Part shown: in pieces, positions 1 through 64,000 of the stretch | How positions within the stretch are numbered: position 1 is the stretch's first letter | How the letters are laid out: the number at the start of each line of letters is the position of its first letter | Virus record (IMG/VR): IMGVR_UViG_3300021399_000097 | Length of the DNA: 64,000 nt | Reading direction: 5' to 3' (one strand) | From: a virus | Lineage: Duplodnaviria; Heunggongvirae; Uroviricota; Caudoviricetes | Made by a program: the position numbers and the translations under genes | Notes under the pieces: generated by a model | The model's database searches: none | Told to the model about the DNA's origin: nothing | The model's input: the letters and a program-made list of their open reading frames with translations, nothing else

Positions 1-3000
1 TTTTAATTTCATTATCAATTACTTCATCAATTTTATATAACTGATGCCCGCCACTTGATGCATATTTTTTCGCTACAAACATATCATCACATCTAATTCC
101 TTGAACAATAATCATACTTCCACGATTAAACCAAGATTTTTCAACAATATGTTTTTTCCCATCATCTCCCCTTGCTGATATTTGTTTATCAAACAAAGCG
201 AAATACTCTTTTCTAAACTTAACATCAACAACACCATTTGTTGTTAATAAACTAACTGTACTTTTATTTTTATTCTTTGCAATACAAGTCCCGCAAATCT
301 TATATAATTTATATAAGTTAATTGTTTTACCATTTTTTGTGAAACTTCTATCTATCTCTGGGTCTGTTGGTAAATCATAAAAATTAACAAACCCATATTG
401 ATTATTATTTATATTACTTAATTCATGCTCATGGTAATAAAAACATAATGCTTCCATTTCCCAAGCTGAAATTGTTCCTTTTGCATATTTATTCCAATCA
501 TTTAAGAATATCAATTTATTATATTCATGCAAAATATATTGTTGATTTTCTGTCATCCAAGTTCTAAATACATCCATCCATTTTTGATATATTTTATCCC
601 AGTCTGTTTTTAAAATACAATATATATTACCATTTTGACAAATCAATTGTTCTTGTTGAATATCTATTAAGAATGACATTGCGCGCTCATCTAAAACATA
701 ATATGGTTTTAATTTATTTGCACTAATTGTAATTGCTTTTAAATATCTATTAAACTCATATATGCGTCGCGCCATTATTCGCTCTTCCGTATCTTCTGGA
801 ACTAATTTATACTGCATTAAACCTGCCATATTTTGAAGATTCACTTTTTGTTTTTTATCACAAGTCTCCCAAATATACCAAGCCATGCATTCTTTTCTAT
901 CCATCATCTTATCAAAAGCTCCACCTTTAATAAGAGACATCATTACATTCTTCTTTGGTTTTACTTTATTTATAAAATCTCGTGGCGATACATATGGACG
1001 ATTTGAAATAATTTCTTCAATTACATCATCACCAACATTTAACATACCTTTCATGCCAAACAAGATTTGATTATTCTCTGGGTCAGGGACAAATCCAAAC
1101 TCGCTTCGGTTTATATCTGCCAAACTTACTTGAATACCTGCTGCCCTAATCTGCCCTATCGCTTTTGCTAACTTTGTATAATTTGTTCCATCTTGTTTAT
1201 CGTTATCTTCATCTTCTCCACTATCTAATGCACCACTATTTACAATTAAATATGCTGTATTCCAATAGACTGGATTAAAATGAGTTCCTAAATACAAAGT
1301 TTGCATACCAATGAATGAATATGCCAATGCATGAATAATACTAAACGAATAACCCATCTGCGGTCCTGCGCCATATTTCCAAATATATTCTCCAAGATTT
1401 TTTGAAGTTGCGCTCTCTAATACTTTCTGTTTCAATCCTGGAATCTTTGACATTTGTTTCTTACCAACAATCTTACGAGCTGCATTTGCTTCTGCTAATG
1501 AAAAACCGCAAATATGTTCATCCATTAACATTCTCATTAACTGTTCTTGGCTTGGTGGAACTCCATATGATGATTTAAAATATGGCTCAACTACTTTTTG
1601 TTCATCTTCTGTTAAACCACATCTTTCCATCTCTTTATACCATAATGAGATATTATTTTTATATCTTACATATTTATCCAATGGCATTTCTGCCCCTTGC
1701 TCGCTCGCCATCAAACGCATCAATCCATTTGCGTCTGCCATTTCCAATGGAGATTGTGGACGAATCTTTTTTGCTGCTTGCGCGCCAACAGAACCTTCAA
1801 ACTGAAATACTCCTAATACACTGCCGGCCGCAAGTGCATCCCACATTTTCTTATCATCTTTTGGAAGAACATTTGGATGCAGATATTTATCATAAACTTC
1901 TCTTAATGAAAGTTTTGGGTCAATTACTTCATCTGCCTGCAACAAATCAATTGTCTCAATAATAATATCTTGAACTGCCGTTAACAAAAAGTCATACTTT
2001 ACACTACCTGCAGCCTCTTGGTCATGCAAATCCCATTGAGTTGTTAAATTACCATTTCTGGCTCGCATAATCGCTGCTTCATCAAAAATATCTTCATCAA
2101 ATAAAATAACACCAGAAGCATGAATACCTCTACGAGACACTAGACCTTCAATACCCCTCATAATATCTAATAATCCAGGATATTGATTAACTGCATTAAT
2201 AAATTGTTTTTGCGGCATACGACCTTTATCAGGATTACCTTCAATCATATCATGTAAATCCCACAAAAATCCTCTTTCCTGTGGAACCAATGATGAAATA
2301 TACTGAGCATCATCAACATCAATTCCGTCTGGATAATCTTCACTTCTATATCCACGACATGCTGTCAATACTGCTGATTTTGTTGCTTCTGTTCCAAAAG
2401 TACATACTTGAACTATTCCAAGTTCTCCACGTTCTTTTCTAATTTCTTCAAATATCTTTGGAAGTTTACTCGGTGCCAAGTCAAGGTCAATATCACCTAA
2501 TTCAACACGTTCATCATTAAGATATCTCCAGAATGGTAATGACCATTCAATCGGGTCAAGTTGAGTTACACCCAAAAGATAATGATTTAAACCAGAACAT
2601 GCGGAGCCACGTCCCGCACCTACAGTACTGCCGCACCGCCAAAACAAATCAATATAATGCTGCAAAGTATTAGGATATGCAAACATACAAGTTTCAAGTT
2701 TTTCACCAATTACTTTTTTAACTCGTGCTTCTTCTTCTAATCTGTCAAGATATTCATCTTTTAATCCAATACCTTTATTTATCAATGCTTCACAACATTG
2801 ATTAACCCAATATCTTTCTTGAACATTATCACTTTCAAATAATTCATTTAAGACCGTACGATTACCAACATCAAAGTTTTTACCTTTTTGATAATTTTTT
2901 ACTGCTACTTCTGGAATATGCTGATGTTTCTCTAAACTATAAAAATCTATTTTCTTTTTTACTTCTAATGAGTTTTCAAATATCCAATCAATATCTCTAT

Positions 3001-3841
3001 CACTCATTGCAGCGCCCAGATGCTCTCTTACTTCATCTGGCGACTGCATATAAGCATATTCATAGAAATCATCAACTTCACGTTCTTCTTGTTTAGAATT
3101 AAGATATGATTTATGAACATACCTATCTTCTTTTTTTAAATAATGAGCATCAGTTCCTACAACCATCTTCAAACCAAAAGCATGGGCAACATTTAATAAT
3201 TGTTTATTTACTAATACTTGGTCTGCTTTTGTACTTGGCGCGCATTCTATATAGAAATCTTCTTTTCCAAATACATCAACACAAAAGTTTATAAACTCAC
3301 AAGCATTATTATAATATTCTAATTCTTTTTCTTTATCTTGTTCTTTTCTTGCTAATGCTAATCCATAAAGATTTGTTGATAATTCACCGCCCATACATGC
3401 GGTAGTTGCAATTATATGACCTTTATATTTCTTCATTATCTCTTTAAGTTCACTTTTTAAAGTTGGAACTCTTTCAAGACGCCTATCTGTATAAACATTA
3501 TACCAAGCTGTTGAAGATAATTCACATAACCCTTTATATCCCAATCTATCTTTTGCTAATAAAATAAAATGATAATATTTTTGTCCTCTATCTCTTGTCT
3601 CTGTTAAATATATCTCATTTCCTAATGCAATCGTGAAATCAGGATACTTTTCTTTAATTTCTTTCGCATATTTATTTACAATTATATGCGAACATAGAGC
3701 CTCGTGGTCTGTTATACTACATCCACTTAGCCCTACTTCTATTGCTCTGTTTATTAAGTCCTTAGGATGATTTATACAATCTATTAACCTAATATTACTA
3801 TATTCTGTATGTGCATGCACATCAAAAAATGTATCTATCAA
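1..3841 (-). CDS. dnaE: DNA polymerase III alpha subunit (DnaE-like, PHP + polymerase core), C-terminus beyond window
   Basis: Continuous minus-strand frame of more than 1,270 codons with no stop of any kind. N-terminal PHP motif FDVHAHTEYS, GSTVGAGRGSACSGL, and motifs typical of pol III alpha. Apparent TTG start 7 nt after AAAGGAG. Missing from the ORF track, presumably because it runs off the window edge and starts with TTG. Confidence 0.8.
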   Translation of the reverse strand, partial: MIDTFFDVHAHTEYSNIRLIDCINHPKDLINRAIEVGLSGCSITDHEALCSHIIVNKYAKEIKEKYPDFTIALGNEIYLTETRDRGQKYYHFILLAKDRLGYKGLCELSSTAWYNVYTDRRLERVPTLKSELKEIMKKYKGHIIATTACMGGELSTNLYGLALARKEQDKEKELEYYNNACEFINFCVDVFGKEDFYIECAPSTKADQVLVNKQLLNVAHAFGLKMVVGTDAHYLKKEDRYVHKSYLNSKQEEREVDDFYEYAYMQSPDEVREHLGAAMSDRDIDWIFENSLEVKKKIDFYSLEKHQHIPEVAVKNYQKGKNFDVGNRTVLNELFESDNVQERYWVNQCCEALINKGIGLKDEYLDRLEEEARVKKVIGEKLETCMFAYPNTLQHYIDLFWRCGSTVGAGRGSACSGLNHYLLGVTQLDPIEWSLPFWRYLNDERVELGDIDLDLAPSKLPKIFEEIRKERGELGIVQVCTFGTEATKSAVLTACRGYRSEDYPDGIDVDDAQYISSLVPQERGFLWDLHDMIEGNPDKGRMPQKQFINAVNQYPGLLDIMRGIEGLVSRRGIHASGVILFDEDIFDEAAIMRARNGNLTTQWDLHDQEAAGSVKYDFLLTAVQDIIIETIDLLQADEVIDPKLSLREVYDKYLHPNVLPKDDKKMWDALAAGSVLGVFQFEGSVGAQAAKKIRPQSPLEMADANGLMRLMASEQGAEMPLDKYVRYKNNISLWYKEMERCGLTEDEQKVVEPYFKSSYGVPPSQEQLMRMLMDEHICGFSLAEANAARKIVGKKQMSKIPGLKQKVLESATSKNLGEYIWKYGAGPQMGYSFSIIHALAYSFIGMQTLYLGTHFNPVYWNTAYLIVNSGALDSGEDEDNDKQDGTNYTKLAKAIGQIRAAGIQVSLADINRSEFGFVPDPENNQILFGMKGMLNVGDDVIEEIISNRPYVSPRDFINKVKPKKNVMMSLIKGGAFDKMMDRKECMAWYIWETCDKKQKVNLQNMAGLMQYKLVPEDTEERIMARRIYEFNRYLKAITISANKLKPYYVLDERAMSFLIDIQQEQLICQNGNIYCILKTDWDKIYQKWMDVFRTWMTENQQYILHEYNKLIFLNDWNKYAKGTISAWEMEALCFYYHEHELSNINNNQYGFVNFYDLPTDPEIDRSFTKNGKTINLYKLYKICGTCIAKNKNKSTVSLLTTNGVVDVKFRKEYFALFDKQISARGDDGKKHIVEKSWFNRGSMIIVQGIRCDDMFVAKKYASSGGHQLYKIDEVIDNEIK

Positions 3842-3876
3842 ACTAAAAACTCCTTTTCGCTATTTTTCTTTATTAT

Positions 3877-3905
3877 ATTATATCATATTTTTTCCTATGT
3901 GTCAA
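3877..3905 (-). promoter_or_regulatory. sigma70-type promoter P1 (TTGACA, 17 nt, TGaTATAAT) for dnaE
   Basis: Perfect consensus on the minus strand. Confidence 0.6.
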
Positions 3906-4074
3906 GTTGTTCCTGCAAACTGTCAATACCTTCTACAAGTATCTGTGTCATCACAGCAACTGCACCTGCATTATCAGTTTTAGAAAGCAAATAACCAATA
4001 AGATTATTTTCATCATTATTATAAAGGATTTTCCGCATTTCATCCAATAATTCTTGTGTAATTTCTATTTGCAT
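3883..4074 (-). CDS. small hypothetical protein (63 aa, 1 in-frame TAG)
   Basis: ATG overlaps the upstream TAA. Ends at TGA, and its 3' end carries the DnaE promoter. Confidence 0.3.
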
Positions 4075-4075
4075 A

Positions 4076-5320
4076 TTAATCTCCTATTAAAATAATAGTA
4101 TCGCTTGCACGAGTTACTAAAGTATAAAGATATTTAATATATTCTTCTTTTCCATTCTTATGTAATACCCATTTGCCATCAAAACCTAAAATCTTACTCC
4201 ATTCACTACCTTGCGCTTTCCAAGTAGTAATTGCATATCCATAAGTAAAATCATAAGGAATAAAATCAACCATATTAGAACGAATTGCTCTAGACATATA
4301 CTGTCGCAATTTATATAATTGTTTAGGGGTGAGCGCAGGTTCATTAGTTTTTAAAAACTTATAATCTACAGGAATAGAAAGATACATATCTTCTTCTTCT
4401 GGTATTCTCATATTAATCATCAATAAATCAACATTTGGTAAATCTAATCTACTAGGATAATGAGCATCATAATGTCTTAAACTTTCAATGTTTCCAATAG
4501 CTCCATTTGTTAATGGGACTTGATTTTGACTTGTAAAATCCCAATGATTACTTAATGCAATAATTTTGTCATCCTTTTCTGGCTCTGGCCCAAATCCAAA
4601 TAAAGTTCGTGCTTGATTATTAATATTCATGCGTTGAGTATTAGTTGCAGTAAGTATTTGATCAGCTCCTAAAATACATGCATTAAGGTCATCTGGGTCC
4701 ATTCGTTTTATAGAAGGAATAATTCTAACTTCTCCACTAACATTTTGAAAATTAATAAAATCTTTTCCTTCTCTAATATGCATAGAGAGACGAATAATTG
4801 CACTATCTTGCGCCTGCCGCATTATTTCATCCAAAAATATATGAGGATGCTCTAATACATGGTTGTTAATTTCTCGTCCTTCTTCATCTTTTCCTATCGG
4901 TGGGAGTTGCCCTGGGTCACCAATAGCAAGGACATGAACTCTATATGTTAATAGCAAATCCCACATATATTTTGGCAGCATACTGACTTCATCCACAACA
5001 ATTAGTTTATATTTATGGTCTAATGTTTTTTTAGGCTCATACATATATTTTCCATTTGGAAGAGGAACTGAATAATAAATAAGTTTATGCGCGGTTACTG
5101 CATTAGGACATCCTTTTTGTCGTAATACATTAGCTGCTTTTCCCGTATAAGCCACATATGCAATATCTTTTGGTGAGATATGGAGTGCATCAACAATAAA
5201 ATGAACTAATGTTGATTTACCAGAACCAGCATATCCCGCAATTACGGTATAAGGGAGTCCTAGATTATAATTAGCAACAGCTATTTTTAATCCTTGTTCT
5301 TGTTTATTTGTTAATTGCAC
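4076..5320 (-). CDS. SF1 DNA helicase (Dda/RecD-like)
   Basis: Walker A GYAGSGKST, VVDEVSM, IGDPGQLPPI, TWKAQGSEW, LYTLVTRASD. Confidence 0.75.
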   Translation of the reverse strand: MQLTNKQEQGLKIAVANYNLGLPYTVIAGYAGSGKSTLVHFIVDALHISPKDIAYVAYTGKAANVLRQKGCPNAVTAHKLIYYSVPLPNGKYMYEPKKTLDHKYKLIVVDEVSMLPKYMWDLLLTYRVHVLAIGDPGQLPPIGKDEEGREINNHVLEHPHIFLDEIMRQAQDSAIIRLSMHIREGKDFINFQNVSGEVRIIPSIKRMDPDDLNACILGADQILTATNTQRMNINNQARTLFGFGPEPEKDDKIIALSNHWDFTSQNQVPLTNGAIGNIESLRHYDAHYPSRLDLPNVDLLMINMRIPEEEDMYLSIPVDYKFLKTNEPALTPKQLYKLRQYMSRAIRSNMVDFIPYDFTYGYAITTWKAQGSEWSKILGFDGKWVLHKNGKEEYIKYLYTLVTRASDTIILIGD

Positions 5321-5335
5321 TTCATTTCACCTTTC

Positions 5336-5647
5336 TTATACTACATAATGTCTTTCAATAATTTCTTCTTGCCAATGAATATCAGGATATCTTTTTTGAC
5401 AGTATTCTATAAGCTCATCAGCAGTCATATAATTAAAAAGTTCCCCTTTAAAAAAATCTTCATGGAGAGTAAGATAATCCCAAAACTCTTTAAGATTTTC
5501 TTGTGGTTCTATTATTAAAAAATGTTCAATATCCGAAACAATATCATAAACTTCTCTTCCTTTACGAAGAAAAGATTTAATATCTAACAAATCTAAAGCT
5601 TGCTCAGTTAATCTCATAGATTCATTATATGTATAGTATTTTTTCAT
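5336..5647 (-). CDS. hypothetical protein
   Basis: Intact ORF ending in TAA, downstream of promoter P2. Confidence 0.4.
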   Translation of the reverse strand: MKKYYTYNESMRLTEQALDLLDIKSFLRKGREVYDIVSDIEHFLIIEPQENLKEFWDYLTLHEDFFKGELFNYMTADELIEYCQKRYPDIHWQEEIIERHYVV

Positions 5648-5653
5648 ATATAT

Positions 5654-5682
5654 ATTATATCATAATTTTTTAATTTTTTCAA
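5654..5682 (-). promoter_or_regulatory. sigma70-type promoter P2 (TTGAAA, 17 nt, TGaTATAAT)
   Basis: Minus-strand motif family. Confidence 0.55.
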
Positions 5683-5693
5683 TTATAAAATTA

Positions 5694-7463
5694 TTAAAAC
5701 TCCCATTGACTTCTTGTTTGTATTTCAAAATCTTCTAACATAATTTGTGGCGTTACGTTTCCCATATAATGATTAAGAGCGCATTTACCAATTGCTGTGA
5801 TTATAATAATTCCATTTTGTGGGTCAAGTAACTGTTTTTCTTCTTCAGTAATATTAAACTTAATTATATTTAATTGTCTGTCTGGGAAACTAATTTTTAA
5901 AGTATTTTTATTAGAACCAATAAAATGTATTGTATCAGCTGTAAGTTTAATATTTGTAATTGCAATCAAAGGCTCGTCTAAATGTTGGCCCCATAAATCA
6001 GCATTAGACCCAATAGAAAATACATCATTATCATCTAATTGGTTAAAGTTTAATTCTAGATCTACTAAATAACAAGGTGAAAAATCAAAGTCTTTTAATT
6101 TTTCATTCGTTACTTCAACAAACTTATCATAATTTTCAACAGGAATTGCGCATCCAAAAGCAGATGCATGGCCTTGTGCTAATGATGTTAGACCAGTATC
6201 TAAACAAAATTGTCTAAAATCTTCTAATTGAGAATTACCATAATTGCGGCCAGACCCCGCATAGACAGGAGTTCCTTCCTCATCAACTGTTTCGCGCAAA
6301 ATTAACGTAGGTTTAGCATACTTATTAGCAATTTGGTTAGCAATTAAGCCAGCAAGATTTTGGTCAACTGCATCAGCGGCAACGCATACTACTAAAAGTT
6401 TATTTTCTAATAAATTATTTTCATAAATCAATTCTTCAACATAAGCTAAACTACTATCTTGCGCTTTTTTCTACCTACTCTTTACATTGATACAAGTACG
6501 GCCGGCCTGTTCGTGTCTTGTTTCAACTTGACCTTTGCATCCTCTTTTGGTTGAAGGAATAAGTTCATCACTACGCCAATCTAACATTGCTTCAAACATT
6601 AGATACTTTTCTTCTGGTGTTCCACTTCTAACCATAGCATTAATATAAGGAGTAATGTAAAAAGCAATTCCAATAGGAGTAATATTATTTTCAAATTGGT
6701 ATCTTTGTCTATTCATCATTTCTACAAAGAAATGATTGGTAATATTTGCCAGACCTAATTTAATAAGTTCGTGTGTCTCAAAATCTCTTTGGTCCATCAT
6801 ATCACTAATTAAAGATAATGCTACTAAATCTTCAAAATCTTTTGCATAATTGGTTTTCATTAAAATATCAAATTGTGAGCAAAACTTATAAACAATAGCA
6901 CCGCCGCATAAAGATTTTGTAGGATATTGTGTAGATAATTGATTGTTAATTACACAAGCGTATTTACTATATCCTTCATCTGCTTCATGGTGGTCAAGAA
7001 CTAAACAGTCAACTTGATGGTTATATAAAAGCTCATGTGCTTCATAATCATTACTTGCGGCATCTGGTACTATAATTAATTTATATCCTTTAGCTAACCA
7101 GTTACTTTGTTCAAGAACATCTTTTAAGCCATGCTACTTACCAGTATGGATAAAATAATCAACATTATTCTGTACCCACCCTGGGAAGAACTTATTGAAA
7201 TAATTCATAAATATAGCAGCAGAACAAAAACCATCGGCATCAGCATCAACTACAATTAGAGCCTTATCATTAGCATTGATATGTTTAGCTAACATTTGCA
7301 AGCCTTCTACCATATTGTCTAAAAGCAATGGATTTAAGATATCATTCTCATCAGTTGATAAAAAATGAATAATATCTTCAGTAGTTTTAAATCCTCTATT
7401 TAATAAAATCTATTGTAATAAAGTAATACCATTTTGTCGTGGTGCAATTAATCTATATTCCAT
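5694..7463 (-). CDS. recJ: RecJ-like DHH-family ssDNA exonuclease (3 in-frame TAG)
   Basis: Track ORFs 5694..6431, 6471..6860 and 7134..7328 plus the upstream segment share one frame, joined by TAG at about 6471, 7134 and 7410. Motifs DADADGF, LDHHE, GGAIVYKF and AQGHASAFGC, and an N-terminal region resembling the RecJ N-terminus. Confidence 0.75.
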
Positions 7464-7804
7464 TTATCTAATACTCCTTTATCATTATATCTATAAACTG
7501 GCACAGAAGGAGTACTAGCTAATTTGATTTTGTCACAAAGAGTATTTTCAATAAAAAATAGGTTCGCGCAATTATCAGCTGTATCTTGATTAAAAGGAAC
7601 TGCTAATATTGTAATTCCACAATGCTTATTCTAATTATTCATATATCCATAAATCTTGCCATCGTGATAAGCAGTTTCATATCTACTTCTATGAAAATCT
7701 CGTCTAATAAGTGCTGCTGTAATATCAAAAAATAATGCTTCTGTATAATTTCTATTACTGTCTTTATCATATAAAATTATTATAAGTAAATCTTTGTTTT
7801 CCAT
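7448..7804 (-). CDS. hypothetical protein (118 aa, 1 TAG)
   Basis: ATG overlaps the primase 3' end. Its TAA overlaps the RecJ ATG. Confidence 0.4.
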
Positions 7805-8877
7805 AATTGTAAAAATATATCCTTTCCATCATCTACTGGAGCATCTTTATATCCTGTTAACATCTGTTTGTCAAATATAATACTAATATCTAAATAATTT
7901 TTATACTTATTATGAAGTTTGGTTAAATTACTAGTTAGATGCTTGAACTCATCATCTCCAATAGCTTGGAATTGTCTATCAAAAGCAATAGTCATTTCTT
8001 TAACCCCAGCATCTAATAGTAATTGTACTTGATAAATAGAGATATTTGACCCACAACAAGCGACTGAAATATCATTATCTAAACCAAAAAAAGATTGATA
8101 TTTTAAACAACTTTTTTCACTTTCAAAAATAATTGCCCGATGTGTAATATTGATATTATTTTTACTATTATTTAAATTATATAAGTTCATTCCAAGAGGA
8201 TGATTATATAATTGCCGATTAACAAACAATGGTCTATATTTACCATATAAATCAGCATCTTGTTTACACAAAGACCTTCCACGTAAACCAATGAAGTTCC
8301 CATCTTTATCAAAATGTGGGATGGTGATTTGCGCTCCACCGGGATAAAAACCTATTCGCGCATTATCCATTACAGATTGAGAAATGCCTTCACGCAACCA
8401 TGGATTAAGTTTAACATTATAATTCATACGAGATAAAATAATATCATCATAAGGCTTTAAAGTTACTCTATAATCTTTATTTTCTATCTCTTGGACCCGG
8501 TCATATGTATTAAAAAATTGCCAATCTAATAATGTCTCTTGTTCGTCAAACTCTTCTTCTCCAGCAAGATTAAACTTAATAGCAATATAACGAACAGCAT
8601 CATTTAAGTCATATTCTCTGCCCCATTGGTTATTAGCAACTTTAATCAATAATTCAAATATATCAAAACTGCCGCAGTTAGTAAAACAATGAAACAACCC
8701 AGTATTTTCATAATAGTATAATTTACGACTACCTTCACCTGGTTGATTATGGCAAATAGTTGAAGAAAGGATACCAAAGCTGGTATACTCTGGATCCCCT
8801 CCCCATTCTTGCAATAAGTCAAAAATGTTCTCTATTTTTAATTTTTCTCTAACTTCATACTTTTTATAAGTAACCAT
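7780..8877 (-). CDS. DNA primase (zinc-binding + TOPRIM)
   Basis: CHNQ...HCFTNCG zinc motif and IIFESEKSC TOPRIM motif. TAATG overlap with the upstream gene. Confidence 0.65.
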   Translation of the reverse strand: MVTYKKYEVREKLKIENIFDLLQEWGGDPEYTSFGILSSTICHNQPGEGSRKLYYYENTGLFHCFTNCGSFDIFELLIKVANNQWGREYDLNDAVRYIAIKFNLAGEEEFDEQETLLDWQFFNTYDRVQEIENKDYRVTLKPYDDIILSRMNYNVKLNPWLREGISQSVMDNARIGFYPGGAQITIPHFDKDGNFIGLRGRSLCKQDADLYGKYRPLFVNRQLYNHPLGMNLYNLNNSKNNINITHRAIIFESEKSCLKYQSFFGLDNDISVACCGSNISIYQVQLLLDAGVKEMTIAFDRQFQAIGDDEFKHLTSNLTKLHNKYKNYLDISIIFDKQMLTGYKDAPVDDGKDIFLQLWKTKIYL

Positions 8878-9095
8878 TATACTAAGACAACCCTAGTGCA
8901 ATACCCCTTAAGTCTAAACTCTGTATTTACAATATCACACAAGAACTTTTGAGGATTGCTATGCTGGTCATCGCCTTTTCTTGTGGCTAAAAGTTGTTTT
9001 GCATAAGCCTTTGGCATTTCATACTCAATTTCTCCATAAAAAGGTGTAGACCATACAGTAGTGGGTACACTCTCAATAATCTTATCTTTTTTCAT
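8877..9095 (-). CDS. hypothetical protein
   Basis: AAGGAG SD 8 nt upstream, TAA stop. Confidence 0.45.
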   Translation of the reverse strand: MKKDKIIESVPTTVWSTPFYGEIEYEMPKAYAKQLLATRKGDDQHSNPQKFLCDIVNTEFRLKGYCTRVVLV

Positions 9096-9109
9096 TATTT
9101 ATTCTCCTT

Positions 9110-10639
9110 TTAAAAAGCACTTGGCTCTGTTGTTAATATTTTTAAATTATCAATCTGTACAATTTCATAACTATATGTTGTCGCAAACATTGGTTGGATA
9201 CGACAAGTTCCTAAGTCTGCTTTACACCAAAGATAAATCCCTTTATATCTACCACGACGATTTTTATAAATTGACATTTTTAAATCTGGTTTATCAAATG
9301 CATTATTCGCTAAAATACGTTGTAGATTTTCTATATCATCATCTTTTGCCGGAAGTAAAATTGCACCCATATCTATTTTATCTGCAATTGCTTTTGCACC
9401 ACGCAATAGATTTTGGTCAGGCGTTTCACTTATTTGATAATCACCATTTAACTGAGTTGCTGACATAATAAAAATGCCATACTTATTACATAAATCTTTA
9501 AGTCTAATTGATAACATAAAAAGAATTGTATCTTCACGAAGTTTTACTCCACCAGACCTACGAGTAATTTCTTCTAATATCTTTAAACTAGTATGAATAT
9601 AATCAAAGAAACAATACTTAATATCATGGTCTCTTATATTCTTTTTGATTTTATTTTCAACATCTTGTAATGAGAAATCTGGTAATACTTCAATATAAAT
9701 TGGACTATTCTTTAAAATTCTACCTGCCTCATAAACTCGTTCTTTTTCATCGCCTTCATATTTGCCATTTAAAATATGTTCTTCATTAACATTAGATAAA
9801 AATGCTAACATCATTGTTTGTATTTCACCTAATTCTTGCTCTGTTGTAATATACAACACTGGTTCAGCAACTCCATTGTTATTCCAACCAAATACATTAT
9901 CATATATTTTATTGCATCCAATATTACAACAATCTGCAATCATAGAACGAGACTTACCAACGCCAGTAGGTGCCGAGCGCAAATAAAACTTTTTTAATCG
10001 CGCACCTCTTGTAACTGTGTTAATCAATGGCCCATAAAGTGGTACTCCTACCTCTGGACTTTTTTCTAACTCTTGAAGTAAATCAATTATTCCTTCACCA
10101 GCTTGTGTTGCTTCACCCCAAGCATCATCTACATATGTTGATTTTATTTGGTCAACTTTATCTTGAACTTTTTGAGCAATATTTTCAAGACTTGTGTTAT
10201 CTAATATCTCTTCTTGCTGTTGGCGTTTCTTGATATCTACAATATTGTCTGGGTCATAAATATCACTAACGTCAATCCCATATTGATCAAAAACCCTTAA
10301 TAAAGTCATTTTCTTCATTCGGTTATAATAATAATCAAATGAAGCAGTTTCCGCATTTTCACTAGCTTTTAATAGCCATTCTTCACCTTTTTGTTTGGTA
10401 AATATAGCTTCACTTTTTGGACGAGAAGATAAATAATCCAAAATACTATTTAAAGTAATTTTTTCTGCGCCCAACTCATGCAGTTTAAAAATACTTCCAA
10501 ACACAATTTTATGAAACTGGTCTGGAAAATCATCATCAGTAATTGAATATCTATCTGTATAATCCAATAGTTGAGGAGATTTAAAAACACACCCAATTAC
10601 TTGAACAATACTAGGTGTATCTACATATTTTGAACTCAT
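9110..10639 (-). CDS. dnaB: replicative DNA helicase (DnaB family)
   Basis: Walker A PTGVGKSRSM, IFIMSATQLN, and a C-terminal GAILLP...YKNRRGR region. GGAGGAGG SD. Confidence 0.7.
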   Translation of the reverse strand: MSSKYVDTPSIVQVIGCVFKSPQLLDYTDRYSITDDDFPDQFHKIVFGSIFKLHELGAEKITLNSILDYLSSRPKSEAIFTKQKGEEWLLKASENAETASFDYYYNRMKKMTLLRVFDQYGIDVSDIYDPDNIVDIKKRQQQEEILDNTSLENIAQKVQDKVDQIKSTYVDDAWGEATQAGEGIIDLLQELEKSPEVGVPLYGPLINTVTRGARLKKFYLRSAPTGVGKSRSMIADCCNIGCNKIYDNVFGWNNNGVAEPVLYITTEQELGEIQTMMLAFLSNVNEEHILNGKYEGDEKERVYEAGRILKNSPIYIEVLPDFSLQDVENKIKKNIRDHDIKYCFFDYIHTSLKILEEITRRSGGVKLREDTILFMLSIRLKDLCNKYGIFIMSATQLNGDYQISETPDQNLLRGAKAIADKIDMGAILLPAKDDDIENLQRILANNAFDKPDLKMSIYKNRRGRYKGIYLWCKADLGTCRIQPMFATTYSYEIVQIDNLKILTTEPSAF

Positions 10640-11316
10640 TCACTTTCCTCCTCCTCTTGGTCTAAAAAAGAAAATAACTTTCTTTTTTCAATTTCTCTTT
10701 TCGGCGATGGGATTACCACAACTACATCTTTTGGAATATAATCATTTAAATCTTTCTGTTTATTTTCCTAATCTGCTAACCATAAAGCATAATAATAATC
10801 ATAAGCATTTTTATAAATATAAGGGATAATTCCAACCCCTCTATCTAAATCCACAGGTTTTTTCTTTACATCATACCAATATTTTAATGCCTTTAACATC
10901 CCAGAATATGTAAAGTTATACTCTTTTTCATATTGAGTTAATTGTTTTGCATATCTTGGTAAAATATAGTCATCTTTTAATTTAAATAAATTGATTATAT
11001 AAACAGTTAATTCTTCTTTATCATTTGCAGGATGATGTTCGGCGCATGCTTTATGGACATATCTATTTTTTAATTGCGGCATTGGTATAACATCTTCTGC
11101 ATCTTTATATATTGCTTGATGGCACCAAAAACAATTAGTTGTTAAGGCTGGGTCCCATATTCTATAAGTTTCAGTTTCTGTTTTATTTTCTACTGCATCT
11201 ATATAACATTGGGCATGCCCGTGTCTAAATACTGACCCATGAGGAATCTAAACATATGGCTCTTTTTCTTTATCAAACTTTTTTTTGCAATATTTACAAG
11301 TTACTATTGAAGCCAT
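10636..11316 (-). CDS. zinc-finger protein, possible helicase loader (2 TAG; C-terminal 42 codons after the second TAG are uncertain)
   Basis: MASIVTCKYCKKKF...CFWCH Cys/His cluster. ORF 10768..11082 is its central part. A TAG at about 11248 joins the N-terminus. A TAG at about 10768 is followed by an in-frame acidic tail that ends at a TGA overlapping the dnaB ATG. Confidence 0.45.
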
Positions 11317-11349
11317 TTAATTCCTTCTTTCTATAAAATCTCTATATAT

Positions 11350-11378
11350 ATTATAACATAAAAAAATAGAAAAATCAA
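11350..11378 (-). promoter_or_regulatory. sigma70-type promoter P3 (TTGATT, 17 nt, TGtTATAAT)
   Basis: Minus-strand motif family. Confidence 0.55.
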
Positions 11379-11409
11379 GTCAATGTTGATTTTTCTATTT
11401 TTATTTATA

Positions 11410-12405
11410 TTACTTCATCAAATCTTCTTTAATATCATTGATTACCAGATAAATCAGCTCTGCCTGGTCACGAGTTGCATTTGATACTTTCTTACCTTTA
11501 CCAAAATACTTCTCAACAATCTGTGTTACTTTTGGAGCATACTGTTCAGCGTCTTTACTCATTAGCTGTCCTGTAATTTCAGTAAACTCTTTGAAAAGTT
11601 CATCATAATCATAATCTTTAATGATATTTGTAACTTCTCTTTCATTTGTTACAAACTCATTATTATGTTCCTTAGCTTCACTATCAATTGCATCAGTTAG
11701 TGCTTTAGCAAGAGATTCATAGTTGAAGTCAATAACTGGAGCCATATTTTTAAATCGGCTACCACAAGAAATACCAGAGTTTGCTGGAGACCGCAACATC
11801 AACTTCATGGCAGTTTTACCCTCTTCATCAGTGGTTGCAAAAGCATAACCATAAATATCTGCCATATTTTCAATAATCTTCAAAGCAGACGACTGAATAG
11901 AAGGTTTAACTTCTTCACCAATTTCTTTACCTGCTGCATTTTTCATTGGACTTCTGGAAGCGTGTGAAATAAACACAACTGCATATCCCATCATTGTAAG
12001 TCCTCTAAATACTTCTTCAAACTCTTTCTTGTATCTAGGCCAACTGTTATTCCCCCAGCCGCCATCGCCCATCTGTTCAATACCAAGCTGACTACAAATA
12101 TATTTCTGGCAAAGGTCAGCGGCAATATCAACTGTATCAATAACAATTGTTTTATAGGCTTCTTTTACTTCTTCTTTTTTAAGTTCTCTATAAATCTGTT
12201 TCATTTCGCCCCAAGTAGTGACATCCTGCGCCATAATACCAGGGATTGCGTTATAACCTTTTTCAAATGCCAAAAGAAGAGGCTTTGGCATTTGAGAGGC
12301 AAGAGTCGTCTTACCTGTTTTAGGAGGGCCATATACAAAAGTAATATACCCAGAAAGGTCACGACTAACTTTATGGGGCTGAATGCTCAAAAGGTTAATA
12401 GCCAT
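11410..12405 (-). CDS. Sak4-like RecA-fold recombination ATPase (AAA_24)
   Basis: Walker A GPPKTGKTT and IVIDTVD; layout typical of phage Sak4. Confidence 0.65.
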   Translation of the reverse strand: MAINLLSIQPHKVSRDLSGYITFVYGPPKTGKTTLASQMPKPLLLAFEKGYNAIPGIMAQDVTTWGEMKQIYRELKKEEVKEAYKTIVIDTVDIAADLCQKYICSQLGIEQMGDGGWGNNSWPRYKKEFEEVFRGLTMMGYAVVFISHASRSPMKNAAGKEIGEEVKPSIQSSALKIIENMADIYGYAFATTDEEGKTAMKLMLRSPANSGISCGSRFKNMAPVIDFNYESLAKALTDAIDSEAKEHNNEFVTNEREVTNIIKDYDYDELFKEFTEITGQLMSKDAEQYAPKVTQIVEKYFGKGKKVSNATRDQAELIYLVINDIKEDLMK

Positions 12406-12425
12406 AAGTTAATCCTCCCTTTTAA

Positions 12426-13370
12426 TTAGAAATTAAATCCACTTGCGCCACCAGTGGCTGCCGCAGGTGCCTGAGTTTGTGCGCGAGATGCATTATATTC
12501 ATCCTGACGCTGCTTAATACCTGCAATTACAACTTCACGGTCCTGCTGTGCCTTTGTATATTCGGCTGCGGTAATAGTAGATTCATCATCCCAAGTATAA
12601 GGTTCCTGTGCACCACCAGTGATAACAAAATCACGCTGAGTTGAAGTAGACTCTTCAACAGAAGGTTCACCAAAAGCAGACTCGGTAACTTTTCTTACAG
12701 TTACAATCTGAGAAATCTGGCGACCCCAAACCTTTGTAAAGCAAGGGTTCTTTGGAGATGCATCAAGCCCTTCAAAATAATCCATTGCTCCTGGATTCAG
12801 TGCTGTGAATTCAACAGGAAGAAGGGCTTTTCTAAAATCAAATACATAACCCTTAACAATAACTTTTTCGGGACGTTCACGTTCTGCATCGGCTTCTACT
12901 CTAACCGCACCTGTAATAATCATATCACACTTAAATGTATTACGAAGTTTCTCATCATCTGCCAGAGTTTGAGTTACATGGATAAATCCACCTTCATTTC
13001 TCTTCTGGCTTACAAGAACTTCTTCACCAGTTCTATTTGAGAAGAACTCATTAAGACCAATTGCCGAATCAACACGGAGTTTTGCGGCTTTATCTACACC
13101 ATGTTCCATAACACTACAAATAGTACCATTCATAATGTTTGACAAGGTTGCAAAACGACTATCGTCAGTACCTTTAGAAGTCTTTGCAGTGACATATGTA
13201 TAATGAATTGTTACAATATTTGTCAAATTATTATCAGTAGCAATATCAATCGTCCCGTTAATAAACTAAGTCCCAGGATTCTTTGAGTTCTCTCCAGAAG
13301 TTCTAAGGGACAGATTGTGCTGATACAAAAGACCCTCAATATGAGTTACATTTTCCATTACATTTTTCAT
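12426..13370 (-). CDS. putative ssDNA-binding protein (1 TAG)
   Basis: ORF 12426..13226 continues upstream through a TAG at about 13266 to an ATG overlapping the upstream TAA. Sits next to Sak4. Confidence 0.35.
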
Positions 13371-13735
13371 TATTCATTTTCTCCTTCAATAATTACATAT
13401 TTTTTTCCTTTTTCTGTTAAAGCATAAATAACAGGGTCTTGTCCAAGTTTTTCGCAAAATCCATCATTTACAAGTTTTCGCATAGTTCCAGATGCTCCAC
13501 GAGATGAAATACCCATCTGTTCGGCTAAATCTTTCGCTTTCCAGCATCTTGTATCTTGATGTTCCTGCAAATATTTAAGAACTAACATTCCATTTTCAGT
13601 TAGTTCAGGCTTGTCAGTTTTCACTTCTTTTAGAATATCAAGATAAGCTTTTATATTATCTGTCATCAATTCTTTAACCAAGTCTGGATTATTATCCATC
13701 AATTTATTCACAAAATCTAAAAACTCTTGTTTCAC
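13370..13735 (-). CDS. winged-helix transcriptional regulator
   Basis: Helix-turn-helix segment AKDLAEQMGISSRGASGTMRKLVNDGF. First gene after promoter P4. Confidence 0.45.
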   Translation of the reverse strand: MKQEFLDFVNKLMDNNPDLVKELMTDNIKAYLDILKEVKTDKPELTENGMLVLKYLQEHQDTRCWKAKDLAEQMGISSRGASGTMRKLVNDGFCEKLGQDPVIYALTEKGKKYVIIEGENE

Positions 13736-13773
13736 TGTTTTATAAAAACTCGCTTTCTTAATTTTCTAAATAT

Positions 13774-13802
13774 ATTATATCATAAAAAATTAAAAAAATC
13801 AA
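13774..13802 (-). promoter_or_regulatory. sigma70-type promoter P4 (TTGATT, 17 nt, TGaTATAAT)
   Basis: Minus-strand motif family. Confidence 0.55.
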
Positions 13803-13804
13803 CT

Positions 13805-14083
13805 TTATTCTACACTAAGTGTATAGCCAATGACTTTGTTCGCGCCATAGACTATATCAAGAAAGTTTTCAATTTCATCTATAACATACTATGTTTTACT
13901 ACCATGATAATTGTTTAAGAACTCACCATAAGAAATCATATGTATATCATTAATTCCATATTGCTTGGCTTTATATTCCATTGCTCTTGGATTACTACAT
14001 ACTAATACGGCATTATTTTCTTTTGCTAATAAAAGCAATTTACTAGTTTTACCAGTTCCTCTTCCATCAATAATACGATGCAT
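13805..14083 (-). CDS. small P-loop protein (1 TAG)
   Basis: GRGTGKTSKL. Reading through the TAG at 13889 carries on to a TAA that sits exactly at the -35 box of P4. Confidence 0.4.
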
Positions 14084-15234
14084 TATTTAATACTGTACCC
14101 CCATTCTTTGGCGTTATAAAAGTTCTACCAATAATCTTCTTTTTCGTTTAAAAGATTTCCAGAACATTCTTCAATAATTTCAAACATAAAGTTTTCAACA
14201 CCAATAGCTAACATAGCAGGATAAAGTTTATTCTATGTAGGAGGGTCTGCGCCGATGCCTCGTTTAATATGTTGTTTCCAACGTTCTGCAATATCAACTG
14301 CCTATCCTACATAACACATTCCATTATCTATATTAGTTATTTTATAAATACCTGTTTTACGTCCTTGTCCTACTACTCTACCAATTAAATCAGTACATGG
14401 TTTTTCATAATATACTTTCCAAATAACCTTATTTAATGGTTCTTTTTTTCTTAAATAAGGTTCAATAGAACGAATACGTTTTATTTCTTCTTTATCAATT
14501 TCATCTAATTGTAATCTATAAAAATCTTTTTGTTGTTTATCGGCGGCCGCACGTTTATTAGACTCAATAGCAGCATTAGCCATTTGTTGTAAATTATTTA
14601 ATTGATTTTCTTTTTCTAAAATCTAATTATCTAATTTCTCTGTAGTAATTAACCATTCATCTCTTTGGGCATCTGCTAAATCTTGATAATGAACTAATAA
14701 TTCACTTTCTAGTTGTTCATATTTATTGATTAAATCTTTGCTTTGCTGTTCAACTTCTGTTGTCATATTATTAACAACTTGCTCTTCAACTAATTTAGCA
14801 GCAGTTTTAGCCTAATTATCTAAATCATTAATTAAATGTTTCTTTTCTTCAATCTACTATTCTAAACCAGAAACTTCAGATTTTAAATTAGATTCATGCT
14901 ATGCCCAATAAATAATTTTTTGATTTTTTTCTTTGTCCCAAGCAATACGTTCATTAACAATTTCAGCCTATGCAGTTCGCGCAGCTTTTTCTAATTTTTG
15001 ATTCTACTCTTCAAAATCAGCTATATATTTATCTGTTAATTGAGAATACTGCTTATCTAATTCTGTATTTTTTTGAATATATTCTTTTTCTAAATCTTTT
15101 ATGCGTAATTGTATTTGCTATTCTGCTATTTCTAACTCTTGGTTTTTCTATTTAACTTTTATAGTTCTTATCAATTGTCCAATTAGAAAACCAAGTAAAA
15201 GACAGACAATCCCTATAATAAGTGCGTTATTCAT
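14083..15234 (-). CDS. membrane-anchored coiled-coil GIY-YIG nuclease (17 in-frame TAG)
   Basis: N-terminal TM segment LIIGIVCLLLGFLIGQL, then a coiled coil of about 230 aa, then a C-terminal GIY-YIG domain GIYKITN...CYVG[TAG]A...ERW..H...EIIEEC. ORF 14302..14583 is its central fragment. Confidence 0.7.
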
Positions 15235-15243
15235 AGCTGTAAT

Positions 15244-15277
15244 TAAAAAAATAAAGGGGTAAAGTATTTTTACCCCT
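15244..15277 (-). terminator. rho-independent terminator (AGGGGTAAA..TTTACCCCT hairpin + T-run)
   Basis: 9-bp GC-rich stem followed by TTTATTTTTTT on the minus strand, upstream of the GIY-YIG gene. Confidence 0.6.
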
Positions 15278-15296
15278 GTTATATTTTAATCTAAAA

Positions 15297-15563
15297 TTAT
15301 TCTTCTTCTGCGTCTGGGTCAAATGCGATGCCAGCAGGAGTGAGCTGAAGGAACTTCACAGCCTTATGGGTACCATCATCAAGTTCAACCTCAGCGGGAA
15401 CACGGATACCAAGACCCTTGCGCTGAATAGCACTTGTGAAAATACCATCTACCTAGCGCTTCTCAAGACCGAGAGCATCAGCAACATCACCAGAGGTAAC
15501 ATTGGCTCCACCAATACCTTTAAGATAATTCAATACGTTCTTACTATTTTCTTTCATAGCCAT
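15297..15563 (-). CDS. small winged-helix-like protein in a GC-rich patch (1 TAG)
   Basis: About 45% GC against roughly 30% around it. Has its own promoter P5 and GAAA-rich SD. Confidence 0.4.
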
Positions 15564-15611
15564 AATAATCATTTCTCCTTTGAAATTATATATTTTTTCT
15601 TTACGCAAATA

Positions 15612-15640
15612 ATTATACTAAAAAATATTTAAATTGTCAA
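15612..15640 (-). promoter_or_regulatory. sigma70-type promoter P5 (TTGACA, 17 nt, TATAAT)
   Basis: Minus-strand motif family. Confidence 0.55.
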
Positions 15641-15831
15641 GACATATCTTTTAGTAATGATTGAACCATTTCATCTATTAGGTCCAAATCTTGAAAGTCA
15701 TGAACCTTACTTGAAAGTCGCATAATTTCTTCCTATGCTACTTCAACAGCATCTTTATCTTTACTATTGGCAATAACATATTCACAATCTGCTATCTTCT
15801 TGGCAAGATTTTTGAGTTCTTTCTTTTTCAT
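15637..15831 (-). CDS. hypothetical protein (64 aa, 1 TAG)
   Basis: Downstream of promoter P6, ends at TGA. Confidence 0.35.
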
Positions 15832-15854
15832 ATTACTTCCTTATTTACATATTT

Positions 15855-15883
15855 ATTATACTAAAATTTTTTTAAAAAGTCAA
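15855..15883 (-). promoter_or_regulatory. sigma70-type promoter P6 (TTGACT, 17 nt, TATAAT)
   Basis: Minus-strand motif family. Confidence 0.55.
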
Positions 15884-17811
15884 AGCATCGCTAATAGGTC
15901 ATCTTCTGTTATAATGCTGACATTAAGCTGTTTTGCTTTTTGATTTTTTGATGAAGTTGAATTAATATCATTATTTACAAGATAATTAGTTTTTCCACTA
16001 ATACTACTAACAACTTTGCCGCCTGCTGCTTCAATTCTTGCTTTTGCTTCATCTCTATTTTTAAAAGTATTTAATTTTCCTGTGATGCAGAATGACAAGC
16101 CAGCGCAAGCACCTTCATTTTTCTTTTCATTAAATAAACTATTATTTAATTTAATTATTTGATTATCAATTAAATCATTTGCTTCTGTAAAATTAAATGC
16201 ATGAAGGGCTTTATTTATCTCATACCCAAAATTATCCCATTTTGAAAAATCAAAATCTTTTATATATTCCATAAATTGTTCCCAAGTTTCGCAATATCTA
16301 CAAATCTCTTTTGCATAATTTGTTCCAATCAACGGAATACTTAATGCTGAAATAAATTGCCACATTTCACATTCTTTTGAGTTTTCAATTGTTGTTAAAA
16401 TATTCATAACCGATTTAGGCCCAAATCCATCTTTTTTAGCCCATTCATTTTGATATTTATGAAGATAGAAAATATCTTTTAATGAAGTGACCCATTCCCA
16501 ATTGATAAGTTTTTGAAGAGTTGCTTTTGAAAGTCCTTTAATATCTAAACCTTTTTTACCAACAAAATGGTCAAGGCGATTGATAAACTTACCATCACAA
16601 TCTGGGTTAGAACAATAAAGAAAATTATCTTTAATATAAGTATCTTCTCCACAACAAGGACATTTTTTAGGTGGATCAAAATACCAAAGTAAATCATCAT
16701 TTCTTTTATCTCCCCAAATAATTTGAGGAATAATTTGATTTGCTTTAATTACTTTTATATCTTGCCCACAATAAGGATGACCCAATATTTGATTAATAAT
16801 ATTTAGGTTATGAAGAGATGCTCTAGTTACTAGACTTTCTCCATCATCAATTTCATCAAATATTGCAACAGGAGTAATTTGTCCTGTCTTTCCCATAGAC
16901 CATTCAATATTACGAAGTTTTGACTCATATTCTTCATCATAAAATTTATATGCTAATCCACCTTTAAAATGATGTCCCGTGTATCCAAGAGAATCATAGT
17001 AAGCGCAATCATTATACTTAAATACTATTCCATCTATTGGATATGATTCACTTTTCGCCCAATCTTTTAATAGATAAATCATATGCTCTAATTTATCAAT
17101 TGTGAAATTAGAAGTTGTATTCAACCAAGGAACTGGTAAGAATCCAAGCCTAGTTAATTCAACTAATTTCTCGTTTAAAGTTGGAACATTTAATCCTTTA
17201 ATACAATCCCAAGCAACAAAGGTTAACTTCCTTTGAGCGCTTTCTTGTGAATCCAATAAACGTATAGAGCCACTGGCAAAATTACGGGGATTTTTATAAT
17301 CGCTATTAAAACTTTCAAAATCTTCATAAGTACAAATTACTTCTCCATCAATTATCAGTTCATCTTTACTATCTAATTCTATTGGAACGCCTTTCACGAA
17401 CTTCATATTGTTTAAAATATCTTCACCTATTGTGCCGTCGCCACGAGTTTCAGCGCCAACAAGTTTGCCATCAATATAATGCAAAGAGCAGGTTAAACCA
17501 TCCATTTTAGCCATACCGACACAATCTTTATTGTCCATAAAATCTAATACTTCTTCAAGATTTTTTGTTTTATCTAATGATAACATTGGATGATTATGCT
17601 CAACTTTATTTAATTGACTAACAATTTTAAAATCAATATGTTGAGTAGGTGAATTACCAAAAATTAAACCAGTTTCTTTTTCTAATGATTCTAATTCAAA
17701 ATATAAATCATCATATTTTTTATCGGTGATTTCTGGTTTCCCTTCATCATATAATTTATTATAATAATTTAATTTTTGTATTAATTCATATATTCTATCA
17801 TGTTTATTCAT
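15880..17811 (-). CDS. ligA: NAD+-dependent DNA ligase
   Basis: KMDG adenylation motif, Zn finger CPCCGEDT...C, and a C-terminal BRCT-like region. Confidence 0.9.
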   Translation of the reverse strand: MNKHDRIYELIQKLNYYNKLYDEGKPEITDKKYDDLYFELESLEKETGLIFGNSPTQHIDFKIVSQLNKVEHNHPMLSLDKTKNLEEVLDFMDNKDCVGMAKMDGLTCSLHYIDGKLVGAETRGDGTIGEDILNNMKFVKGVPIELDSKDELIIDGEVICTYEDFESFNSDYKNPRNFASGSIRLLDSQESAQRKLTFVAWDCIKGLNVPTLNEKLVELTRLGFLPVPWLNTTSNFTIDKLEHMIYLLKDWAKSESYPIDGIVFKYNDCAYYDSLGYTGHHFKGGLAYKFYDEEYESKLRNIEWSMGKTGQITPVAIFDEIDDGESLVTRASLHNLNIINQILGHPYCGQDIKVIKANQIIPQIIWGDKRNDDLLWYFDPPKKCPCCGEDTYIKDNFLYCSNPDCDGKFINRLDHFVGKKGLDIKGLSKATLQKLINWEWVTSLKDIFYLHKYQNEWAKKDGFGPKSVMNILTTIENSKECEMWQFISALSIPLIGTNYAKEICRYCETWEQFMEYIKDFDFSKWDNFGYEINKALHAFNFTEANDLIDNQIIKLNNSLFNEKKNEGACAGLSFCITGKLNTFKNRDEAKARIEAAGGKVVSSISGKTNYLVNNDINSTSSKNQKAKQLNVSIITEDDLLAML

Positions 17812-17839
17812 AACATCACCTATATTTTTACTTTAATAT

Positions 17840-17868
17840 ATTTTATCATATTTTTTTAAAAAAGTCAA
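17840..17868 (-). promoter_or_regulatory. sigma70-type promoter P7 (TTGACT, 17 nt, TGaTAAAAT) for ligA
   Basis: Minus-strand motif family. Confidence 0.5.
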
Positions 17869-17929
17869 ATTGGACAAATTAAAATAATAGTGAGGAAGTA
17901 TTTTTCTAATTTATATAGAAATAACAATT

Positions 17930-18985
17930 ATGAGAGAAAGGAGTTTAACTTTTATGGCAGATACTTATACAACTGGATTAAAAAACTTTATTACAAATAA
18001 TATAAAAGGCGGTTATATTACTTCTACTACTACAATTTCAACTAGTGATTTAAATGCTAGAATAAATGAAATTATTGGTACTACATATGCAAAAATCGCA
18101 GATTTACATAATGTTGCTACTACTGGTAATTATAACCAATTAGTAAATCGTCCTAATCTTGCCACTGTTGCAACTTCTGGTGATTATAGTGATTTAATAA
18201 ATAGACCTTCATATGCACGAGTTGCTTCAACAGGCAGCTATAATGATTTAACTGATAAACCTGATTTATCAGCTCGTATTCAAAGTGAATTAGGTGATAG
18301 CGTTGATGAAGCAATTTTAAATGTTAAAAATGAGATTCTTGGATAGAATGTTGGAGCAAATTATAATACATTAGAAAAATTATAGAATAGAAAAGCAGAA
18401 GTAGTTTATATGGATGTTACTTCCAATGAATATGGTAGTTTAACTAATTTTGGTAATAATTCTTTTAATACAACTAATCATAAACTTATTGATGATATTA
18501 TTGAAAATTTTTATTTAAATAAAATTATTATTTTATAGAGTGATAATGGTAATTTTATAGTCACTAATTTACTAAATAAAAATAATTATACATAGATTAG
18601 TGCATTAAAATTAAGTTCAAATTATAATAATTTAGTAACTCAATTTGAAATTGATAATCCAGAAAGTACATTTGAAGAATATACAATAGCTAATATTAAA
18701 TTAATATATGATGAAATATATATAATTTATGATAAAACTAAAAATTTAGTTTTTTATATTAAAAAGAATTCAAATTTTATTACTAATGACGATATTGAGG
18801 ATATTAGAACTACTCTTACAAATTATAGTACAACATTATCTAATTTAAATACAACTAATAATAATTTGACAACTTCAATAACATCATTGTTTCAAACAGT
18901 AGATAGCTTAGATAGCAGAATTATTGCTTTAGAATCATATCATTCTTCTACTGAGCCAGAACCAGAAGAACATACAGAACCTTAA
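17930..18985 (+). CDS. tail-fiber-repeat protein (Phage_fiber_2-type SGDYSDLINRP repeats; 4 TAG)
   Basis: ORF 17930..18346 continues through 4 TAG to a TAA at 18983. Contains three xGxYxxLxNRP repeats. Confidence 0.55.
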
Positions 18986-18999
18986 TATAATATTTTATA

Positions 19000-19034
19000 G
19001 GGAAGATACAATATGTATCTTCCCTATTTTTTTA
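19000..19034. terminator. bidirectional hairpin terminator (GGGAAGATAC..GTATCTTCCC)
   Basis: 10-bp stem plus T-run. Sits between two convergent genes. Confidence 0.6.
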
Positions 19035-19265
19035 TTTATCTCTACTATTGCTTTCACCAGTATAAACTGGTCTACCATTATATGGGCCGCCAAAATAATA
19101 TCCCTTAATATCTTTTTCACATTCATCACAGTAAGCAGGAACATCATTATTAATGGCAAACTCATCTCTTTTACCCCTACTAACAAACTCTTTGCCACAT
19201 TTAGCGCAAACAATTATAGGGGCGTCACCCATAATTTTGATTTTATTATTTTCAAAAGAAGTCAT
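19032..19265 (-). CDS. small zinc-ribbon protein
   Basis: CAKCGK...CDECEK. I placed the start at an internal ATG that has an AAGGAG SD. Confidence 0.4.
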   Translation of the reverse strand: MTSFENNKIKIMGDAPIIVCAKCGKEFVSRGKRDEFAINNDVPAYCDECEKDIKGYYFGGPYNGRPVYTGESNSRDK

Positions 19266-19278
19266 TTCAATTTCTCCT

Positions 19279-21633
19279 TTAAACTTTACTTGCACTTAAA
19301 ATCTTATTATTTTTAAGCATTATATTTCCAATAGATTGACGACCTAATTCTGGAATATCAGTTGCAGCAATACATACAGAATTTTTATCTCCTACTAAAA
19401 GGACATTATCTTCATCACTAATAAGTTGTGCTGCACTTACATATTCATCTTTAATCCCAGATTTAAGGATCATTAAACCTTTTCCACCACGTTTTTGTAA
19501 AGTAATTTCTTTTTGAGAAATCTTTTTCCCATTACCTTTTGTAGTAAAGATAGCTAACTGGTCTTCACTGTTTCTTAAAGGTAGTGCCGCAACTACTTCA
19601 TCGTCATCTCCTAAGTTAATTCCTTTAACACCAGATGTAAGACGAGACGTTGTAGATACTTCATCAATCTTAAACTTAATCACATATCCTTGTTTGGTTA
19701 AAAGAATCAATGGTTCATCTTTTACCAAAGTGACGGCAGCGAGCGCGTCTCCTTCTTTAATAGCAATCGCACCAATCCCTTTAGTTTTCTTTGTTCCAAC
19801 ATATTCAGTAAGAGCCGTTTTCTTAACCAAACCTTTTTTAGTAACGAATAATACATATTTTGCATCAGTATCTCTATATATAGAATATATAGTCTGTACA
19901 TGTTCATTTGCCTCCATTTCTATTAAAGTTTTTACAGGAGTGCCTTTTGAAGTATTCGTTCCTTCTGGAATGTTATTTACTAACAATCTATACATCTTAC
20001 CTTGATTAGTAAACAACATTAAACTATCAATTGTATTTGTTCTAATTACTGCTTCTGTAATATCGTCTTGAGTTTTTACACCTTTTCCTCCGCGCCTTTG
20101 TGTGCGGAAAGCGGTTGCTGGAATACGCTTTAAACTTTCTCCTTTTGTAATTACGACAACACATTTCTCAGGAGGAATCTCAGCAATTTCTTTTTCTTCT
20201 TTAGTCTTTCCTAATTCAATATGTTGCAACTCTGTTTTACGAGGAACTGCATATTTTTTCCCAAAAGCACGAAGTCTATCAAGAAAAATATTTTTCTTTT
20301 TATTATTATCCTCAAGAACTGCTAAACATTCAGTAATCTTATTATTTAATTCAGCCTTTTCTTGCTCTAATTCAATTTTTTCTAATTTAGCCAAACGGCC
20401 TAGTTTCATATCAACAATAGCCTTACTTTGCCGTTCAGATAAACTATATTTTGCCATTAATCTACGGACCGCATCAGCAGAACTATCACTTGACTTAATA
20501 AGAGCGATTACATTATCAATATCTTCAAGTGCTTTTAATAGACCTTCTACAATTTCTAATCTATCTTTTGCTTTTTCTACTTCATATTTATATTCATTAT
20601 CAATACAAGTAACATTATGATTGATAAATACATCTAAATACTTTTTCAAAGTAAGAAGTTCTGGAGTTTTACCAATCAAAGCAAACTGATTTGCACTATA
20701 ACTTTTTTGTAAATCGCTATTTTTAAATAATAAATTTAATACTCTTGCGGGATCTTTTTCGCATTCTATCTCAATACAAAGTTTATTGCGACCACTTTTA
20801 TTAACGATATTATTTATGTCTGGAATTGTTTCATCAATAACTAATTTTTTAATTTGATCAATTAATGGCTCAATATAAACTTGATAAGGAACCTCGGTAA
20901 CAATAATCGTATTATCTTTAATTTCGGTTCGCGCACGCAGAACTACTTTTCCTTTACCAGTTTCATAAATTGCTTTAATCTCATTACGATTGATAATAAT
21001 TCCACCTGTTGGAAAATCTGGTGCTAAATTACTATAATCTAATTTACCAGTAGTAAGATAATTGTCAATCATACTAATTAGCTCACCGAGATTATGCGGT
21101 AGCCATACATTTGCAATTGTAGAACCAATGCCTTGACATCCATTTACCATCAACCGAGGATAAATCGCAGGAAATACCTCCGGCCATTCTGCATCTTCTG
21201 AAAAGTTCATTTTCATTGGTACAGTATGTTTATTAATGTTAAAAAGCAATCCATCTTCTGTACTCTTGGCTAATCTTGCTTCAGTGTATCGGCTGGCCGC
21301 AGGCTCTCCACTAATTTGAATAGAACCATTTGCACCATGCCAGTCAACTTCTGGGATATTATTAATCCAAGGTTGAGACATACGAGCAAAAGTATCGTAT
21401 ATTGCAGCATCACCATGAGGCCACCAGTTAGCAATAACTCCACCACTAATTTTTGCAGATTTTACATGTGGTTTATTACTGCTATATTTTTTATCGTACA
21501 TTTCCCAAAGGCATGCTCTCTGTCCCGGTTTTAGGCCATCTCGTGCATCTGCAAAAGCACGTTGCGAGTTAGCTTCATATGAGAAGTCCAAAAAGTTTTG
21601 GTGTAATTCTTGATTTATATTAATCATTATCAT
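19279..21633 (-). CDS. type II DNA topoisomerase, A (GyrA/ParC-like) subunit
   Basis: RDGLKPGQR and catalytic AASRYTEARL. Confidence 0.85.
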   Translation of the reverse strand: MIMININQELHQNFLDFSYEANSQRAFADARDGLKPGQRACLWEMYDKKYSSNKPHVKSAKISGGVIANWWPHGDAAIYDTFARMSQPWINNIPEVDWHGANGSIQISGEPAASRYTEARLAKSTEDGLLFNINKHTVPMKMNFSEDAEWPEVFPAIYPRLMVNGCQGIGSTIANVWLPHNLGELISMIDNYLTTGKLDYSNLAPDFPTGGIIINRNEIKAIYETGKGKVVLRARTEIKDNTIIVTEVPYQVYIEPLIDQIKKLVIDETIPDINNIVNKSGRNKLCIEIECEKDPARVLNLLFKNSDLQKSYSANQFALIGKTPELLTLKKYLDVFINHNVTCIDNEYKYEVEKAKDRLEIVEGLLKALEDIDNVIALIKSSDSSADAVRRLMAKYSLSERQSKAIVDMKLGRLAKLEKIELEQEKAELNNKITECLAVLEDNNKKKNIFLDRLRAFGKKYAVPRKTELQHIELGKTKEEKEIAEIPPEKCVVVITKGESLKRIPATAFRTQRRGGKGVKTQDDITEAVIRTNTIDSLMLFTNQGKMYRLLVNNIPEGTNTSKGTPVKTLIEMEANEHVQTIYSIYRDTDAKYVLFVTKKGLVKKTALTEYVGTKKTKGIGAIAIKEGDALAAVTLVKDEPLILLTKQGYVIKFKIDEVSTTSRLTSGVKGINLGDDDEVVAALPLRNSEDQLAIFTTKGNGKKISQKEITLQKRGGKGLMILKSGIKDEYVSAAQLISDEDNVLLVGDKNSVCIAATDIPELGRQSIGNIMLKNNKILSASKV

Positions 21634-23530
21634 TAGCCTCCTCGCTATGCTTTAACAAATATGCTCTACGTGGCGGGACACTTGGTCCCATCAAACATTC
21701 AATTAAATCTTCTGTTGCTGCTTTATCTTCAATAACCAATTGTTCTACATTACGAGTCTCTGGATTCAATAATGCTTCATGCAATTCATCTGCATCTTGT
21801 TCACCAAGACCTTTATTTCTATTTATTAAAAACTTTTCTCCAGCATGTTTCGTTTTATATTCATCTAATGCTATTTGGTCTTTTAAATATATATATTCAT
21901 TCTTTTTAGTAGTTATTCTAAAAAGTGGTGGAATTGTTGTATAAATATGTCCATTCAAAATAAGTTCTGGACATAACCACCAAAACATTTCAATTAACAA
22001 GTTACGAATTGAAGCTCCATCAGGGTCAGCATCGGCCGCAAGTAAAATCTTTCCATACCTTAATTTTTTAGCATCATAAATTAATTTATGAGTCTTAACA
22101 TCTAAATCAAGACCAATAGCTTTAATGATATTTGTTACTTCTGCATTAGCAAATATCTTTTCGCTACTATTTTTATATGCGGCAATAATTTTCCCGCGAA
22201 TTGGGAATACTGCTACATATTCTGCATCTCTTGCTTCAACAAGTCCATTTGCTGCACTATCACCCTCAGCAATAAACAATTCACATTTACTGCGGTCTTT
22301 CCCCCAACAGTCAACTAATTTTGTTGGAAGATTTAACATTTTTGCTTTTGGTGTTTTTGGTCCTTTATCACGAACTGCTTCTCTTGCCTTCTGCGCTGCC
22401 AACCGAGCCTTTCGTGCATTAATTGCTTTATCAGCAATCATTTTAACTTCTTTTTCATTTGCCGCAAACCAAATCCGCAAATCTTCTGCAATAGCTTGAG
22501 TGAAAGGACTCATTTCAATTTTGGTAACTCTTGTTTTCACTTGAGCATCATAAGCTACATTTGGTGCAGTTATATTAAATACAATGTATAATCCTTCTTG
22601 GACATCATCACCAGAAAGATTTTCATCTTTATCTTTAAGCCATTTTTTATCTCTAAAAAACTTATTAAACTCACGAGTTAACAATGCTTTAACTTGTGAA
22701 ATATGCGGCCCATTTGCTGTCAAACCAGTGTTTACATAAGGAACTAATGTTGAAGAATAATTTGATGTATATGTCATAACCATATCAAGTTTATTCTTAT
22801 CATTTTGATAATTCATTACGAAACGATTTTTAATCAATTCCTTATTTTCAACTGCTTCATCAACTAAGTCATTAATGCCATTCTTTGAAAAATAAGTAGT
22901 TTTAGTCCCATTATCATTTAGCTCAATGGTAAGACCAGGACAGAGCGCAGCGATTGTTTTAAAGAGAGTTTTCAATTCATTTACATTTACTTCTGGATGT
23001 GTAAAGAATTCTTCACTTGGCTCCCACTCAACACTAGTGCCAGGAGAAAAATCTTTTACTTGGAAAGAATCCCTCTTATCAAAAATACCTTCTGTAAAAT
23101 GAATATGTTCTACTTGTCCATCTCTATAAGTATATACATCAAGCCAATGTGAAAGATAAGTTGTAATTTTTGAACCAATACCAAAAGAGCCCAATGAGGT
23201 TCCTTCATATGTGCCATCTTCACGATATTTACCAGAAGTATTTAATACGCTAAATGCTGCTTCAAGAATTGTTTTTCCATCATCACGAAAACTATTTGGA
23301 ATAAAACCTTGTCCATAATCTCGGACTCTTACTTTTGGGCCATTAATACTTACTTCAATTTTATCTCCATGGCCGAGTCTAAATTCATCAACTGCATTAG
23401 AAAAGATTTCCACTGCTAATTGAGTTGCGTAAGTTGTATCACCTGCATAGACTCCTGGGCGCAATCTAGTAAACTCTAATGGAGATAAACTTTCAATTGA
23501 TTCTTCATTATATAATGTTTTATCTATCAT
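21620..23530 (-). CDS. type II DNA topoisomerase, B (GyrB/ParE-like ATPase + TOPRIM) subunit
   Basis: EGDSA TOPRIM motif, DADPDG, and a GHKL-like N-terminus. Confidence 0.85.
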   Translation of the reverse strand: MIDKTLYNEESIESLSPLEFTRLRPGVYAGDTTYATQLAVEIFSNAVDEFRLGHGDKIEVSINGPKVRVRDYGQGFIPNSFRDDGKTILEAAFSVLNTSGKYREDGTYEGTSLGSFGIGSKITTYLSHWLDVYTYRDGQVEHIHFTEGIFDKRDSFQVKDFSPGTSVEWEPSEEFFTHPEVNVNELKTLFKTIAALCPGLTIELNDNGTKTTYFSKNGINDLVDEAVENKELIKNRFVMNYQNDKNKLDMVMTYTSNYSSTLVPYVNTGLTANGPHISQVKALLTREFNKFFRDKKWLKDKDENLSGDDVQEGLYIVFNITAPNVAYDAQVKTRVTKIEMSPFTQAIAEDLRIWFAANEKEVKMIADKAINARKARLAAQKAREAVRDKGPKTPKAKMLNLPTKLVDCWGKDRSKCELFIAEGDSAANGLVEARDAEYVAVFPIRGKIIAAYKNSSEKIFANAEVTNIIKAIGLDLDVKTHKLIYDAKKLRYGKILLAADADPDGASIRNLLIEMFWWLCPELILNGHIYTTIPPLFRITTKKNEYIYLKDQIALDEYKTKHAGEKFLINRNKGLGEQDADELHEALLNPETRNVEQLVIEDKAATEDLIECLMGPSVPPRRAYLLKHSEEANDND

Positions 23531-23564
23531 AAATCAAATCTCCTAGATTTTTTCTTTACATTAT

Positions 23565-23593
23565 ATTATACCATATTTTTTTAAAAAAATCAA
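23565..23593 (-). promoter_or_regulatory. sigma70-type promoter P8 (TTGATT, 17 nt, TGgTATAAT) for the topoisomerase operon
   Basis: Minus-strand motif family. Confidence 0.55.
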
Positions 23594-23916
23594 CCGTCTT
23601 CTTCTGTCTTGTTTTCTGCAGCCTCATTTTCCTCATATACACAAAGTTTTTCTAAGATTTCTTCTACTGCATTTCTAGTTAGTTGATGAGCATACTCTGG
23701 TTTATGATGAGATAAATTACCAACATAACGTGCAATACCTTGGTCATCTCTTTCAGTTAATCTTCCATTTGTAGAGCTATTATCAGTAAGAGTAGGTGTC
23801 CCGCAATAAGGGCACCAAGTTACAAAACGTTCAAAAGCTGAAATATACAATCTACCGCAGACAGGGCATTTACCATAAAAATAATTAGCCACTAATTCAT
23901 TCAGCATATCTATCAA
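23590..23916 (-). CDS. zinc-ribbon protein
   Basis: CPVCG...CPYCG. Confidence 0.4.
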   Translation of the reverse strand: MIDMLNELVANYFYGKCPVCGRLYISAFERFVTWCPYCGTPTLTDNSSTNGRLTERDDQGIARYVGNLSHHKPEYAHQLTRNAVEEILEKLCVYEENEAAENKTEEDG

Positions 23917-24122
23917 CCTTTCTTTAATTTATTAAATGTAGTATAATAAACATTCCCATTCCACTGGACTTTAGCAAAAGTTCCATAGAAATTATTATAA
24001 GTTCCAGTTACAAGTACTTCTGTCTCTGGTGGAATACAAGGATATCCTAATGCTAATTGAGTTTTCCAATCTTCATCTAAAATCTCACATTTTGTTATCA
24101 TTTTATACGGTTTAAAAGCCAT
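23913..24122 (-). CDS. hypothetical protein
   Basis: Intact ORF with ATGA overlaps at both ends. Confidence 0.4.
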   Translation of the reverse strand: MAFKPYKMITKCEILDEDWKTQLALGYPCIPPETEVLVTGTYNNFYGTFAKVQWNGNVYYTTFNKLKKG

Positions 24123-24124
24123 CG

Positions 24125-24589
24125 TTAATATTCCTCCTATGTTAATTTAATTTTTCCAGTTGCTAAATTATCAGCATACTCATTCCATTTATGACCAGCA
24201 TGACCCTTAATTTTACGAATATCAGCAATATGTGCTAATTTATATATTTGTTTTATAATTTCAAGGTTTTTAATTTCTTGATTATTTGGTCGCATCCAAT
24301 TATTGTGTTCCCAACTATACATCCAATCATTGACTATATTAACACAATAAGCACTATCACTATAAATGATTGGAATAAAAAAATCTTCTTCGTTATTATT
24401 TTGTATATGAATTAAGGCTTTTAATATAGCCATTAGTTCCATTTCATTATTTGTAGTTGGTTTTTTGAAATCTTGGTATGCCCAAATTATATTATCATTT
24501 TCATCTACTTCAACAATACCATATCCACCAGATGAATGTTCATACCCATTGCCAGAACAAGCCCCATCTGTGTAATAAGTCTTTCCCAT
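24125..24589 (-). CDS. rnhA: ribonuclease H (RNase HI)
   Basis: TDGAC, ELMAIL, YSDSAY and KGHAGHKWNEYAD. The track ORF ends at a TAG lying inside the next gene's SD; the true stop is a TAA 3 codons later. Confidence 0.8.
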
Positions 24590-24681
24590 AAAACGTTTCT
24601 CCTTGACAAATAAAAAAAATTAGGTTATAATAATAACAGAAGAAAGAAAGAAAGCCATTCAGTTATTTCATTCACAAATAC

Positions 24682-24710
24682 ATTATAACATAAAATAAAT
24701 AAAAAATCAA
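24682..24710 (-). promoter_or_regulatory. sigma70-type promoter P9 (TTGATT, 17 nt, TGtTATAAT) for RNase H
   Basis: Minus-strand motif family. Confidence 0.55.
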
Positions 24711-24722
24711 TATAATAAAAAT

Positions 24723-24770
24723 AATCCCAAGAATAATAAAAAAAATTATTATATCTTGGGATTTTATTAT
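24723..24770 (-). terminator. hairpin terminator after the holin
   Basis: CCCAAGA..TCTTGGG stem with an A/T-rich loop, then a T-rich tract. Confidence 0.45.
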
Positions 24771-24773
24771 ATA

Positions 24774-25085
24774 TTAACCAATAGCGATAGAATCATCTTT
24801 TGGGTCATAATCTAACATTTGCTTATCATACATAGCGCATTCATAGACAATACCATCTTTAGAGTTTTCTGCCTATGACTTTTTATAATAAGCATGTTGA
24901 CTAACTCCATAAGCGGTCCATGGTAATGCTGTCATAGCAGTTAACCAAGGTAATTCTGCAAAAAATCCTTTAAATACACAGATATAAGCTAATACCAATA
25001 AGGCAATCGTATGTATCCAAATTAAGATAGATTCTTGAATTAATAGAGTTTTTGAAAACTCTATTTTCTTTTTTTCAGTTTCCAT
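24774..25085 (-). CDS. putative holin (2 TM; 1 TAG)
   Basis: Two hydrophobic helices and a charged C-terminus. TAATG overlap with the endolysin stop. Followed by a hairpin terminator. Confidence 0.5.
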
Positions 25086-26476
25086 TATATTTTTTCAACA
25101 AACTCTAAGTTAATCCAACCAGCGCCAGATTTTAATTTACCCCAGCCGTCTTGGACTTCAACAATAGTGTAAGTATCATTCTATCTTAATCTGCCTACAA
25201 CTGGTGCATTCCCATTAGGAGCATTGCGCACATTTAATAAAATAGGCAATACTTTTACTTTATAATTCATAGCACTTACATCAGCAGTTTGTTCAGCATA
25301 GCGACCATTCCCTAAAACAACAACAACGTGTTGATTACGATTATTTAAAATATCACCACGTTTTAAGTAATCCTTCTGTCTAGTATATTTTGCATCTACA
25401 TAATTGATAAACTTACCAGTCTTTAAGCAAGCTTCTTCCATATTAAATGTAGTTCTCATATTCCCACCAGCAAAGAAGATGTTTTCAGGCAATCCAGCGC
25501 AAATACAACAAATACTAACTAATGAGCTACAATCACATTCGCATGGTGTAGTGATTTTAGATAAATCCATTCCAACTTTTTTAGCTTCTGTGTATAAAGT
25601 ATTTCTTTGATTTTGGTCATATCCAATGTAATTATTTTCGCAGGCTGCTTCCATTGCTTGAGCGATTTTTTCTGCTAACTGATTATCTACAGGACGCAAT
25701 ACATTCGTCCAACTCTAATCATACCAAGTATTTAAAATATATACTTCACTACCAGATTGGTCTCCCGCAAGACCATTACGATACCCGCAGTTTTCATCTT
25801 TAGCAGCCATACCAAGAGCCACATCATTGTAAGATCTTGCCGGCCGCACAATAGGTTTAAACTCACCAGATTTCTTCTCTTGGAGTATCCCCTCTGGATA
25901 AACAATCTTACCAGAATTATTATAAACATAATATCCATCTGGTAATTTATTATATGCTTCAATAGCTTTATCTAAATCATTATATGCGCCAATTTGTGTT
26001 TTTGGTTCATACCAATTCTTGCGAATACGATAGATTTGAATAGATTTTTTAGAGACAACTTCATCTAATTTAGCGAGTGTTTTTTCTCCAACTAAACCAT
26101 CAACTGTTAAGCGATTTTCTTTCTAAAATTTAATAACAGCGTCTAAAGTATTTCCACCAAAATCTCCATCAGCCCCATCAATACCAACAGAGTAGCCAGC
26201 TTTAATTAACTTCTGTTGTAATTGTTGAACTGCATAACCAGTATCTCCACGACTTAAATAATTCTTTTCCTAAGCCATAGGCGCAATAGGAATAGACTGC
26301 TATATTTCTTCTTCTGTTGGTGCTGGGATATCAGGTTTTATATTTTCAACGATAAAATCTGGATTAAGTTCGGGTTCAAAATTTTGTTCTTGTTCTTGAA
26401 AATCAATTGGTGTATTAAAAACTACTTTTCCCTGTGATTGAGGGGCAGCCTTTAACGTATATTTGTTTTTTGCCAT
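25085..26476 (-). CDS. endolysin: PG_binding_1 + NlpC/P60-like peptidase + SH3b (5 TAG)
   Basis: PG-binding repeat LSRGDTGYAVQQLQQKL...AVIKF[TAG]KENRLTVDGLVG, CDCSSLV, and an HVVVVLG Cys/His region. C-terminal SH3b segment VLPILLNVRNAPNGNAPVVGRL...GW. Track ORFs 25181..25699 and 25732..25962 are fragments. Confidence 0.7.
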
Positions 26477-26492
26477 TTAGACTCCTCCTTCT

Positions 26493-26534
26493 ATAAAAAA
26501 AGGACTGAATAAATCAGTCCTTTTACATTTTTTC
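26493..26534. terminator. bidirectional terminator (AGGACTGA..TCAGTCCT) between PhoH2 and the endolysin
   Basis: 8-bp stem flanked by an A-run and a T-run. Confidence 0.55.
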
Positions 26535-27776
26535 TGCAATTTTTCCAATAGTTGAACGATGTATTTCTTTCAGTTCAATTTCTCCATAAATAGTAGAACC
26601 CCTAAATACTTTTGAAGCACGCCGCATACCATTATTAGCACCAGCGAAACTAATATCATCTACCTATGTTTTTTCATCACCATCAATAATACAAATACTA
26701 TCTTCTCCAATACGCTATAATCCTAATTTCATTAAAGAAATATCAAGATTCTATGCTTCTGAAAAATAAATACCTGCGCGCAAGCCCGTTGTATCATAAC
26801 CACGAATATCACTCATTGGTAATAAAATCAATTTTTCTTCATCAAGTAATCTTTCAACTTCTACACGACTACCTAGTTTACTAATTAAAACATTACCAAT
26901 CTATGAGTCTAGCAATTTTTCTTCTCTGCTTCCTGGTAAATAACCAAGTCTTGCCGCATTCTTTGCAGCAACAGTATTACAGAAAATAATTATTTTATCT
27001 ATTTTATGTCTTTCTAACTACTGGAATAAAAATCCAAATGCGAGCAATGTTTTACCAGAGCCTGCAGGACCTTTTATCATAGTTAATTGGTTATGAGTTA
27101 AACTATCTGCGACAAACTACTACTAAACATCTATTGGTTTAATAACGCCAAAATGTTTAGAATCAAAACTTTCAAAACTAATAGGACGATATTCTGTGCC
27201 AGTATAGCATAATCTATCTACTATTTCATTTTGCTAACTTCTAATTACTAAATACTAATTAGGCAATAAATCATAAGTATTCTATTGCCAATTCTAATAA
27301 AACTATTCCATTTCAGATTCATTAAGTGTTAAATCTAAATATCCCTAATAATGGTCTATTTCTTCTTCGCCAACACTTTCTATAGAATCTTCACCAAAAA
27401 ATAAATTAGCAATTTCAAACAAACTATTATCGTCAGTAACAAATATTGTTTCATCTGGATGAACAGTATTATCATAATTAATTGCAGTCGCCAAGATTTT
27501 TGTATCATTGGTTATAGTTAAATGTTTATCAATAATAGGTTGTAGCATATCTTCTGTAAAGATATGGACATCATATTCTCCTCTATGCTCTTTTAATGTA
27601 TGAAGCAATTTGCGGGCTGCATACTTTTGTTCAGCATCTTTATATGGAGAAGTTTTTATATCTTCTAATTCATTTAATGTAATTGATGAAATAGCAAAGG
27701 GTTCGTTATTATCAAATAAGGTACCTGCTTTTAATAATAAAGAACAAGTATCATAAAACTTATAGTCAATCACCAT
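26523..27776 (-). CDS. PhoH2-like protein (PIN domain + PhoH ATPase; 14 TAG)
   Basis: MVIDYKFYDTCSLLL PIN-like N-terminus, Walker A GPAGSGKTL, and LLPMSDIRG. ORF 27345..27869 is the N-terminal fragment. Confidence 0.7.
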
Positions 27777-28035
27777 AATCGTCGTCTTCCTCTTCTTCAT
27801 AGATTTCTTCTTCATCATCTGGTAAAGCAAAGCCAATAACTTTAGTTTGCGGTAATTCTTCTTCTTCACCGCTTAAATCAGTAACTTCTTTTTGGATTTT
27901 TGTTATATGCACTAGTTGTTTGCCTTTAATTATTTCAAACTATTGCAATATAATATTTACCAATCCTTCAGCTATTGGAACAGCGACTACGTAGATAAAT
28001 ATTCCTAATAATACATATATAAGAATAATAACCAC
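27766..28035 (-). CDS. small membrane protein with acidic tail (1 TAG)
   Basis: TM segment VVIILIYVLLGIFIYVVAV and C-terminal EEEEDDDYGD. GTG start. Confidence 0.3.
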
Positions 28036-28074
28036 TTCCTCTCTATATGTATAATAGAAAAATAAGTAATAATT

Positions 28075-28521
28075 TTATTTGTTTTTGGCCTCTGCTCTTC
28101 TTTCTCTATAAATAGCATCTTTTCCATCAATATATGCTTTAAGATTTAATTGAAGTTCAGCAATAAGGTCATTTGTATCTTCAATTTCTTTTTTATACCT
28201 ATTGATTTCTTTTATAAGGCGTTTAGTTTCATATGATTTAGGATTAAAATGTTTACTTTTAGTCATAGTACCAAGGACGTGATTAAGTGCCATAAGACCT
28301 GGACGTAATTCATAATCTCTAATTTTGCGGCATATATCAATTTCAGCACGATATTCAGCGATAATAGCACCAGTTAATTCAGTTTTAAAGTCTTGGTCAT
28401 TAGGATGACAAATAGCAACTCCATTACCTAAAAAATCAACATCATTACTGCTGCGATATCTTAATGTACAAGTGCTTACTCCTGAATCTTTATCCCATTC
28501 TGTAATAAGATCTTTACACAT
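28075..28521 (-). CDS. hypothetical protein
   Basis: Intact ORF, downstream of promoter P10. Confidence 0.45.
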   Translation of the reverse strand: MCKDLITEWDKDSGVSTCTLRYRSSNDVDFLGNGVAICHPNDQDFKTELTGAIIAEYRAEIDICRKIRDYELRPGLMALNHVLGTMTKSKHFNPKSYETKRLIKEINRYKKEIEDTNDLIAELQLNLKAYIDGKDAIYRERRAEAKNK

Positions 28522-28552
28522 AGTTTTCTCCTTATAAATATTTTATATAATA

Positions 28553-28581
28553 ATTATACCATAAAAATATAAAAAAATCAA
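28553..28581 (-). promoter_or_regulatory. sigma70-type promoter P10 (TTGATT, 17 nt, TGgTATAAT)
   Basis: Minus-strand motif family. Confidence 0.55.
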
Positions 28582-28671
28582 CTTGACCCTTTTTGCTAAT
28601 TTTTTTCCTAACGCGATTTTTTTGGCAGCAACGGCCGTAAAGGGCGTCCACTTTTGTCCTCAAAAAATGAC

Positions 28672-28709
28672 AATAAAGGGATGCGCGCAAGCACATCCCT
28701 ATTAAAGCC
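28672..28709 (-). terminator. rho-independent terminator (GGGATGTGC..GCGCATCCC + T-run)
   Basis: GC-rich hairpin in an otherwise AT-rich genome, followed by TTTATTGTCATTTTTT. Confidence 0.6.
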
Positions 28710-28711
28710 GC

Positions 28712-28801
28712 GGAGGTCTGTTATCCCAACAGTAGACTAATGCAATGAAAATTGAATAGCAAATAATCCCCGCAATCACCACATCGCCCATATTTAATAT
28801 C
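28712..28801 (-). CDS. tiny hydrophobic peptide (29 aa)
   Basis: MGDVVIAGIICYSIFIALVYCW. AAGGA SD. Followed at once by a strong terminator. Confidence 0.25.
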
Positions 28802-28814
28802 CTTTCACATTACT

Positions 28815-29018
28815 ATTAAATGCAAAAATCCTAATATACCATGGATTAAACCTACTGTAGCAGCAATGATTAATATCCAACCAACATGAGCCATAGTTTC
28901 ATATTTTTTTCCACGCTTTTTACTGAAGTAAGGCTATTCGTAAAATAATCCACCTACTACCATCATTACTACCCATAATAATGCATAGTATAAAGTCATA
29001 ATAGTCATAATAAAAATC
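28815..29018 (-). CDS. small membrane protein (67 aa, 1 TAG)
   Basis: Two hydrophobic segments. AAAGGAG SD. Confidence 0.3.
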
Positions 29019-29057
29019 ACTCCTTTCCAGTATATATTAGAGATTTTTTTAATATGA

Positions 29058-29615
29058 TTATTTTATTTTGTTAAATGGCTGAACAGGATGCTCATCTCTA
29101 TAAACTTTAATTTCTGCCATAATTTGCTCAATAGAAATAGGAAAGCAGTTATGCGCATCCATCGCTACATTATAGATAGAATCATCCCCATAAATACTTT
29201 CAGTTGAATGAGTATGCCCTGATAGATTCCAAGTTGGATGCTTATCTTTATAGTTTCCCATTTTCATTGGATAATGAGAAAGCCAAAAAGAGCATTTATT
29301 ATATTTAAACCGATAACCAAATTGAATATCTTCAAAGATATGTGCATCTTCATATAGACTTAATCTTTCATTGGTATCATGATTTCCATAAGCAAGATAT
29401 TTAATACCTTTAAGGTCGCCAAGAAGCTTAATACCAGTTGTATTATCTTTAAGCATACAATCACCAAGAATATAGACAATATCATTAGGTTTTACAAAAA
29501 GATTAAATCGTCTAACAATTTCATTATTCATTTCATCAATGGATGAAAATCCTCTTGCTTTCCATACAAACTCTTTGTCATGACAAAAATGAAAATCAGA
29601 GCAAAGCCAAATCAT
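29058..29615 (-). CDS. calcineurin-like metallophosphoesterase (Pnkp phosphatase-like)
   Basis: DFHF, GDCM, GNHD, GHTH. Confidence 0.7.
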   Translation of the reverse strand: MIWLCSDFHFCHDKEFVWKARGFSSIDEMNNEIVRRFNLFVKPNDIVYILGDCMLKDNTTGIKLLGDLKGIKYLAYGNHDTNERLSLYEDAHIFEDIQFGYRFKYNKCSFWLSHYPMKMGNYKDKHPTWNLSGHTHSTESIYGDDSIYNVAMDAHNCFPISIEQIMAEIKVYRDEHPVQPFNKIK

Positions 29616-30106
29616 GAATTATCAACCTCCAATATTGCGGTATATTTAAAATTATCTTCATTAGGGTGCTGTAAAGCATCATACATATCACATAGGTTAT
29701 GATAAGGAACTCGCGCCCGTCCTTCTCTTTCACTATTTCTCTGTTGGATAGTGGCAAAAGAAGCCTTTACATAAACTGGAATTACATCTATTTTAGTAAA
29801 GTCAATTCCATAATTTTTTAAGTTATATAATAATTTATTACGACTTTTTTCATTTAAATGAGTTGCATCAGCAATTACATCTGTATGAATATTATCTAAT
29901 AGATTAATGCTAATTTTTTCACAGAACTCTTTAAAAACCTGTCGCTCTTTACTAAAATATTCATCTCCGCTGTTTAAAAGTGCAAATCTAATTTCATCAC
30001 GAGAGACATATTTCCATAAATTATTTCTTATAAGATGATTTTTTGCGAAGTAACTTTTACCCGCGCCAGGACATCCTACCATAATCCAAAGAGTCTTTAC
30101 ACTCAT
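29612..30106 (-). CDS. polynucleotide kinase (P-loop, Pnkp kinase-like)
   Basis: MVGCPGAGKSYFAKN Walker A. Lies directly upstream of the phosphoesterase. Confidence 0.6.
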   Translation of the reverse strand: MSVKTLWIMVGCPGAGKSYFAKNHLIRNNLWKYVSRDEIRFALLNSGDEYFSKERQVFKEFCEKISINLLDNIHTDVIADATHLNEKSRNKLLYNLKNYGIDFTKIDVIPVYVKASFATIQQRNSEREGRARVPYHNLCDMYDALQHPNEDNFKYTAILEVDNS

Positions 30107-30317
30107 CTTTATACAACCCCTTTTCAAAATTTTCTTTAAACTCTAAAACTTCTTCACTAGTTCTACATTCAATATGATTAACAGTTTGTTTACACCAAGG
30201 ACAATAAAGAACTTTACGATGATGTTTGCTATGTTTATGACTTATTTGTCTTTGAATAGGAATAGCTTCACGCCCACAATTCATACAATAAAAATTATGT
30301 AATTCATAGTTTTTCAT
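30057..30317 (-). CDS. zinc-ribbon protein
   Basis: CMNCG...CPWCK. Confidence 0.4.
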   Translation of the reverse strand: MKNYELHNFYCMNCGREAIPIQRQISHKHSKHHRKVLYCPWCKQTVNHIECRTSEEVLEFKENFEKGLYKDECKDSLDYGRMSWRG

Positions 30318-30318
30318 A

Positions 30319-31071
30319 TTAATACCTCTTCATCAATATAATATCTTCAAAAGTATCAAGGTTCAAAAGGATTGCCACATTTTCCCAAACCGTGCCAATA
30401 TCAATACAGACTTTGTGCCTCTGCGCATACCAATAAGATGTACCAGGAGTCCATTTAGGTATTGTTACTTGAAATTTATCTTTATGCCATCTTGCTATAT
30501 TTTTTTGTTCTTCAATCATAAGGTCAATAGGAGTATGTCCATGAACTATTATTTGATTATCCTCTCCAGACCATTCATCAGGAAATCTCCAATGTTCTCT
30601 ATCCCATATTGCATGATATTCATCTAAAGTATCAATGTCTACACCATCACATCCTGCATGACAAAGGAATACTTGTTGATTATTTTTATTGATATAATTG
30701 GCGCAAAAAGGCAAATCTTTTATTTGTTTTAAAATCTTTGCTTTTCCAAAATTATCTTCATCCAAAAGAAAAGCATCATAAGTAGGGTCGCCGCCATTAT
30801 AATGCCAGAGGGTGGTGTCCGCATTCCATAAACTATCTTCTTCTTCTGGATTAAATTTCCCAATAGCTTCAATCATTAAATCTTCATGATTGCCCTTAAT
30901 ATAGATAACCCTAGGGTCTGCAAGGAGTTCTTTGATAAGTTTCCATCCATCTGGTCCTCTATCTGCGGCGTCCCCTAAAAAGTATAATTTATCATCTGGT
31001 TTAAGAATCTTTTTTACTTTTTCCCAAACCCAATAACATCCATGCCAATCACTAGCACAGTAAACACTCAT
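30319..31071 (-). CDS. Ser/Thr protein phosphatase (lambda-PPase-like metallophosphoesterase)
   Basis: DWHG, GDAADRGPDG, GNHE, GHT. Confidence 0.75.
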   Translation of the reverse strand: MSVYCASDWHGCYWVWEKVKKILKPDDKLYFLGDAADRGPDGWKLIKELLADPRVIYIKGNHEDLMIEAIGKFNPEEEDSLWNADTTLWHYNGGDPTYDAFLLDEDNFGKAKILKQIKDLPFCANYINKNNQQVFLCHAGCDGVDIDTLDEYHAIWDREHWRFPDEWSGEDNQIIVHGHTPIDLMIEEQKNIARWHKDKFQVTIPKWTPGTSYWYAQRHKVCIDIGTVWENVAILLNLDTFEDIILMKRY

Positions 31072-31085
31072 ATTTTATCACTTCC

Positions 31086-31250
31086 TTAAATAATCTCGTA
31101 AGTAACTGTCATAAACCATCCTCCTGGGAAATCAACAGGAGTCATTGATACTCCAATAATTTTTCGCTTAGGATAGTTTTGAGAATAGGCACGTAATATT
31201 TCATTAGCGTGCCCTTGATTTTGTACTGGAATAACTTGTATTTGAATCAT
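31086..31250 (-). CDS. small hypothetical protein (54 aa)
   Basis: ATGA overlap with the upstream gene. Too short to appear in the track. Confidence 0.3.
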   Translation of the reverse strand: MIQIQVIPVQNQGHANEILRAYSQNYPKRKIIGVSMTPVDFPGGWFMTVTYEII

Positions 31251-31462
31251 TTTGCATCTGTTTTATACATACGAGCCATGTATTTTTCTGAAGCAGCCTC
31301 TCCTCGCAAATCAACAGGCTCGCTAGAACAAAGCCCCCAAACAACTTTTCGTTTCTCTACATATTCTTTGTACTCTTGGATAGTATCAAAGGTTTTCATT
31401 CTAGTCCAACCATCTTCTGTCATACGATAACCATAATACATTTTTGATTTCATCCTTTTCAT
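31247..31462 (-). CDS. hypothetical protein
   Basis: First gene after promoter P11. Confidence 0.4.
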   Translation of the reverse strand: MKRMKSKMYYGYRMTEDGWTRMKTFDTIQEYKEYVEKRKVVWGLCSSEPVDLRGEAASEKYMARMYKTDAK

Positions 31463-31474
31463 TTTTCTATATAT

Positions 31475-31503
31475 ATTATATCATAATTTTATAAAAAAAT
31501 CAA
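31475..31503 (-). promoter_or_regulatory. sigma70-type promoter P11 (TTGATT, 17 nt, TGaTATAAT)
   Basis: Minus-strand motif family. Confidence 0.55.
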
Positions 31504-31518
31504 TAAACCGTTCTTTAT

Positions 31519-31552
31519 AAAAAAAAGACACAATAATTGTGTCTTTTTTTTT
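31519..31552. terminator. bidirectional terminator (AGACACAAT..ATTGTGTCT)
   Basis: Perfect 9-bp palindrome flanked by A8 and T10. Confidence 0.65.
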
Positions 31553-31553
31553 A

Positions 31554-32444
31554 TTATTCTACATTTTCTCCAAGAGTTAACATAATTCCTGCGCTATCAT
31601 TAAGCATAGTTGATGGCAGTTCTCCATTCCACTGTTTAATCCAATAATATTTAATAAGGTCTGGAGTTAGTGCTTCTGCAATACGCTGGTTCATTTGCGC
31701 TTCACGTTCACCTGCATAAAGGCTCGCTTCTGCTTGAATCTGTACGACTTCAAGGTCTGCATTAGCCGCAATAATCGCCTGTTTTGCTTCAGCTTCGGCA
31801 ACAATAATCGCACGCTCTGCTTTTGCTTGTTCTTCCATAGTTTGCTGAGCTTGAATTGTTTCAGCGCGCAATTTATCCTGCTGTGCTACCTGCTTTGCTT
31901 CAACCGCATTTGTAAAAGCATCAGTAAAGTCAAGGTCTTCAATAGAAGTGCCAACAATTACAATATTATATTTCTCTAAAAGTTGAACTAATATTTCTTC
32001 AATATCGCTAGCAAGTTTATCACGACTATTAATAAGACCTTCTGCTGTATAATGCGCAGTTGCTGTTTTAACTGCTTCACTGACATTAGGCGCAATTACT
32101 GTATCAAAATAATTTTTACCAATAGTACGATAAATAGTCATTGCATCATTTTTACTAATTTGATAGTTAATAGTATATGTTACTGAAGTCTCTTGAATAT
32201 CTTTTGAAAAGGCATTCATTTGGATAGTATGTTTTTGAATACGATTATCCATTTTAATAACAGAAGTAAAAGGTCCCTTTATATGGAAACCACTATCTAG
32301 AGTATAATCAGCAACTTTACCAAAAGTCACAGGGACTCCTGTAAATCCAGCAGGAACAGAAGTCGTACAACTCAATCCGACAATTAAAAGAGCTATAATT
32401 ACAATAGTACAAACAATACTTGTAGTAATAATTTTATTTTTCAT
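31554..32444 (-). CDS. SPFH/Band-7 (stomatin/prohibitin-like) membrane protein
   Basis: N-terminal TM segment, an SPFH-like core, and an Ala/Gln/Glu-rich coiled-coil tail. Confidence 0.7.
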   Translation of the reverse strand: MKNKIITTSIVCTIVIIALLIVGLSCTTSVPAGFTGVPVTFGKVADYTLDSGFHIKGPFTSVIKMDNRIQKHTIQMNAFSKDIQETSVTYTINYQISKNDAMTIYRTIGKNYFDTVIAPNVSEAVKTATAHYTAEGLINSRDKLASDIEEILVQLLEKYNIVIVGTSIEDLDFTDAFTNAVEAKQVAQQDKLRAETIQAQQTMEEQAKAERAIIVAEAEAKQAIIAANADLEVVQIQAEASLYAGEREAQMNQRIAEALTPDLIKYYWIKQWNGELPSTMLNDSAGIMLTLGENVE

Positions 32445-32457
32445 TTATATTATTCCT

Positions 32458-33693
32458 TTACATATGATATTTAAGTAGAAAAGCATTACTTACTGCTTTA
32501 AAAGAACGTTGTCCATCTTTAGAACGGAAAACAAAACCTTCACGAGGCTTGCCATCAATAATAGAGTTTCCTTCTGCAAAAGCAAGAAGTTTATCTACAT
32601 CAAGTCCTTCAAACTTAAAGCTAGGAAGAACAACAGGTACACAGGGAATATGATAATGTTTCTCAAGGAGTTCTTTCATTTCAAGAGTTCCCCAACGACC
32701 TCTATCAGAAGTAATAAGATTAAATGCTCTGAAATCATGGCCTTCAAGAGAGTAATCACGTTTCTGCACTCCTGCACCAAAAGTTTCTCCTTGTATAGTT
32801 ACCCACTCAACATCTGGCCGCCCAAGCAGAAAAGCAAGCAACATATTATACATATCATATTTTTCAGCCATTTCCCAATAAATGTTAGTATCATAATAGC
32901 AGCGTTTATCTACACTGTCAAAACATACATTACGGGAGCATACATAGAACTCATATTTATTATGTTTTCCACGTTTCATCGTAAAGGTGGTAGAGCTGCC
33001 ATCTATCTTTTCAGTGACGACCCATTCTCCCTTATCTTCAAGAATCCAAGGCATGTTTTGAATGCGCTCTTCATCAGTTTTAGTAACCCATTCTGGCCAG
33101 CTATTCTTCTTATCTTTTTTCTTTCCAAAAAACAAGAACATAAGTTTTTTACCCCAAGTGCGCTTCATAAGCCAACGCACAAAAGGTTTGCGAAAAATTG
33201 CAGGATGTCGCTGTGCCATCTTTTTATATTTGTCTACAGAATTAGCTTTACGATTATTATCTTCTTCATCCGCATAAGTTACACCGAGAATTTTAGTAAG
33301 GAAACGGGATTCTGTATCTACATAATGACAAGCATTATTATCATCCATAATACAAGCTGGTTCATTATAACCAGTTTCTCCAGCTTGATACGCTTTCCAT
33401 CCAAAATCTTCTGCGTGCATAATAAGTCCCTGGCTGAGTACCTTACACATCTTCTGAGTTTTTATTTTATAATTACGTTTTTCAAGGAAAGCGAATGCTG
33501 GGTTGGTTGAAGGAACTTTACTATCAATTTCAAAATAGATTGCTGCATCTCCTACATGAAACTGTCCTTTAGGAACAATACACCACCAACCACCGGTTCG
33601 CGCATGCTCTACTCTATCATAGCCAGGAATCTCTCGTATTTCATCTATAATTACAACATATGCCAGTTCTCGTTCTTGATTTTTATTAAGCAT
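32458..33693 (-). CDS. ATP-dependent RNA ligase (Rnl family with N-terminal extra domain)
   Basis: Nucleotidyltransferase motif I VTEKIDGSS and motif V EGFVFRSKDGQRSFKAVS. Confidence 0.7.
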   Translation of the reverse strand: MLNKNQERELAYVVIIDEIREIPGYDRVEHARTGGWWCIVPKGQFHVGDAAIYFEIDSKVPSTNPAFAFLEKRNYKIKTQKMCKVLSQGLIMHAEDFGWKAYQAGETGYNEPACIMDDNNACHYVDTESRFLTKILGVTYADEEDNNRKANSVDKYKKMAQRHPAIFRKPFVRWLMKRTWGKKLMFLFFGKKKDKKNSWPEWVTKTDEERIQNMPWILEDKGEWVVTEKIDGSSTTFTMKRGKHNKYEFYVCSRNVCFDSVDKRCYYDTNIYWEMAEKYDMYNMLLAFLLGRPDVEWVTIQGETFGAGVQKRDYSLEGHDFRAFNLITSDRGRWGTLEMKELLEKHYHIPCVPVVLPSFKFEGLDVDKLLAFAEGNSIIDGKPREGFVFRSKDGQRSFKAVSNAFLLKYHM

Positions 33694-33699
33694 TTTATA

Positions 33700-34074
33700 T
33701 CACTCCTTTATTTCATAACCTTTATAATATCCCGCATTCATTTCATAATTAGCCATATCTTCATATGTGCTGAAACCTTGCTCTATAAGAAAAGCCTGCA
33801 ATATTTTATCTATATCATCCGCATACGTCTCATATGCTTCTGCTCGTTTTGCTTGCTCAATTAGTTCGCGCAATTCCCAATCTGGTAATCTATAATAAGT
33901 ATGCATTTCATAGTTTTCTTCTGGCTTAAACCAATGTATTACTCCACCACTAACTGTGCTATTCCAATACCATTTTCCCTTGCCATCTTCAAACATCATC
34001 CAATAATTATAATGGATGATAGTTCCATCTTTAAATATTGTTGTATATATACCTTCTTCAGTTGGATTATTCAT
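33700..34074 (-). CDS. hypothetical protein
   Basis: Intact ORF. Confidence 0.4.
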   Translation of the reverse strand: MNNPTEEGIYTTIFKDGTIIHYNYWMMFEDGKGKWYWNSTVSGGVIHWFKPEENYEMHTYYRLPDWELRELIEQAKRAEAYETYADDIDKILQAFLIEQGFSTYEDMANYEMNAGYYKGYEIKE

Positions 34075-34637
34075 TCATCATTATCCTTTTTAATATAAGT
34101 AATAGAATATCCCCCAAATTTAATTGGTTTATTTGGTGTATTCATTGCTTTTTCAAATGCTCGTTGAATATTAGCATTTCCAGAAATTGTCTTATCATTT
34201 TTAAGAATTTCTTTAGCATTACCAATAGGCATAAGAGTAGTATTTAACATAACCATAGTATCTACGTTCATAGTAGAGTTGATAGTTGTATTAATTGGCG
34301 CATTATTTTTTTTATCTATTTCATCGCGCTTTCTATTTTCTTCAAGTGTCACCCATTCAAGATTTTTTAAACGATTATCCCAAGTATTATGATTTTTATG
34401 GTCAACTGTAAGATTAGCATAATTAGGGACTGGTTTCCATGTTTGAAGAACTAAACGATGAGCAAGTTTTCCTTTGCAATAAAGATATCCATCTTTTTTA
34501 CATACAGTTAAAAGATGCCCTTGAGTATCTTTAAATCTTCCAAGATTGGAAACATAAATATCTAATGCCATACAATATTTCCATCGTTCAATATCAATAT
34601 GAAGCTTTGGCAATATAATCTTTTTCATATACATCAA
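34071..34637 (-). CDS. HNH endonuclease
   Basis: AHRLV...DHKNHNTWDNRLKNLEWVTLEEN. Confidence 0.6.
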   Translation of the reverse strand: MMYMKKIILPKLHIDIERWKYCMALDIYVSNLGRFKDTQGHLLTVCKKDGYLYCKGKLAHRLVLQTWKPVPNYANLTVDHKNHNTWDNRLKNLEWVTLEENRKRDEIDKKNNAPINTTINSTMNVDTMVMLNTTLMPIGNAKEILKNDKTISGNANIQRAFEKAMNTPNKPIKFGGYSITYIKKDNDE

Positions 34638-34834
34638 CTCTTTCTAATAAGTGTTAATTGTTCTTCATATAAAGCGCAAACTCTGTTACATACTTCATCT
34701 TTTTCTTTTGGTGTTATTTTACGCCATTTCCAAGCCCAATCAATATAATCAGTAATAGAATCAAGAGAGCGTTCATAATATTTATGCTGCTCATGTTGAC
34801 GTAATGCTCGGTCAATCTTTTCATATACAGTCAT
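34634..34834 (-). CDS. hypothetical protein
   Basis: First gene after promoter P12. Confidence 0.4.
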   Translation of the reverse strand: MTVYEKIDRALRQHEQHKYYERSLDSITDYIDWAWKWRKITPKEKDEVCNRVCALYEEQLTLIRKS

Positions 34835-34870
34835 AATAAAAACACTCTCTTTCTTTATTTTTCTATATAT

Positions 34871-34899
34871 ATTATATTATATTTTTTATAAAAAATCAA
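34871..34899 (-). promoter_or_regulatory. sigma70-type promoter P12 (TTGATT, 17 nt, TATAAT)
   Basis: Minus-strand motif family. Confidence 0.5.
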
Positions 34900-34908
34900 T
34901 AAGCCGAT

Positions 34909-35121
34909 TTAATCATCAAACCAGCACTCTTCAATGCAGCCATAGCCTTCAATTGCTCCAGTATCAGCAACTTCATTATTTATATCCATAGCTCCATCTT
35001 CATCAGTTACATCATTTGTATCATCAAAATACGCATTAAGTAAAAAATTTGCAGCATTTTCATAATCTACAAAATAATTCTCATGTTCAACATTACAAAG
35101 TTTTACTTTATAAAATATCAT
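34909..35121 (-). CDS. small acidic protein
   Basis: Intact ORF. Confidence 0.35.
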   Translation of the reverse strand: MIFYKVKLCNVEHENYFVDYENAANFLLNAYFDDTNDVTDEDGAMDINNEVADTGAIEGYGCIEECWFDD

Positions 35122-35134
35122 AACTAAAAACTCC

Positions 35135-35392
35135 TTAAATTAGTTCTGTTTCTACAATATAAATAAGTAATTCATCACCATAATATTTTATACAATAATC
35201 CCATGCCTGTTTAGCGATTTCAGCAGGAGTTAACGTATCATTATGGTAATAATTATAGATAGCTTCTACATAAAAATCATCCATAAATATATCGCATAAA
35301 TATTCTTCAACATTAGTTCTTAATTCAGAAACACAAATAATTTCATTTGATTCTGCTTCAAAAAGTGCATATGCAGTTCTCATTTGCGCCAT
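35135..35392 (-). CDS. hypothetical protein
   Basis: Intact ORF. Confidence 0.35.
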   Translation of the reverse strand: MAQMRTAYALFEAESNEIICVSELRTNVEEYLCDIFMDDFYVEAIYNYYHNDTLTPAEIAKQAWDYCIKYYGDELLIYIVETELI

Positions 35393-35952
35393 GCTCCTCT
35401 CTTTTGTTTTCTTAATGTGGCTTTATCAATGGTTATACGATGCAATGGAGTTATTTCTGTAAGTCTACCAGACTTAATAAATTGATTAAAGTTAATAGGA
35501 GTATATCCTATAACATCAGAACATACACATAAACAACCTTTTTTATCTTCTTTCTGCATGTGTGTATGCCCGTGAATGTTGAAGGCCCAATCAATTCCTA
35601 AAGGTTCATGCGATAAAATTATCTTTTCAGAAATCATAAGTGGGCCACCATATACATATTCAAAAATATCCTTATATGCGCTTAAACCAATATCATGGTT
35701 TCCTGCTATAAGAATCTTATGTCCTCTTAGCTTACGTGCCCATTCAATACTTCCAATATCTCCAAGAAGAATAAGATGATCTTTTTTGCCAACCTTACTG
35801 TTGATCATTTTAACCTGCTCTTCTGCAGTAGGACGATGAGGGAAAGCAATTCTTAAATCTTCATCTTCATCAAAATGAGGATCACTATATAACCATACAG
35901 TTCCTTCTGCCGACCATTCAGTTTTGAAAGGTTCATACAATCCTTCAATCAT
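35380..35952 (-). CDS. calcineurin-like metallophosphoesterase
   Basis: DPHF, GDIG, GNHD, GHTH. Confidence 0.7.
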   Translation of the reverse strand: MIEGLYEPFKTEWSAEGTVWLYSDPHFDEDEDLRIAFPHRPTAEEQVKMINSKVGKKDHLILLGDIGSIEWARKLRGHKILIAGNHDIGLSAYKDIFEYVYGGPLMISEKIILSHEPLGIDWAFNIHGHTHMQKEDKKGCLCVCSDVIGYTPINFNQFIKSGRLTEITPLHRITIDKATLRKQKRGAWRK

Positions 35953-36113
35953 TCTATTACATTTCCTTCTTTATCAAATAAAATTATTTCTTGATGTTGT
36001 AAATTAGTATCATATACTCTAATGCCAACATCATAATAAAGAGACTTAAATTGATCATCAAGAATTATAAGTTTTTCTTTTTCAAGATATTTTAAAAATT
36101 CTAAATTAGTCAT
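35949..36113 (-). CDS. small protein, MTNLEFLKYL family paralog A
   Basis: Shares its N-terminus and ...EGN(V/I)IE C-terminus with the 36455..36625 gene. Its first 30 nt are identical to that gene's. Confidence 0.4.
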   Translation of the reverse strand: MTNLEFLKYLEKEKLIILDDQFKSLYYDVGIRVYDTNLQHQEIILFDKEGNVIE

Positions 36114-36116
36114 TAC
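36083..36116. repeat. direct repeat, about 30 bp, copy 1 (second copy at 36596-36630)
   Basis: AGATATTTTAAAAATTCTAAATTAGTCAT is identical at both loci and forms the 5' ends of the two MTNLEF paralogs. Confidence 0.6.
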
Positions 36117-36442
36117 TATCCCTTATCAATACAACATAACATCCAATAATTACATTCTGCCGTACTATTTGGGAAATAATAATGATAATGATTTTTTAAC
36201 TCTTCAAGAGTTCCATCAGGATATTTTTTATAATCAAAATTTAAAGTTGTCATTTCACCAGGACCAATATTTTTAAGCTCAAGCCCAAAAAAATAATTAG
36301 TTGCATCATCTGCCCAACTATTTAAAGCCAAAGTATAATCATCTTCTTGAAATTTATTAAGTTTTTCTTTAGAGAGAGAAAGATATTCATCTTTTGTTAC
36401 TATAAATCCATAACCTAGCTTGGTAGAATGATTAATAAACAT
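36113..36442 (-). CDS. hypothetical protein
   Basis: Ends in TAG-TAA-TGA. Confidence 0.4.
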
Positions 36443-36454
36443 ATTTCTCCTTTT

Positions 36455-36625
36455 TTAATTATTTTCTATAATGTTCCCTTCACTATCAAACCAAATTAAC
36501 ATTTCATGCCATCCATCCCAATCCCATACAGAAAGAACATTACTTTCTTCATTAGAATTAAAATTATCTTCAAAATCTACTATTCTATTTTCTCTAAGAT
36601 ATTTTAAAAATTCTAAATTAGTCAT
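36455..36625 (-). CDS. small protein, MTNLEFLKYL family paralog B
   Basis: See paralog A. The track ORF 36455..36673 has a spurious N-terminal extension. Confidence 0.4.
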   Translation of the reverse strand: MTNLEFLKYLRENRIVDFEDNFNSNEESNVLSVWDWDGWHEMLIWFDSEGNIIENN

Positions 36626-36630
36626 CTTCA
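36596..36630. repeat. direct repeat, about 30 bp, copy 2
   Basis: Matches 36083-36116. Confidence 0.6.
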
Positions 36631-36761
36631 CTATCATAATCATCAAGCTATAAAATGCCTGGAGCAGTTGCAATCCATCTTTTAAACTTAATCAATGCTT
36701 CTTCTTTTGAAGAACCATATATCTAAATTAAACCAATAAAATCAATATCATACAATTCCAT
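36618..36761 (-). CDS. small hypothetical protein (47 aa, 2 TAG)
   Basis: First gene after promoter P13. Confidence 0.25.
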
Positions 36762-36792
36762 TTGAATATTTCTTTCTCAAATTTTCTATATA

Positions 36793-36821
36793 TATTATAT
36801 CATAATTTTTTTTATTTTTCA
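36793..36821 (-). promoter_or_regulatory. sigma70-type promoter P13 (TTGAAA, 17 nt, TGaTATAAT)
   Basis: Minus-strand motif family. Confidence 0.55.
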
Positions 36822-36853
36822 ATAGATATATACGATTTAATTTTACTGACAGA

Positions 36854-37192
36854 TTAAACTAATTCGCGCATATACCCAGAATTAACAACAAAGTTATGCA
36901 TATTTTCTCTTCCTACTGGATTACCAGTATGATAACTTACTGTGATATCAAGGTCGCGCATTCTGCCCATATTAACATAGGCATCTATCTGTTTTAGAAC
37001 ATTTATAAAATCTCCACCATGCTCATTAGTAAGACTATCTAATCCAGCATCATGGTCTAAGTCTAAATAAAAGTTACGCACGCCCTCTTTATATTTACGT
37101 CTTACTGCTTTTACTGCATCATTAGTTGTGCGGCAAACAATGTCAAACTTTCCCTTTGGGGTTCTCTCATCATCAACATAAATTGAATACAT
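36854..37192 (-). CDS. hypothetical protein (receiver-like fold suspected)
   Basis: MYSIYVDDERTP...FYLDLDHDAG pattern. Confidence 0.35.
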   Translation of the reverse strand: MYSIYVDDERTPKGKFDIVCRTTNDAVKAVRRKYKEGVRNFYLDLDHDAGLDSLTNEHGGDFINVLKQIDAYVNMGRMRDLDITVSYHTGNPVGRENMHNFVVNSGYMRELV

Positions 37193-37196
37193 AATT

Positions 37197-37817
37197 TTAC
37201 TCCTATTTTTTAGTAGGTTGCGGTATTACTACTTTTGTCCCATCACTTAATTGCAAAGTCATATCTGATTTTGCTTTTTCAAGCTCCTTTTCAAATACCT
37301 TGCGACGTTCATTAATATCTTCTTCAATATATCCTACGAGTTCTTTGAGCTTAACATTTCGCGCATTTTCATAAACTTGCGCTTTACCATACTCATATTG
37401 AGTCTCTACCCACTTTCTATATTTCTGTTTTTCTTCTGGACTTATCCAATAGGTAGGGACAAAAGAGAAAGTTCTTTTTATTCTGCCTTTTCTATCTTCA
37501 TGTTCATTTATTTTAACATAATAGGGAATATCAGCAAAACTTTTCCATTGATCTTTTTGAATAACCCAACATTCTGGTTTATTATTATAAAAAGTTAACC
37601 ATCTATCAAAAGTAAGTTGTGGCATTTCTATAACTTTTTGTTGATAAGCTTTAGCCTCGGTAGCATCAGCAAAAGATTGATAAGGACACCAAATAGTTTT
37701 AAGTTCTAAATTATATCTTTCTTTTATGCTATTTAAATATGCCACTTTTTGGTCTATTAAGGTTATAATCAGACCTGCTCCAATAATAGTAATTGGAATA
37801 AGAATTGAAAAAATCAT
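37197..37817 (-). CDS. membrane protein (N-terminal TM)
   Basis: TM segment IFSILIPITIIGAGLIITLI. Its TAG lies inside the next SD, and a TAA follows 2 codons later. Confidence 0.4.
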
Positions 37818-38197
37818 TATAGTATAGGTTTAAGAGGTACAGGATACCTCCCCTCCATTTCTGCCTGTTTATATGGGTTAGGATTTTCTTTCCAAACGTC
37901 AAAGTATTCAGTAATGCAAGTATTTATCCAACGCATTATATGATACTCTGTACCATAATTATCAAAATCCATATATTCTTCTGCGCCAGTTTTATTATCA
38001 ACAAAAGTTAACCAAACAAGAAAATGCCCACCACTATGATCTTCATAGGGCCAAAAATAGGCAGATTGCTGTTTGAGTGTAAATCTTCCATCCCAAAGCC
38101 AATCATCTTTAAGAGATTTGTTAATTTTGCGTACAAGTTGATTCATAGCTCGTTGGTATTTTTTACGAGAAAGCGACCGTAATTTTTCAATATTCAT
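37817..38197 (-). CDS. hypothetical protein
   Basis: First gene after promoter P14. Confidence 0.4.
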   Translation of the reverse strand: MNIEKLRSLSRKKYQRAMNQLVRKINKSLKDDWLWDGRFTLKQQSAYFWPYEDHSGGHFLVWLTFVDNKTGAEEYMDFDNYGTEYHIMRWINTCITEYFDVWKENPNPYKQAEMEGRYPVPLKPIL

Positions 38198-38227
38198 AGT
38201 TAGCTTCTCCTTTATTTTTCTATATAT

Positions 38228-38256
38228 ATTATACTATATTTTTATAAAAAAATCAA
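38228..38256 (-). promoter_or_regulatory. sigma70-type promoter P14 (TTGATT, 17 nt, TATAAT)
   Basis: Minus-strand motif family. Confidence 0.5.
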
Positions 38257-38268
38257 TAAACCGAAAAT

Positions 38269-38300
38269 AGCCTGATTATGGAAATAACCAGGCTAAATAA
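38269..38300 (-). terminator. weak hairpin terminator
   Basis: AGCCTG..CAGGCT stem with a modest T-tract. Confidence 0.3.
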
Positions 38301-38458
38301 CACATCCAAAGTAATATGATACAGCATTCAAGAACAATAAAAAGAAATATCGTAAAATGTTGTTCTTTTGAATGTAAGATTTTATGTTCAAATTTCCAAA
38401 AGAGAATAGTAGCAATAATTAAACAGATTGGTGCAATAATTTTAAGAAATAATATCAT
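38276..38458 (-). CDS. small 2-TM membrane protein
   Basis: Hydrophobic 60 aa. Confidence 0.35.
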   Translation of the reverse strand: MILFLKIIAPICLIIATILFWKFEHKILHSKEQHFTIFLFIVLECCIILLWMCYLAWLFP

Positions 38459-39267
38459 GCATCAAACATTGGTCCTTTCACAAGATGCCAAGGAAGCTCA
38501 TGTGTTTTATCATAATTTTTCCATCTGTTATATACTTCATCTAGCTCTTCTATATCTCTATAATATTGTTCAACATGAGGGCGTTCAATGCGGTCGGCAT
38601 GATAATGCCCAAAACACCAAATATCCCAACCCATTTGATAACTTACATCTTCTAGAAACTCTTCCATAGAGTTGTCTACTTGAGATTGGTCTATTCCATG
38701 AAGGAACATATCTGTAGGTTGAAATTTTGTTGGACAAGTATGAGTAAAGACAAAATCTACAGGTTTGTTAAAGTTTTTTACTAGTTCATAACAATCTTCC
38801 ATTTCTTCTTTAGTAAGTTGTTCATTAGCAAACCATCCTGTTTTTTTAGGATTGTTAGTTTCTTCTGTCATTCCATTTCTTATCAGCCGCCATTTTTTAT
38901 CAACAGAATATGCGCCGCCTATTACAAGACAATTATATCCACCAATATCATAAAATCCATAATCAAGAAAATAACGGATATTAGGATACTGTGGCTCCAT
39001 GTAAACTACTCCATGAACTGTTGCATCAAATACTGTAGTCATAGTGTCAATATCTTGAGGTCTTGCTTCATGGTTGCCGCGCACACAATATATAGTCATA
39101 TTAGGATGGTTGGTACAAAGTTCTTCCTTTTTTCTTTCATCTGTTTTATTAAGATAAAAATTAAATCCTGCATCGCCAAGAATAATTACTCCTAACTCTT
39201 CATCTTTTGGAGGAGCATTAAAGCGTGCAAATTCACCATGACAGTCCCCTGTAATAAAGAACTTCAT
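38455..39267 (-). CDS. calcineurin-like metallophosphoesterase
   Basis: GDCHGEF, GDAGFNFY, GNHE, GHYH. Confidence 0.7.
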   Translation of the reverse strand: MKFFITGDCHGEFARFNAPPKDEELGVIILGDAGFNFYLNKTDERKKEELCTNHPNMTIYCVRGNHEARPQDIDTMTTVFDATVHGVVYMEPQYPNIRYFLDYGFYDIGGYNCLVIGGAYSVDKKWRLIRNGMTEETNNPKKTGWFANEQLTKEEMEDCYELVKNFNKPVDFVFTHTCPTKFQPTDMFLHGIDQSQVDNSMEEFLEDVSYQMGWDIWCFGHYHADRIERPHVEQYYRDIEELDEVYNRWKNYDKTHELPWHLVKGPMFDA

Positions 39268-39271
39268 TTTT

Positions 39272-39646
39272 TTATAAGCTCCCTTCTTCTATCAGTTCTC
39301 CTGAATAATTAAAGACCCAATACTTTTTCCATTTGGATTTCATTGTCTTAATCATATGGGCTGTGCCTTTGCTTTTCCCATCCCAAAAGGCAATAAGAGC
39401 ATCCGCGCAATCAGCCATTTCAGTATTGCGAATAAATCCTGCTGACTTACCATATTTCTCCCATTTAGCTGGAAAATGCCAAACTTCTATTCCAAACGTT
39501 TCTGCCCATTCTGCTCCAAGTGTGTCAGCGCCTTGCGCATCTCCGCTTATAACAATATCTTTTGAGCTATTGATATACTTTAAAAGAATTGGAAACATTA
39601 TGGCACGATTATTAAAATCTCTCCCACCTGCTATAATAATTTTCAT
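39272..39646 (-). CDS. SLOG/DUF2493-like Rossmann protein
   Basis: IIIAGGRDF...SGDAQGADTLGAEWA...FWDGKSKGT. Confidence 0.4.
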   Translation of the reverse strand: MKIIIAGGRDFNNRAIMFPILLKYINSSKDIVISGDAQGADTLGAEWAETFGIEVWHFPAKWEKYGKSAGFIRNTEMADCADALIAFWDGKSKGTAHMIKTMKSKWKKYWVFNYSGELIEEGSL

Positions 39647-40023
39647 GCTTTACTCCAAGTTGTCACTATTTTTCCTTTTGGGACAGGAACTACGCTAAAA
39701 GGCTAATCTTCTTCTTGCTGTTGTTTTTCTGATAATTTTTCCCAATGTATTGTTACTTCTAGTTTCTTAACAGGGATTACTTCATATGGTTGATCTCCAT
39801 ACCATTGATTCTCTTGTCTTTCTGTTAATCCTTGATCCCATTCACAAGCATAATATTTTCCATTAAATTCACAGATTGTAGTGGCGGAACGATACCATCT
39901 GCGCAAATCGCCATATTCAGTTTCAATAGAATATTCATCTATGAAATCCCAAAAATCTTCTTCTGTAAAATCTATTTTATTATCTATTTTATTCTGAAAA
40001 TATTCATCTATTATTAAAGACAT
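39643..40023 (-). CDS. hypothetical protein (1 TAG)
   Basis: Track ORF 39703..40023 extends 20 codons beyond its TAG to a TGA overlapping the next ATG. Confidence 0.4.
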
Positions 40024-40810
40024 TTTTTAAATATTTCTCCATAATTCTTTTTTGGGCATCATAAATTACAATCTGTACCCCAGGTTTATATGTTTCTTCA
40101 TGAGTCGCAAAATAATCTTCTTTCATTTCTTCAACGTGCGCGATTGCCGCATTTACCATATCTACCATTTCATGAGAATCATAAACGCCACTTTTAACCA
40201 GCAATAAATGTTCCCTTTGCTGAGATTTTAAACAATCTTCAAATGGTTCATCATTTATATATCGGTGCAAAAACTCTTCAATACGGAAAAGCTGCATTGC
40301 TTCTTTTGGATTATATCCATATGTAAAGATATCTTTCTTTTCTGGAAGTTCTCTAAAGATTCTATTCTTTTTTCCCATTGCAATTCCATACATTGTCATA
40401 ATACACTTATGTGGATAGAATCTTGCAATATCTTCTCTGATATCAAGAAGAGATTCTATCTCATGACTATAATCTTCATTAATAAGATACTGAGTAGAGA
40501 AAAGTTGCTCAAGATAATTAACATTCTGCTTAAGCAATGTAGGCAGCATTAAACGGATATCTTTAAAGTCAATATGCTCTTCATTATCCCTAATATGAGT
40601 TGTTGATACTGCTGGCTTATTAAAGAAAATATCTTCTTTACAAGGAAGAACAGTAAGCTTAGTATCTATATCGCTATCTTTTGTATCAAGCCCATAGTTT
40701 TGGCTTCCAGTAAGAGCAAGCATTACAATTTCTGATTCTTTAAAATATTCTTTGCATTCTTTAAAGTGGTCACCAAAGTGACCTGAATAATTTCCATAAA
40801 ATTTACTCAT
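40004..40810 (-). CDS. Pol-beta-superfamily nucleotidyltransferase
   Basis: LALTGSQNYGLDTKDSDIDTKL. Confidence 0.5.
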   Translation of the reverse strand: MSKFYGNYSGHFGDHFKECKEYFKESEIVMLALTGSQNYGLDTKDSDIDTKLTVLPCKEDIFFNKPAVSTTHIRDNEEHIDFKDIRLMLPTLLKQNVNYLEQLFSTQYLINEDYSHEIESLLDIREDIARFYPHKCIMTMYGIAMGKKNRIFRELPEKKDIFTYGYNPKEAMQLFRIEEFLHRYINDEPFEDCLKSQQREHLLLVKSGVYDSHEMVDMVNAAIAHVEEMKEDYFATHEETYKPGVQIVIYDAQKRIMEKYLKNVFNNR

Positions 40811-40847
40811 ATTATATTACTACTCCAACTATATTTTTTATTCATTA

Positions 40848-41051
40848 TTATTTCCAATTAATCAAATGTTGATAAAGTTTTAAATAAAATAAAGCATCAT
40901 TCCATTTTTTTTCTTCATCACAACACCAAAAACCATAATCTCCACTGTCATCCCAATGCTGATAATTATAAGGACATTCTTTGCATTTATTAGAAGCCCA
41001 AGTATCACAACTAATAGCTTTAATCAAATTATCTAAATTTGGAACATCCAT
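40848..41051 (-). CDS. Cys-rich small protein
   Basis: Intact ORF. Confidence 0.35.
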   Translation of the reverse strand: MDVPNLDNLIKAISCDTWASNKCKECPYNYQHWDDSGDYGFWCCDEEKKWNDALFYLKLYQHLINWK

Positions 41052-41245
41052 TATTTTTCCTCAATATAAAAGTGTGTAGTATAATATGTACCACAATGTT
41101 CACATCGTCCTTCTCCATAATGAAGCTAAAAAGAAGCCCCACACTTTTTACAAGTAATAGGTCGCGCTTCAACGACTTCACATTTTAAACCATAAGTTTT
41201 TCCATTAAGATTTATTCTACTTATAAAACCATCTAACTCTGTCAT
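41051..41245 (-). CDS. zinc-ribbon protein (64 aa, 1 TAG)
   Basis: CKKCG...CEHCG. TAATG and ATGA overlaps. Confidence 0.35.
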
Positions 41246-41475
41246 ACAATATACCAACTTTCTTCTTTTGCATTACAACAATGAAAATCATCACAACTAC
41301 CACAACTTTTAGCAATTTCTTGATGTTTTTTATCTTGATGTAATTTACACCAAATGGGACCACCTACTACATGTTTAGGATTTACCCAATAATCCACATA
41401 TTCGTCCCATTCATCATGAATAACATATATACAATAATCACAGCAAGGGATACATTTTTTATTACATAAAATCAT
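41242..41475 (-). CDS. Cys-rich small protein
   Basis: Intact ORF. Confidence 0.35.
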   Translation of the reverse strand: MILCNKKCIPCCDYCIYVIHDEWDEYVDYWVNPKHVVGGPIWCKLHQDKKHQEIAKSCGSCDDFHCCNAKEESWYIV

Positions 41476-51305: not shown

Positions 51306-51553
51306 TCTATTACCTCAATCTTTACATCTTCACAATTATAATTTGTTTTACTATAAGTTCTAATTTTCTGTTCAAGGGTCTCACCATAGGGTCCCGCAAG
51401 AACAATTTTTTCATATTTACCAGTTTGATATTCTGTACTCATAAGATTAGCAATCTCATCTGCAGTACCTTTAAATAATGGCACAGTATTTTCATTCTCT
51501 TGGATAGAATAAACTTGAGTATTCATATCAAACATGTTAAATTTACAAAACAT
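51302..51553 (-). CDS. hypothetical protein
   Basis: Intact ORF. Confidence 0.4.
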   Translation of the reverse strand: MFCKFNMFDMNTQVYSIQENENTVPLFKGTADEIANLMSTEYQTGKYEKIVLAGPYGETLEQKIRTYSKTNYNCEDVKIEVIE

Positions 51554-52077
51554 TACCTACATTTTACAACGCCCCAATCATAATTAAATAACATAAATAG
51601 CATTGCTCCATTTTCATTCTTTATCCAACATTCTACTTGCTGATTATCATCATCATACTCAATATGTTGCACAACTCCAACATCTTGTAAACATTCAATG
51701 ATTACATCTTCTACATTTTCATTTGCGCTTTCTTCTATTTTAAATACTGTATAATAATGGATATCATTACAAAGTAGCATGAAATAACTATCATTAGAGT
51801 AATTATCAATAAAATCTCGTAAGATTTTCTTTGCAGGACTTAACTGTTGTTCTGTAATTAAAGATGGAAATTGCGCGACTATCTATTTCTATAATTCATA
51901 ATTGGTAAGTCCAGTATTTACAACTGTATCGTTTGTATCAACTACTAACCAATCATGCGCATCTTCATTATAACGATAAATGCACTAATCTTTTTTACTA
52001 TAAAGATAATCTCCATCTTTTGGAATATCTGTATAATCTTTTAATTCATCAAAGATTCCAAGGTTAATAATAATCAA
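51553..52077 (-). CDS. hypothetical protein (about 174 aa, 3 TAG; start uncertain)
   Basis: ORF 51553..51780 extended upstream through 3 TAG to a TTG next to AAAGGAG. Confidence 0.35.
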
Positions 52078-52094
52078 CTCCTTTCTTTATAAGA

Positions 52095-52123
52095 ATTATA
52101 TCATAATTTTTTTAAAAAATCAA
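52095..52123 (-). promoter_or_regulatory. sigma70-type promoter P17 (TTGATT, 17 nt, TGaTATAAT) for the dUTPase/RuvC operon
   Basis: Minus-strand motif family. Confidence 0.55.
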
Positions 52124-52195
52124 GGCATTTTTTAATTGGACGAATTAGATTAAATAAATTAAATCTTTATTTACATTATTTGAGATAGTAAAAAT

Positions 52196-52225
52196 ATAAA
52201 GAAAGGGGAGCTGAAGATTGGCACT
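52196..52225 (+). repeat. duplicated tail-fiber leader and start region, copy 1 (copy 2 at 57164-57195)
   Basis: GGGAG(n)CTGAAGATTGGC(A/T)C shared upstream of and across the TTG starts of two fiber genes. Confidence 0.5.
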
Positions 52226-55200
52226 CTTTAAAATCTTAAACAATTTTGAAAGTGGAAATGTTATTTCTGCTTTGTCTAGTCACAAAGCCGGATTTTGTTA
52301 TTTTGATAAGAATACTAATAAGTTCTATATTGATACAACAGATGCGGCGACTGGATTACGCCAATTAAACGGAACATTTTATGGTGAATGTTCAACACCA
52401 GCAGGAACCGCAATTAAAGTGGTTAACATTGATGGTTTTGGTTTAACAGTAGGCGTTAGTGTTTTTGTTAAATTCAACTTTACCAATAGTGCTGGTTCTG
52501 AAAGTTTGGAATTAAATGTTTCTGGTACTGGTTCAAAACCTATTAAGCGTTATGGCACAACTAATTTAGCGTCTGCTAATGCTATTACCGCAGGCATGGT
52601 TTGTCAATTTGTGTATGATGGGACTAATTGGATTTGGGTCGGACACGAGAATGTGAATACAGATACCAATGTCTCACAGGTATTATCAGCATCAAATGCT
52701 CAATATCCTGTATTATTATCTTACTCAACGCAAGGGACAAATACTTCTACTGTAGATAATGTAGCATATCGGTCTAATAAGATTTATGCTAATCCTTCTA
52801 CTGGAGCTGTTACAGCTGAAAACTTTGTAGGTAAAATTAATGGGCATACAGTTAATTCTGATGTACCTTCTGGCGCAAAGTTTACTGATACTACCTATAA
52901 TTTTGGAGCAGGTTTATCTACTACTGGTAGTAATGTAAATCTTAGTCTGTTAAGTACAACACAAACTACAAATGAAGCTAATGTAACCAATCATGTTTAT
53001 CCAGTTGAAATTGATAAAAATGGTAAGTTAGCTGTGTTAGTACCTTGGATTAACAGTAATACAACTTATACTAATGGGGACGGTCTTGATTTAACAGGTA
53101 CTACTTTTAGTCATTATTCTCCTGCTAGTGCAGATATTACAACTGAATTAGACCCAGAAGCTAATAATAAAAATATAATTAAAACATTAAGTCTGGATAA
53201 TTTTGGTCATATTGTAAGCAGCACTTATAGCGATGGTAAAACTTTCTTTTATATTGAAGGTAGCGCAAGTGATGCGGCCGGTGTCTGGACTGGTACTCAA
53301 GATGAAATTACTGAGTATTATAATGGTTTAACAGTTATGTATGTACCAAAAGTAGCTGGTAAGTCTGGTAGTGTAACTCTTAATATTAATGGATTAGGAG
53401 CAGTTCAATGTTACACAACTAACACTGATGCGCTGACTACCCATTATGCTGCTAATACTCCTATCTTATTCACTTATTATGGTGGGAAATGGCGTCGTGC
53501 TGACTATAATGCTAATACAACTTATGCAAAGATGACAGCTGCTGAACAAGCTGGTGGTACTGCAACCACTGCAAGAAGTATTAGCGCTGACGTATTACGC
53601 AAAGCTATTGTTGGTCAAGCTGATACTGCGGGGTATGCGGTTACTGCCTCTAATGCTACATTGGCAAGTAGCGCAGCTTATGCGGTTACCGCTGGCAATG
53701 CTGTGAATGCAGCTAATGCTGTTACTGCTACCGCAGCTGTGACGGCAAGCAATGCAGTCAAGGCACACAGCGCAGCTTATGCGATTACTGCTAGTGCGGC
53801 GATTACTGCTAGTAATGCAGTTAAAGCTCATAGTGCAGCCTATGCAATTACAGCGAGCTATGCAGCTAATGCAACTACGGCCGGCGCTGCAGTGACAGCA
53901 AGCTATGCAGCTAATGCTGTTAACGCAACTAATGCTACCAAAGCTACACAAGATGCTTCTGGTAATGTTATTACAACTACTTATGCAACAAAAGCAGAAT
54001 TGAATAATATAATTTCTGCTAATGATGCTTTAATTTTTAAAGGTACACTTGGTGCAACTCATGGTACAACAACTGCGGTTCCCGCAAATAGTTATCAAAC
54101 TGGTTGGACTTATAGAGTTGTTGATGCAGGAACTTATGCAGGTCAAGTATGTGAAATAGGTGACTTATTGATTGCGGTTAGTGATGGCCCGGCTACTGGA
54201 ACAACAGTAACTAATACTCATTGGACTGTTGCTCAAACAAATATTGATGGTGTTGTTACTTCTCCACAAACTTCTTCTACTAGTGGTTCAATAGCCATTT
54301 TTACTGGAACAAGTGGAAAAACAATCACTAAAGTTGAAAGCGCAGGAACATCTACTAAACCGATTTATATAGATAGCAATGGTCGTCCTGCAGCTATTAC
54401 TTCTTATGAAGGAATGGCAGGTTCGGCTACTTATGCAACAAGCGCAGCTCAAGCAACTCATGCCGCAAGCGCAACGTTCGCAGTTAATGCAACTAATGCG
54501 GTTGAGGCTACTCATTCAGCTAGCGCAACTTTTGCTACTAATGCTGGGTCTGCAACTAGCGCAGCTAATGCAACCTATGCAGGCAGCGCAGGTTCGGCAA
54601 ATACAGCGACAACTGCTAGTTAGGCTGTTCATGCAGCATCTGCAACTTGGGCCTTAAGCGCAGGCTCAGCAACTAGTGCATCACAAGCTGTTCATGCAGC
54701 AAGCGCAAACTATGCAGCGAGTGCAAATGTAGCTAATACTGCTACAACAGCTGGTAATGCTGTAAATGCAGAAACAGCAGTGTCTGCAGGAAGTGCAAGT
54801 TATACTTTATATGCAGCTTCAGCAGGATATGCAGTTTTATCTCTTACTGCTAGTAATGCTGTTACTGCTGGTCGTGCAATTTACGCAGCTAGTGCTGCTT
54901 ATACAGTGAGTGCTTTGAATGCAACCCATGCCGCAAGTGCAAGTTTTGCAGCTAGTGCAACAAGTGCTTCTCAAGCAATTCATGCCGCAAGTGCAGGTTA
55001 TTCTGTTAGCGCAGCTCAAGCAACACATGCAGCTAGTGCAAGTTATGCGACAATTTCATCTTCTCAATCAACTGCAAAATTATTTATGCTTGGTACAACA
55101 GCATAGGCCGCAAGTAATATGATACCTTATAGTCATACAGCTGTATATGCAACAGCAGGGGCTTTTGCTGCCACAAGTTATAAGGTTGCGGAACATGTAA

Positions 55201-55250
55201 TTTTATAGTATAATACTAGTACAGAAGCTTTAGATTTTGTATTTAGTTAA
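52218..55250 (+). CDS. tail fiber protein (1,010 aa; 3 TAG) with Ala-X-Y triplet-repeat shaft
   Basis: TTG start after GGGGAG. ORFs 52218..54623 and 54780..55106 share a frame. Repeated module ...LELNVSGTGSKPIKRYG...YDGTNW. Confidence 0.6.
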
Positions 55251-55266
55251 TTAAGGGGGTATATCT

Positions 55267-57171
55267 ATGAGTTTATAGGTGTGGCTTCCTTTAAATGGAG
55301 ATTTACATAATTAGGGGTTAAGTGGTTCACTTAATTTTTCTACTGTTGGTACTGTAACTAATGTAAGTGGAAAGATTGGGCAAGCAAAACATTTTTCCGA
55401 TGCAAGACTAATGGCTCCATACTCATATACTTTAGGAAATGAATTTTCTTTTGCAGCATGGATAAAGTGGGATTCATTTAGAAGTGATAATGATTGGATT
55501 ATTGAATTAGGTAATACATCAAGTGGTTATGCTAATGCCTTATTTGGATTAAGTGTAAAATCTGGTTCTTCTAGTAATACTGTTGTGTGTATTGGTGGAA
55601 AAAATGTTACTTCATTAACTAATAATTTTGTAACGGCTAAATGGTTCCATGTCACTGTGACTTGGGATGGGAGTACTGTAAAATTATATTCAAATGGATT
55701 ACTAATAGATTCAAAAGCATTGACAAAAGGAACTTTAACAACAAGCTCTAATCTTAGTTTAGCTTGTAATGTTGCTAATAGTTCTACTAAATTTACTGGG
55801 TCTTTAAATGATGTTCGTATTTATGACCATTGTTTAAGTGCAAAAGAAGTAGAAGAAATTAGTAAAGGATTAGTATTACATTATAAATTAGATAATAGTA
55901 ATATTGGGAATGAAAATCTTTTATTAAATTCTTTAACTCCAACTTCTGGAAATGGAGCTAAGGGAGTAGTAAAAAGTATAGAAAATGGTATTTAGAAAAT
56001 AGTAGCTGATAATCCTAATAGTAATTGGGTTACATTTGCTAATCATAATACAACTTTAGCCTTAGCCAAAGGAGATAGTTTTACTTTTTCTTTAATGATA
56101 AAAAGTCCAGATTCTAATAAGAAACCTACAGTATATTTTCAAAGTGGAATGGGATATTTTTCTATGTAGGGTATTATGTCATCTGATTGGTCAATTATCT
56201 ATTATACTGGTATTTGGAATATAGATAATTTAGCAACTAATATACATTTAGGTTTTTCTTCAGCTCCAGGAACATATTATATACAATATTTTAAATTAGA
56301 AAAAGGTACAACTTATACATCTTGGGCCCCAAATCATAATGATTAGGAATGGTCAGCATATAACTGTAATAATAATATTGTTTATGATTGTTCTGGATAT
56401 AATAATAATGGAATAGCAAATCAATTAACTACTACTTCAATTAGTGCAAGATATAAAAATGGTATTGTTTTTAGTGGTAGTAGTTCATATGTAAAAACTA
56501 TAGAAAATAAATGGATGGCTTAGTATGCTAGAGAGATGACTATAAATTTATGGGCTAAAGCAGCAACATGGCCCACAAGTGGACGTATTTTTAGTTGTAC
56601 TGAAACTGGTGGATTTAATACAGAAGCAGGTAGCTCTGGATATTGGCGTTTTCCAATTTATGTTTGTACGAATGAAGCACAAACTTCATATGCTTATAAG
56701 TATGATTCACAAGAAATTTAGATTTCTGCTTTACCTGTTAATGAATGGGTAATGCTTACTTTTGTATATGATTCTACTGGGACTCGGACATATATTAATG
56801 GAGAATTACATCATACTTATACAAATACATCTTATGGTATTAGATTTAATACTAATGCTAGATTGTTCTTAGGATGTGAAGCCAATAGCGCAAATCCTTC
56901 TTCTCCATATTTTAATGGTCAAGAAAGTGATTTTAGAATATATTATACTGCTTTAACCCCAGAGTAGATTTTAGAACTTTATAATACTTCTGCAACAATT
57001 GATAATAAAGGGAATGTATATTCAAGAGAATATATAGAAAACAATAAATTAAATATTACTAAAACAGGATTGTTTTAGTGTAATAAAATATATGATGATG
57101 ATGAATTAACCGTTGCCTCTATTGTGAAAAGTACACAATAGGTATAGGGCAATACAATATATGAATATTGA
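55267..57171 (+). CDS. receptor-binding protein with two LamG/ConA-like lectin domains (about 12 TAG)
   Basis: Domain 1: FSFAAWIKWDS...KWFHVTVTWDGSTVKLYSNGLL...VRIYDHCLSAKEVEEI. Domain 2: MTINLWAKAATW...LTFVYDSTGTRTYINGEL...FRIYYTALTPE. ORFs 55411..55995, 56536..56721 and 56752..56967 are fragments. Confidence 0.6.
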
Positions 57172-57195
57172 TGGGAGGGCTGAAGATTGGCTCAA
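57164..57195 (+). repeat. duplicated tail-fiber leader and start region, copy 2
   Basis: Matches 52196-52225. Confidence 0.5.
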
Positions 57196-60100
57196 CTTAA
57201 AGATTTAACGGTCACTGGTCCGTCTTAGTTAATTGGAAAAGTGAATACAAATGAAGCATAGGTTACAACTATTGATGCGCCGACTGAGGCAGGTGGTACT
57301 TCATATGGTCCTGGAACTGCTGGTGAGGTTTTAACAAGTAATGGGACTTCTGTTTATTGGGGCTCTGGTGCTATTCATTCTAGCTCTGCTGGATATGCGG
57401 CTAGTGCTGGTTAGGCTACTCATGCGGCTAGCGCAAACTACGCACAAAGTTCTAACTGCGCTGCGCATGCAACCCATGCAGGGAGCGCAACATATGCAGC
57501 AAGTGCGGCTCAAGCAACTCATTCAGCAAGCGCTGGGTTTGCTTTACATGCTGCAAGTGCAAACTATGCTCTAAATGCGGCGAGCGCAACTTACGCTGTT
57601 GATGCAGGTTCTATTAAAAGCAAAATCTTCTATGGCACTTGTGATACAGCAACTGCAACAACCGCAAAAGCAGTGACTTGTCCTGAGTTTGCTACAGGCG
57701 ATTTAGTAAATGGGGCAACTGTTTATGTAACTTTTGATTATACAAATAGTGGTGCTGTTGGTTCTTTAACTTTAAATGTTAATGGAACTGGTGCCAAACC
57801 TATTAAAGAGTTTAGAAATGGTGGAGTATCTAATATTCCAGGTGCTAATTATTTGGCTACTAAACAAACATATAGATTTTCATATGATGGAACTAACTGG
57901 GTTACTGTCATGGATTATGATAGTAATGATGTCAATAGAAGCACAATAACTTATCCAAGAATACTTGCTGGAGCAGGTGGTATTGGAAGATATACTTTAT
58001 TTATGGAGACTTCTGCACCCGGGGTATTTTCTTCTATTACTTCCACCGCTAATTCAACAGGAACTTCAAAAGTTAAAAATAGTGTAAAGTTTAAATTAGG
58101 GAAAGTTTTTTATTCTAATCGTAATAGTGATATTGCTGCTTTAAATAGTAGTGATGCTACTAATAGTTGGATGGATTAGCAAGTTAGTTTATTAGATTTA
58201 AAGTATAGTTTAAATATTGCTAATGGAGATTTAACTGCTAGACAACCATTGTATTTAGTCGGTACATTAAGTGATGATGGATATTTTCAATTAGATGATA
58301 CTTGGTGGACATAGACTCCAGAAGAAATAGACAATGGAAAAGTTTATGTTTATGTTGGTTAGGTGTATCCTGATTCTGCCCCATATCGTTGTACTTTAGA
58401 TTTAGATAATCCAGCTATTTGGTATAAAGATGGCGGTTGGAAAAATGTTGTACCTTATGCTGCTAAAACTGAAATAGCAATTAGTGCTTCAAGTGCAGGG
58501 TCTGCGGGATATGCTACGACAGCAGCGCATGCAGGAACAGCAGGAAGCGCGAATACAGCCACTACTGCAGGACAAGCAGTGCATGCCGCAAGCGCTGGTT
58601 ATGCTCTTTCATCAAACTGCGCAGCTAATGCTACTAATGCTGGCAATGCTAATACAGCGACAACTGCTGGGGCAGCTATTACAGCAAGTAGAGCGTTCTA
58701 TGCCAGTAGCGCAGGGCAAGCAACTACTGCTTTAAATGCGGTTACTGCCGGACGCGCCTTATATGCAGGTACAGCAAATAATGCTGTTACCGCTGGTCGT
58801 GCTTATTATGCTGTCACTGCAAACAATGCGATTACAGCAGGATAGGCGGTGCACGCTGCAAGTGCTACTTATGCCGCAAATGCTGGTAATGCAACTCATG
58901 CTAGTTCAGCTGCTTATGCTAGTGATGCAGGAATTGCAAATACAGCTACTTTTGCAGCCAGCGCAAATGAATTATTAGCTACTGCTGGTAATGAAGTTAT
59001 TATTGGTAGCAATATGGCAGATACTCAATCTGCAATTTGGTTTAATTATCGTAGAGAAATTGGCGGAGCCACTGCTGGCAATGCCGCTATTACTCAATAT
59101 AATTTTGGTAATGGTAATGCAAATACAACTGGTGTTATTATCAAAGCAGACACATTCGCTGGGCAAGCATCATGTGCTGGCTACGCTTTAAAAGCTAATA
59201 GTGCAGCTCATGCTATTACAGCCGGCAACGCAGTAAAAGCCAATAGTGCTACACATGCTACTCATTCTGGTAGTGCTGGATATGCTCTTTCTTCAAATTG
59301 TGCTGTACATGCAACTCATGCAGGTAGCGCAACTTATGCAGCAACAGTTGGTGCACATAGCCACTATGAATTAACTACTATTGGTGATTAGAGAGCCACA
59401 ACCAGTACACCAAACACATATGCTAATAAGTTAATTTTTTAGGGATTAAAAAATAATACGACTCTTGGTTCTCCCGCAGGAACAACTGGGACCTATTCTT
59501 ATGTAGTTGGCTTAAGAGGATGGTCAGATTCTTCTGGTGGAGATTCACATGAGATTGCATTTAATAATAATGGATTATTCCATCGTCATGGTGCTACAAC
59601 TGGTTGGGGAAATTGGACTCAATTAGTTTCTAATACAGGAAGTTGGAGTATTAGTGTAGCAAGTGCGGCATAGGCAACACATGCAGCAAGCGCTGGTTAT
59701 TCAGCAAGCGCTGCTAGAGCTACTTATTCCGCAAGTGCGGCAAATGCAGTTACTGCTGGTAGGGCTTTATCTGCAGCAAGTGCAGCTTGGGCTTTAAATG
59801 CAGCGAATGCAACAACAGCAAGTAATGCTGTAAATGCTGGTTCTGCAACAGAAGCCGCACATTCTGCTAGTGCCACTTGGGCGGCTGAAGCAACTTGTGC
59901 TGCAAATGCTACTTTGGCAGGTAAAGCAAAAGCCGCAAATATTACAACAACAAATCATGCTGTTGCAGTTTATACAGATACCGCAGGTGGATTTGGAACG
60001 GTTCAAACAAAGAGTGGTGCTGCTTATGCAACAAGTACAAATGGTGCCTTAACATTCGGGACACTTCCATTAGCGCAAGGCGGTACTGGAAAGACTTCTG

Positions 60101-63100
60101 CTGTTGATGCAGCTAATAACTTTATGAATGCTTTAACAACAGGTAGTTCTGCTCCTACCGATGCAGATTATTATATTGCGCAATATGCTGGTGGTGGCAC
60201 TACGACTATTACATATCATCGTCGTCCTCATAGTGCCTTATGGACATATATTAAAGGGAAAATTGATGCTGCTAAATATGTAACTTCTGTCGCAGGACAT
60301 AGCGGACAAGCAGTTACATTAAGTAAATTAACAGTTGGTCATAAAGAATATAATGGTTCTTCTGACATTGAAATTAAAGCAGCTGACCTTGACCTTGCAA
60401 AATCAATGACCTTCCTTGGTAAGACGACTACCCCAATTGAAGATGGCAGTACAACTGCTACAGTTGCTATTACTGTTAATGGAGTAAGTCAAAATCATAC
60501 TGCAGAAAATGGTGACGTTGTTCTTTATGAGGCAGAAGAGTTTATTTATTCTTCTACTGCTGGGGCTTGGTAGTCATTAGGTCTTGCTTCTAGTTATGCA
60601 TTACACAATCATGCACATGGTAATATTTCTAATGCAGGTAAAGTTTCTACTTCTGCAGCAATTGCTAATGGAGATTCTTTATTGATAGGTGATGCTTCTG
60701 ATAGTAATGGTATCGCTCGTAGTACAATTACATTTGATGGTTCTACTACTACTAAAGCATTAACTCAAAAAGGTACTTGGGAAACATTTAATAATTATAG
60801 CTTACCAGATGCAACAACAAGTGCAAAAGGCGGCGTTAAGATTGGTAGTAACTTAACTATTTCTTCTGGTACTCTTTCATTAACAAAAGCAAATGTTGAA
60901 GCTGCTTTAGGATATACTCCAGGCCAAGAAGGTGGTGGCGGTATTGAATATATTGTTGGTACTCAAACTGCTGCAACTAATAAATGGACTGGTGTGACAA
61001 AAGAAGCAACTCTTGAAACTGGTAAAGTTATTGCTTATAAATTGCCTTTCGCTGGGACTTCTAGTGAAGCTACTCTTAATTTAACATTATCTGGTGGCGG
61101 AACATCAGGAGAAAAAGCTGTTATTTTAAATAATAATACAGCTGTAACAAATCACTTCCCAGTTAATACAATTTTATTATTAACATATGATGGTGCTCAA
61201 TGGAAAACATTTGATTATAATACAAATAGCACATATACTGTTACATCAGTATGGTGTAATACAGCCGCCGGGACAGCAGCTAAAGTTACTGCAAATGCAA
61301 GCTATTATGCATTACGAGAAGGCAATATTTTTGAAATTACTTTTAGATATGCTAATAGTGCAGCGAGTGCTTTAACACTTAATGTTAATAATACTGGAGC
61401 AAAACCAATTTTCCTTAATGGAAGTGCTTCTTCGGCTACAAATCATACTTTACCAGCTGGTAAGTATATAGTATTTTATGATGGAACTAATTATTGTATT
61501 AATACTACTAAATTTGCTCCAATTAATATTTCTGGGGCTGCGGCTTGTGCAGCATTTGCTACTTTTGCTACTATAGCCGGTGAGGCTTCAACAGCCTGGA
61601 ACGCAATTCATGCGTCAAGTGCAGCCTACGCTGCTTACGCTTTAAGCGCAGGAACTTCTACTAGTTCTGCACACGCAACACACGCTGGTTCCGCTACATT
61701 TGCAACGAGCGCAGGAAATGCTACCCATGCAGCAAGTGCTACCTATGCTAGCTCAGCAAGTTTTGCTGCTGCAGCAAATACCGCAGGTTCAACTTTATTA
61801 GCTGCAAAAGCAAATGCTGCTAATGTTGCTTCTACCACTAATGCGGTTGCATATTATACTGATGCTGGTGGAACATTTGGTAGTAAAGCAAGTGCCGATG
61901 GTGCTCTTTATGCAACTGCTGCGGATGGAGCTTTAAATTGGGGCACTCTTCCAATAGCTCAAGGCGGCACCGGTGCAACAACAACAACTGCTGCTCGTGT
62001 TAATTTACAAGCTGCTCCTGTAAAGCAAAGTGTATTTTATGGTTTATGCAATACGCCTGCTGCTACTCTTGCAAAAGAAGTTATACTTATTCATGGCGAA
62101 GGCTATGTTGAAGAAGTCGGTACAATAGTGGTAGTTGACTTTGTTTATGGGCCAGCTACAGCTTCTGGCAGTGCTCCAATGACAATGAAAGTTGGTCAAA
62201 ATGGCACTGCGAGAAATCTATTAGTATATGGCAATTATATTATGAATTAGTATACAGACACAAATGGATGGCGTGCAGGTGCAATAATTCCATTTGTTCT
62301 TACAGCTAATGGTTGGACTCGTTTTTATTGGTATAATACTACTTATAATATTGATAGTATTTTTACTAGTACAGCTTCTGGAACTGCTGCAAAACTTGGC
62401 TCATGTACTTTATATGCACCAGTTAAAGGTTTCTAGCAAGTTCTTGTAATGTATGACAATACTGCACAATCTAAATTAACATTAAATGTTAATTTACAAG
62501 GCGCAAAAGATATCTGGATAAATGGAGAGATTTCTTCTTCTACAAATTATACTTTACCAAAAGGCTTGTATTTAGTTTATTATGATGGAACTAATTATCA
62601 TTTTAATACTGATGGTGCTTTTGTTGTTAGGTCTTCATCTCTCCCAGCAGTAGGGGTGCATGATTTAGCAAGTGGCCGCAAAGGCACATTAATGGTAAAT
62701 AATAGTAAAGAGCTTGGTGTTTTTGACGGAACTAAATGGCTTGTTTATAGTGACACAGCTGGTAATGCTTATATGAATGGTCGGGCATCCTGTGCAACTT
62801 ATGCTGCAAACGCAGGTAATGCAACCCATGCATCAAGCGCAGCGTATGCCGCAAGCGCAGCCAGCGCGGCAAATGCAACTCATGCTGGTTCTGCAACTTA
62901 TGCTGCTAATGCAGGTAATTCAACCCATGCGGCAAGTGCAGCATATGCAGCATAGTCAGGTACTTTATATACAGCAGCAGCTACAACAAAAGCTTACGTA
63001 TTAGGCACTGCTGTTAATAGTTCAGCACAACATACTATAGTGCATGCAGCCGCAGTCTATACTTAGTCTGGTGTATTATATGGAGCATGCTGGAATGACT

Positions 63101-63504
63101 ATGCAGAGTTTAGAAAAACTAATAATGATGTTGAACCAGGCCGATGTGTTGTTGAATCTGGTGATGATACTCTTAAATTGTCAACTGATAGATTATAGCC
63201 TGGAGCTGAAATTGTTTCTGATACTTTTGGATATGTTATTGGAGAAACTGATGACGCTAAAACACCTATTGCAATGACAGGAAGAGTGCTTGCATATCCT
63301 TATGAAGATAGAGAAATATTCAAAAAGAATATTGGTAAACCAGTTTGTTCTGGTCCTCAAGGTACAGTTAGTATAATGAGTGATGAAGAATATTAGAAGT
63401 ATGGATATTGCACTATTGGCACAGTATCTTCTGTTCCAGATTATTCAGAGTGGGGAACTGGTAATGTTCCTGTTAATGGACGTATTTGGATACGTGTGAA
63501 ATAA
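57187..63504 (+). CDS. giant tail fiber protein (single 2,105-codon reading frame; about 16 TAG) with repeated modules of about 90 aa and a chaperone-like C-terminus
   Basis: Seven track ORFs (57673.., 58363.., 58849.., 59914.., 60682.., 62449..) are all in the same frame, separated only by TAG, with no TAA or TGA until 63502. TTG start after GGGAGG. C-terminal SGVLYGACWNDYAEFR motif. Confidence 0.55.
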
Positions 63505-63522
63505 TATAAAGGGGGCAAGATT

Positions 63523-64000
63523 ATGGCAACTGTAACTGGCCCCCTCTCTGCGGGGACATTAGTAAAAGCAGCGACTCATGCAAGTGCGAGTTCGCAATAT
63601 GGAAAAAAAATTAGTCCATCAACAAAAGGTACGGCAGCAAGTGGCTGGTATTGGGATACAGCGAATGTGGCAACTGGTAAATTAATTAGTCATACTAATT
63701 TAAAAAAATAGAGTTTTTCATCTAATGTTAGTGTTACCATTAAAGCACCATGTGCTTATACTGTTACATGTAATGGGACAAGTAAAAGTGGAAGCAGAGG
63801 AACAACTACTTTTACTTTTCCTGTTACCACCACTGGTCAATATGCTGTTGTAAGTACATTAACTGGAAGTGCTACTTCCCGGAATGGTGGAGAGTATACA
63901 AAAACTACTTATGCTACTGTTAGTTCAACAGCAACTGCAGTAGCCACAGCTTAGACTTACTATCAATGGCTATGGAGAAGTGGATATGGCAGCTGTACTT
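63523..64000 (+). CDS. hypothetical structural protein (partial, TAG-containing)
   Basis: GGGGG SD. Continues beyond the window. Confidence 0.35.

Follow-up and report, generated by a model that had tools for sequence, protein, structure and literature searches.

TAG read as a sense codon, most probably glutamine, and partitioned by gene class in a large tailed phage

The closest described systems are the TAG-recoded large gut phage clades Sapphire, Agate and Jade, which have genomes of about 150-210 kb and occur in human and animal guts, including those of cattle (Borges et al.). In these clades TAG encodes Gln, replication genes keep to the standard code, recoded structural and lysis genes sit in several modules over the genome, and a single clade can contain both recoded and standard-code phages; the intron endonuclease of Agate is strongly recoded. 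Proteomics has proved that code-15 crAss-like phages insert Gln at TAG (Peters et al. 2022, PMC9523058); only their late genes are recoded (Yutin et al.; Peters et al. 2022, PMC9523058), and genomes in the lineage that Borges et al. analysed are about 105 kb. Lak megaphages (Devoto et al. 2019; Crisci et al. 2021, PMC8346664) also live in animal guts and have TAG-recoded late genes, with genomes of about 540 kb, Prevotella hosts, many tRNAs and RF2. Phassvirus phAss-1 (Babkin et al. 2023, PMC10607447), also from the gut, has a genome of about 136 kb in which 41 ORFs contain TAG, and it carries three suppressor tRNA genes.

We analysed a 64,000-nucleotide stretch of tailed-phage DNA (the window), for which in-frame reading of TAG as sense had been predicted. 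The phenomenon is real but already well described, and it fits the code-15 recoding that Borges et al. and Peters et al. have published for phages. Near-identical contigs span 176-196 kb, one in ENA being 195,902 bp long; contigs with an identical PolIII span 73-196 kb, and the lengths of IMG/VR relatives cluster at 160-200 kb. The replication module comprises a DnaE-type PolIII, SPbeta-like YorF and YorH, DnaB, gyrase and NAD-ligase. Megablast of the window against 50,697 GenBank phage records gave no match, and the best tblastn match of GyrA among GenBank phages had 36% identity. The source is probably ruminant gut or rumen and the host probably a member of the Bacillota, to which the binning of family contigs with MAGs from poorly known lineages of that phylum weakly points.

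The partition of TAG among genes is the one that the model of Borges et al. describes (bioRxiv 10.1101/2021.08.26.457843). The traits given above for their clades recur here, and the strongly recoded endonuclease of Agate has a counterpart in a homing endonuclease. However, the non-structural PhoH2 and radical SAM genes are among the most recoded here, and the parts searched yielded no suppressor tRNA; the clades were compared by description. The original prediction also drew a crAss-like comparison, but the phage is not crAss-like: its size (about 196 kb), its DnaE/YorF/YorH module with gyrase and NAD-ligase, and the lack of nucleotide or close protein similarity in the GenBank searches all differ, as does the likely host (Bacteroidota for crAss-like phages). 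Nor is it a Lak megaphage, given the size of its near-identical contigs. phAss-1 has a similar number of TAG-bearing genes (39 here), but its relatives are GenBank records, whereas the window has no similarity to that phage collection, and its suppressor tRNAs had no counterpart in the parts searched here.

Under greedy ORF models without overlaps, the coding density of the window rose from 0.692 under code 11 to 0.905 with TAG as sense, compared with 0.775 for TAA as sense and 0.691 (i.e., no gain) for TGA as sense (code 4). The largest gain from TAG was at 48-64 kb, where density went from 0.44-0.53 to 0.85-0.93. Refined models gave 84 genes, 39 of which (46%) contain the 140 in-frame TAG codons; this frequency is far above chance expectation and amounts to 19% of TAG+CAA+CAG across the window. 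TAG is therefore in-frame and read as sense, as predicted, although the predicted count of at least 45 TAG-bearing genes was slightly high (models of at least 50 aa were used for this comparison). Positions of the main features are given in Table 1.

Table 1. Main features of the window and their TAG content
Feature	Position	Strand	TAG content and remarks
DnaE-type DNA polymerase III alpha	1..3877	-	1 TAG vs 51 CAA/CAG; 3' end beyond window
Small gene	3883..4074	-	only TAG is codon 60 of 63, then TGA
RecJ-like exonuclease	5694..7463	-	3 TAGs, one within DHH domain match
Primase, DnaB helicase, YorH-like gene, AAA_24 ATPase	7780..12405	-	2 in YorH-like gene, 0 in other three
GIY-YIG homing-endonuclease gene	14083..15234	-	12 TAGs
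TAG after YVG of GIY-YIG	14302-14304	-	
NAD-dependent DNA ligase, GyrA, GyrB	15880..23530	-	no TAG
Plus-strand gene within 15880..23530	17930-18985	+	4 TAGs
RNase H	24125..24589	-	only TAG is codon 151 of 154
Endolysin (PG_binding_1 + ELLD + SH3_3)	25085..26476	-	5 TAGs
TAG at conserved F-Q position of PG_binding_1	26123-26125	-	
PIN+PhoH (PhoH2/YlaK-like)	26523..27818	-	14 TAGs, 70% of Gln-type codons
TAG in GD..Q.D-type PhoH motif	26664-26666	-	aligns to Gln
TAG in DEAQN-type PhoH motif	26751-26753	-	aligns to Gln
34 mostly small genes	28075..43016	-	one TAG each in only 5 genes
Two genes in 36113..37817	36113-36442, 37197-37817	-	only TAG is last or next-to-last sense codon, then TAA
Cys-rich repeat protein (adjoins radical SAM gene)	46122..46979	+	7 TAGs, 64% of Gln-type codons
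Radical SAM / SPASM-type gene	47575..48909	-	15 TAGs, 54% of Gln-type codons
Fibre-like gene, 1010 aa	52218..55250	+	3 TAGs; TTG start and GGGAGGG Shine-Dalgarno context as in giant fibre gene
Two-LamG-domain protein	55267..57171	+	11 TAGs, 58% of Gln-type codons
Giant repetitive fibre-like gene, 2105 aa	57187..63504	+	17 TAGs; no in-frame TAA/TGA

Protein matches lead to the same reading. Pfam domains cross TAG in RecJ (DHH), GIY-YIG, PG_binding_1, ELLD, SH3_3, PIN+PhoH, Radical_SAM, Laminin_G_3 and dUTPase, and both Pfam and PDB matches do so without gaps. Retranslation thus recovered the RecJ, PhoH, radical SAM and dUTPase matches that had been anticipated, and the predicted YVG-TAG-A and AVIKF-TAG-KENRLT motifs and the TAG-bearing frame of both LamG domains were likewise borne out; the LamG gene probably encodes a tail or receptor-binding protein. 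In the GIY-YIG gene, a single open frame encodes both a transmembrane and coiled-coil N-terminus and the GIY-YIG domain. The giant fibre gene, which starts at a TTG downstream of a GGGAGGG Shine-Dalgarno site, had been described as six ORFs in one frame separated only by TAG. Its frame is indeed split only by TAG, but into 18 segments, 6 of which are at least 100 aa long, and its other two frames contain 45-120 TAA+TGA per 1000 codons. TAG positions are also conserved in independent assemblies: all 17 that could be aligned in a 96%-identical contig are kept as TAG. Near-identical contigs are already translated with TAG as Gln by public pipelines.

The prediction had TAG as sense across the whole window, which holds for its meaning but not for its distribution: use is not uniform, and TAG is all but missing from the 28-43 kb block and the replication genes. 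TAG use is in fact bimodal, with one TAG in replication genes versus the TAG-rich PhoH, radical SAM, LamG, fibre, endolysin and homing-endonuclease genes. The small-gene block, which is probably early, includes an RNA ligase, an AAA_33 kinase, phosphoesterases, RlaP and a Thg1-like gene. TAG is therefore concentrated in late, structural and lysis genes (timing being judged from gene function), while replication genes are compatible with the standard code. This partition by gene class is conserved across relatives. In 51 recoded relatives, the TAG fraction is at most 1% in gyrA, gyrB and ligase, compared with 37% in GIY-YIG, 26% in radical SAM, 19% in endolysin and 16% in PhoH genes, and all alignments to relatives contain only 16 internal TAA/TGA codons versus hundreds of TAGs.

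We consider it highly probable that the window belongs to a large tailed phage, with a genome of about 196 kb, in which TAG encodes Gln (code 15), with partitioned recoding and a suppressor-tRNA switch after infection; the suppressor tRNA, its timing and the host are the parts that we infer. A tentative refinement of this explanation, which would not replace it, is that TAG is context- or time-dependent and not fully reassigned: in early genes it would act as a stop, with a TAA or TGA backup a few codons on, and it would become Gln once suppression is on. We regard this as possible, if somewhat doubtful. With TAG as sense, gene ends are TAA (58) and TGA (26), but their exclusive use is built into such models and true by construction. 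Four of the 16 single-TAG genes have that TAG within their last four codons (expected 0.68, P about 0.004), which suggests that TAG is not purely sense and that a few extreme-3' TAGs may still act as stops; the claim that gene ends are always TAA or TGA is therefore not established. Among the four, the RNase H is the one with informative relatives, the two closest of which have TAA at codon 150 or 151, at or beside the TAG. However, more distant RNase H relatives run on beyond this position, with Ala aligned to the TAG, and the four cases could be functionless relics of ancestral TAG stops.

The agent that decodes TAG was sought in this genome over about 74 kb of about 196 kb. ARAGORN and Rfam detected no tRNA genes of any kind in the window and no tRNA in the 10 kb past its left end in a near-identical contig, and ARAGORN was equally negative for about 200 loci from relatives, among them an unbroken 61.5 kb of a 145-kb recoded relative. 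The proteins scanned contained no RF2 or GlnRS domain; of the genes to which the original prediction had pointed, a CUA-anticodon tRNA, RF2 and GlnRS were thus not found in the window, the adjoining 10 kb or the relatives' loci. Borges et al. (bioRxiv 10.1101/2021.08.26.457843) likewise detected suppressors in no more than 40% of genomes with TAG recoding. The null results are the reason to consider that the lineage may read TAG as Gln with no conventional suppressor tRNA of its own, using a non-canonical tRNA or a reprogrammed host tRNA. Conceivably, an RNA-repair or editing kit (Thg1-like 3'-5' polymerase, RlaP, RNA ligase, kinase and phosphatases) could aid such decoding. We think this quite unlikely.

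The same null results would be expected if the host itself reads TAG as Gln and the phage mirrors the host code, with no switch during infection, and the poor knowledge of the Bacillota lineages mentioned above also leaves some room for this. To our knowledge, no bacterium with TAG as Gln has been described. This reading is very unlikely, because the window and the 51 recoded relatives show strong bimodality by gene class, and 26 relatives of the same family have no TAG in the aligned genes; the PhoH gene of one relative, L004, is TAG-free codon by codon. Furthermore, the recoded codon occurs in about 90% of genes in phages of recoded hosts (Borges et al., bioRxiv 10.1101/2021.08.26.457843), compared with under half here.

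That TAG is a sense codon for some other residue (e.g., Glu, Lys, Tyr, Ser, Leu, Trp or pyrrolysine) has a little in its favour: PhoH site 232 is Tyr (TAT) in bacterial homologues and in L004, several radical SAM TAG sites align to Lys, Asn or Pro, and TAT, AAG, GAG, TTG, TCG and TGG are all one mutation from TAG. We compared the window codon by codon with 85 loci from relatives, leaving out database proteins already translated with code 15, which would be circular evidence. TAG columns align to CAA 454 times, CAG 128, TAG 138, GAA 163 and AAA 135, and their substitution spectrum is like the one at true Gln sites. The dominant aligned codon, CAA, is two mutations from TAG, so closeness by mutation does not account for this pattern. 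Of 70 aligned TAG sites, 65 have a sense-codon residue; an empirical-profile likelihood analysis of these ranked Gln first, 26 nats over Glu. Individually, 18 of these 65 sites voted for Gln, as did 99 of 276 genuine Gln sites and 40 of 696 Glu sites. Both standard-code bacteria and solved structures have Gln at the invariant motif positions: CAA/CAG occupies PhoH sites 188, 233, 356, 368 and 385 in 8 or 9 of 9 cultured Bacillota genomes, PDB 3B85 has Gln at three of the motif TAGs, and F-Q stands at the endolysin TAG in phiKZ gp144 and in three further PG_binding_1 domains of known structure. L004 likewise has CAA/CAG at five conserved PhoH columns. Pyrrolysine can be set aside, since TAG columns are Gln in homologues, no Pyl-synthesis domains or tRNA were found in the window, and the best match of the radical SAM gene is the SPASM enzyme CteB, not a PylB-type protein. 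On these sequence comparisons the residue is Gln, as the prediction had it, and another residue is scarcely credible.

Lastly, the reading in which TAG remains a stop and the split ORFs are pseudogenes, assembly artefacts or separately expressed fragments, for which one can say that the fragments are individually open under code 11 and some have an ATG start, is effectively refuted and has next to no chance of being right, as the frames are interrupted by TAG only and never by TAA/TGA (2105 codons in one case), catalytic motifs lie on TAG, TAG positions persist across assemblies and only code 15 restores density.

Under the preferred explanation, a TAG-to-Gln phage with partitioned recoding, the replication genes and the small, probably early, genes avoid TAG and would therefore be expressible by the unmodified host translation apparatus. 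The tail fibre, LamG, endolysin, PhoH2, radical SAM and homing-endonuclease genes would depend on TAG read-through. After infection, a Gln-accepting suppressor tRNA(CUA), whether from another part of the phage genome or from some other source, would become available and outcompete RF1 at TAG, switching the recoded genes on, while TAA and TGA would still terminate. This published suppressor mechanism is the most likely one for the phage analysed here.

Coding density was calculated from non-overlapping ORF models under four codes, which replaced summed ORF lengths because the latter do not discriminate between codes in AT-rich DNA (the window has a G+C content of 32.6%). The standard code (code 11) gave a density of 0.692, and reading TAG, TGA or TAA as sense gave 0.905, 0.691 and 0.775, respectively. 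The gain from reading TAG as sense was largest at 48-64 kb, where density rose from 0.44-0.53 to 0.85-0.93. Refined gene models contain 140 TAG codons, i.e., 19% of all TAG, CAA and CAG codons.

Pfam matches on the rejoined proteins cross TAG in RecJ (DHH and RecJ_OB) and the endolysin (PG_binding_1, ELLD and SH3_3), and the GIY-YIG, PIN+PhoH, Radical_SAM, dUTPase and paired LamG domains are likewise continuous over it, as the original prediction had claimed for the RecJ N-terminus, the SPASM Cys cluster, both LamG domains and others. The two motifs it quoted, from GIY-YIG and PG_binding_1, were also found where it placed them. In RNase H, the sole TAG lies just past the end of the domain match. 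The giant fibre gene is one frame, as predicted: 17 TAGs divide it into 18 same-frame segments, six of them at least 100 aa long, and none of its 2105 codons is TAA or TGA. The other two frames contain 45-120 TAA and TGA codons per 1000, so the open frame cannot be due to chance. TAG is therefore read as a sense codon in genes of the window.

Which residue is inserted cannot be read from database proteins. A homologue search returned a 96%-identical PhoH protein with Gln at all 14 TAG columns, but the DNA of its contig has TAG at all 14 positions, and the Gln is the database's own translation. The public protein collection already uses table 15 for near-identical contigs, and entries from two relatives (L001 388-1641 and L002 1394-2644) are likewise pre-translated with TAG as Gln. 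Without a check of the DNA, naive comparison of homologues at these columns is thus circular, so we rejected Gln counts in database proteins as evidence and used codons only.

The codons favour Gln. The PhoH gene of relative L004 (P0064) has no in-frame TAG, translates correctly with table 11, and has CAA or CAG at sites 233, 306, 356, 368 and 385. Gln also occupies the motif sites 233, 356 (DEAQN) and 385 (GD..Q.D) in the Corynebacterium glutamicum PhoH structure (PDB 3B85), and nine cultured Bacillota genomes (from Shimazuella, Thermoactinomyces, Croceifilum, Baia, Paenibacillus and Coprococcus) have CAA or CAG in eight or nine of nine at sites 188, 233, 356, 368 and 385. When all window proteins, with X at TAG, were aligned by tblastn to 85 loci from relatives, the codons opposite TAG were CAA (454), GAA (163), TAG (138), AAA (135) and CAG (128). 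Mutational proximity does not explain this pattern, since CAA is two mutations away from TAG.

We then scored the 65 of 70 aligned TAG sites at which relatives have a sense-codon residue, using substitution profiles learnt from the same alignments. Gln ranked first, with Glu 26 nats behind. Per-site votes for Gln (18/65) resembled those at genuine Gln sites (99/276), unlike those at Glu sites (40/696). In PG_binding_1 of the endolysin, the TAG aligns to the F-Q that is conserved in phiKZ gp144 and in three further solved domains, and the codon after YVG in the GIY-YIG domain of relatives is TAG in 14 cases, Gln in 11 and Leu in 4. Composition fits too: CAA and CAG make up 2.5% of codons in TAG-rich genes, or 3.9% once TAG is added, versus 3.2% in TAG-free genes. 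Little about the residue can be learnt from the solved rSAM and RecJ structures because their aligned TAG positions are not conserved. Taken at the codon level, these comparisons support the original reading of TAG as most likely Gln. For crAss-like phages, proteomics shows Gln insertion (Peters et al., PMC9523058).

TAG use is bimodal between genes (see table). The minus-strand block at 28-43 kb contains only five TAGs in its 34 genes, each in a separate gene. The same split between gene classes is found in 51 recoded relatives, where the TAG fraction is at most 1% in gyrA, gyrB and ligase and reaches 37% in GIY-YIG, 26% in rSAM, 19% in endolysin and 16% in PhoH. In another 26 relatives, the aligned genes are free of TAG, so the family mixes recoded members with members lacking aligned TAGs.

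Window features and their TAG content (Gln-type codons are TAG, CAA and CAG)
Feature	Position (strand)	Property
Gene with terminal TAG	3883-4074	TAG 0-3 codons before TAA or TGA
GIY-YIG ORF	14083-15234(-)	TAG 34% of Gln-type codons
YVG-TAG-A motif (GIY-YIG)	14302-14304(-)	
RNase H (terminal TAG)	24125-24589	TAG 0-3 codons before TAA or TGA
Endolysin	25085-26476(-)	
AVIKF-TAG-KENRLT motif (PG_binding_1)	26123-26125(-)	
PhoH2	26523-27818(-)	TAG 70% of Gln-type codons
Two possible phosphoesterases	29058-29615, 35380-35952	No Pfam match
RNA/tRNA-repair genes (kinase, ligase, RlaP, Thg1-like)	29612-30106, 32458-33693, 40004-40810, 42264-43016 (all -)	
Two metallophosphoesterases	30319-31071, 38455-39267	Pfam Metallophos
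Gene with terminal TAG	36113-36442	TAG 0-3 codons before TAA or TGA
Gene with terminal TAG	37197-37817	TAG 0-3 codons before TAA or TGA
Cys-rich protein	46122-46979(+)	TAG 64% of Gln-type codons
rSAM/SPASM	47575-48909(-)	TAG 54% of Gln-type codons
Fibre start contexts	52190-52225, 57170-57195	
LamG protein	55267-57171(+)	TAG 58% of Gln-type codons
Giant fibre	57187-63504(+)	TAG 35% of Gln-type codons
Partial ORF	63523-64000(+)	
PolIII alpha		1 TAG in 52 Gln-type codons
UvrD-like helicase, primase, DnaB, AAA_24, NAD-ligase, GyrA, GyrB, RNA ligase, SPFH		0 TAG

With TAG as sense, genes end in TAA (58) or TGA (26). The original prediction that real gene ends always use these codons is not established, as four of the 16 single-TAG genes have their TAG within the last four codons (expected 0.68, P about 0.004). 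In RNase H, the TAG is at codon 151, TAA occupies codon 150 or 151 in the two closest relatives, and reading continues beyond this point in more distant relatives. TAG may still act as the stop in some genes whose expression precedes suppression, backed up by a second stop a short way downstream, and the four genes are probably expressed early. Alternatively, the terminal TAGs may be relics of ancestral TAG stops.

ARAGORN and Rfam found no tRNA in the window or in the 10 kb to its left in the near-identical contig L086. ARAGORN also found none in about 200 family loci (around PhoH, PolIII, the g65-g69 gene block and the fibre, baseplate, tape-measure and capsid regions), including 61.5 contiguous kb of one recoded 145-kb relative. 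Among the matches listed by a pattern search (CUA anticodon loop and T-arm), none came from this phage family, and no scanned protein had an RF2 or GlnRS domain. tRNAs turned up only in unrelated phages, about 45 kb in size, that have one protein in common with the family. One such tRNA, with a UUA anticodon, lies on the 42.4 kb contig of an unrelated phage with a g67-like protein (L177 12865-12935) and would be a TAA suppressor.

The missing suppressor tRNA is no contradiction because about 120 kb of the genome was unread and just 40% of the TAG-recoded genomes of Borges et al. (bioRxiv 10.1101/2021.08.26.457843) had a detected suppressor. Since so little of the genome was visible, recoding that dispenses with a conventional suppressor tRNA is unlikely. 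In the model of Borges et al., early genes are host-readable and late-gene expression requires a suppressor that arises in the course of infection, and TAG is partitioned in the same pattern in the window. Here too, the host would read the early genes, a suppressor would appear as infection proceeds, and late-gene translation would depend on it.

TTG is the start codon of the giant fibre gene and also of the fibre-like gene at 52218, in nearly identical contexts, a GGGAG-type Shine-Dalgarno sequence followed by CTGAAGATTGGC, and their proteins have the N-terminus MA.(L/F)K in common. ATG-only gene calling shortens the fibre genes by 126 and 241 codons. The GIY-YIG ORF is a single open frame in which a transmembrane helix and coiled-coil segment are joined to a GIY-YIG homing-endonuclease domain. 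Its N-terminal part contains nine of the 12 TAGs and weakly matches an Rz-like spanin PHROG (E = 2e-4), and the ORF may be either a true fusion or two genes in the same frame. At the right edge, the partial ORF, even with Gln at its two TAGs, has no detectable homologue in a collection of 5.8 billion proteins, and its gene model is uncertain.

The nearly TAG-free 28-43 kb block encodes an AAA_33 kinase, an RNA ligase with a PHA02142 OB-fold, an RlaP nucleotidyltransferase and a Thg1-like 3'-5' polymerase. Together with two metallophosphoesterases, these make up an RNA/tRNA-repair kit, which is probably a counter-measure against anticodon nucleases; a link to TAG decoding is pure speculation. 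Elsewhere, a 285-aa protein consisting mostly of Cys-x-x-x-Cys-type repeats is encoded convergently to the rSAM/SPASM enzyme. Of the solved structures, the sactisynthase CteB is this enzyme's best match. The two genes rank among the most TAG-rich of the window, and they may form a phage-borne RiPP-type substrate/maturase pair.

No GenBank phage matched 7.6 kb and 11.3 kb of the window by megablast, tblastn of its GyrA gave only matches of at most 36% (no family member with an annotated genome), and an exact-sequence look-up of GyrA found no record. ENA contigs as long as 195,902 bp encode PolIII proteins 99-100% identical to the window's, and IMG/VR relatives cluster at 160-200 kb. The 195,902-bp contig, near-identical to the window, is SHIW14-1_SAMN02144231-S010_METAG-scaffold_46 of ERZ28612944. 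Precomputed Pfam labels (YorF and YorH), alongside a DnaE-type polymerase, point to an SPbeta-like replication module. Given this module, the size of the near-identical contigs and the lack of a similar GenBank phage, the phage is not a crAss-like one.

Across the family, gene order is mosaic. In the relatives examined, the g65-g69 block is within about 10 kb of PolIII, with g67 8-9 kb beyond the PolIII stop codon. One relative has its gyrB split by an inserted GIY-YIG gene (L002 6486-9447), which looks like a homing endonuclease or intron; the window's gyrB is intact. Two others (L176 2177-3442 and L184 2190-3455) have a 421-aa ORF with 9-11 TAGs about 1.1 kb from a fibre-like gene, and its N-terminal sequence alone prompts the guess that it might be the putative reverse transcriptase of a diversity-generating retroelement.

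Contig names indicate sheep rumen and other herbivore gut samples, and MAGs of Clostridia, Bacilli and "Mollicutes" contain related contigs, which is weak evidence for a Bacillota host. Family contigs of phage-genome size also sit inside bacterial MAGs in GTDB (L247-L279; e.g., CAMELE010000001.1, 163,874 bp, and JAZNWP010000048.1, 176,152 bp), labelled Clostridia, Bacilli, Mollicutes and even Absconditabacterales or Nanosyncoccus. These are likely binning contaminants and only weak host hints.

Standard-code annotation fragments about half of the genes, so table 15 translation is needed, and code 15 is already what automated pipelines apply to this lineage. A recoded lineage alone opens no new question, and the sole real novelty would be recoding without a conventional suppressor tRNA, if true. 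The lineage is one more fit to the "standard code early, recoded late" model; it abounds in animal guts, probably infects Bacillota and carries an SPbeta-like replication module. Because close relatives with and without aligned TAGs exist, it provides a usable natural series for the rise and order of recoding, in which the genes recoded first, in the window, are PhoH2, rSAM, the homing endonuclease, LamG and the fibre genes.

Follow-up and report, generated by a model that had tools for sequence, protein, structure and literature searches.

Our analysis shows that a TAG-recoded phage gene on the minus strand of the window (the whole 64-kb stretch of phage DNA analyzed here) is real and can be read only with TAG as glutamine. 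We infer the topology, nuclease activity, timing, and target of its product, which would be a nuclease tethered to the membrane by its N terminus. Our leading explanation, advanced tentatively and by analogy, is that its position restricts this nuclease to DNA at the membrane, and that the DNA it cuts there belongs most likely to a superinfecting phage. Among known systems, SNIPE/PD-lambda-1, an anti-phage nuclease borne by an E. coli prophage (Saxton et al., Nature 2026; PMC13190303), comes closest and is alike in layout and topology.

The gene and its reading with TAG as glutamine

The interval 14083-15234 holds exactly one ORF, which runs on the minus strand from 15234 to 14083, where the initial annotation had placed a gene; a plus-strand reading of the interval contains no ORF. 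The frame opens with an ATG at 15234 and closes with a TAA at 14085-14083, giving 383 aa with TAG as sense.

14083..15234, minus strand: nuclease gene, complete, 383 codons plus TAA stop
15148-15150, 15118-15120, 15004-15006, 14968-14970, minus strand: in-frame TAG codons 1-4 (codons 29, 39, 77, 89)
14899-14901, 14857-14859, 14854-14856, 14812-14814, minus strand: in-frame TAG codons 5-8 (codons 112, 126, 127, 141)
14623-14625, 14302-14304, 14233-14235, 14125-14127, minus strand: in-frame TAG codons 9-12 (codons 204, 311, 334, 370)
13805..14083, minus strand: p92, small P-loop protein (GRGTGKT ... VIDEIE), phrog_1828, with its ATG overlapping the nuclease stop (TAATG), as described before

There is no TGA in the frame, and TAA occurs only as the final stop. 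The identical 383-aa sequence is recorded on 22 metagenome contigs of up to 195,902 bp (e.g., ERZ28612944 scaffold_46). An example peptide across TAG codons, read with glutamine, is ...KVKQKNQELEIAEQQIQLR....

The gene had been credited with 17 TAG codons and with the highest TAG density. Its in-frame count is 12, and the window genes at 47575-48909 (15 TAG in 444 aa), 26523-27818 (14 in 431 aa), and 50177-50464 (5 in 95 aa) are denser. Its own density, 3.1 TAG per 100 aa, is high in part because the stalk of the protein is rich in glutamine (9.1%). TAG makes up 34% of the Gln codons of the gene, which is mid-range among the recoded genes of the window. Across 67 loci of the clade the share is 33%, against 1-9% in GyrB, GyrA, LigA, p109, YorF, AAA_24, and DnaB. 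The nuclease gene is an island of TAG use within a nearly TAG-free replication module, and this pattern is kept across the 67 related loci.

At two invariant glutamines of the catalytic domain, TAG interchanges with CAA and CAG. The counts are CAA 40, TAG 18, and CAG 15 in the motif Y[VI]GQ[AS] (73 orthologues), and CAA 31, TAG 18, and CAG 11 in W[KR]QHIKRG. Furthermore, four full-length orthologues (L027, L030, L032, and L033) encode the same protein with no in-frame TAG at all. Readthrough of the first TAG, on which the initial annotation depended, holds on both counts. Relatives carry tRNA-Sup(CTA) (PMC10607447). A tRNA search found no suppressor tRNA in the window or in 33 related loci; therefore, it must sit elsewhere in the genome.

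It is very improbable that the frame does not make one protein, that is, that translation stops at the first TAG to leave a 28-aa membrane peptide, that the gene is decayed, or that it encodes a spanin-like lysis protein. The standard code does break the frame 12 times. However, truncation and decay are both opposed by the interchange of TAG with CAA and CAG at invariant glutamines, by the TAG-free full-length orthologues, by a frame lacking TGA with its sole TAA at the end, and by an architecture common to the 848 clusters of the family. The tRNA-Sup(CTA) of the relatives argues further against truncation, and the strong conservation of the C-terminal half against decay.

Predicted membrane anchor and helical stalk

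The N-terminal part of the protein comprises the following elements.

15169..15225, minus strand: N-terminal membrane anchor, aa 4-22, a reverse signal-anchor predicted to be N-out/C-in
14797..15165, minus strand: stalk helix 1, aa 24-146, helical in the AlphaFold2 (AF2) model, variable in sequence
14776..14796, minus strand: helix break or hinge in the AF2 model, aa 147-153, VNNMTTE
14533..14775, minus strand: stalk helix 2, aa 154-234, within AF2 helix 154-242

A transmembrane or signal-anchor helix had been proposed at the N terminus, and the prediction agrees: the 19-residue Kyte-Doolittle mean is 2.73 at aa 4-22 and at most 1.1 in every other segment. Lys and Arg are absent before the helix, and RTIKVKQK follows directly after it. 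All 55 family members (55/55) likewise have 0 K/R before the helix, and the 15 aa that follow it contain 3.75 K/R on average. From this positive-inside pattern we infer a predicted N-out/C-in topology of the anchor.

AlphaFold2 places helices at residues 2-146 and 154-242 with pLDDT of about 80-93. The hinge at 147-153 is non-helical in the model, with pLDDT below 50 at 146-152, and is gap-free in the family. Helix 1 shows a mean pairwise identity of 38% with 14% gaps, and the indels of the family are confined to it; helix 2 is of fixed length (0 gaps) with 43% pairwise identity. Of the coiled-coil stalk of about 230 aa described initially, the long helical region stands, and its length comes down to about 210 aa. 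The stalk weakly matches SMC-, JetC-, LmuB-, and RmuC-type coiled-coil profiles. As a crude heptad and Fourier periodicity measure was uninformative, the term coiled coil rests on the AF2 helices together with these weak matches.

A weak PHROG match of aa 6-93 to the Rz-like spanin phrog_739 (E 9e-5) speaks for the spanin-like alternative. This match, however, is limited to the anchor and the coil; the predicted topology is C-in rather than type II with a periplasmic coiled coil; and the gene sits in a replication module, with the lysin at 25085-26476 and no gene for a partner (o-spanin) present. Strong Shine-Dalgarno sites and SPbeta-type replication genes point to a host of Gram-positive type, which also opposes this alternative: to our knowledge, spanins are not expected in such hosts. 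An Rz-like i-spanin identity was rejected on the weak partial match, the C-in topology, the location, and the absent partner.

A conserved basic module and a C-terminal GIY-YIG domain

Two elements follow the stalk.

14359..14532, minus strand: pre-GIY module, aa 235-292 (58 aa), basic, no family match
14086..14358, minus strand: GIY-YIG catalytic domain of I-TevI type, aa 293-383, by Pfam, TIGR01453, and PDB profile match

The pre-GIY module, a conserved 58-aa stretch before the nuclease domain that is newly defined here and matches no known family, shows the highest conservation in the protein (83% pairwise identity, with 9 conserved K/R). It has no Pfam match in 23 members and no match in PHROGs, and AF2 confidence is low over it. 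Its basic character and high conservation are as expected of a DNA- or partner-binding module, a function that we consider putative.

Pfam PF01541 matches aa 294-375 with 38.7 bits against a curated threshold of 22.6, and it matches the C-terminal halves of 23/23 members. Against the PDB, the profile matches I-TevI (1LN0/1MK0) with an E value of 4e-8 and with the catalytic residues aligned; Y297, Y308, R318, H322, and E366, all invariant, pair with I-TevI Y6, Y17, R27, H31, and E75. The position of I-TevI N90 is taken here by S381, and by Ser, Val, Thr, or Asn across the family. The C-terminal domain has the GIY-YIG alpha/beta fold, and this fold together with the PF01541 match confirms the domain assignment made earlier. 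When the full-length model was compared with BFVD, two viral proteins of similar overall layout were found; the rest were homing-endonuclease catalytic domains only.

Could the gene be a mobile homing endonuclease gene of the usual GIY-YIG kind, with an odd N-terminal extension? TIGR01453 scores the catalytic domain above its cut-off as a group I intron endonuclease, and homing-endonuclease families are the best matches in PHROG and PADLOC. Nevertheless, we find this scarcely credible. Only model positions 1-87 of 215 of TIGR01453 are matched, the DNA-binding half being missing, and the GIY-YIG domain is C-terminal. Whereas homing genes are sporadic, this gene keeps the same position in 50/50 related loci and diverges in step with its neighbors. 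True free-standing homing-type genes do adjoin it in one locus (L022), and these look different, their GIY-YIG domain being N-terminal and their DNA-binding part C-terminal. A homing endonuclease identity was thus rejected on domain position, the absent DNA-binding half, and the non-sporadic distribution; the initial annotation had rightly judged a layout of anchor, stalk, and C-terminal GIY-YIG to be unlike that of a homing endonuclease.

Distribution and gene neighborhood

The family comprises 848 clusters at E<=1e-30, all from uncultivated phage contigs, and none of the clusters looked up has a name in the protein database. Megablast with 6 kb around the gene gave no match in 50,697 phage records. 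A tblastn search of the same records with the protein and a TAG-free relative found the pre-GIY module only in Phass-1, the other matches covering the catalytic domain alone, and no cultured phage carrying the family. The literature yielded nothing specific on a phage GIY-YIG protein with a transmembrane helix and a coiled coil.

15297..15563, minus strand: p88, small, acidic, winged-helix-like, immediately upstream of the nuclease gene in every informative locus

In 50/50 informative loci, sampled via a neighboring gene, the nuclease gene occupies the same position and is thus a strict core gene. It lies between the small winged-helix-like gene and the YorF/AAA_24/DnaB replication genes, in the order GyrB-GyrA-LigA-p64-p88-[nuclease gene]-p92-p109-YorF-AAA_24-YorH-DnaB, with a RecJ-like gene farther on. 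Synteny is kept in about 90 loci, and the gene co-diverges with the neighboring replication genes. Neither p64 nor p88 has a match in Pfam or PHROGs; of the 142 loci with a GIY match, 60 have p92 downstream of the nuclease gene. In a second subfamily, the start of the nuclease gene falls at, or overlaps, the stop of a ThyX-like gene; in Phass-1 its neighbors are NrdD/NrdG/ThyX and two suppressor tRNAs. The GenBank record of Phass-1 splits the orthologue into two "hypothetical proteins", which flags a systematic annotation error.

This setting also suits another reading, one that we regard as possible: the protein may be an RmuC-like housekeeping nuclease at membrane-attached replication or packaging sites, nicking or resolving intermediates of phage replication and recombination, for example by starting recombination-dependent concatemer synthesis or by debranching before packaging, late in infection. 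Strict core status, a fixed position within the replication/recombination module, and co-divergence with the neighbors are in keeping with such a role. The conservation of the pre-GIY module would suit a conserved partner or substrate, late or low expression would suit a late switch, and RmuC-type profiles match the N terminus in 16/33 members (best E 1.4e-7). Conversely, the gene adjoins ThyX and NrdD/NrdG, not recombination genes, in the second subfamily and Phass-1, and the mechanism of RmuC is itself a prediction. We know of no phage resolvase or replication nuclease that is membrane-anchored.

Expression signals

Two signals precede the gene.

15277-15255, minus strand: intrinsic terminator hairpin of the upstream gene, 9 bp stem with 4 GC pairs, then a T-run
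15612..15640, minus strand: sigma-70-type promoter, TTGACA-17-TATAAT, 12/12 consensus, in front of p88

The terminator, reported earlier as preceding the gene, is present, and its T-run ends about 12-14 nt before the nuclease ATG, with no Shine-Dalgarno motif in between. All 48 distinct intergenic regions from orthologous loci (48/48) have a terminator; its stem arm takes 42 different forms among them, and the median folding z is -5.4. An SD-like motif precedes the nuclease gene in 2/49 cases across the clade. The best promoter match upstream of p88 scores 11-12 of 12 in 38/48 relatives. Judged by the terminator, the lack of an SD motif, and the TAG share, nuclease expression looks damped or delayed clade-wide. 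According to a published model (bioRxiv 10.1101/2021.08.26.457843), the translation of recoded genes follows a code switch, and the TAG share of the nuclease gene fits this model.

Tight repression would also suit a toxic enzyme that degrades host DNA for nucleotide salvage in the manner of T4 endonuclease II, after the code switch and possibly after release from the membrane. T4 endonuclease II (DenA) is a small, soluble, early GIY-YIG enzyme that attacks the host chromosome, and T4 denA adjoins nrdB; similarly, the second-subfamily gene adjoins a ThyX-like gene, and the Phass-1 gene lies by NrdD/NrdG/ThyX. We consider this role unlikely. A tether would be counter-productive against the nucleoid, the anchor is universal in the family, and in the 64-kb window no DNA-modification system was seen that could shield the phage's own DNA. 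Tethered SNIPE spares host DNA even when that DNA is pulled up to the membrane; SNIPE cuts it only when untethered (PMC13190303). Action on host DNA, which the initial annotation had offered as an alternative, is weakened by these tethering data.

A proposed membrane-tethered nuclease against superinfecting DNA

In the explanation that we prefer, the product would be a single-pass inner-membrane protein with a three-residue N terminus outside and the remainder in the cytoplasm. The cytoplasmic part would consist of a helical stalk of about 210 aa, the basic 58-aa module, and a catalytically competent GIY-YIG domain of I-TevI type. Since it lacks the sequence-reading DNA-binding part of homing endonucleases, the enzyme is probably sequence-tolerant and would draw its specificity from location. 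The tether would hold the nuclease off the replicating phage genome, so that only DNA presented at the membrane would be cut. By analogy to SNIPE, this DNA would most likely be that of a superinfecting phage while it is being injected. Action on incoming DNA, as in superinfection exclusion, had been suggested in the initial annotation, and SNIPE supplies an experimental precedent for it. Considering the terminator, the absence of an SD motif, and the 12 TAG codons that need suppression, the protein should be scarce and made only once the code has switched, by which time the DNA of the phage itself would already be inside. Strict core status and apparently delayed expression mean that other roles fit too.

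A fuller version, in which the gene is a core SNIPE-like guard of a large gut/rumen phage lineage that tells self from non-self by location and is timed by the code switch together with the terminator and the missing SD motif, is doubtful at present. If it is true, the gate closes only once the phage's own genome of roughly 190 kb is inside, and stop-codon recoding serves as a timer for a self-dangerous weapon against competitors. It would further mean that the SNIPE principle arose at least two times, with different GIY-YIG subfamilies and DNA-binding modules; such an independently assembled domain set would argue that a tether, reach, and a non-specific nuclease form a general solution. Location-based self/non-self discrimination, so far demonstrated for one E. 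coli prophage gene, would extend to a very large group of uncultivated virulent-type gut phages, whose hosts are gut Firmicutes-like. As a sharply bounded alternative-code island kept in 67 loci, the nuclease gene offers a testable case of what recoding may serve, namely the gating of a toxic protein.

Several observations run counter to parts of this picture. Superinfection exclusion is usually early and often accessory, and against such a role the gene shows signs of late or low expression, is strictly core (50/50), and co-diverges with the replication genes. The suppressor tRNA is absent from the window and the related clade loci, which makes the timing argument indirect. [quoted passage not shown] The lack of the DUF4041 and T5orf172 signatures and the change at I-TevI Asn90 count against the picture as well, and the N-terminal likeness to SNIPE may reflect no more than transmembrane and coiled-coil composition.

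Comparison with known systems

SNIPE spans the membrane with an N-out helix, reaches into the cytoplasm with an elongated part, and carries a DNA-binding domain in its middle and a GIY-YIG nuclease at its C terminus; its topology is experimental, its tether blocks self-cleavage, and it cuts phage DNA during injection (PMC13190303). Our protein is likewise predicted to cross the membrane once, by an N-terminal helix that leaves a short end outside and the remainder in the cytoplasm; an elongated helical region and a conserved, positively charged module then precede a C-terminal nuclease of the GIY-YIG clan. Both are phage-encoded and lie beside replication genes, the E. coli SNIPE gene being inside a lambdoid prophage and adjoining its replication genes. 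In contrast to SNIPE, our protein has no DUF4041 (PF13250), T5orf172 (PF10544), or MUG113 (PF13455), its nuclease belongs to PF01541/TIGR01453, and it measures 383 aa as against 500 aa. Furthermore, where SNIPE is a variable defense gene of Gammaproteobacteria, the gene described here, whose expression looks damped or delayed, belongs to the strict core of phages that are large, apparently virulent, and TAG-recoded and whose hosts are of Gram-positive type.

In an hhalign comparison, the N-terminal anchor and stalk are collinear with the SNIPE profile over 120-140 residues (Prob 91.5%, E 8.6e-7, 16% identity), a match that transmembrane and coiled-coil composition could yield. The PADLOC PD-Lambda-1 model matches 10/33 members (best E 3.9e-5), covering aa ~4-121 only (model positions 7-124 of 496). 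RmuC- and SMC-type profiles match the same N-terminal region. PF13250 occurs in all listed SNIPE homologues; no Pfam match to DUF4041 was found at E<=1 in our protein or in 23 C-terminal halves. PF10544 gave no match either, and the two nuclease families align over the 10-residue GIY motif only, without significance. Homology of the C-terminal half to SNIPE was rejected on this alignment and on an hhalign Prob of 0.4% against a 27-sequence SNIPE alignment.

RmuC also combines a transmembrane helix, a coiled coil, and a nuclease domain (PMC1189080). Our protein shares with RmuC (PF02646) the order of N-terminal transmembrane helix, coiled coil, and nuclease, the N-terminal profile matches being weak. 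However, RmuC is a PD-(D/E)XK nuclease encoded by a bacterial chromosomal gene, whereas the domain here is GIY-YIG; PF02646 has no Pfam match in our protein, and the likeness is confined to the N-terminal anchor and coil.

I-TevI, from the T4 td intron, is a soluble and mobile enzyme with an N-terminal catalytic domain, a linker, and a sequence-specific DNA-binding domain. Compared with it, our protein is a vertically inherited membrane protein with its domain at the extreme C terminus and no recognizable DNA-recognition domain, and Asn90 of I-TevI is not kept. T4 endonuclease II lacks the anchor, the stalk, and the pre-GIY module, all of which are present here. The phi29 protein p16.7 (130 aa) is a membrane-anchored replication organizer that binds DNA and has no nuclease domain. 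Our protein resembles it in layout: in both, a transmembrane helix at the N terminus leads into a coiled coil and then a C-terminal domain that interacts with DNA, and both are encoded among replication genes.

The nuclease gene and its in-frame TAG codons

The tethered nuclease is encoded by a single minus-strand frame from an ATG at 15234 to a TAA at 14085-14083; the plus strand of 14083-15234 has no open frame. TAG is the sole interruption, as the frame contains no TGA and no internal TAA. The initial annotation, whose description of an anchor, a coiled coil and a C-terminal GIY-YIG domain was largely right, had counted 17 TAG codons and called the gene the most TAG-dense. The frame holds 12 (codons 29, 39, 77, 89, 112, 126, 127, 141, 204, 311, 334 and 370), and at least three other ORFs in the window stand against the superlative.

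Recoded genes of the window
14083-15234 (-): tethered nuclease, 12 TAG in 383 aa
47575-48909 (-): radical-SAM-like ORF, 15 TAG in 444 aa, 54% of its Gln codons
26523-27818 (-): PhoH/PIN-domain ORF, 14 TAG in 431 aa, 70% of its Gln codons
50177-50464: ORF, 5 TAG in 95 aa
24774-26476: holin-like and lysin genes, 1 and 5 TAG, respectively

The PhoH/PIN and radical-SAM-like genes are recoded more heavily than the tethered nuclease. Many ORFs in the window are long only with TAG as sense, and the G+C content is 28-42% (about 30% near the nuclease gene). All 61 kept ORFs end in TAA or TGA, but the ORF caller recognized these stops only, so this count is uninformative on TAG termination. No tRNA genes were found in the 64-kb window.

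Comparison of orthologous sequences indicates that TAG is glutamine and that the nuclease is translated to full length. In a set of 73 distinct orthologues, the Gln that is invariant in Y[VI]GQ[AS] has the codon CAA in 40, TAG in 18 and CAG in 15; for the Gln of W[KR]QHIKRG, the same set gives CAA 31, TAG 18 and CAG 11. In the window, codon 311 (14302-14304) is a TAG at the former position. Four relatives (loci L027, L030, L032 and L033) have zero in-frame TAG, yet their products share the full-length architecture. Termination at the first TAG, which the initial annotation had raised against its own reading, is contradicted by this interchange and by the TAG-free relatives. The identical 383-aa sequence is recorded on 22 metagenome contigs, the largest of 195,902 bp. 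The reading of the locus as not one protein is effectively excluded.

Several other features of the window were recorded.

29058-34634 and 42264-43016: apparent RNA-repair set, also with an AAA_33 kinase-like gene and two metallophosphoesterases
32458-33693: RNA ligase of this set
42264-43016 (-): Thg1-like 3'-5' nucleotidyltransferase of this set
52596-63504 (+): very large ORFs of 884, 634 and 1864 aa, Laminin_G_3

The RNA-repair set may serve tRNA repair against host anticodon nucleases, and the large plus-strand ORFs look like tail-fibre or structural genes. The GC skew flips sign at about 42000-48000 and 52000-64000, where genes turn to the plus strand.

Protein anatomy

The sole strongly hydrophobic segment is the anchor (aa 4-22; KD19 2.73), which lies between an N-terminal MNN and the sequence RTIKVKQK. 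All 55 family members lack K/R ahead of this helix and carry a mean of 3.75 K/R in the following 15 residues. By the positive-inside rule, this bias places the short N-terminus outside and the remainder in the cytoplasm; the anchor is thus predicted to be a reverse signal-anchor (N-out/C-in) rather than a cleavable signal peptide. A spanin reading is effectively excluded.

AlphaFold2, run on an alignment of 33 sequences, modelled the stalk as helices 2-146 and 154-242 (pLDDT about 80-93) with a break at 147-153. Stalk length varies from 167 to 211 aa across the family, with indels confined to helix 1, while helix 2 and the break are constant in length. Conservation peaks in the pre-GIY module (aa 235-292), with a mean pairwise identity of 83% compared with 73% in the nuclease domain and 29-43% in anchor and stalk; the module has nine conserved basic residues, matched no Pfam family and was modelled at low confidence. 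The C-terminus coincides with the end of the I-TevI catalytic domain, with no linker, zinc finger or helix-turn-helix.

A large phage family in a conserved replication module

The tethered nucleases are a large phage protein family without a prior name. Searching 1.84 billion cluster representatives with a profile returned 848 at E≤1e-30; the best 150 of these are 145-413 aa long, mostly 280-400, and carry the nuclease C-terminally. Database entries of 308 aa are shortened gene calls, with the anchor encoded in frame upstream. At least 535 loci were counted in IMG/VR. The GTDB genomes that have the family carry it almost wholly on MAG contigs. Where the pre-GIY module is present, these contigs mostly measure 100-185 kb and are assigned to unrelated taxa, a pattern that indicates mis-binned phage contigs. 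Among 50,697 deposited phage genomes, the module occurs only in Phass-1, the nearest named genome, filed under 'Caudoviricetes code 15 clade'. The Phass-1 copy (L001, OQ749652.1; locus 5485-6468, record about 63005-63988) is 327 aa long, contains 8 TAG in frame and keeps the anchor-stalk-preGIY-GIY layout; GenBank splits it into hypothetical proteins WIC39637 (46 aa) and WIC39636 (144 aa), leaving the stalk unannotated. It adjoins NrdD/NrdG/ThyX and two tRNA-Sup(CTA) genes (PMC10607447).

The order GyrB-GyrA-LigA-p64-p88-[nuclease]-(p92)-p109-YorF-AAA_24-YorH-DnaB, an SPbeta-type replication module, is conserved in about 90 loci. To avoid circularity, we sampled the lineage afresh by way of AAA_24, a neighbouring gene, counting loci with sufficient upstream sequence. 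The nuclease gene lay between p88 and YorF in 50/50 loci, and its C-terminal-half identity fell from 85% to about 36-46% in parallel with that of AAA_24 (81% to 42%). Therefore, it is a vertically inherited core gene; the fixed position and parallel divergence reject a homing element or a variable accessory gene, and the homing-endonuclease reading is effectively excluded.

The main alternative to a role against rival phages is an RmuC-like enzyme that processes membrane-associated intermediates of the phage's own replication, recombination or packaging. It is favoured by the strict core status, the fixed place among the replication genes and the extremely conserved pre-GIY module; we regard it as less probable than a role against rival phages.

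A 92-aa minimal P-loop protein follows the nuclease gene.

13805-14083 (-): p92, GRGTGKT ... VIDEIE

p92 is joined by a TAATG overlap and is probably translationally coupled; it matches phrog_1828 (unknown function) and is present in 60/142 loci with a GIY match. At L009, a locus of the same lineage, a Mom-like gene (1761-2921) separates GyrB from GyrA, and directly downstream of the nuclease gene is a ThiF-like gene (9074-9736); this arrangement hints that some members modify DNA.

A second subfamily (L022, L024, L033 and L035; about 7450-8510 in each) has the same architecture at ~45% identity in the C-terminal half. The start of its gene coincides with or overlaps the stop of a gene for a ThyX-like thymidylate synthase, near a metallophosphoesterase gene and outside the SPbeta-type module. 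The ThyX/Nrd neighbourhoods of other subfamilies would suit degradation of host DNA, but the tether is universal in the family, and the tethered nuclease SNIPE spares resident DNA; this explanation seems improbable. At L022, two classical free-standing GIY-YIG homing-type genes (8581-9495 and 9479-10525; 304 and 348 aa), with N-terminal GIY-YIG and a C-terminal DNA-binding part, lie directly downstream of the tethered-nuclease gene and may be a source of, or sink for, its catalytic domain.

Regulation and proposed function

The strong upstream terminator described initially is present at 15277-15255 (-). Between p88 and the nuclease gene, each of 48 distinct intergenic sequences folds much better than its shuffled versions (median z -5.4), and the 42 different stem arms among them indicate compensatory change. 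From the end of the hairpin to the nuclease ATG, the median distance is 12 nt. An SD-like motif precedes the nuclease gene in only 2/49 cases; most window genes have GGAGG-type sites.

15640-15612 (-): p88 promoter, sigma-70 consensus 12/12
15297-15640 (-): p88 with promoter; 88-aa acidic product, winged-helix-like look, DPDAEEE tail

p88, invariably directly upstream of the nuclease gene and followed by the strong terminator, matched no known family. Its best upstream promoter match is 11-12 of 12 in 38/48 relatives. Its role may be that of a highly abundant DNA-binding protein made early; alternatively, it may partner or inhibit the nuclease.

TAG share of Gln codons across 67 recoded loci
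Tethered nuclease: 0.33 (median 7 TAG; 94% of orthologues with some)
DnaB: 0.076
YorF: 0.053
AAA_24: 0.045
p109: 0.024
LigA: 0.022
GyrA: 0.015
GyrB: 0.010

Terminator, scarce SD and TAG load together suggest that the nuclease is insulated from a strong early-type unit, poorly initiated and suppression-dependent. One proposal holds that translation of recoded genes follows a code switch (bioRxiv 10.1101/2021.08.26.457843); on that model, the nuclease would be made late and sparingly, as expected of a dangerous enzyme.

The best-supported reading, which we favor tentatively, is a location-restricted, sequence-tolerant endonuclease. Tethered to the membrane on its cytoplasmic side, it would cut DNA appearing there, most plausibly the entering genomes of rival phages; its production would await the code switch, by which time the phage's own entry is finished. 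The initial interpretation, a stalked membrane nuclease that could act in superinfection exclusion, is partly supported and now has an experimental precedent in SNIPE. The design and code-gated regulation are striking and directly testable; the function is what we infer.

Comparison with SNIPE and RmuC

SNIPE (PD-lambda-1) of E. coli, the decisive comparator, starts with a transmembrane helix in N-out orientation, continues through an elongated cytoplasmic part and a DUF4041 domain that binds DNA, and ends in a GIY-YIG nuclease; it cuts phage DNA during injection, and its tether averts self-cleavage, the delta-TM form being toxic (PMC13190303). Using a published primer, we located the experimentally studied gene in E. 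coli 118UI (L162, NZ_CP032515.1, 4776-6278) as a 500-aa 'DUF4041 domain-containing protein'; it belongs to a lambdoid prophage, with ren/P/O on one side and the nin region (ybcN/ninE/rusA/Q) on the other. The SNIPE gene is thus itself phage-borne, adjoining replication genes. The 60-nt SNIPE-derived primer matches 131/5,426 complete E. coli genomes.

SNIPE homologues all have PF13250, PF10544 and PF13455; the tethered-nuclease family gave no signal for DUF4041 or T5orf172, and its C-terminal half did not align with a SNIPE alignment (Prob 0.4%). The N-terminal 120-140 residues are collinear with SNIPE (Prob 91.5%, E 8.6e-7, 16% identity), and the PADLOC PD-Lambda-1 model matches the same stretch in 10/33 members; composition may explain this, since RmuC- and SMC-type coiled-coil profiles match there too. 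RmuC, with a transmembrane helix, a coiled coil and a PD-(D/E)XK nuclease (PMC1189080), is a second architectural analogue. Thus, the tethered nuclease resembles SNIPE in design and predicted topology but differs in the middle module and the GIY-YIG subfamily: it is SNIPE-like in layout and, by domain definition, outside the SNIPE family.
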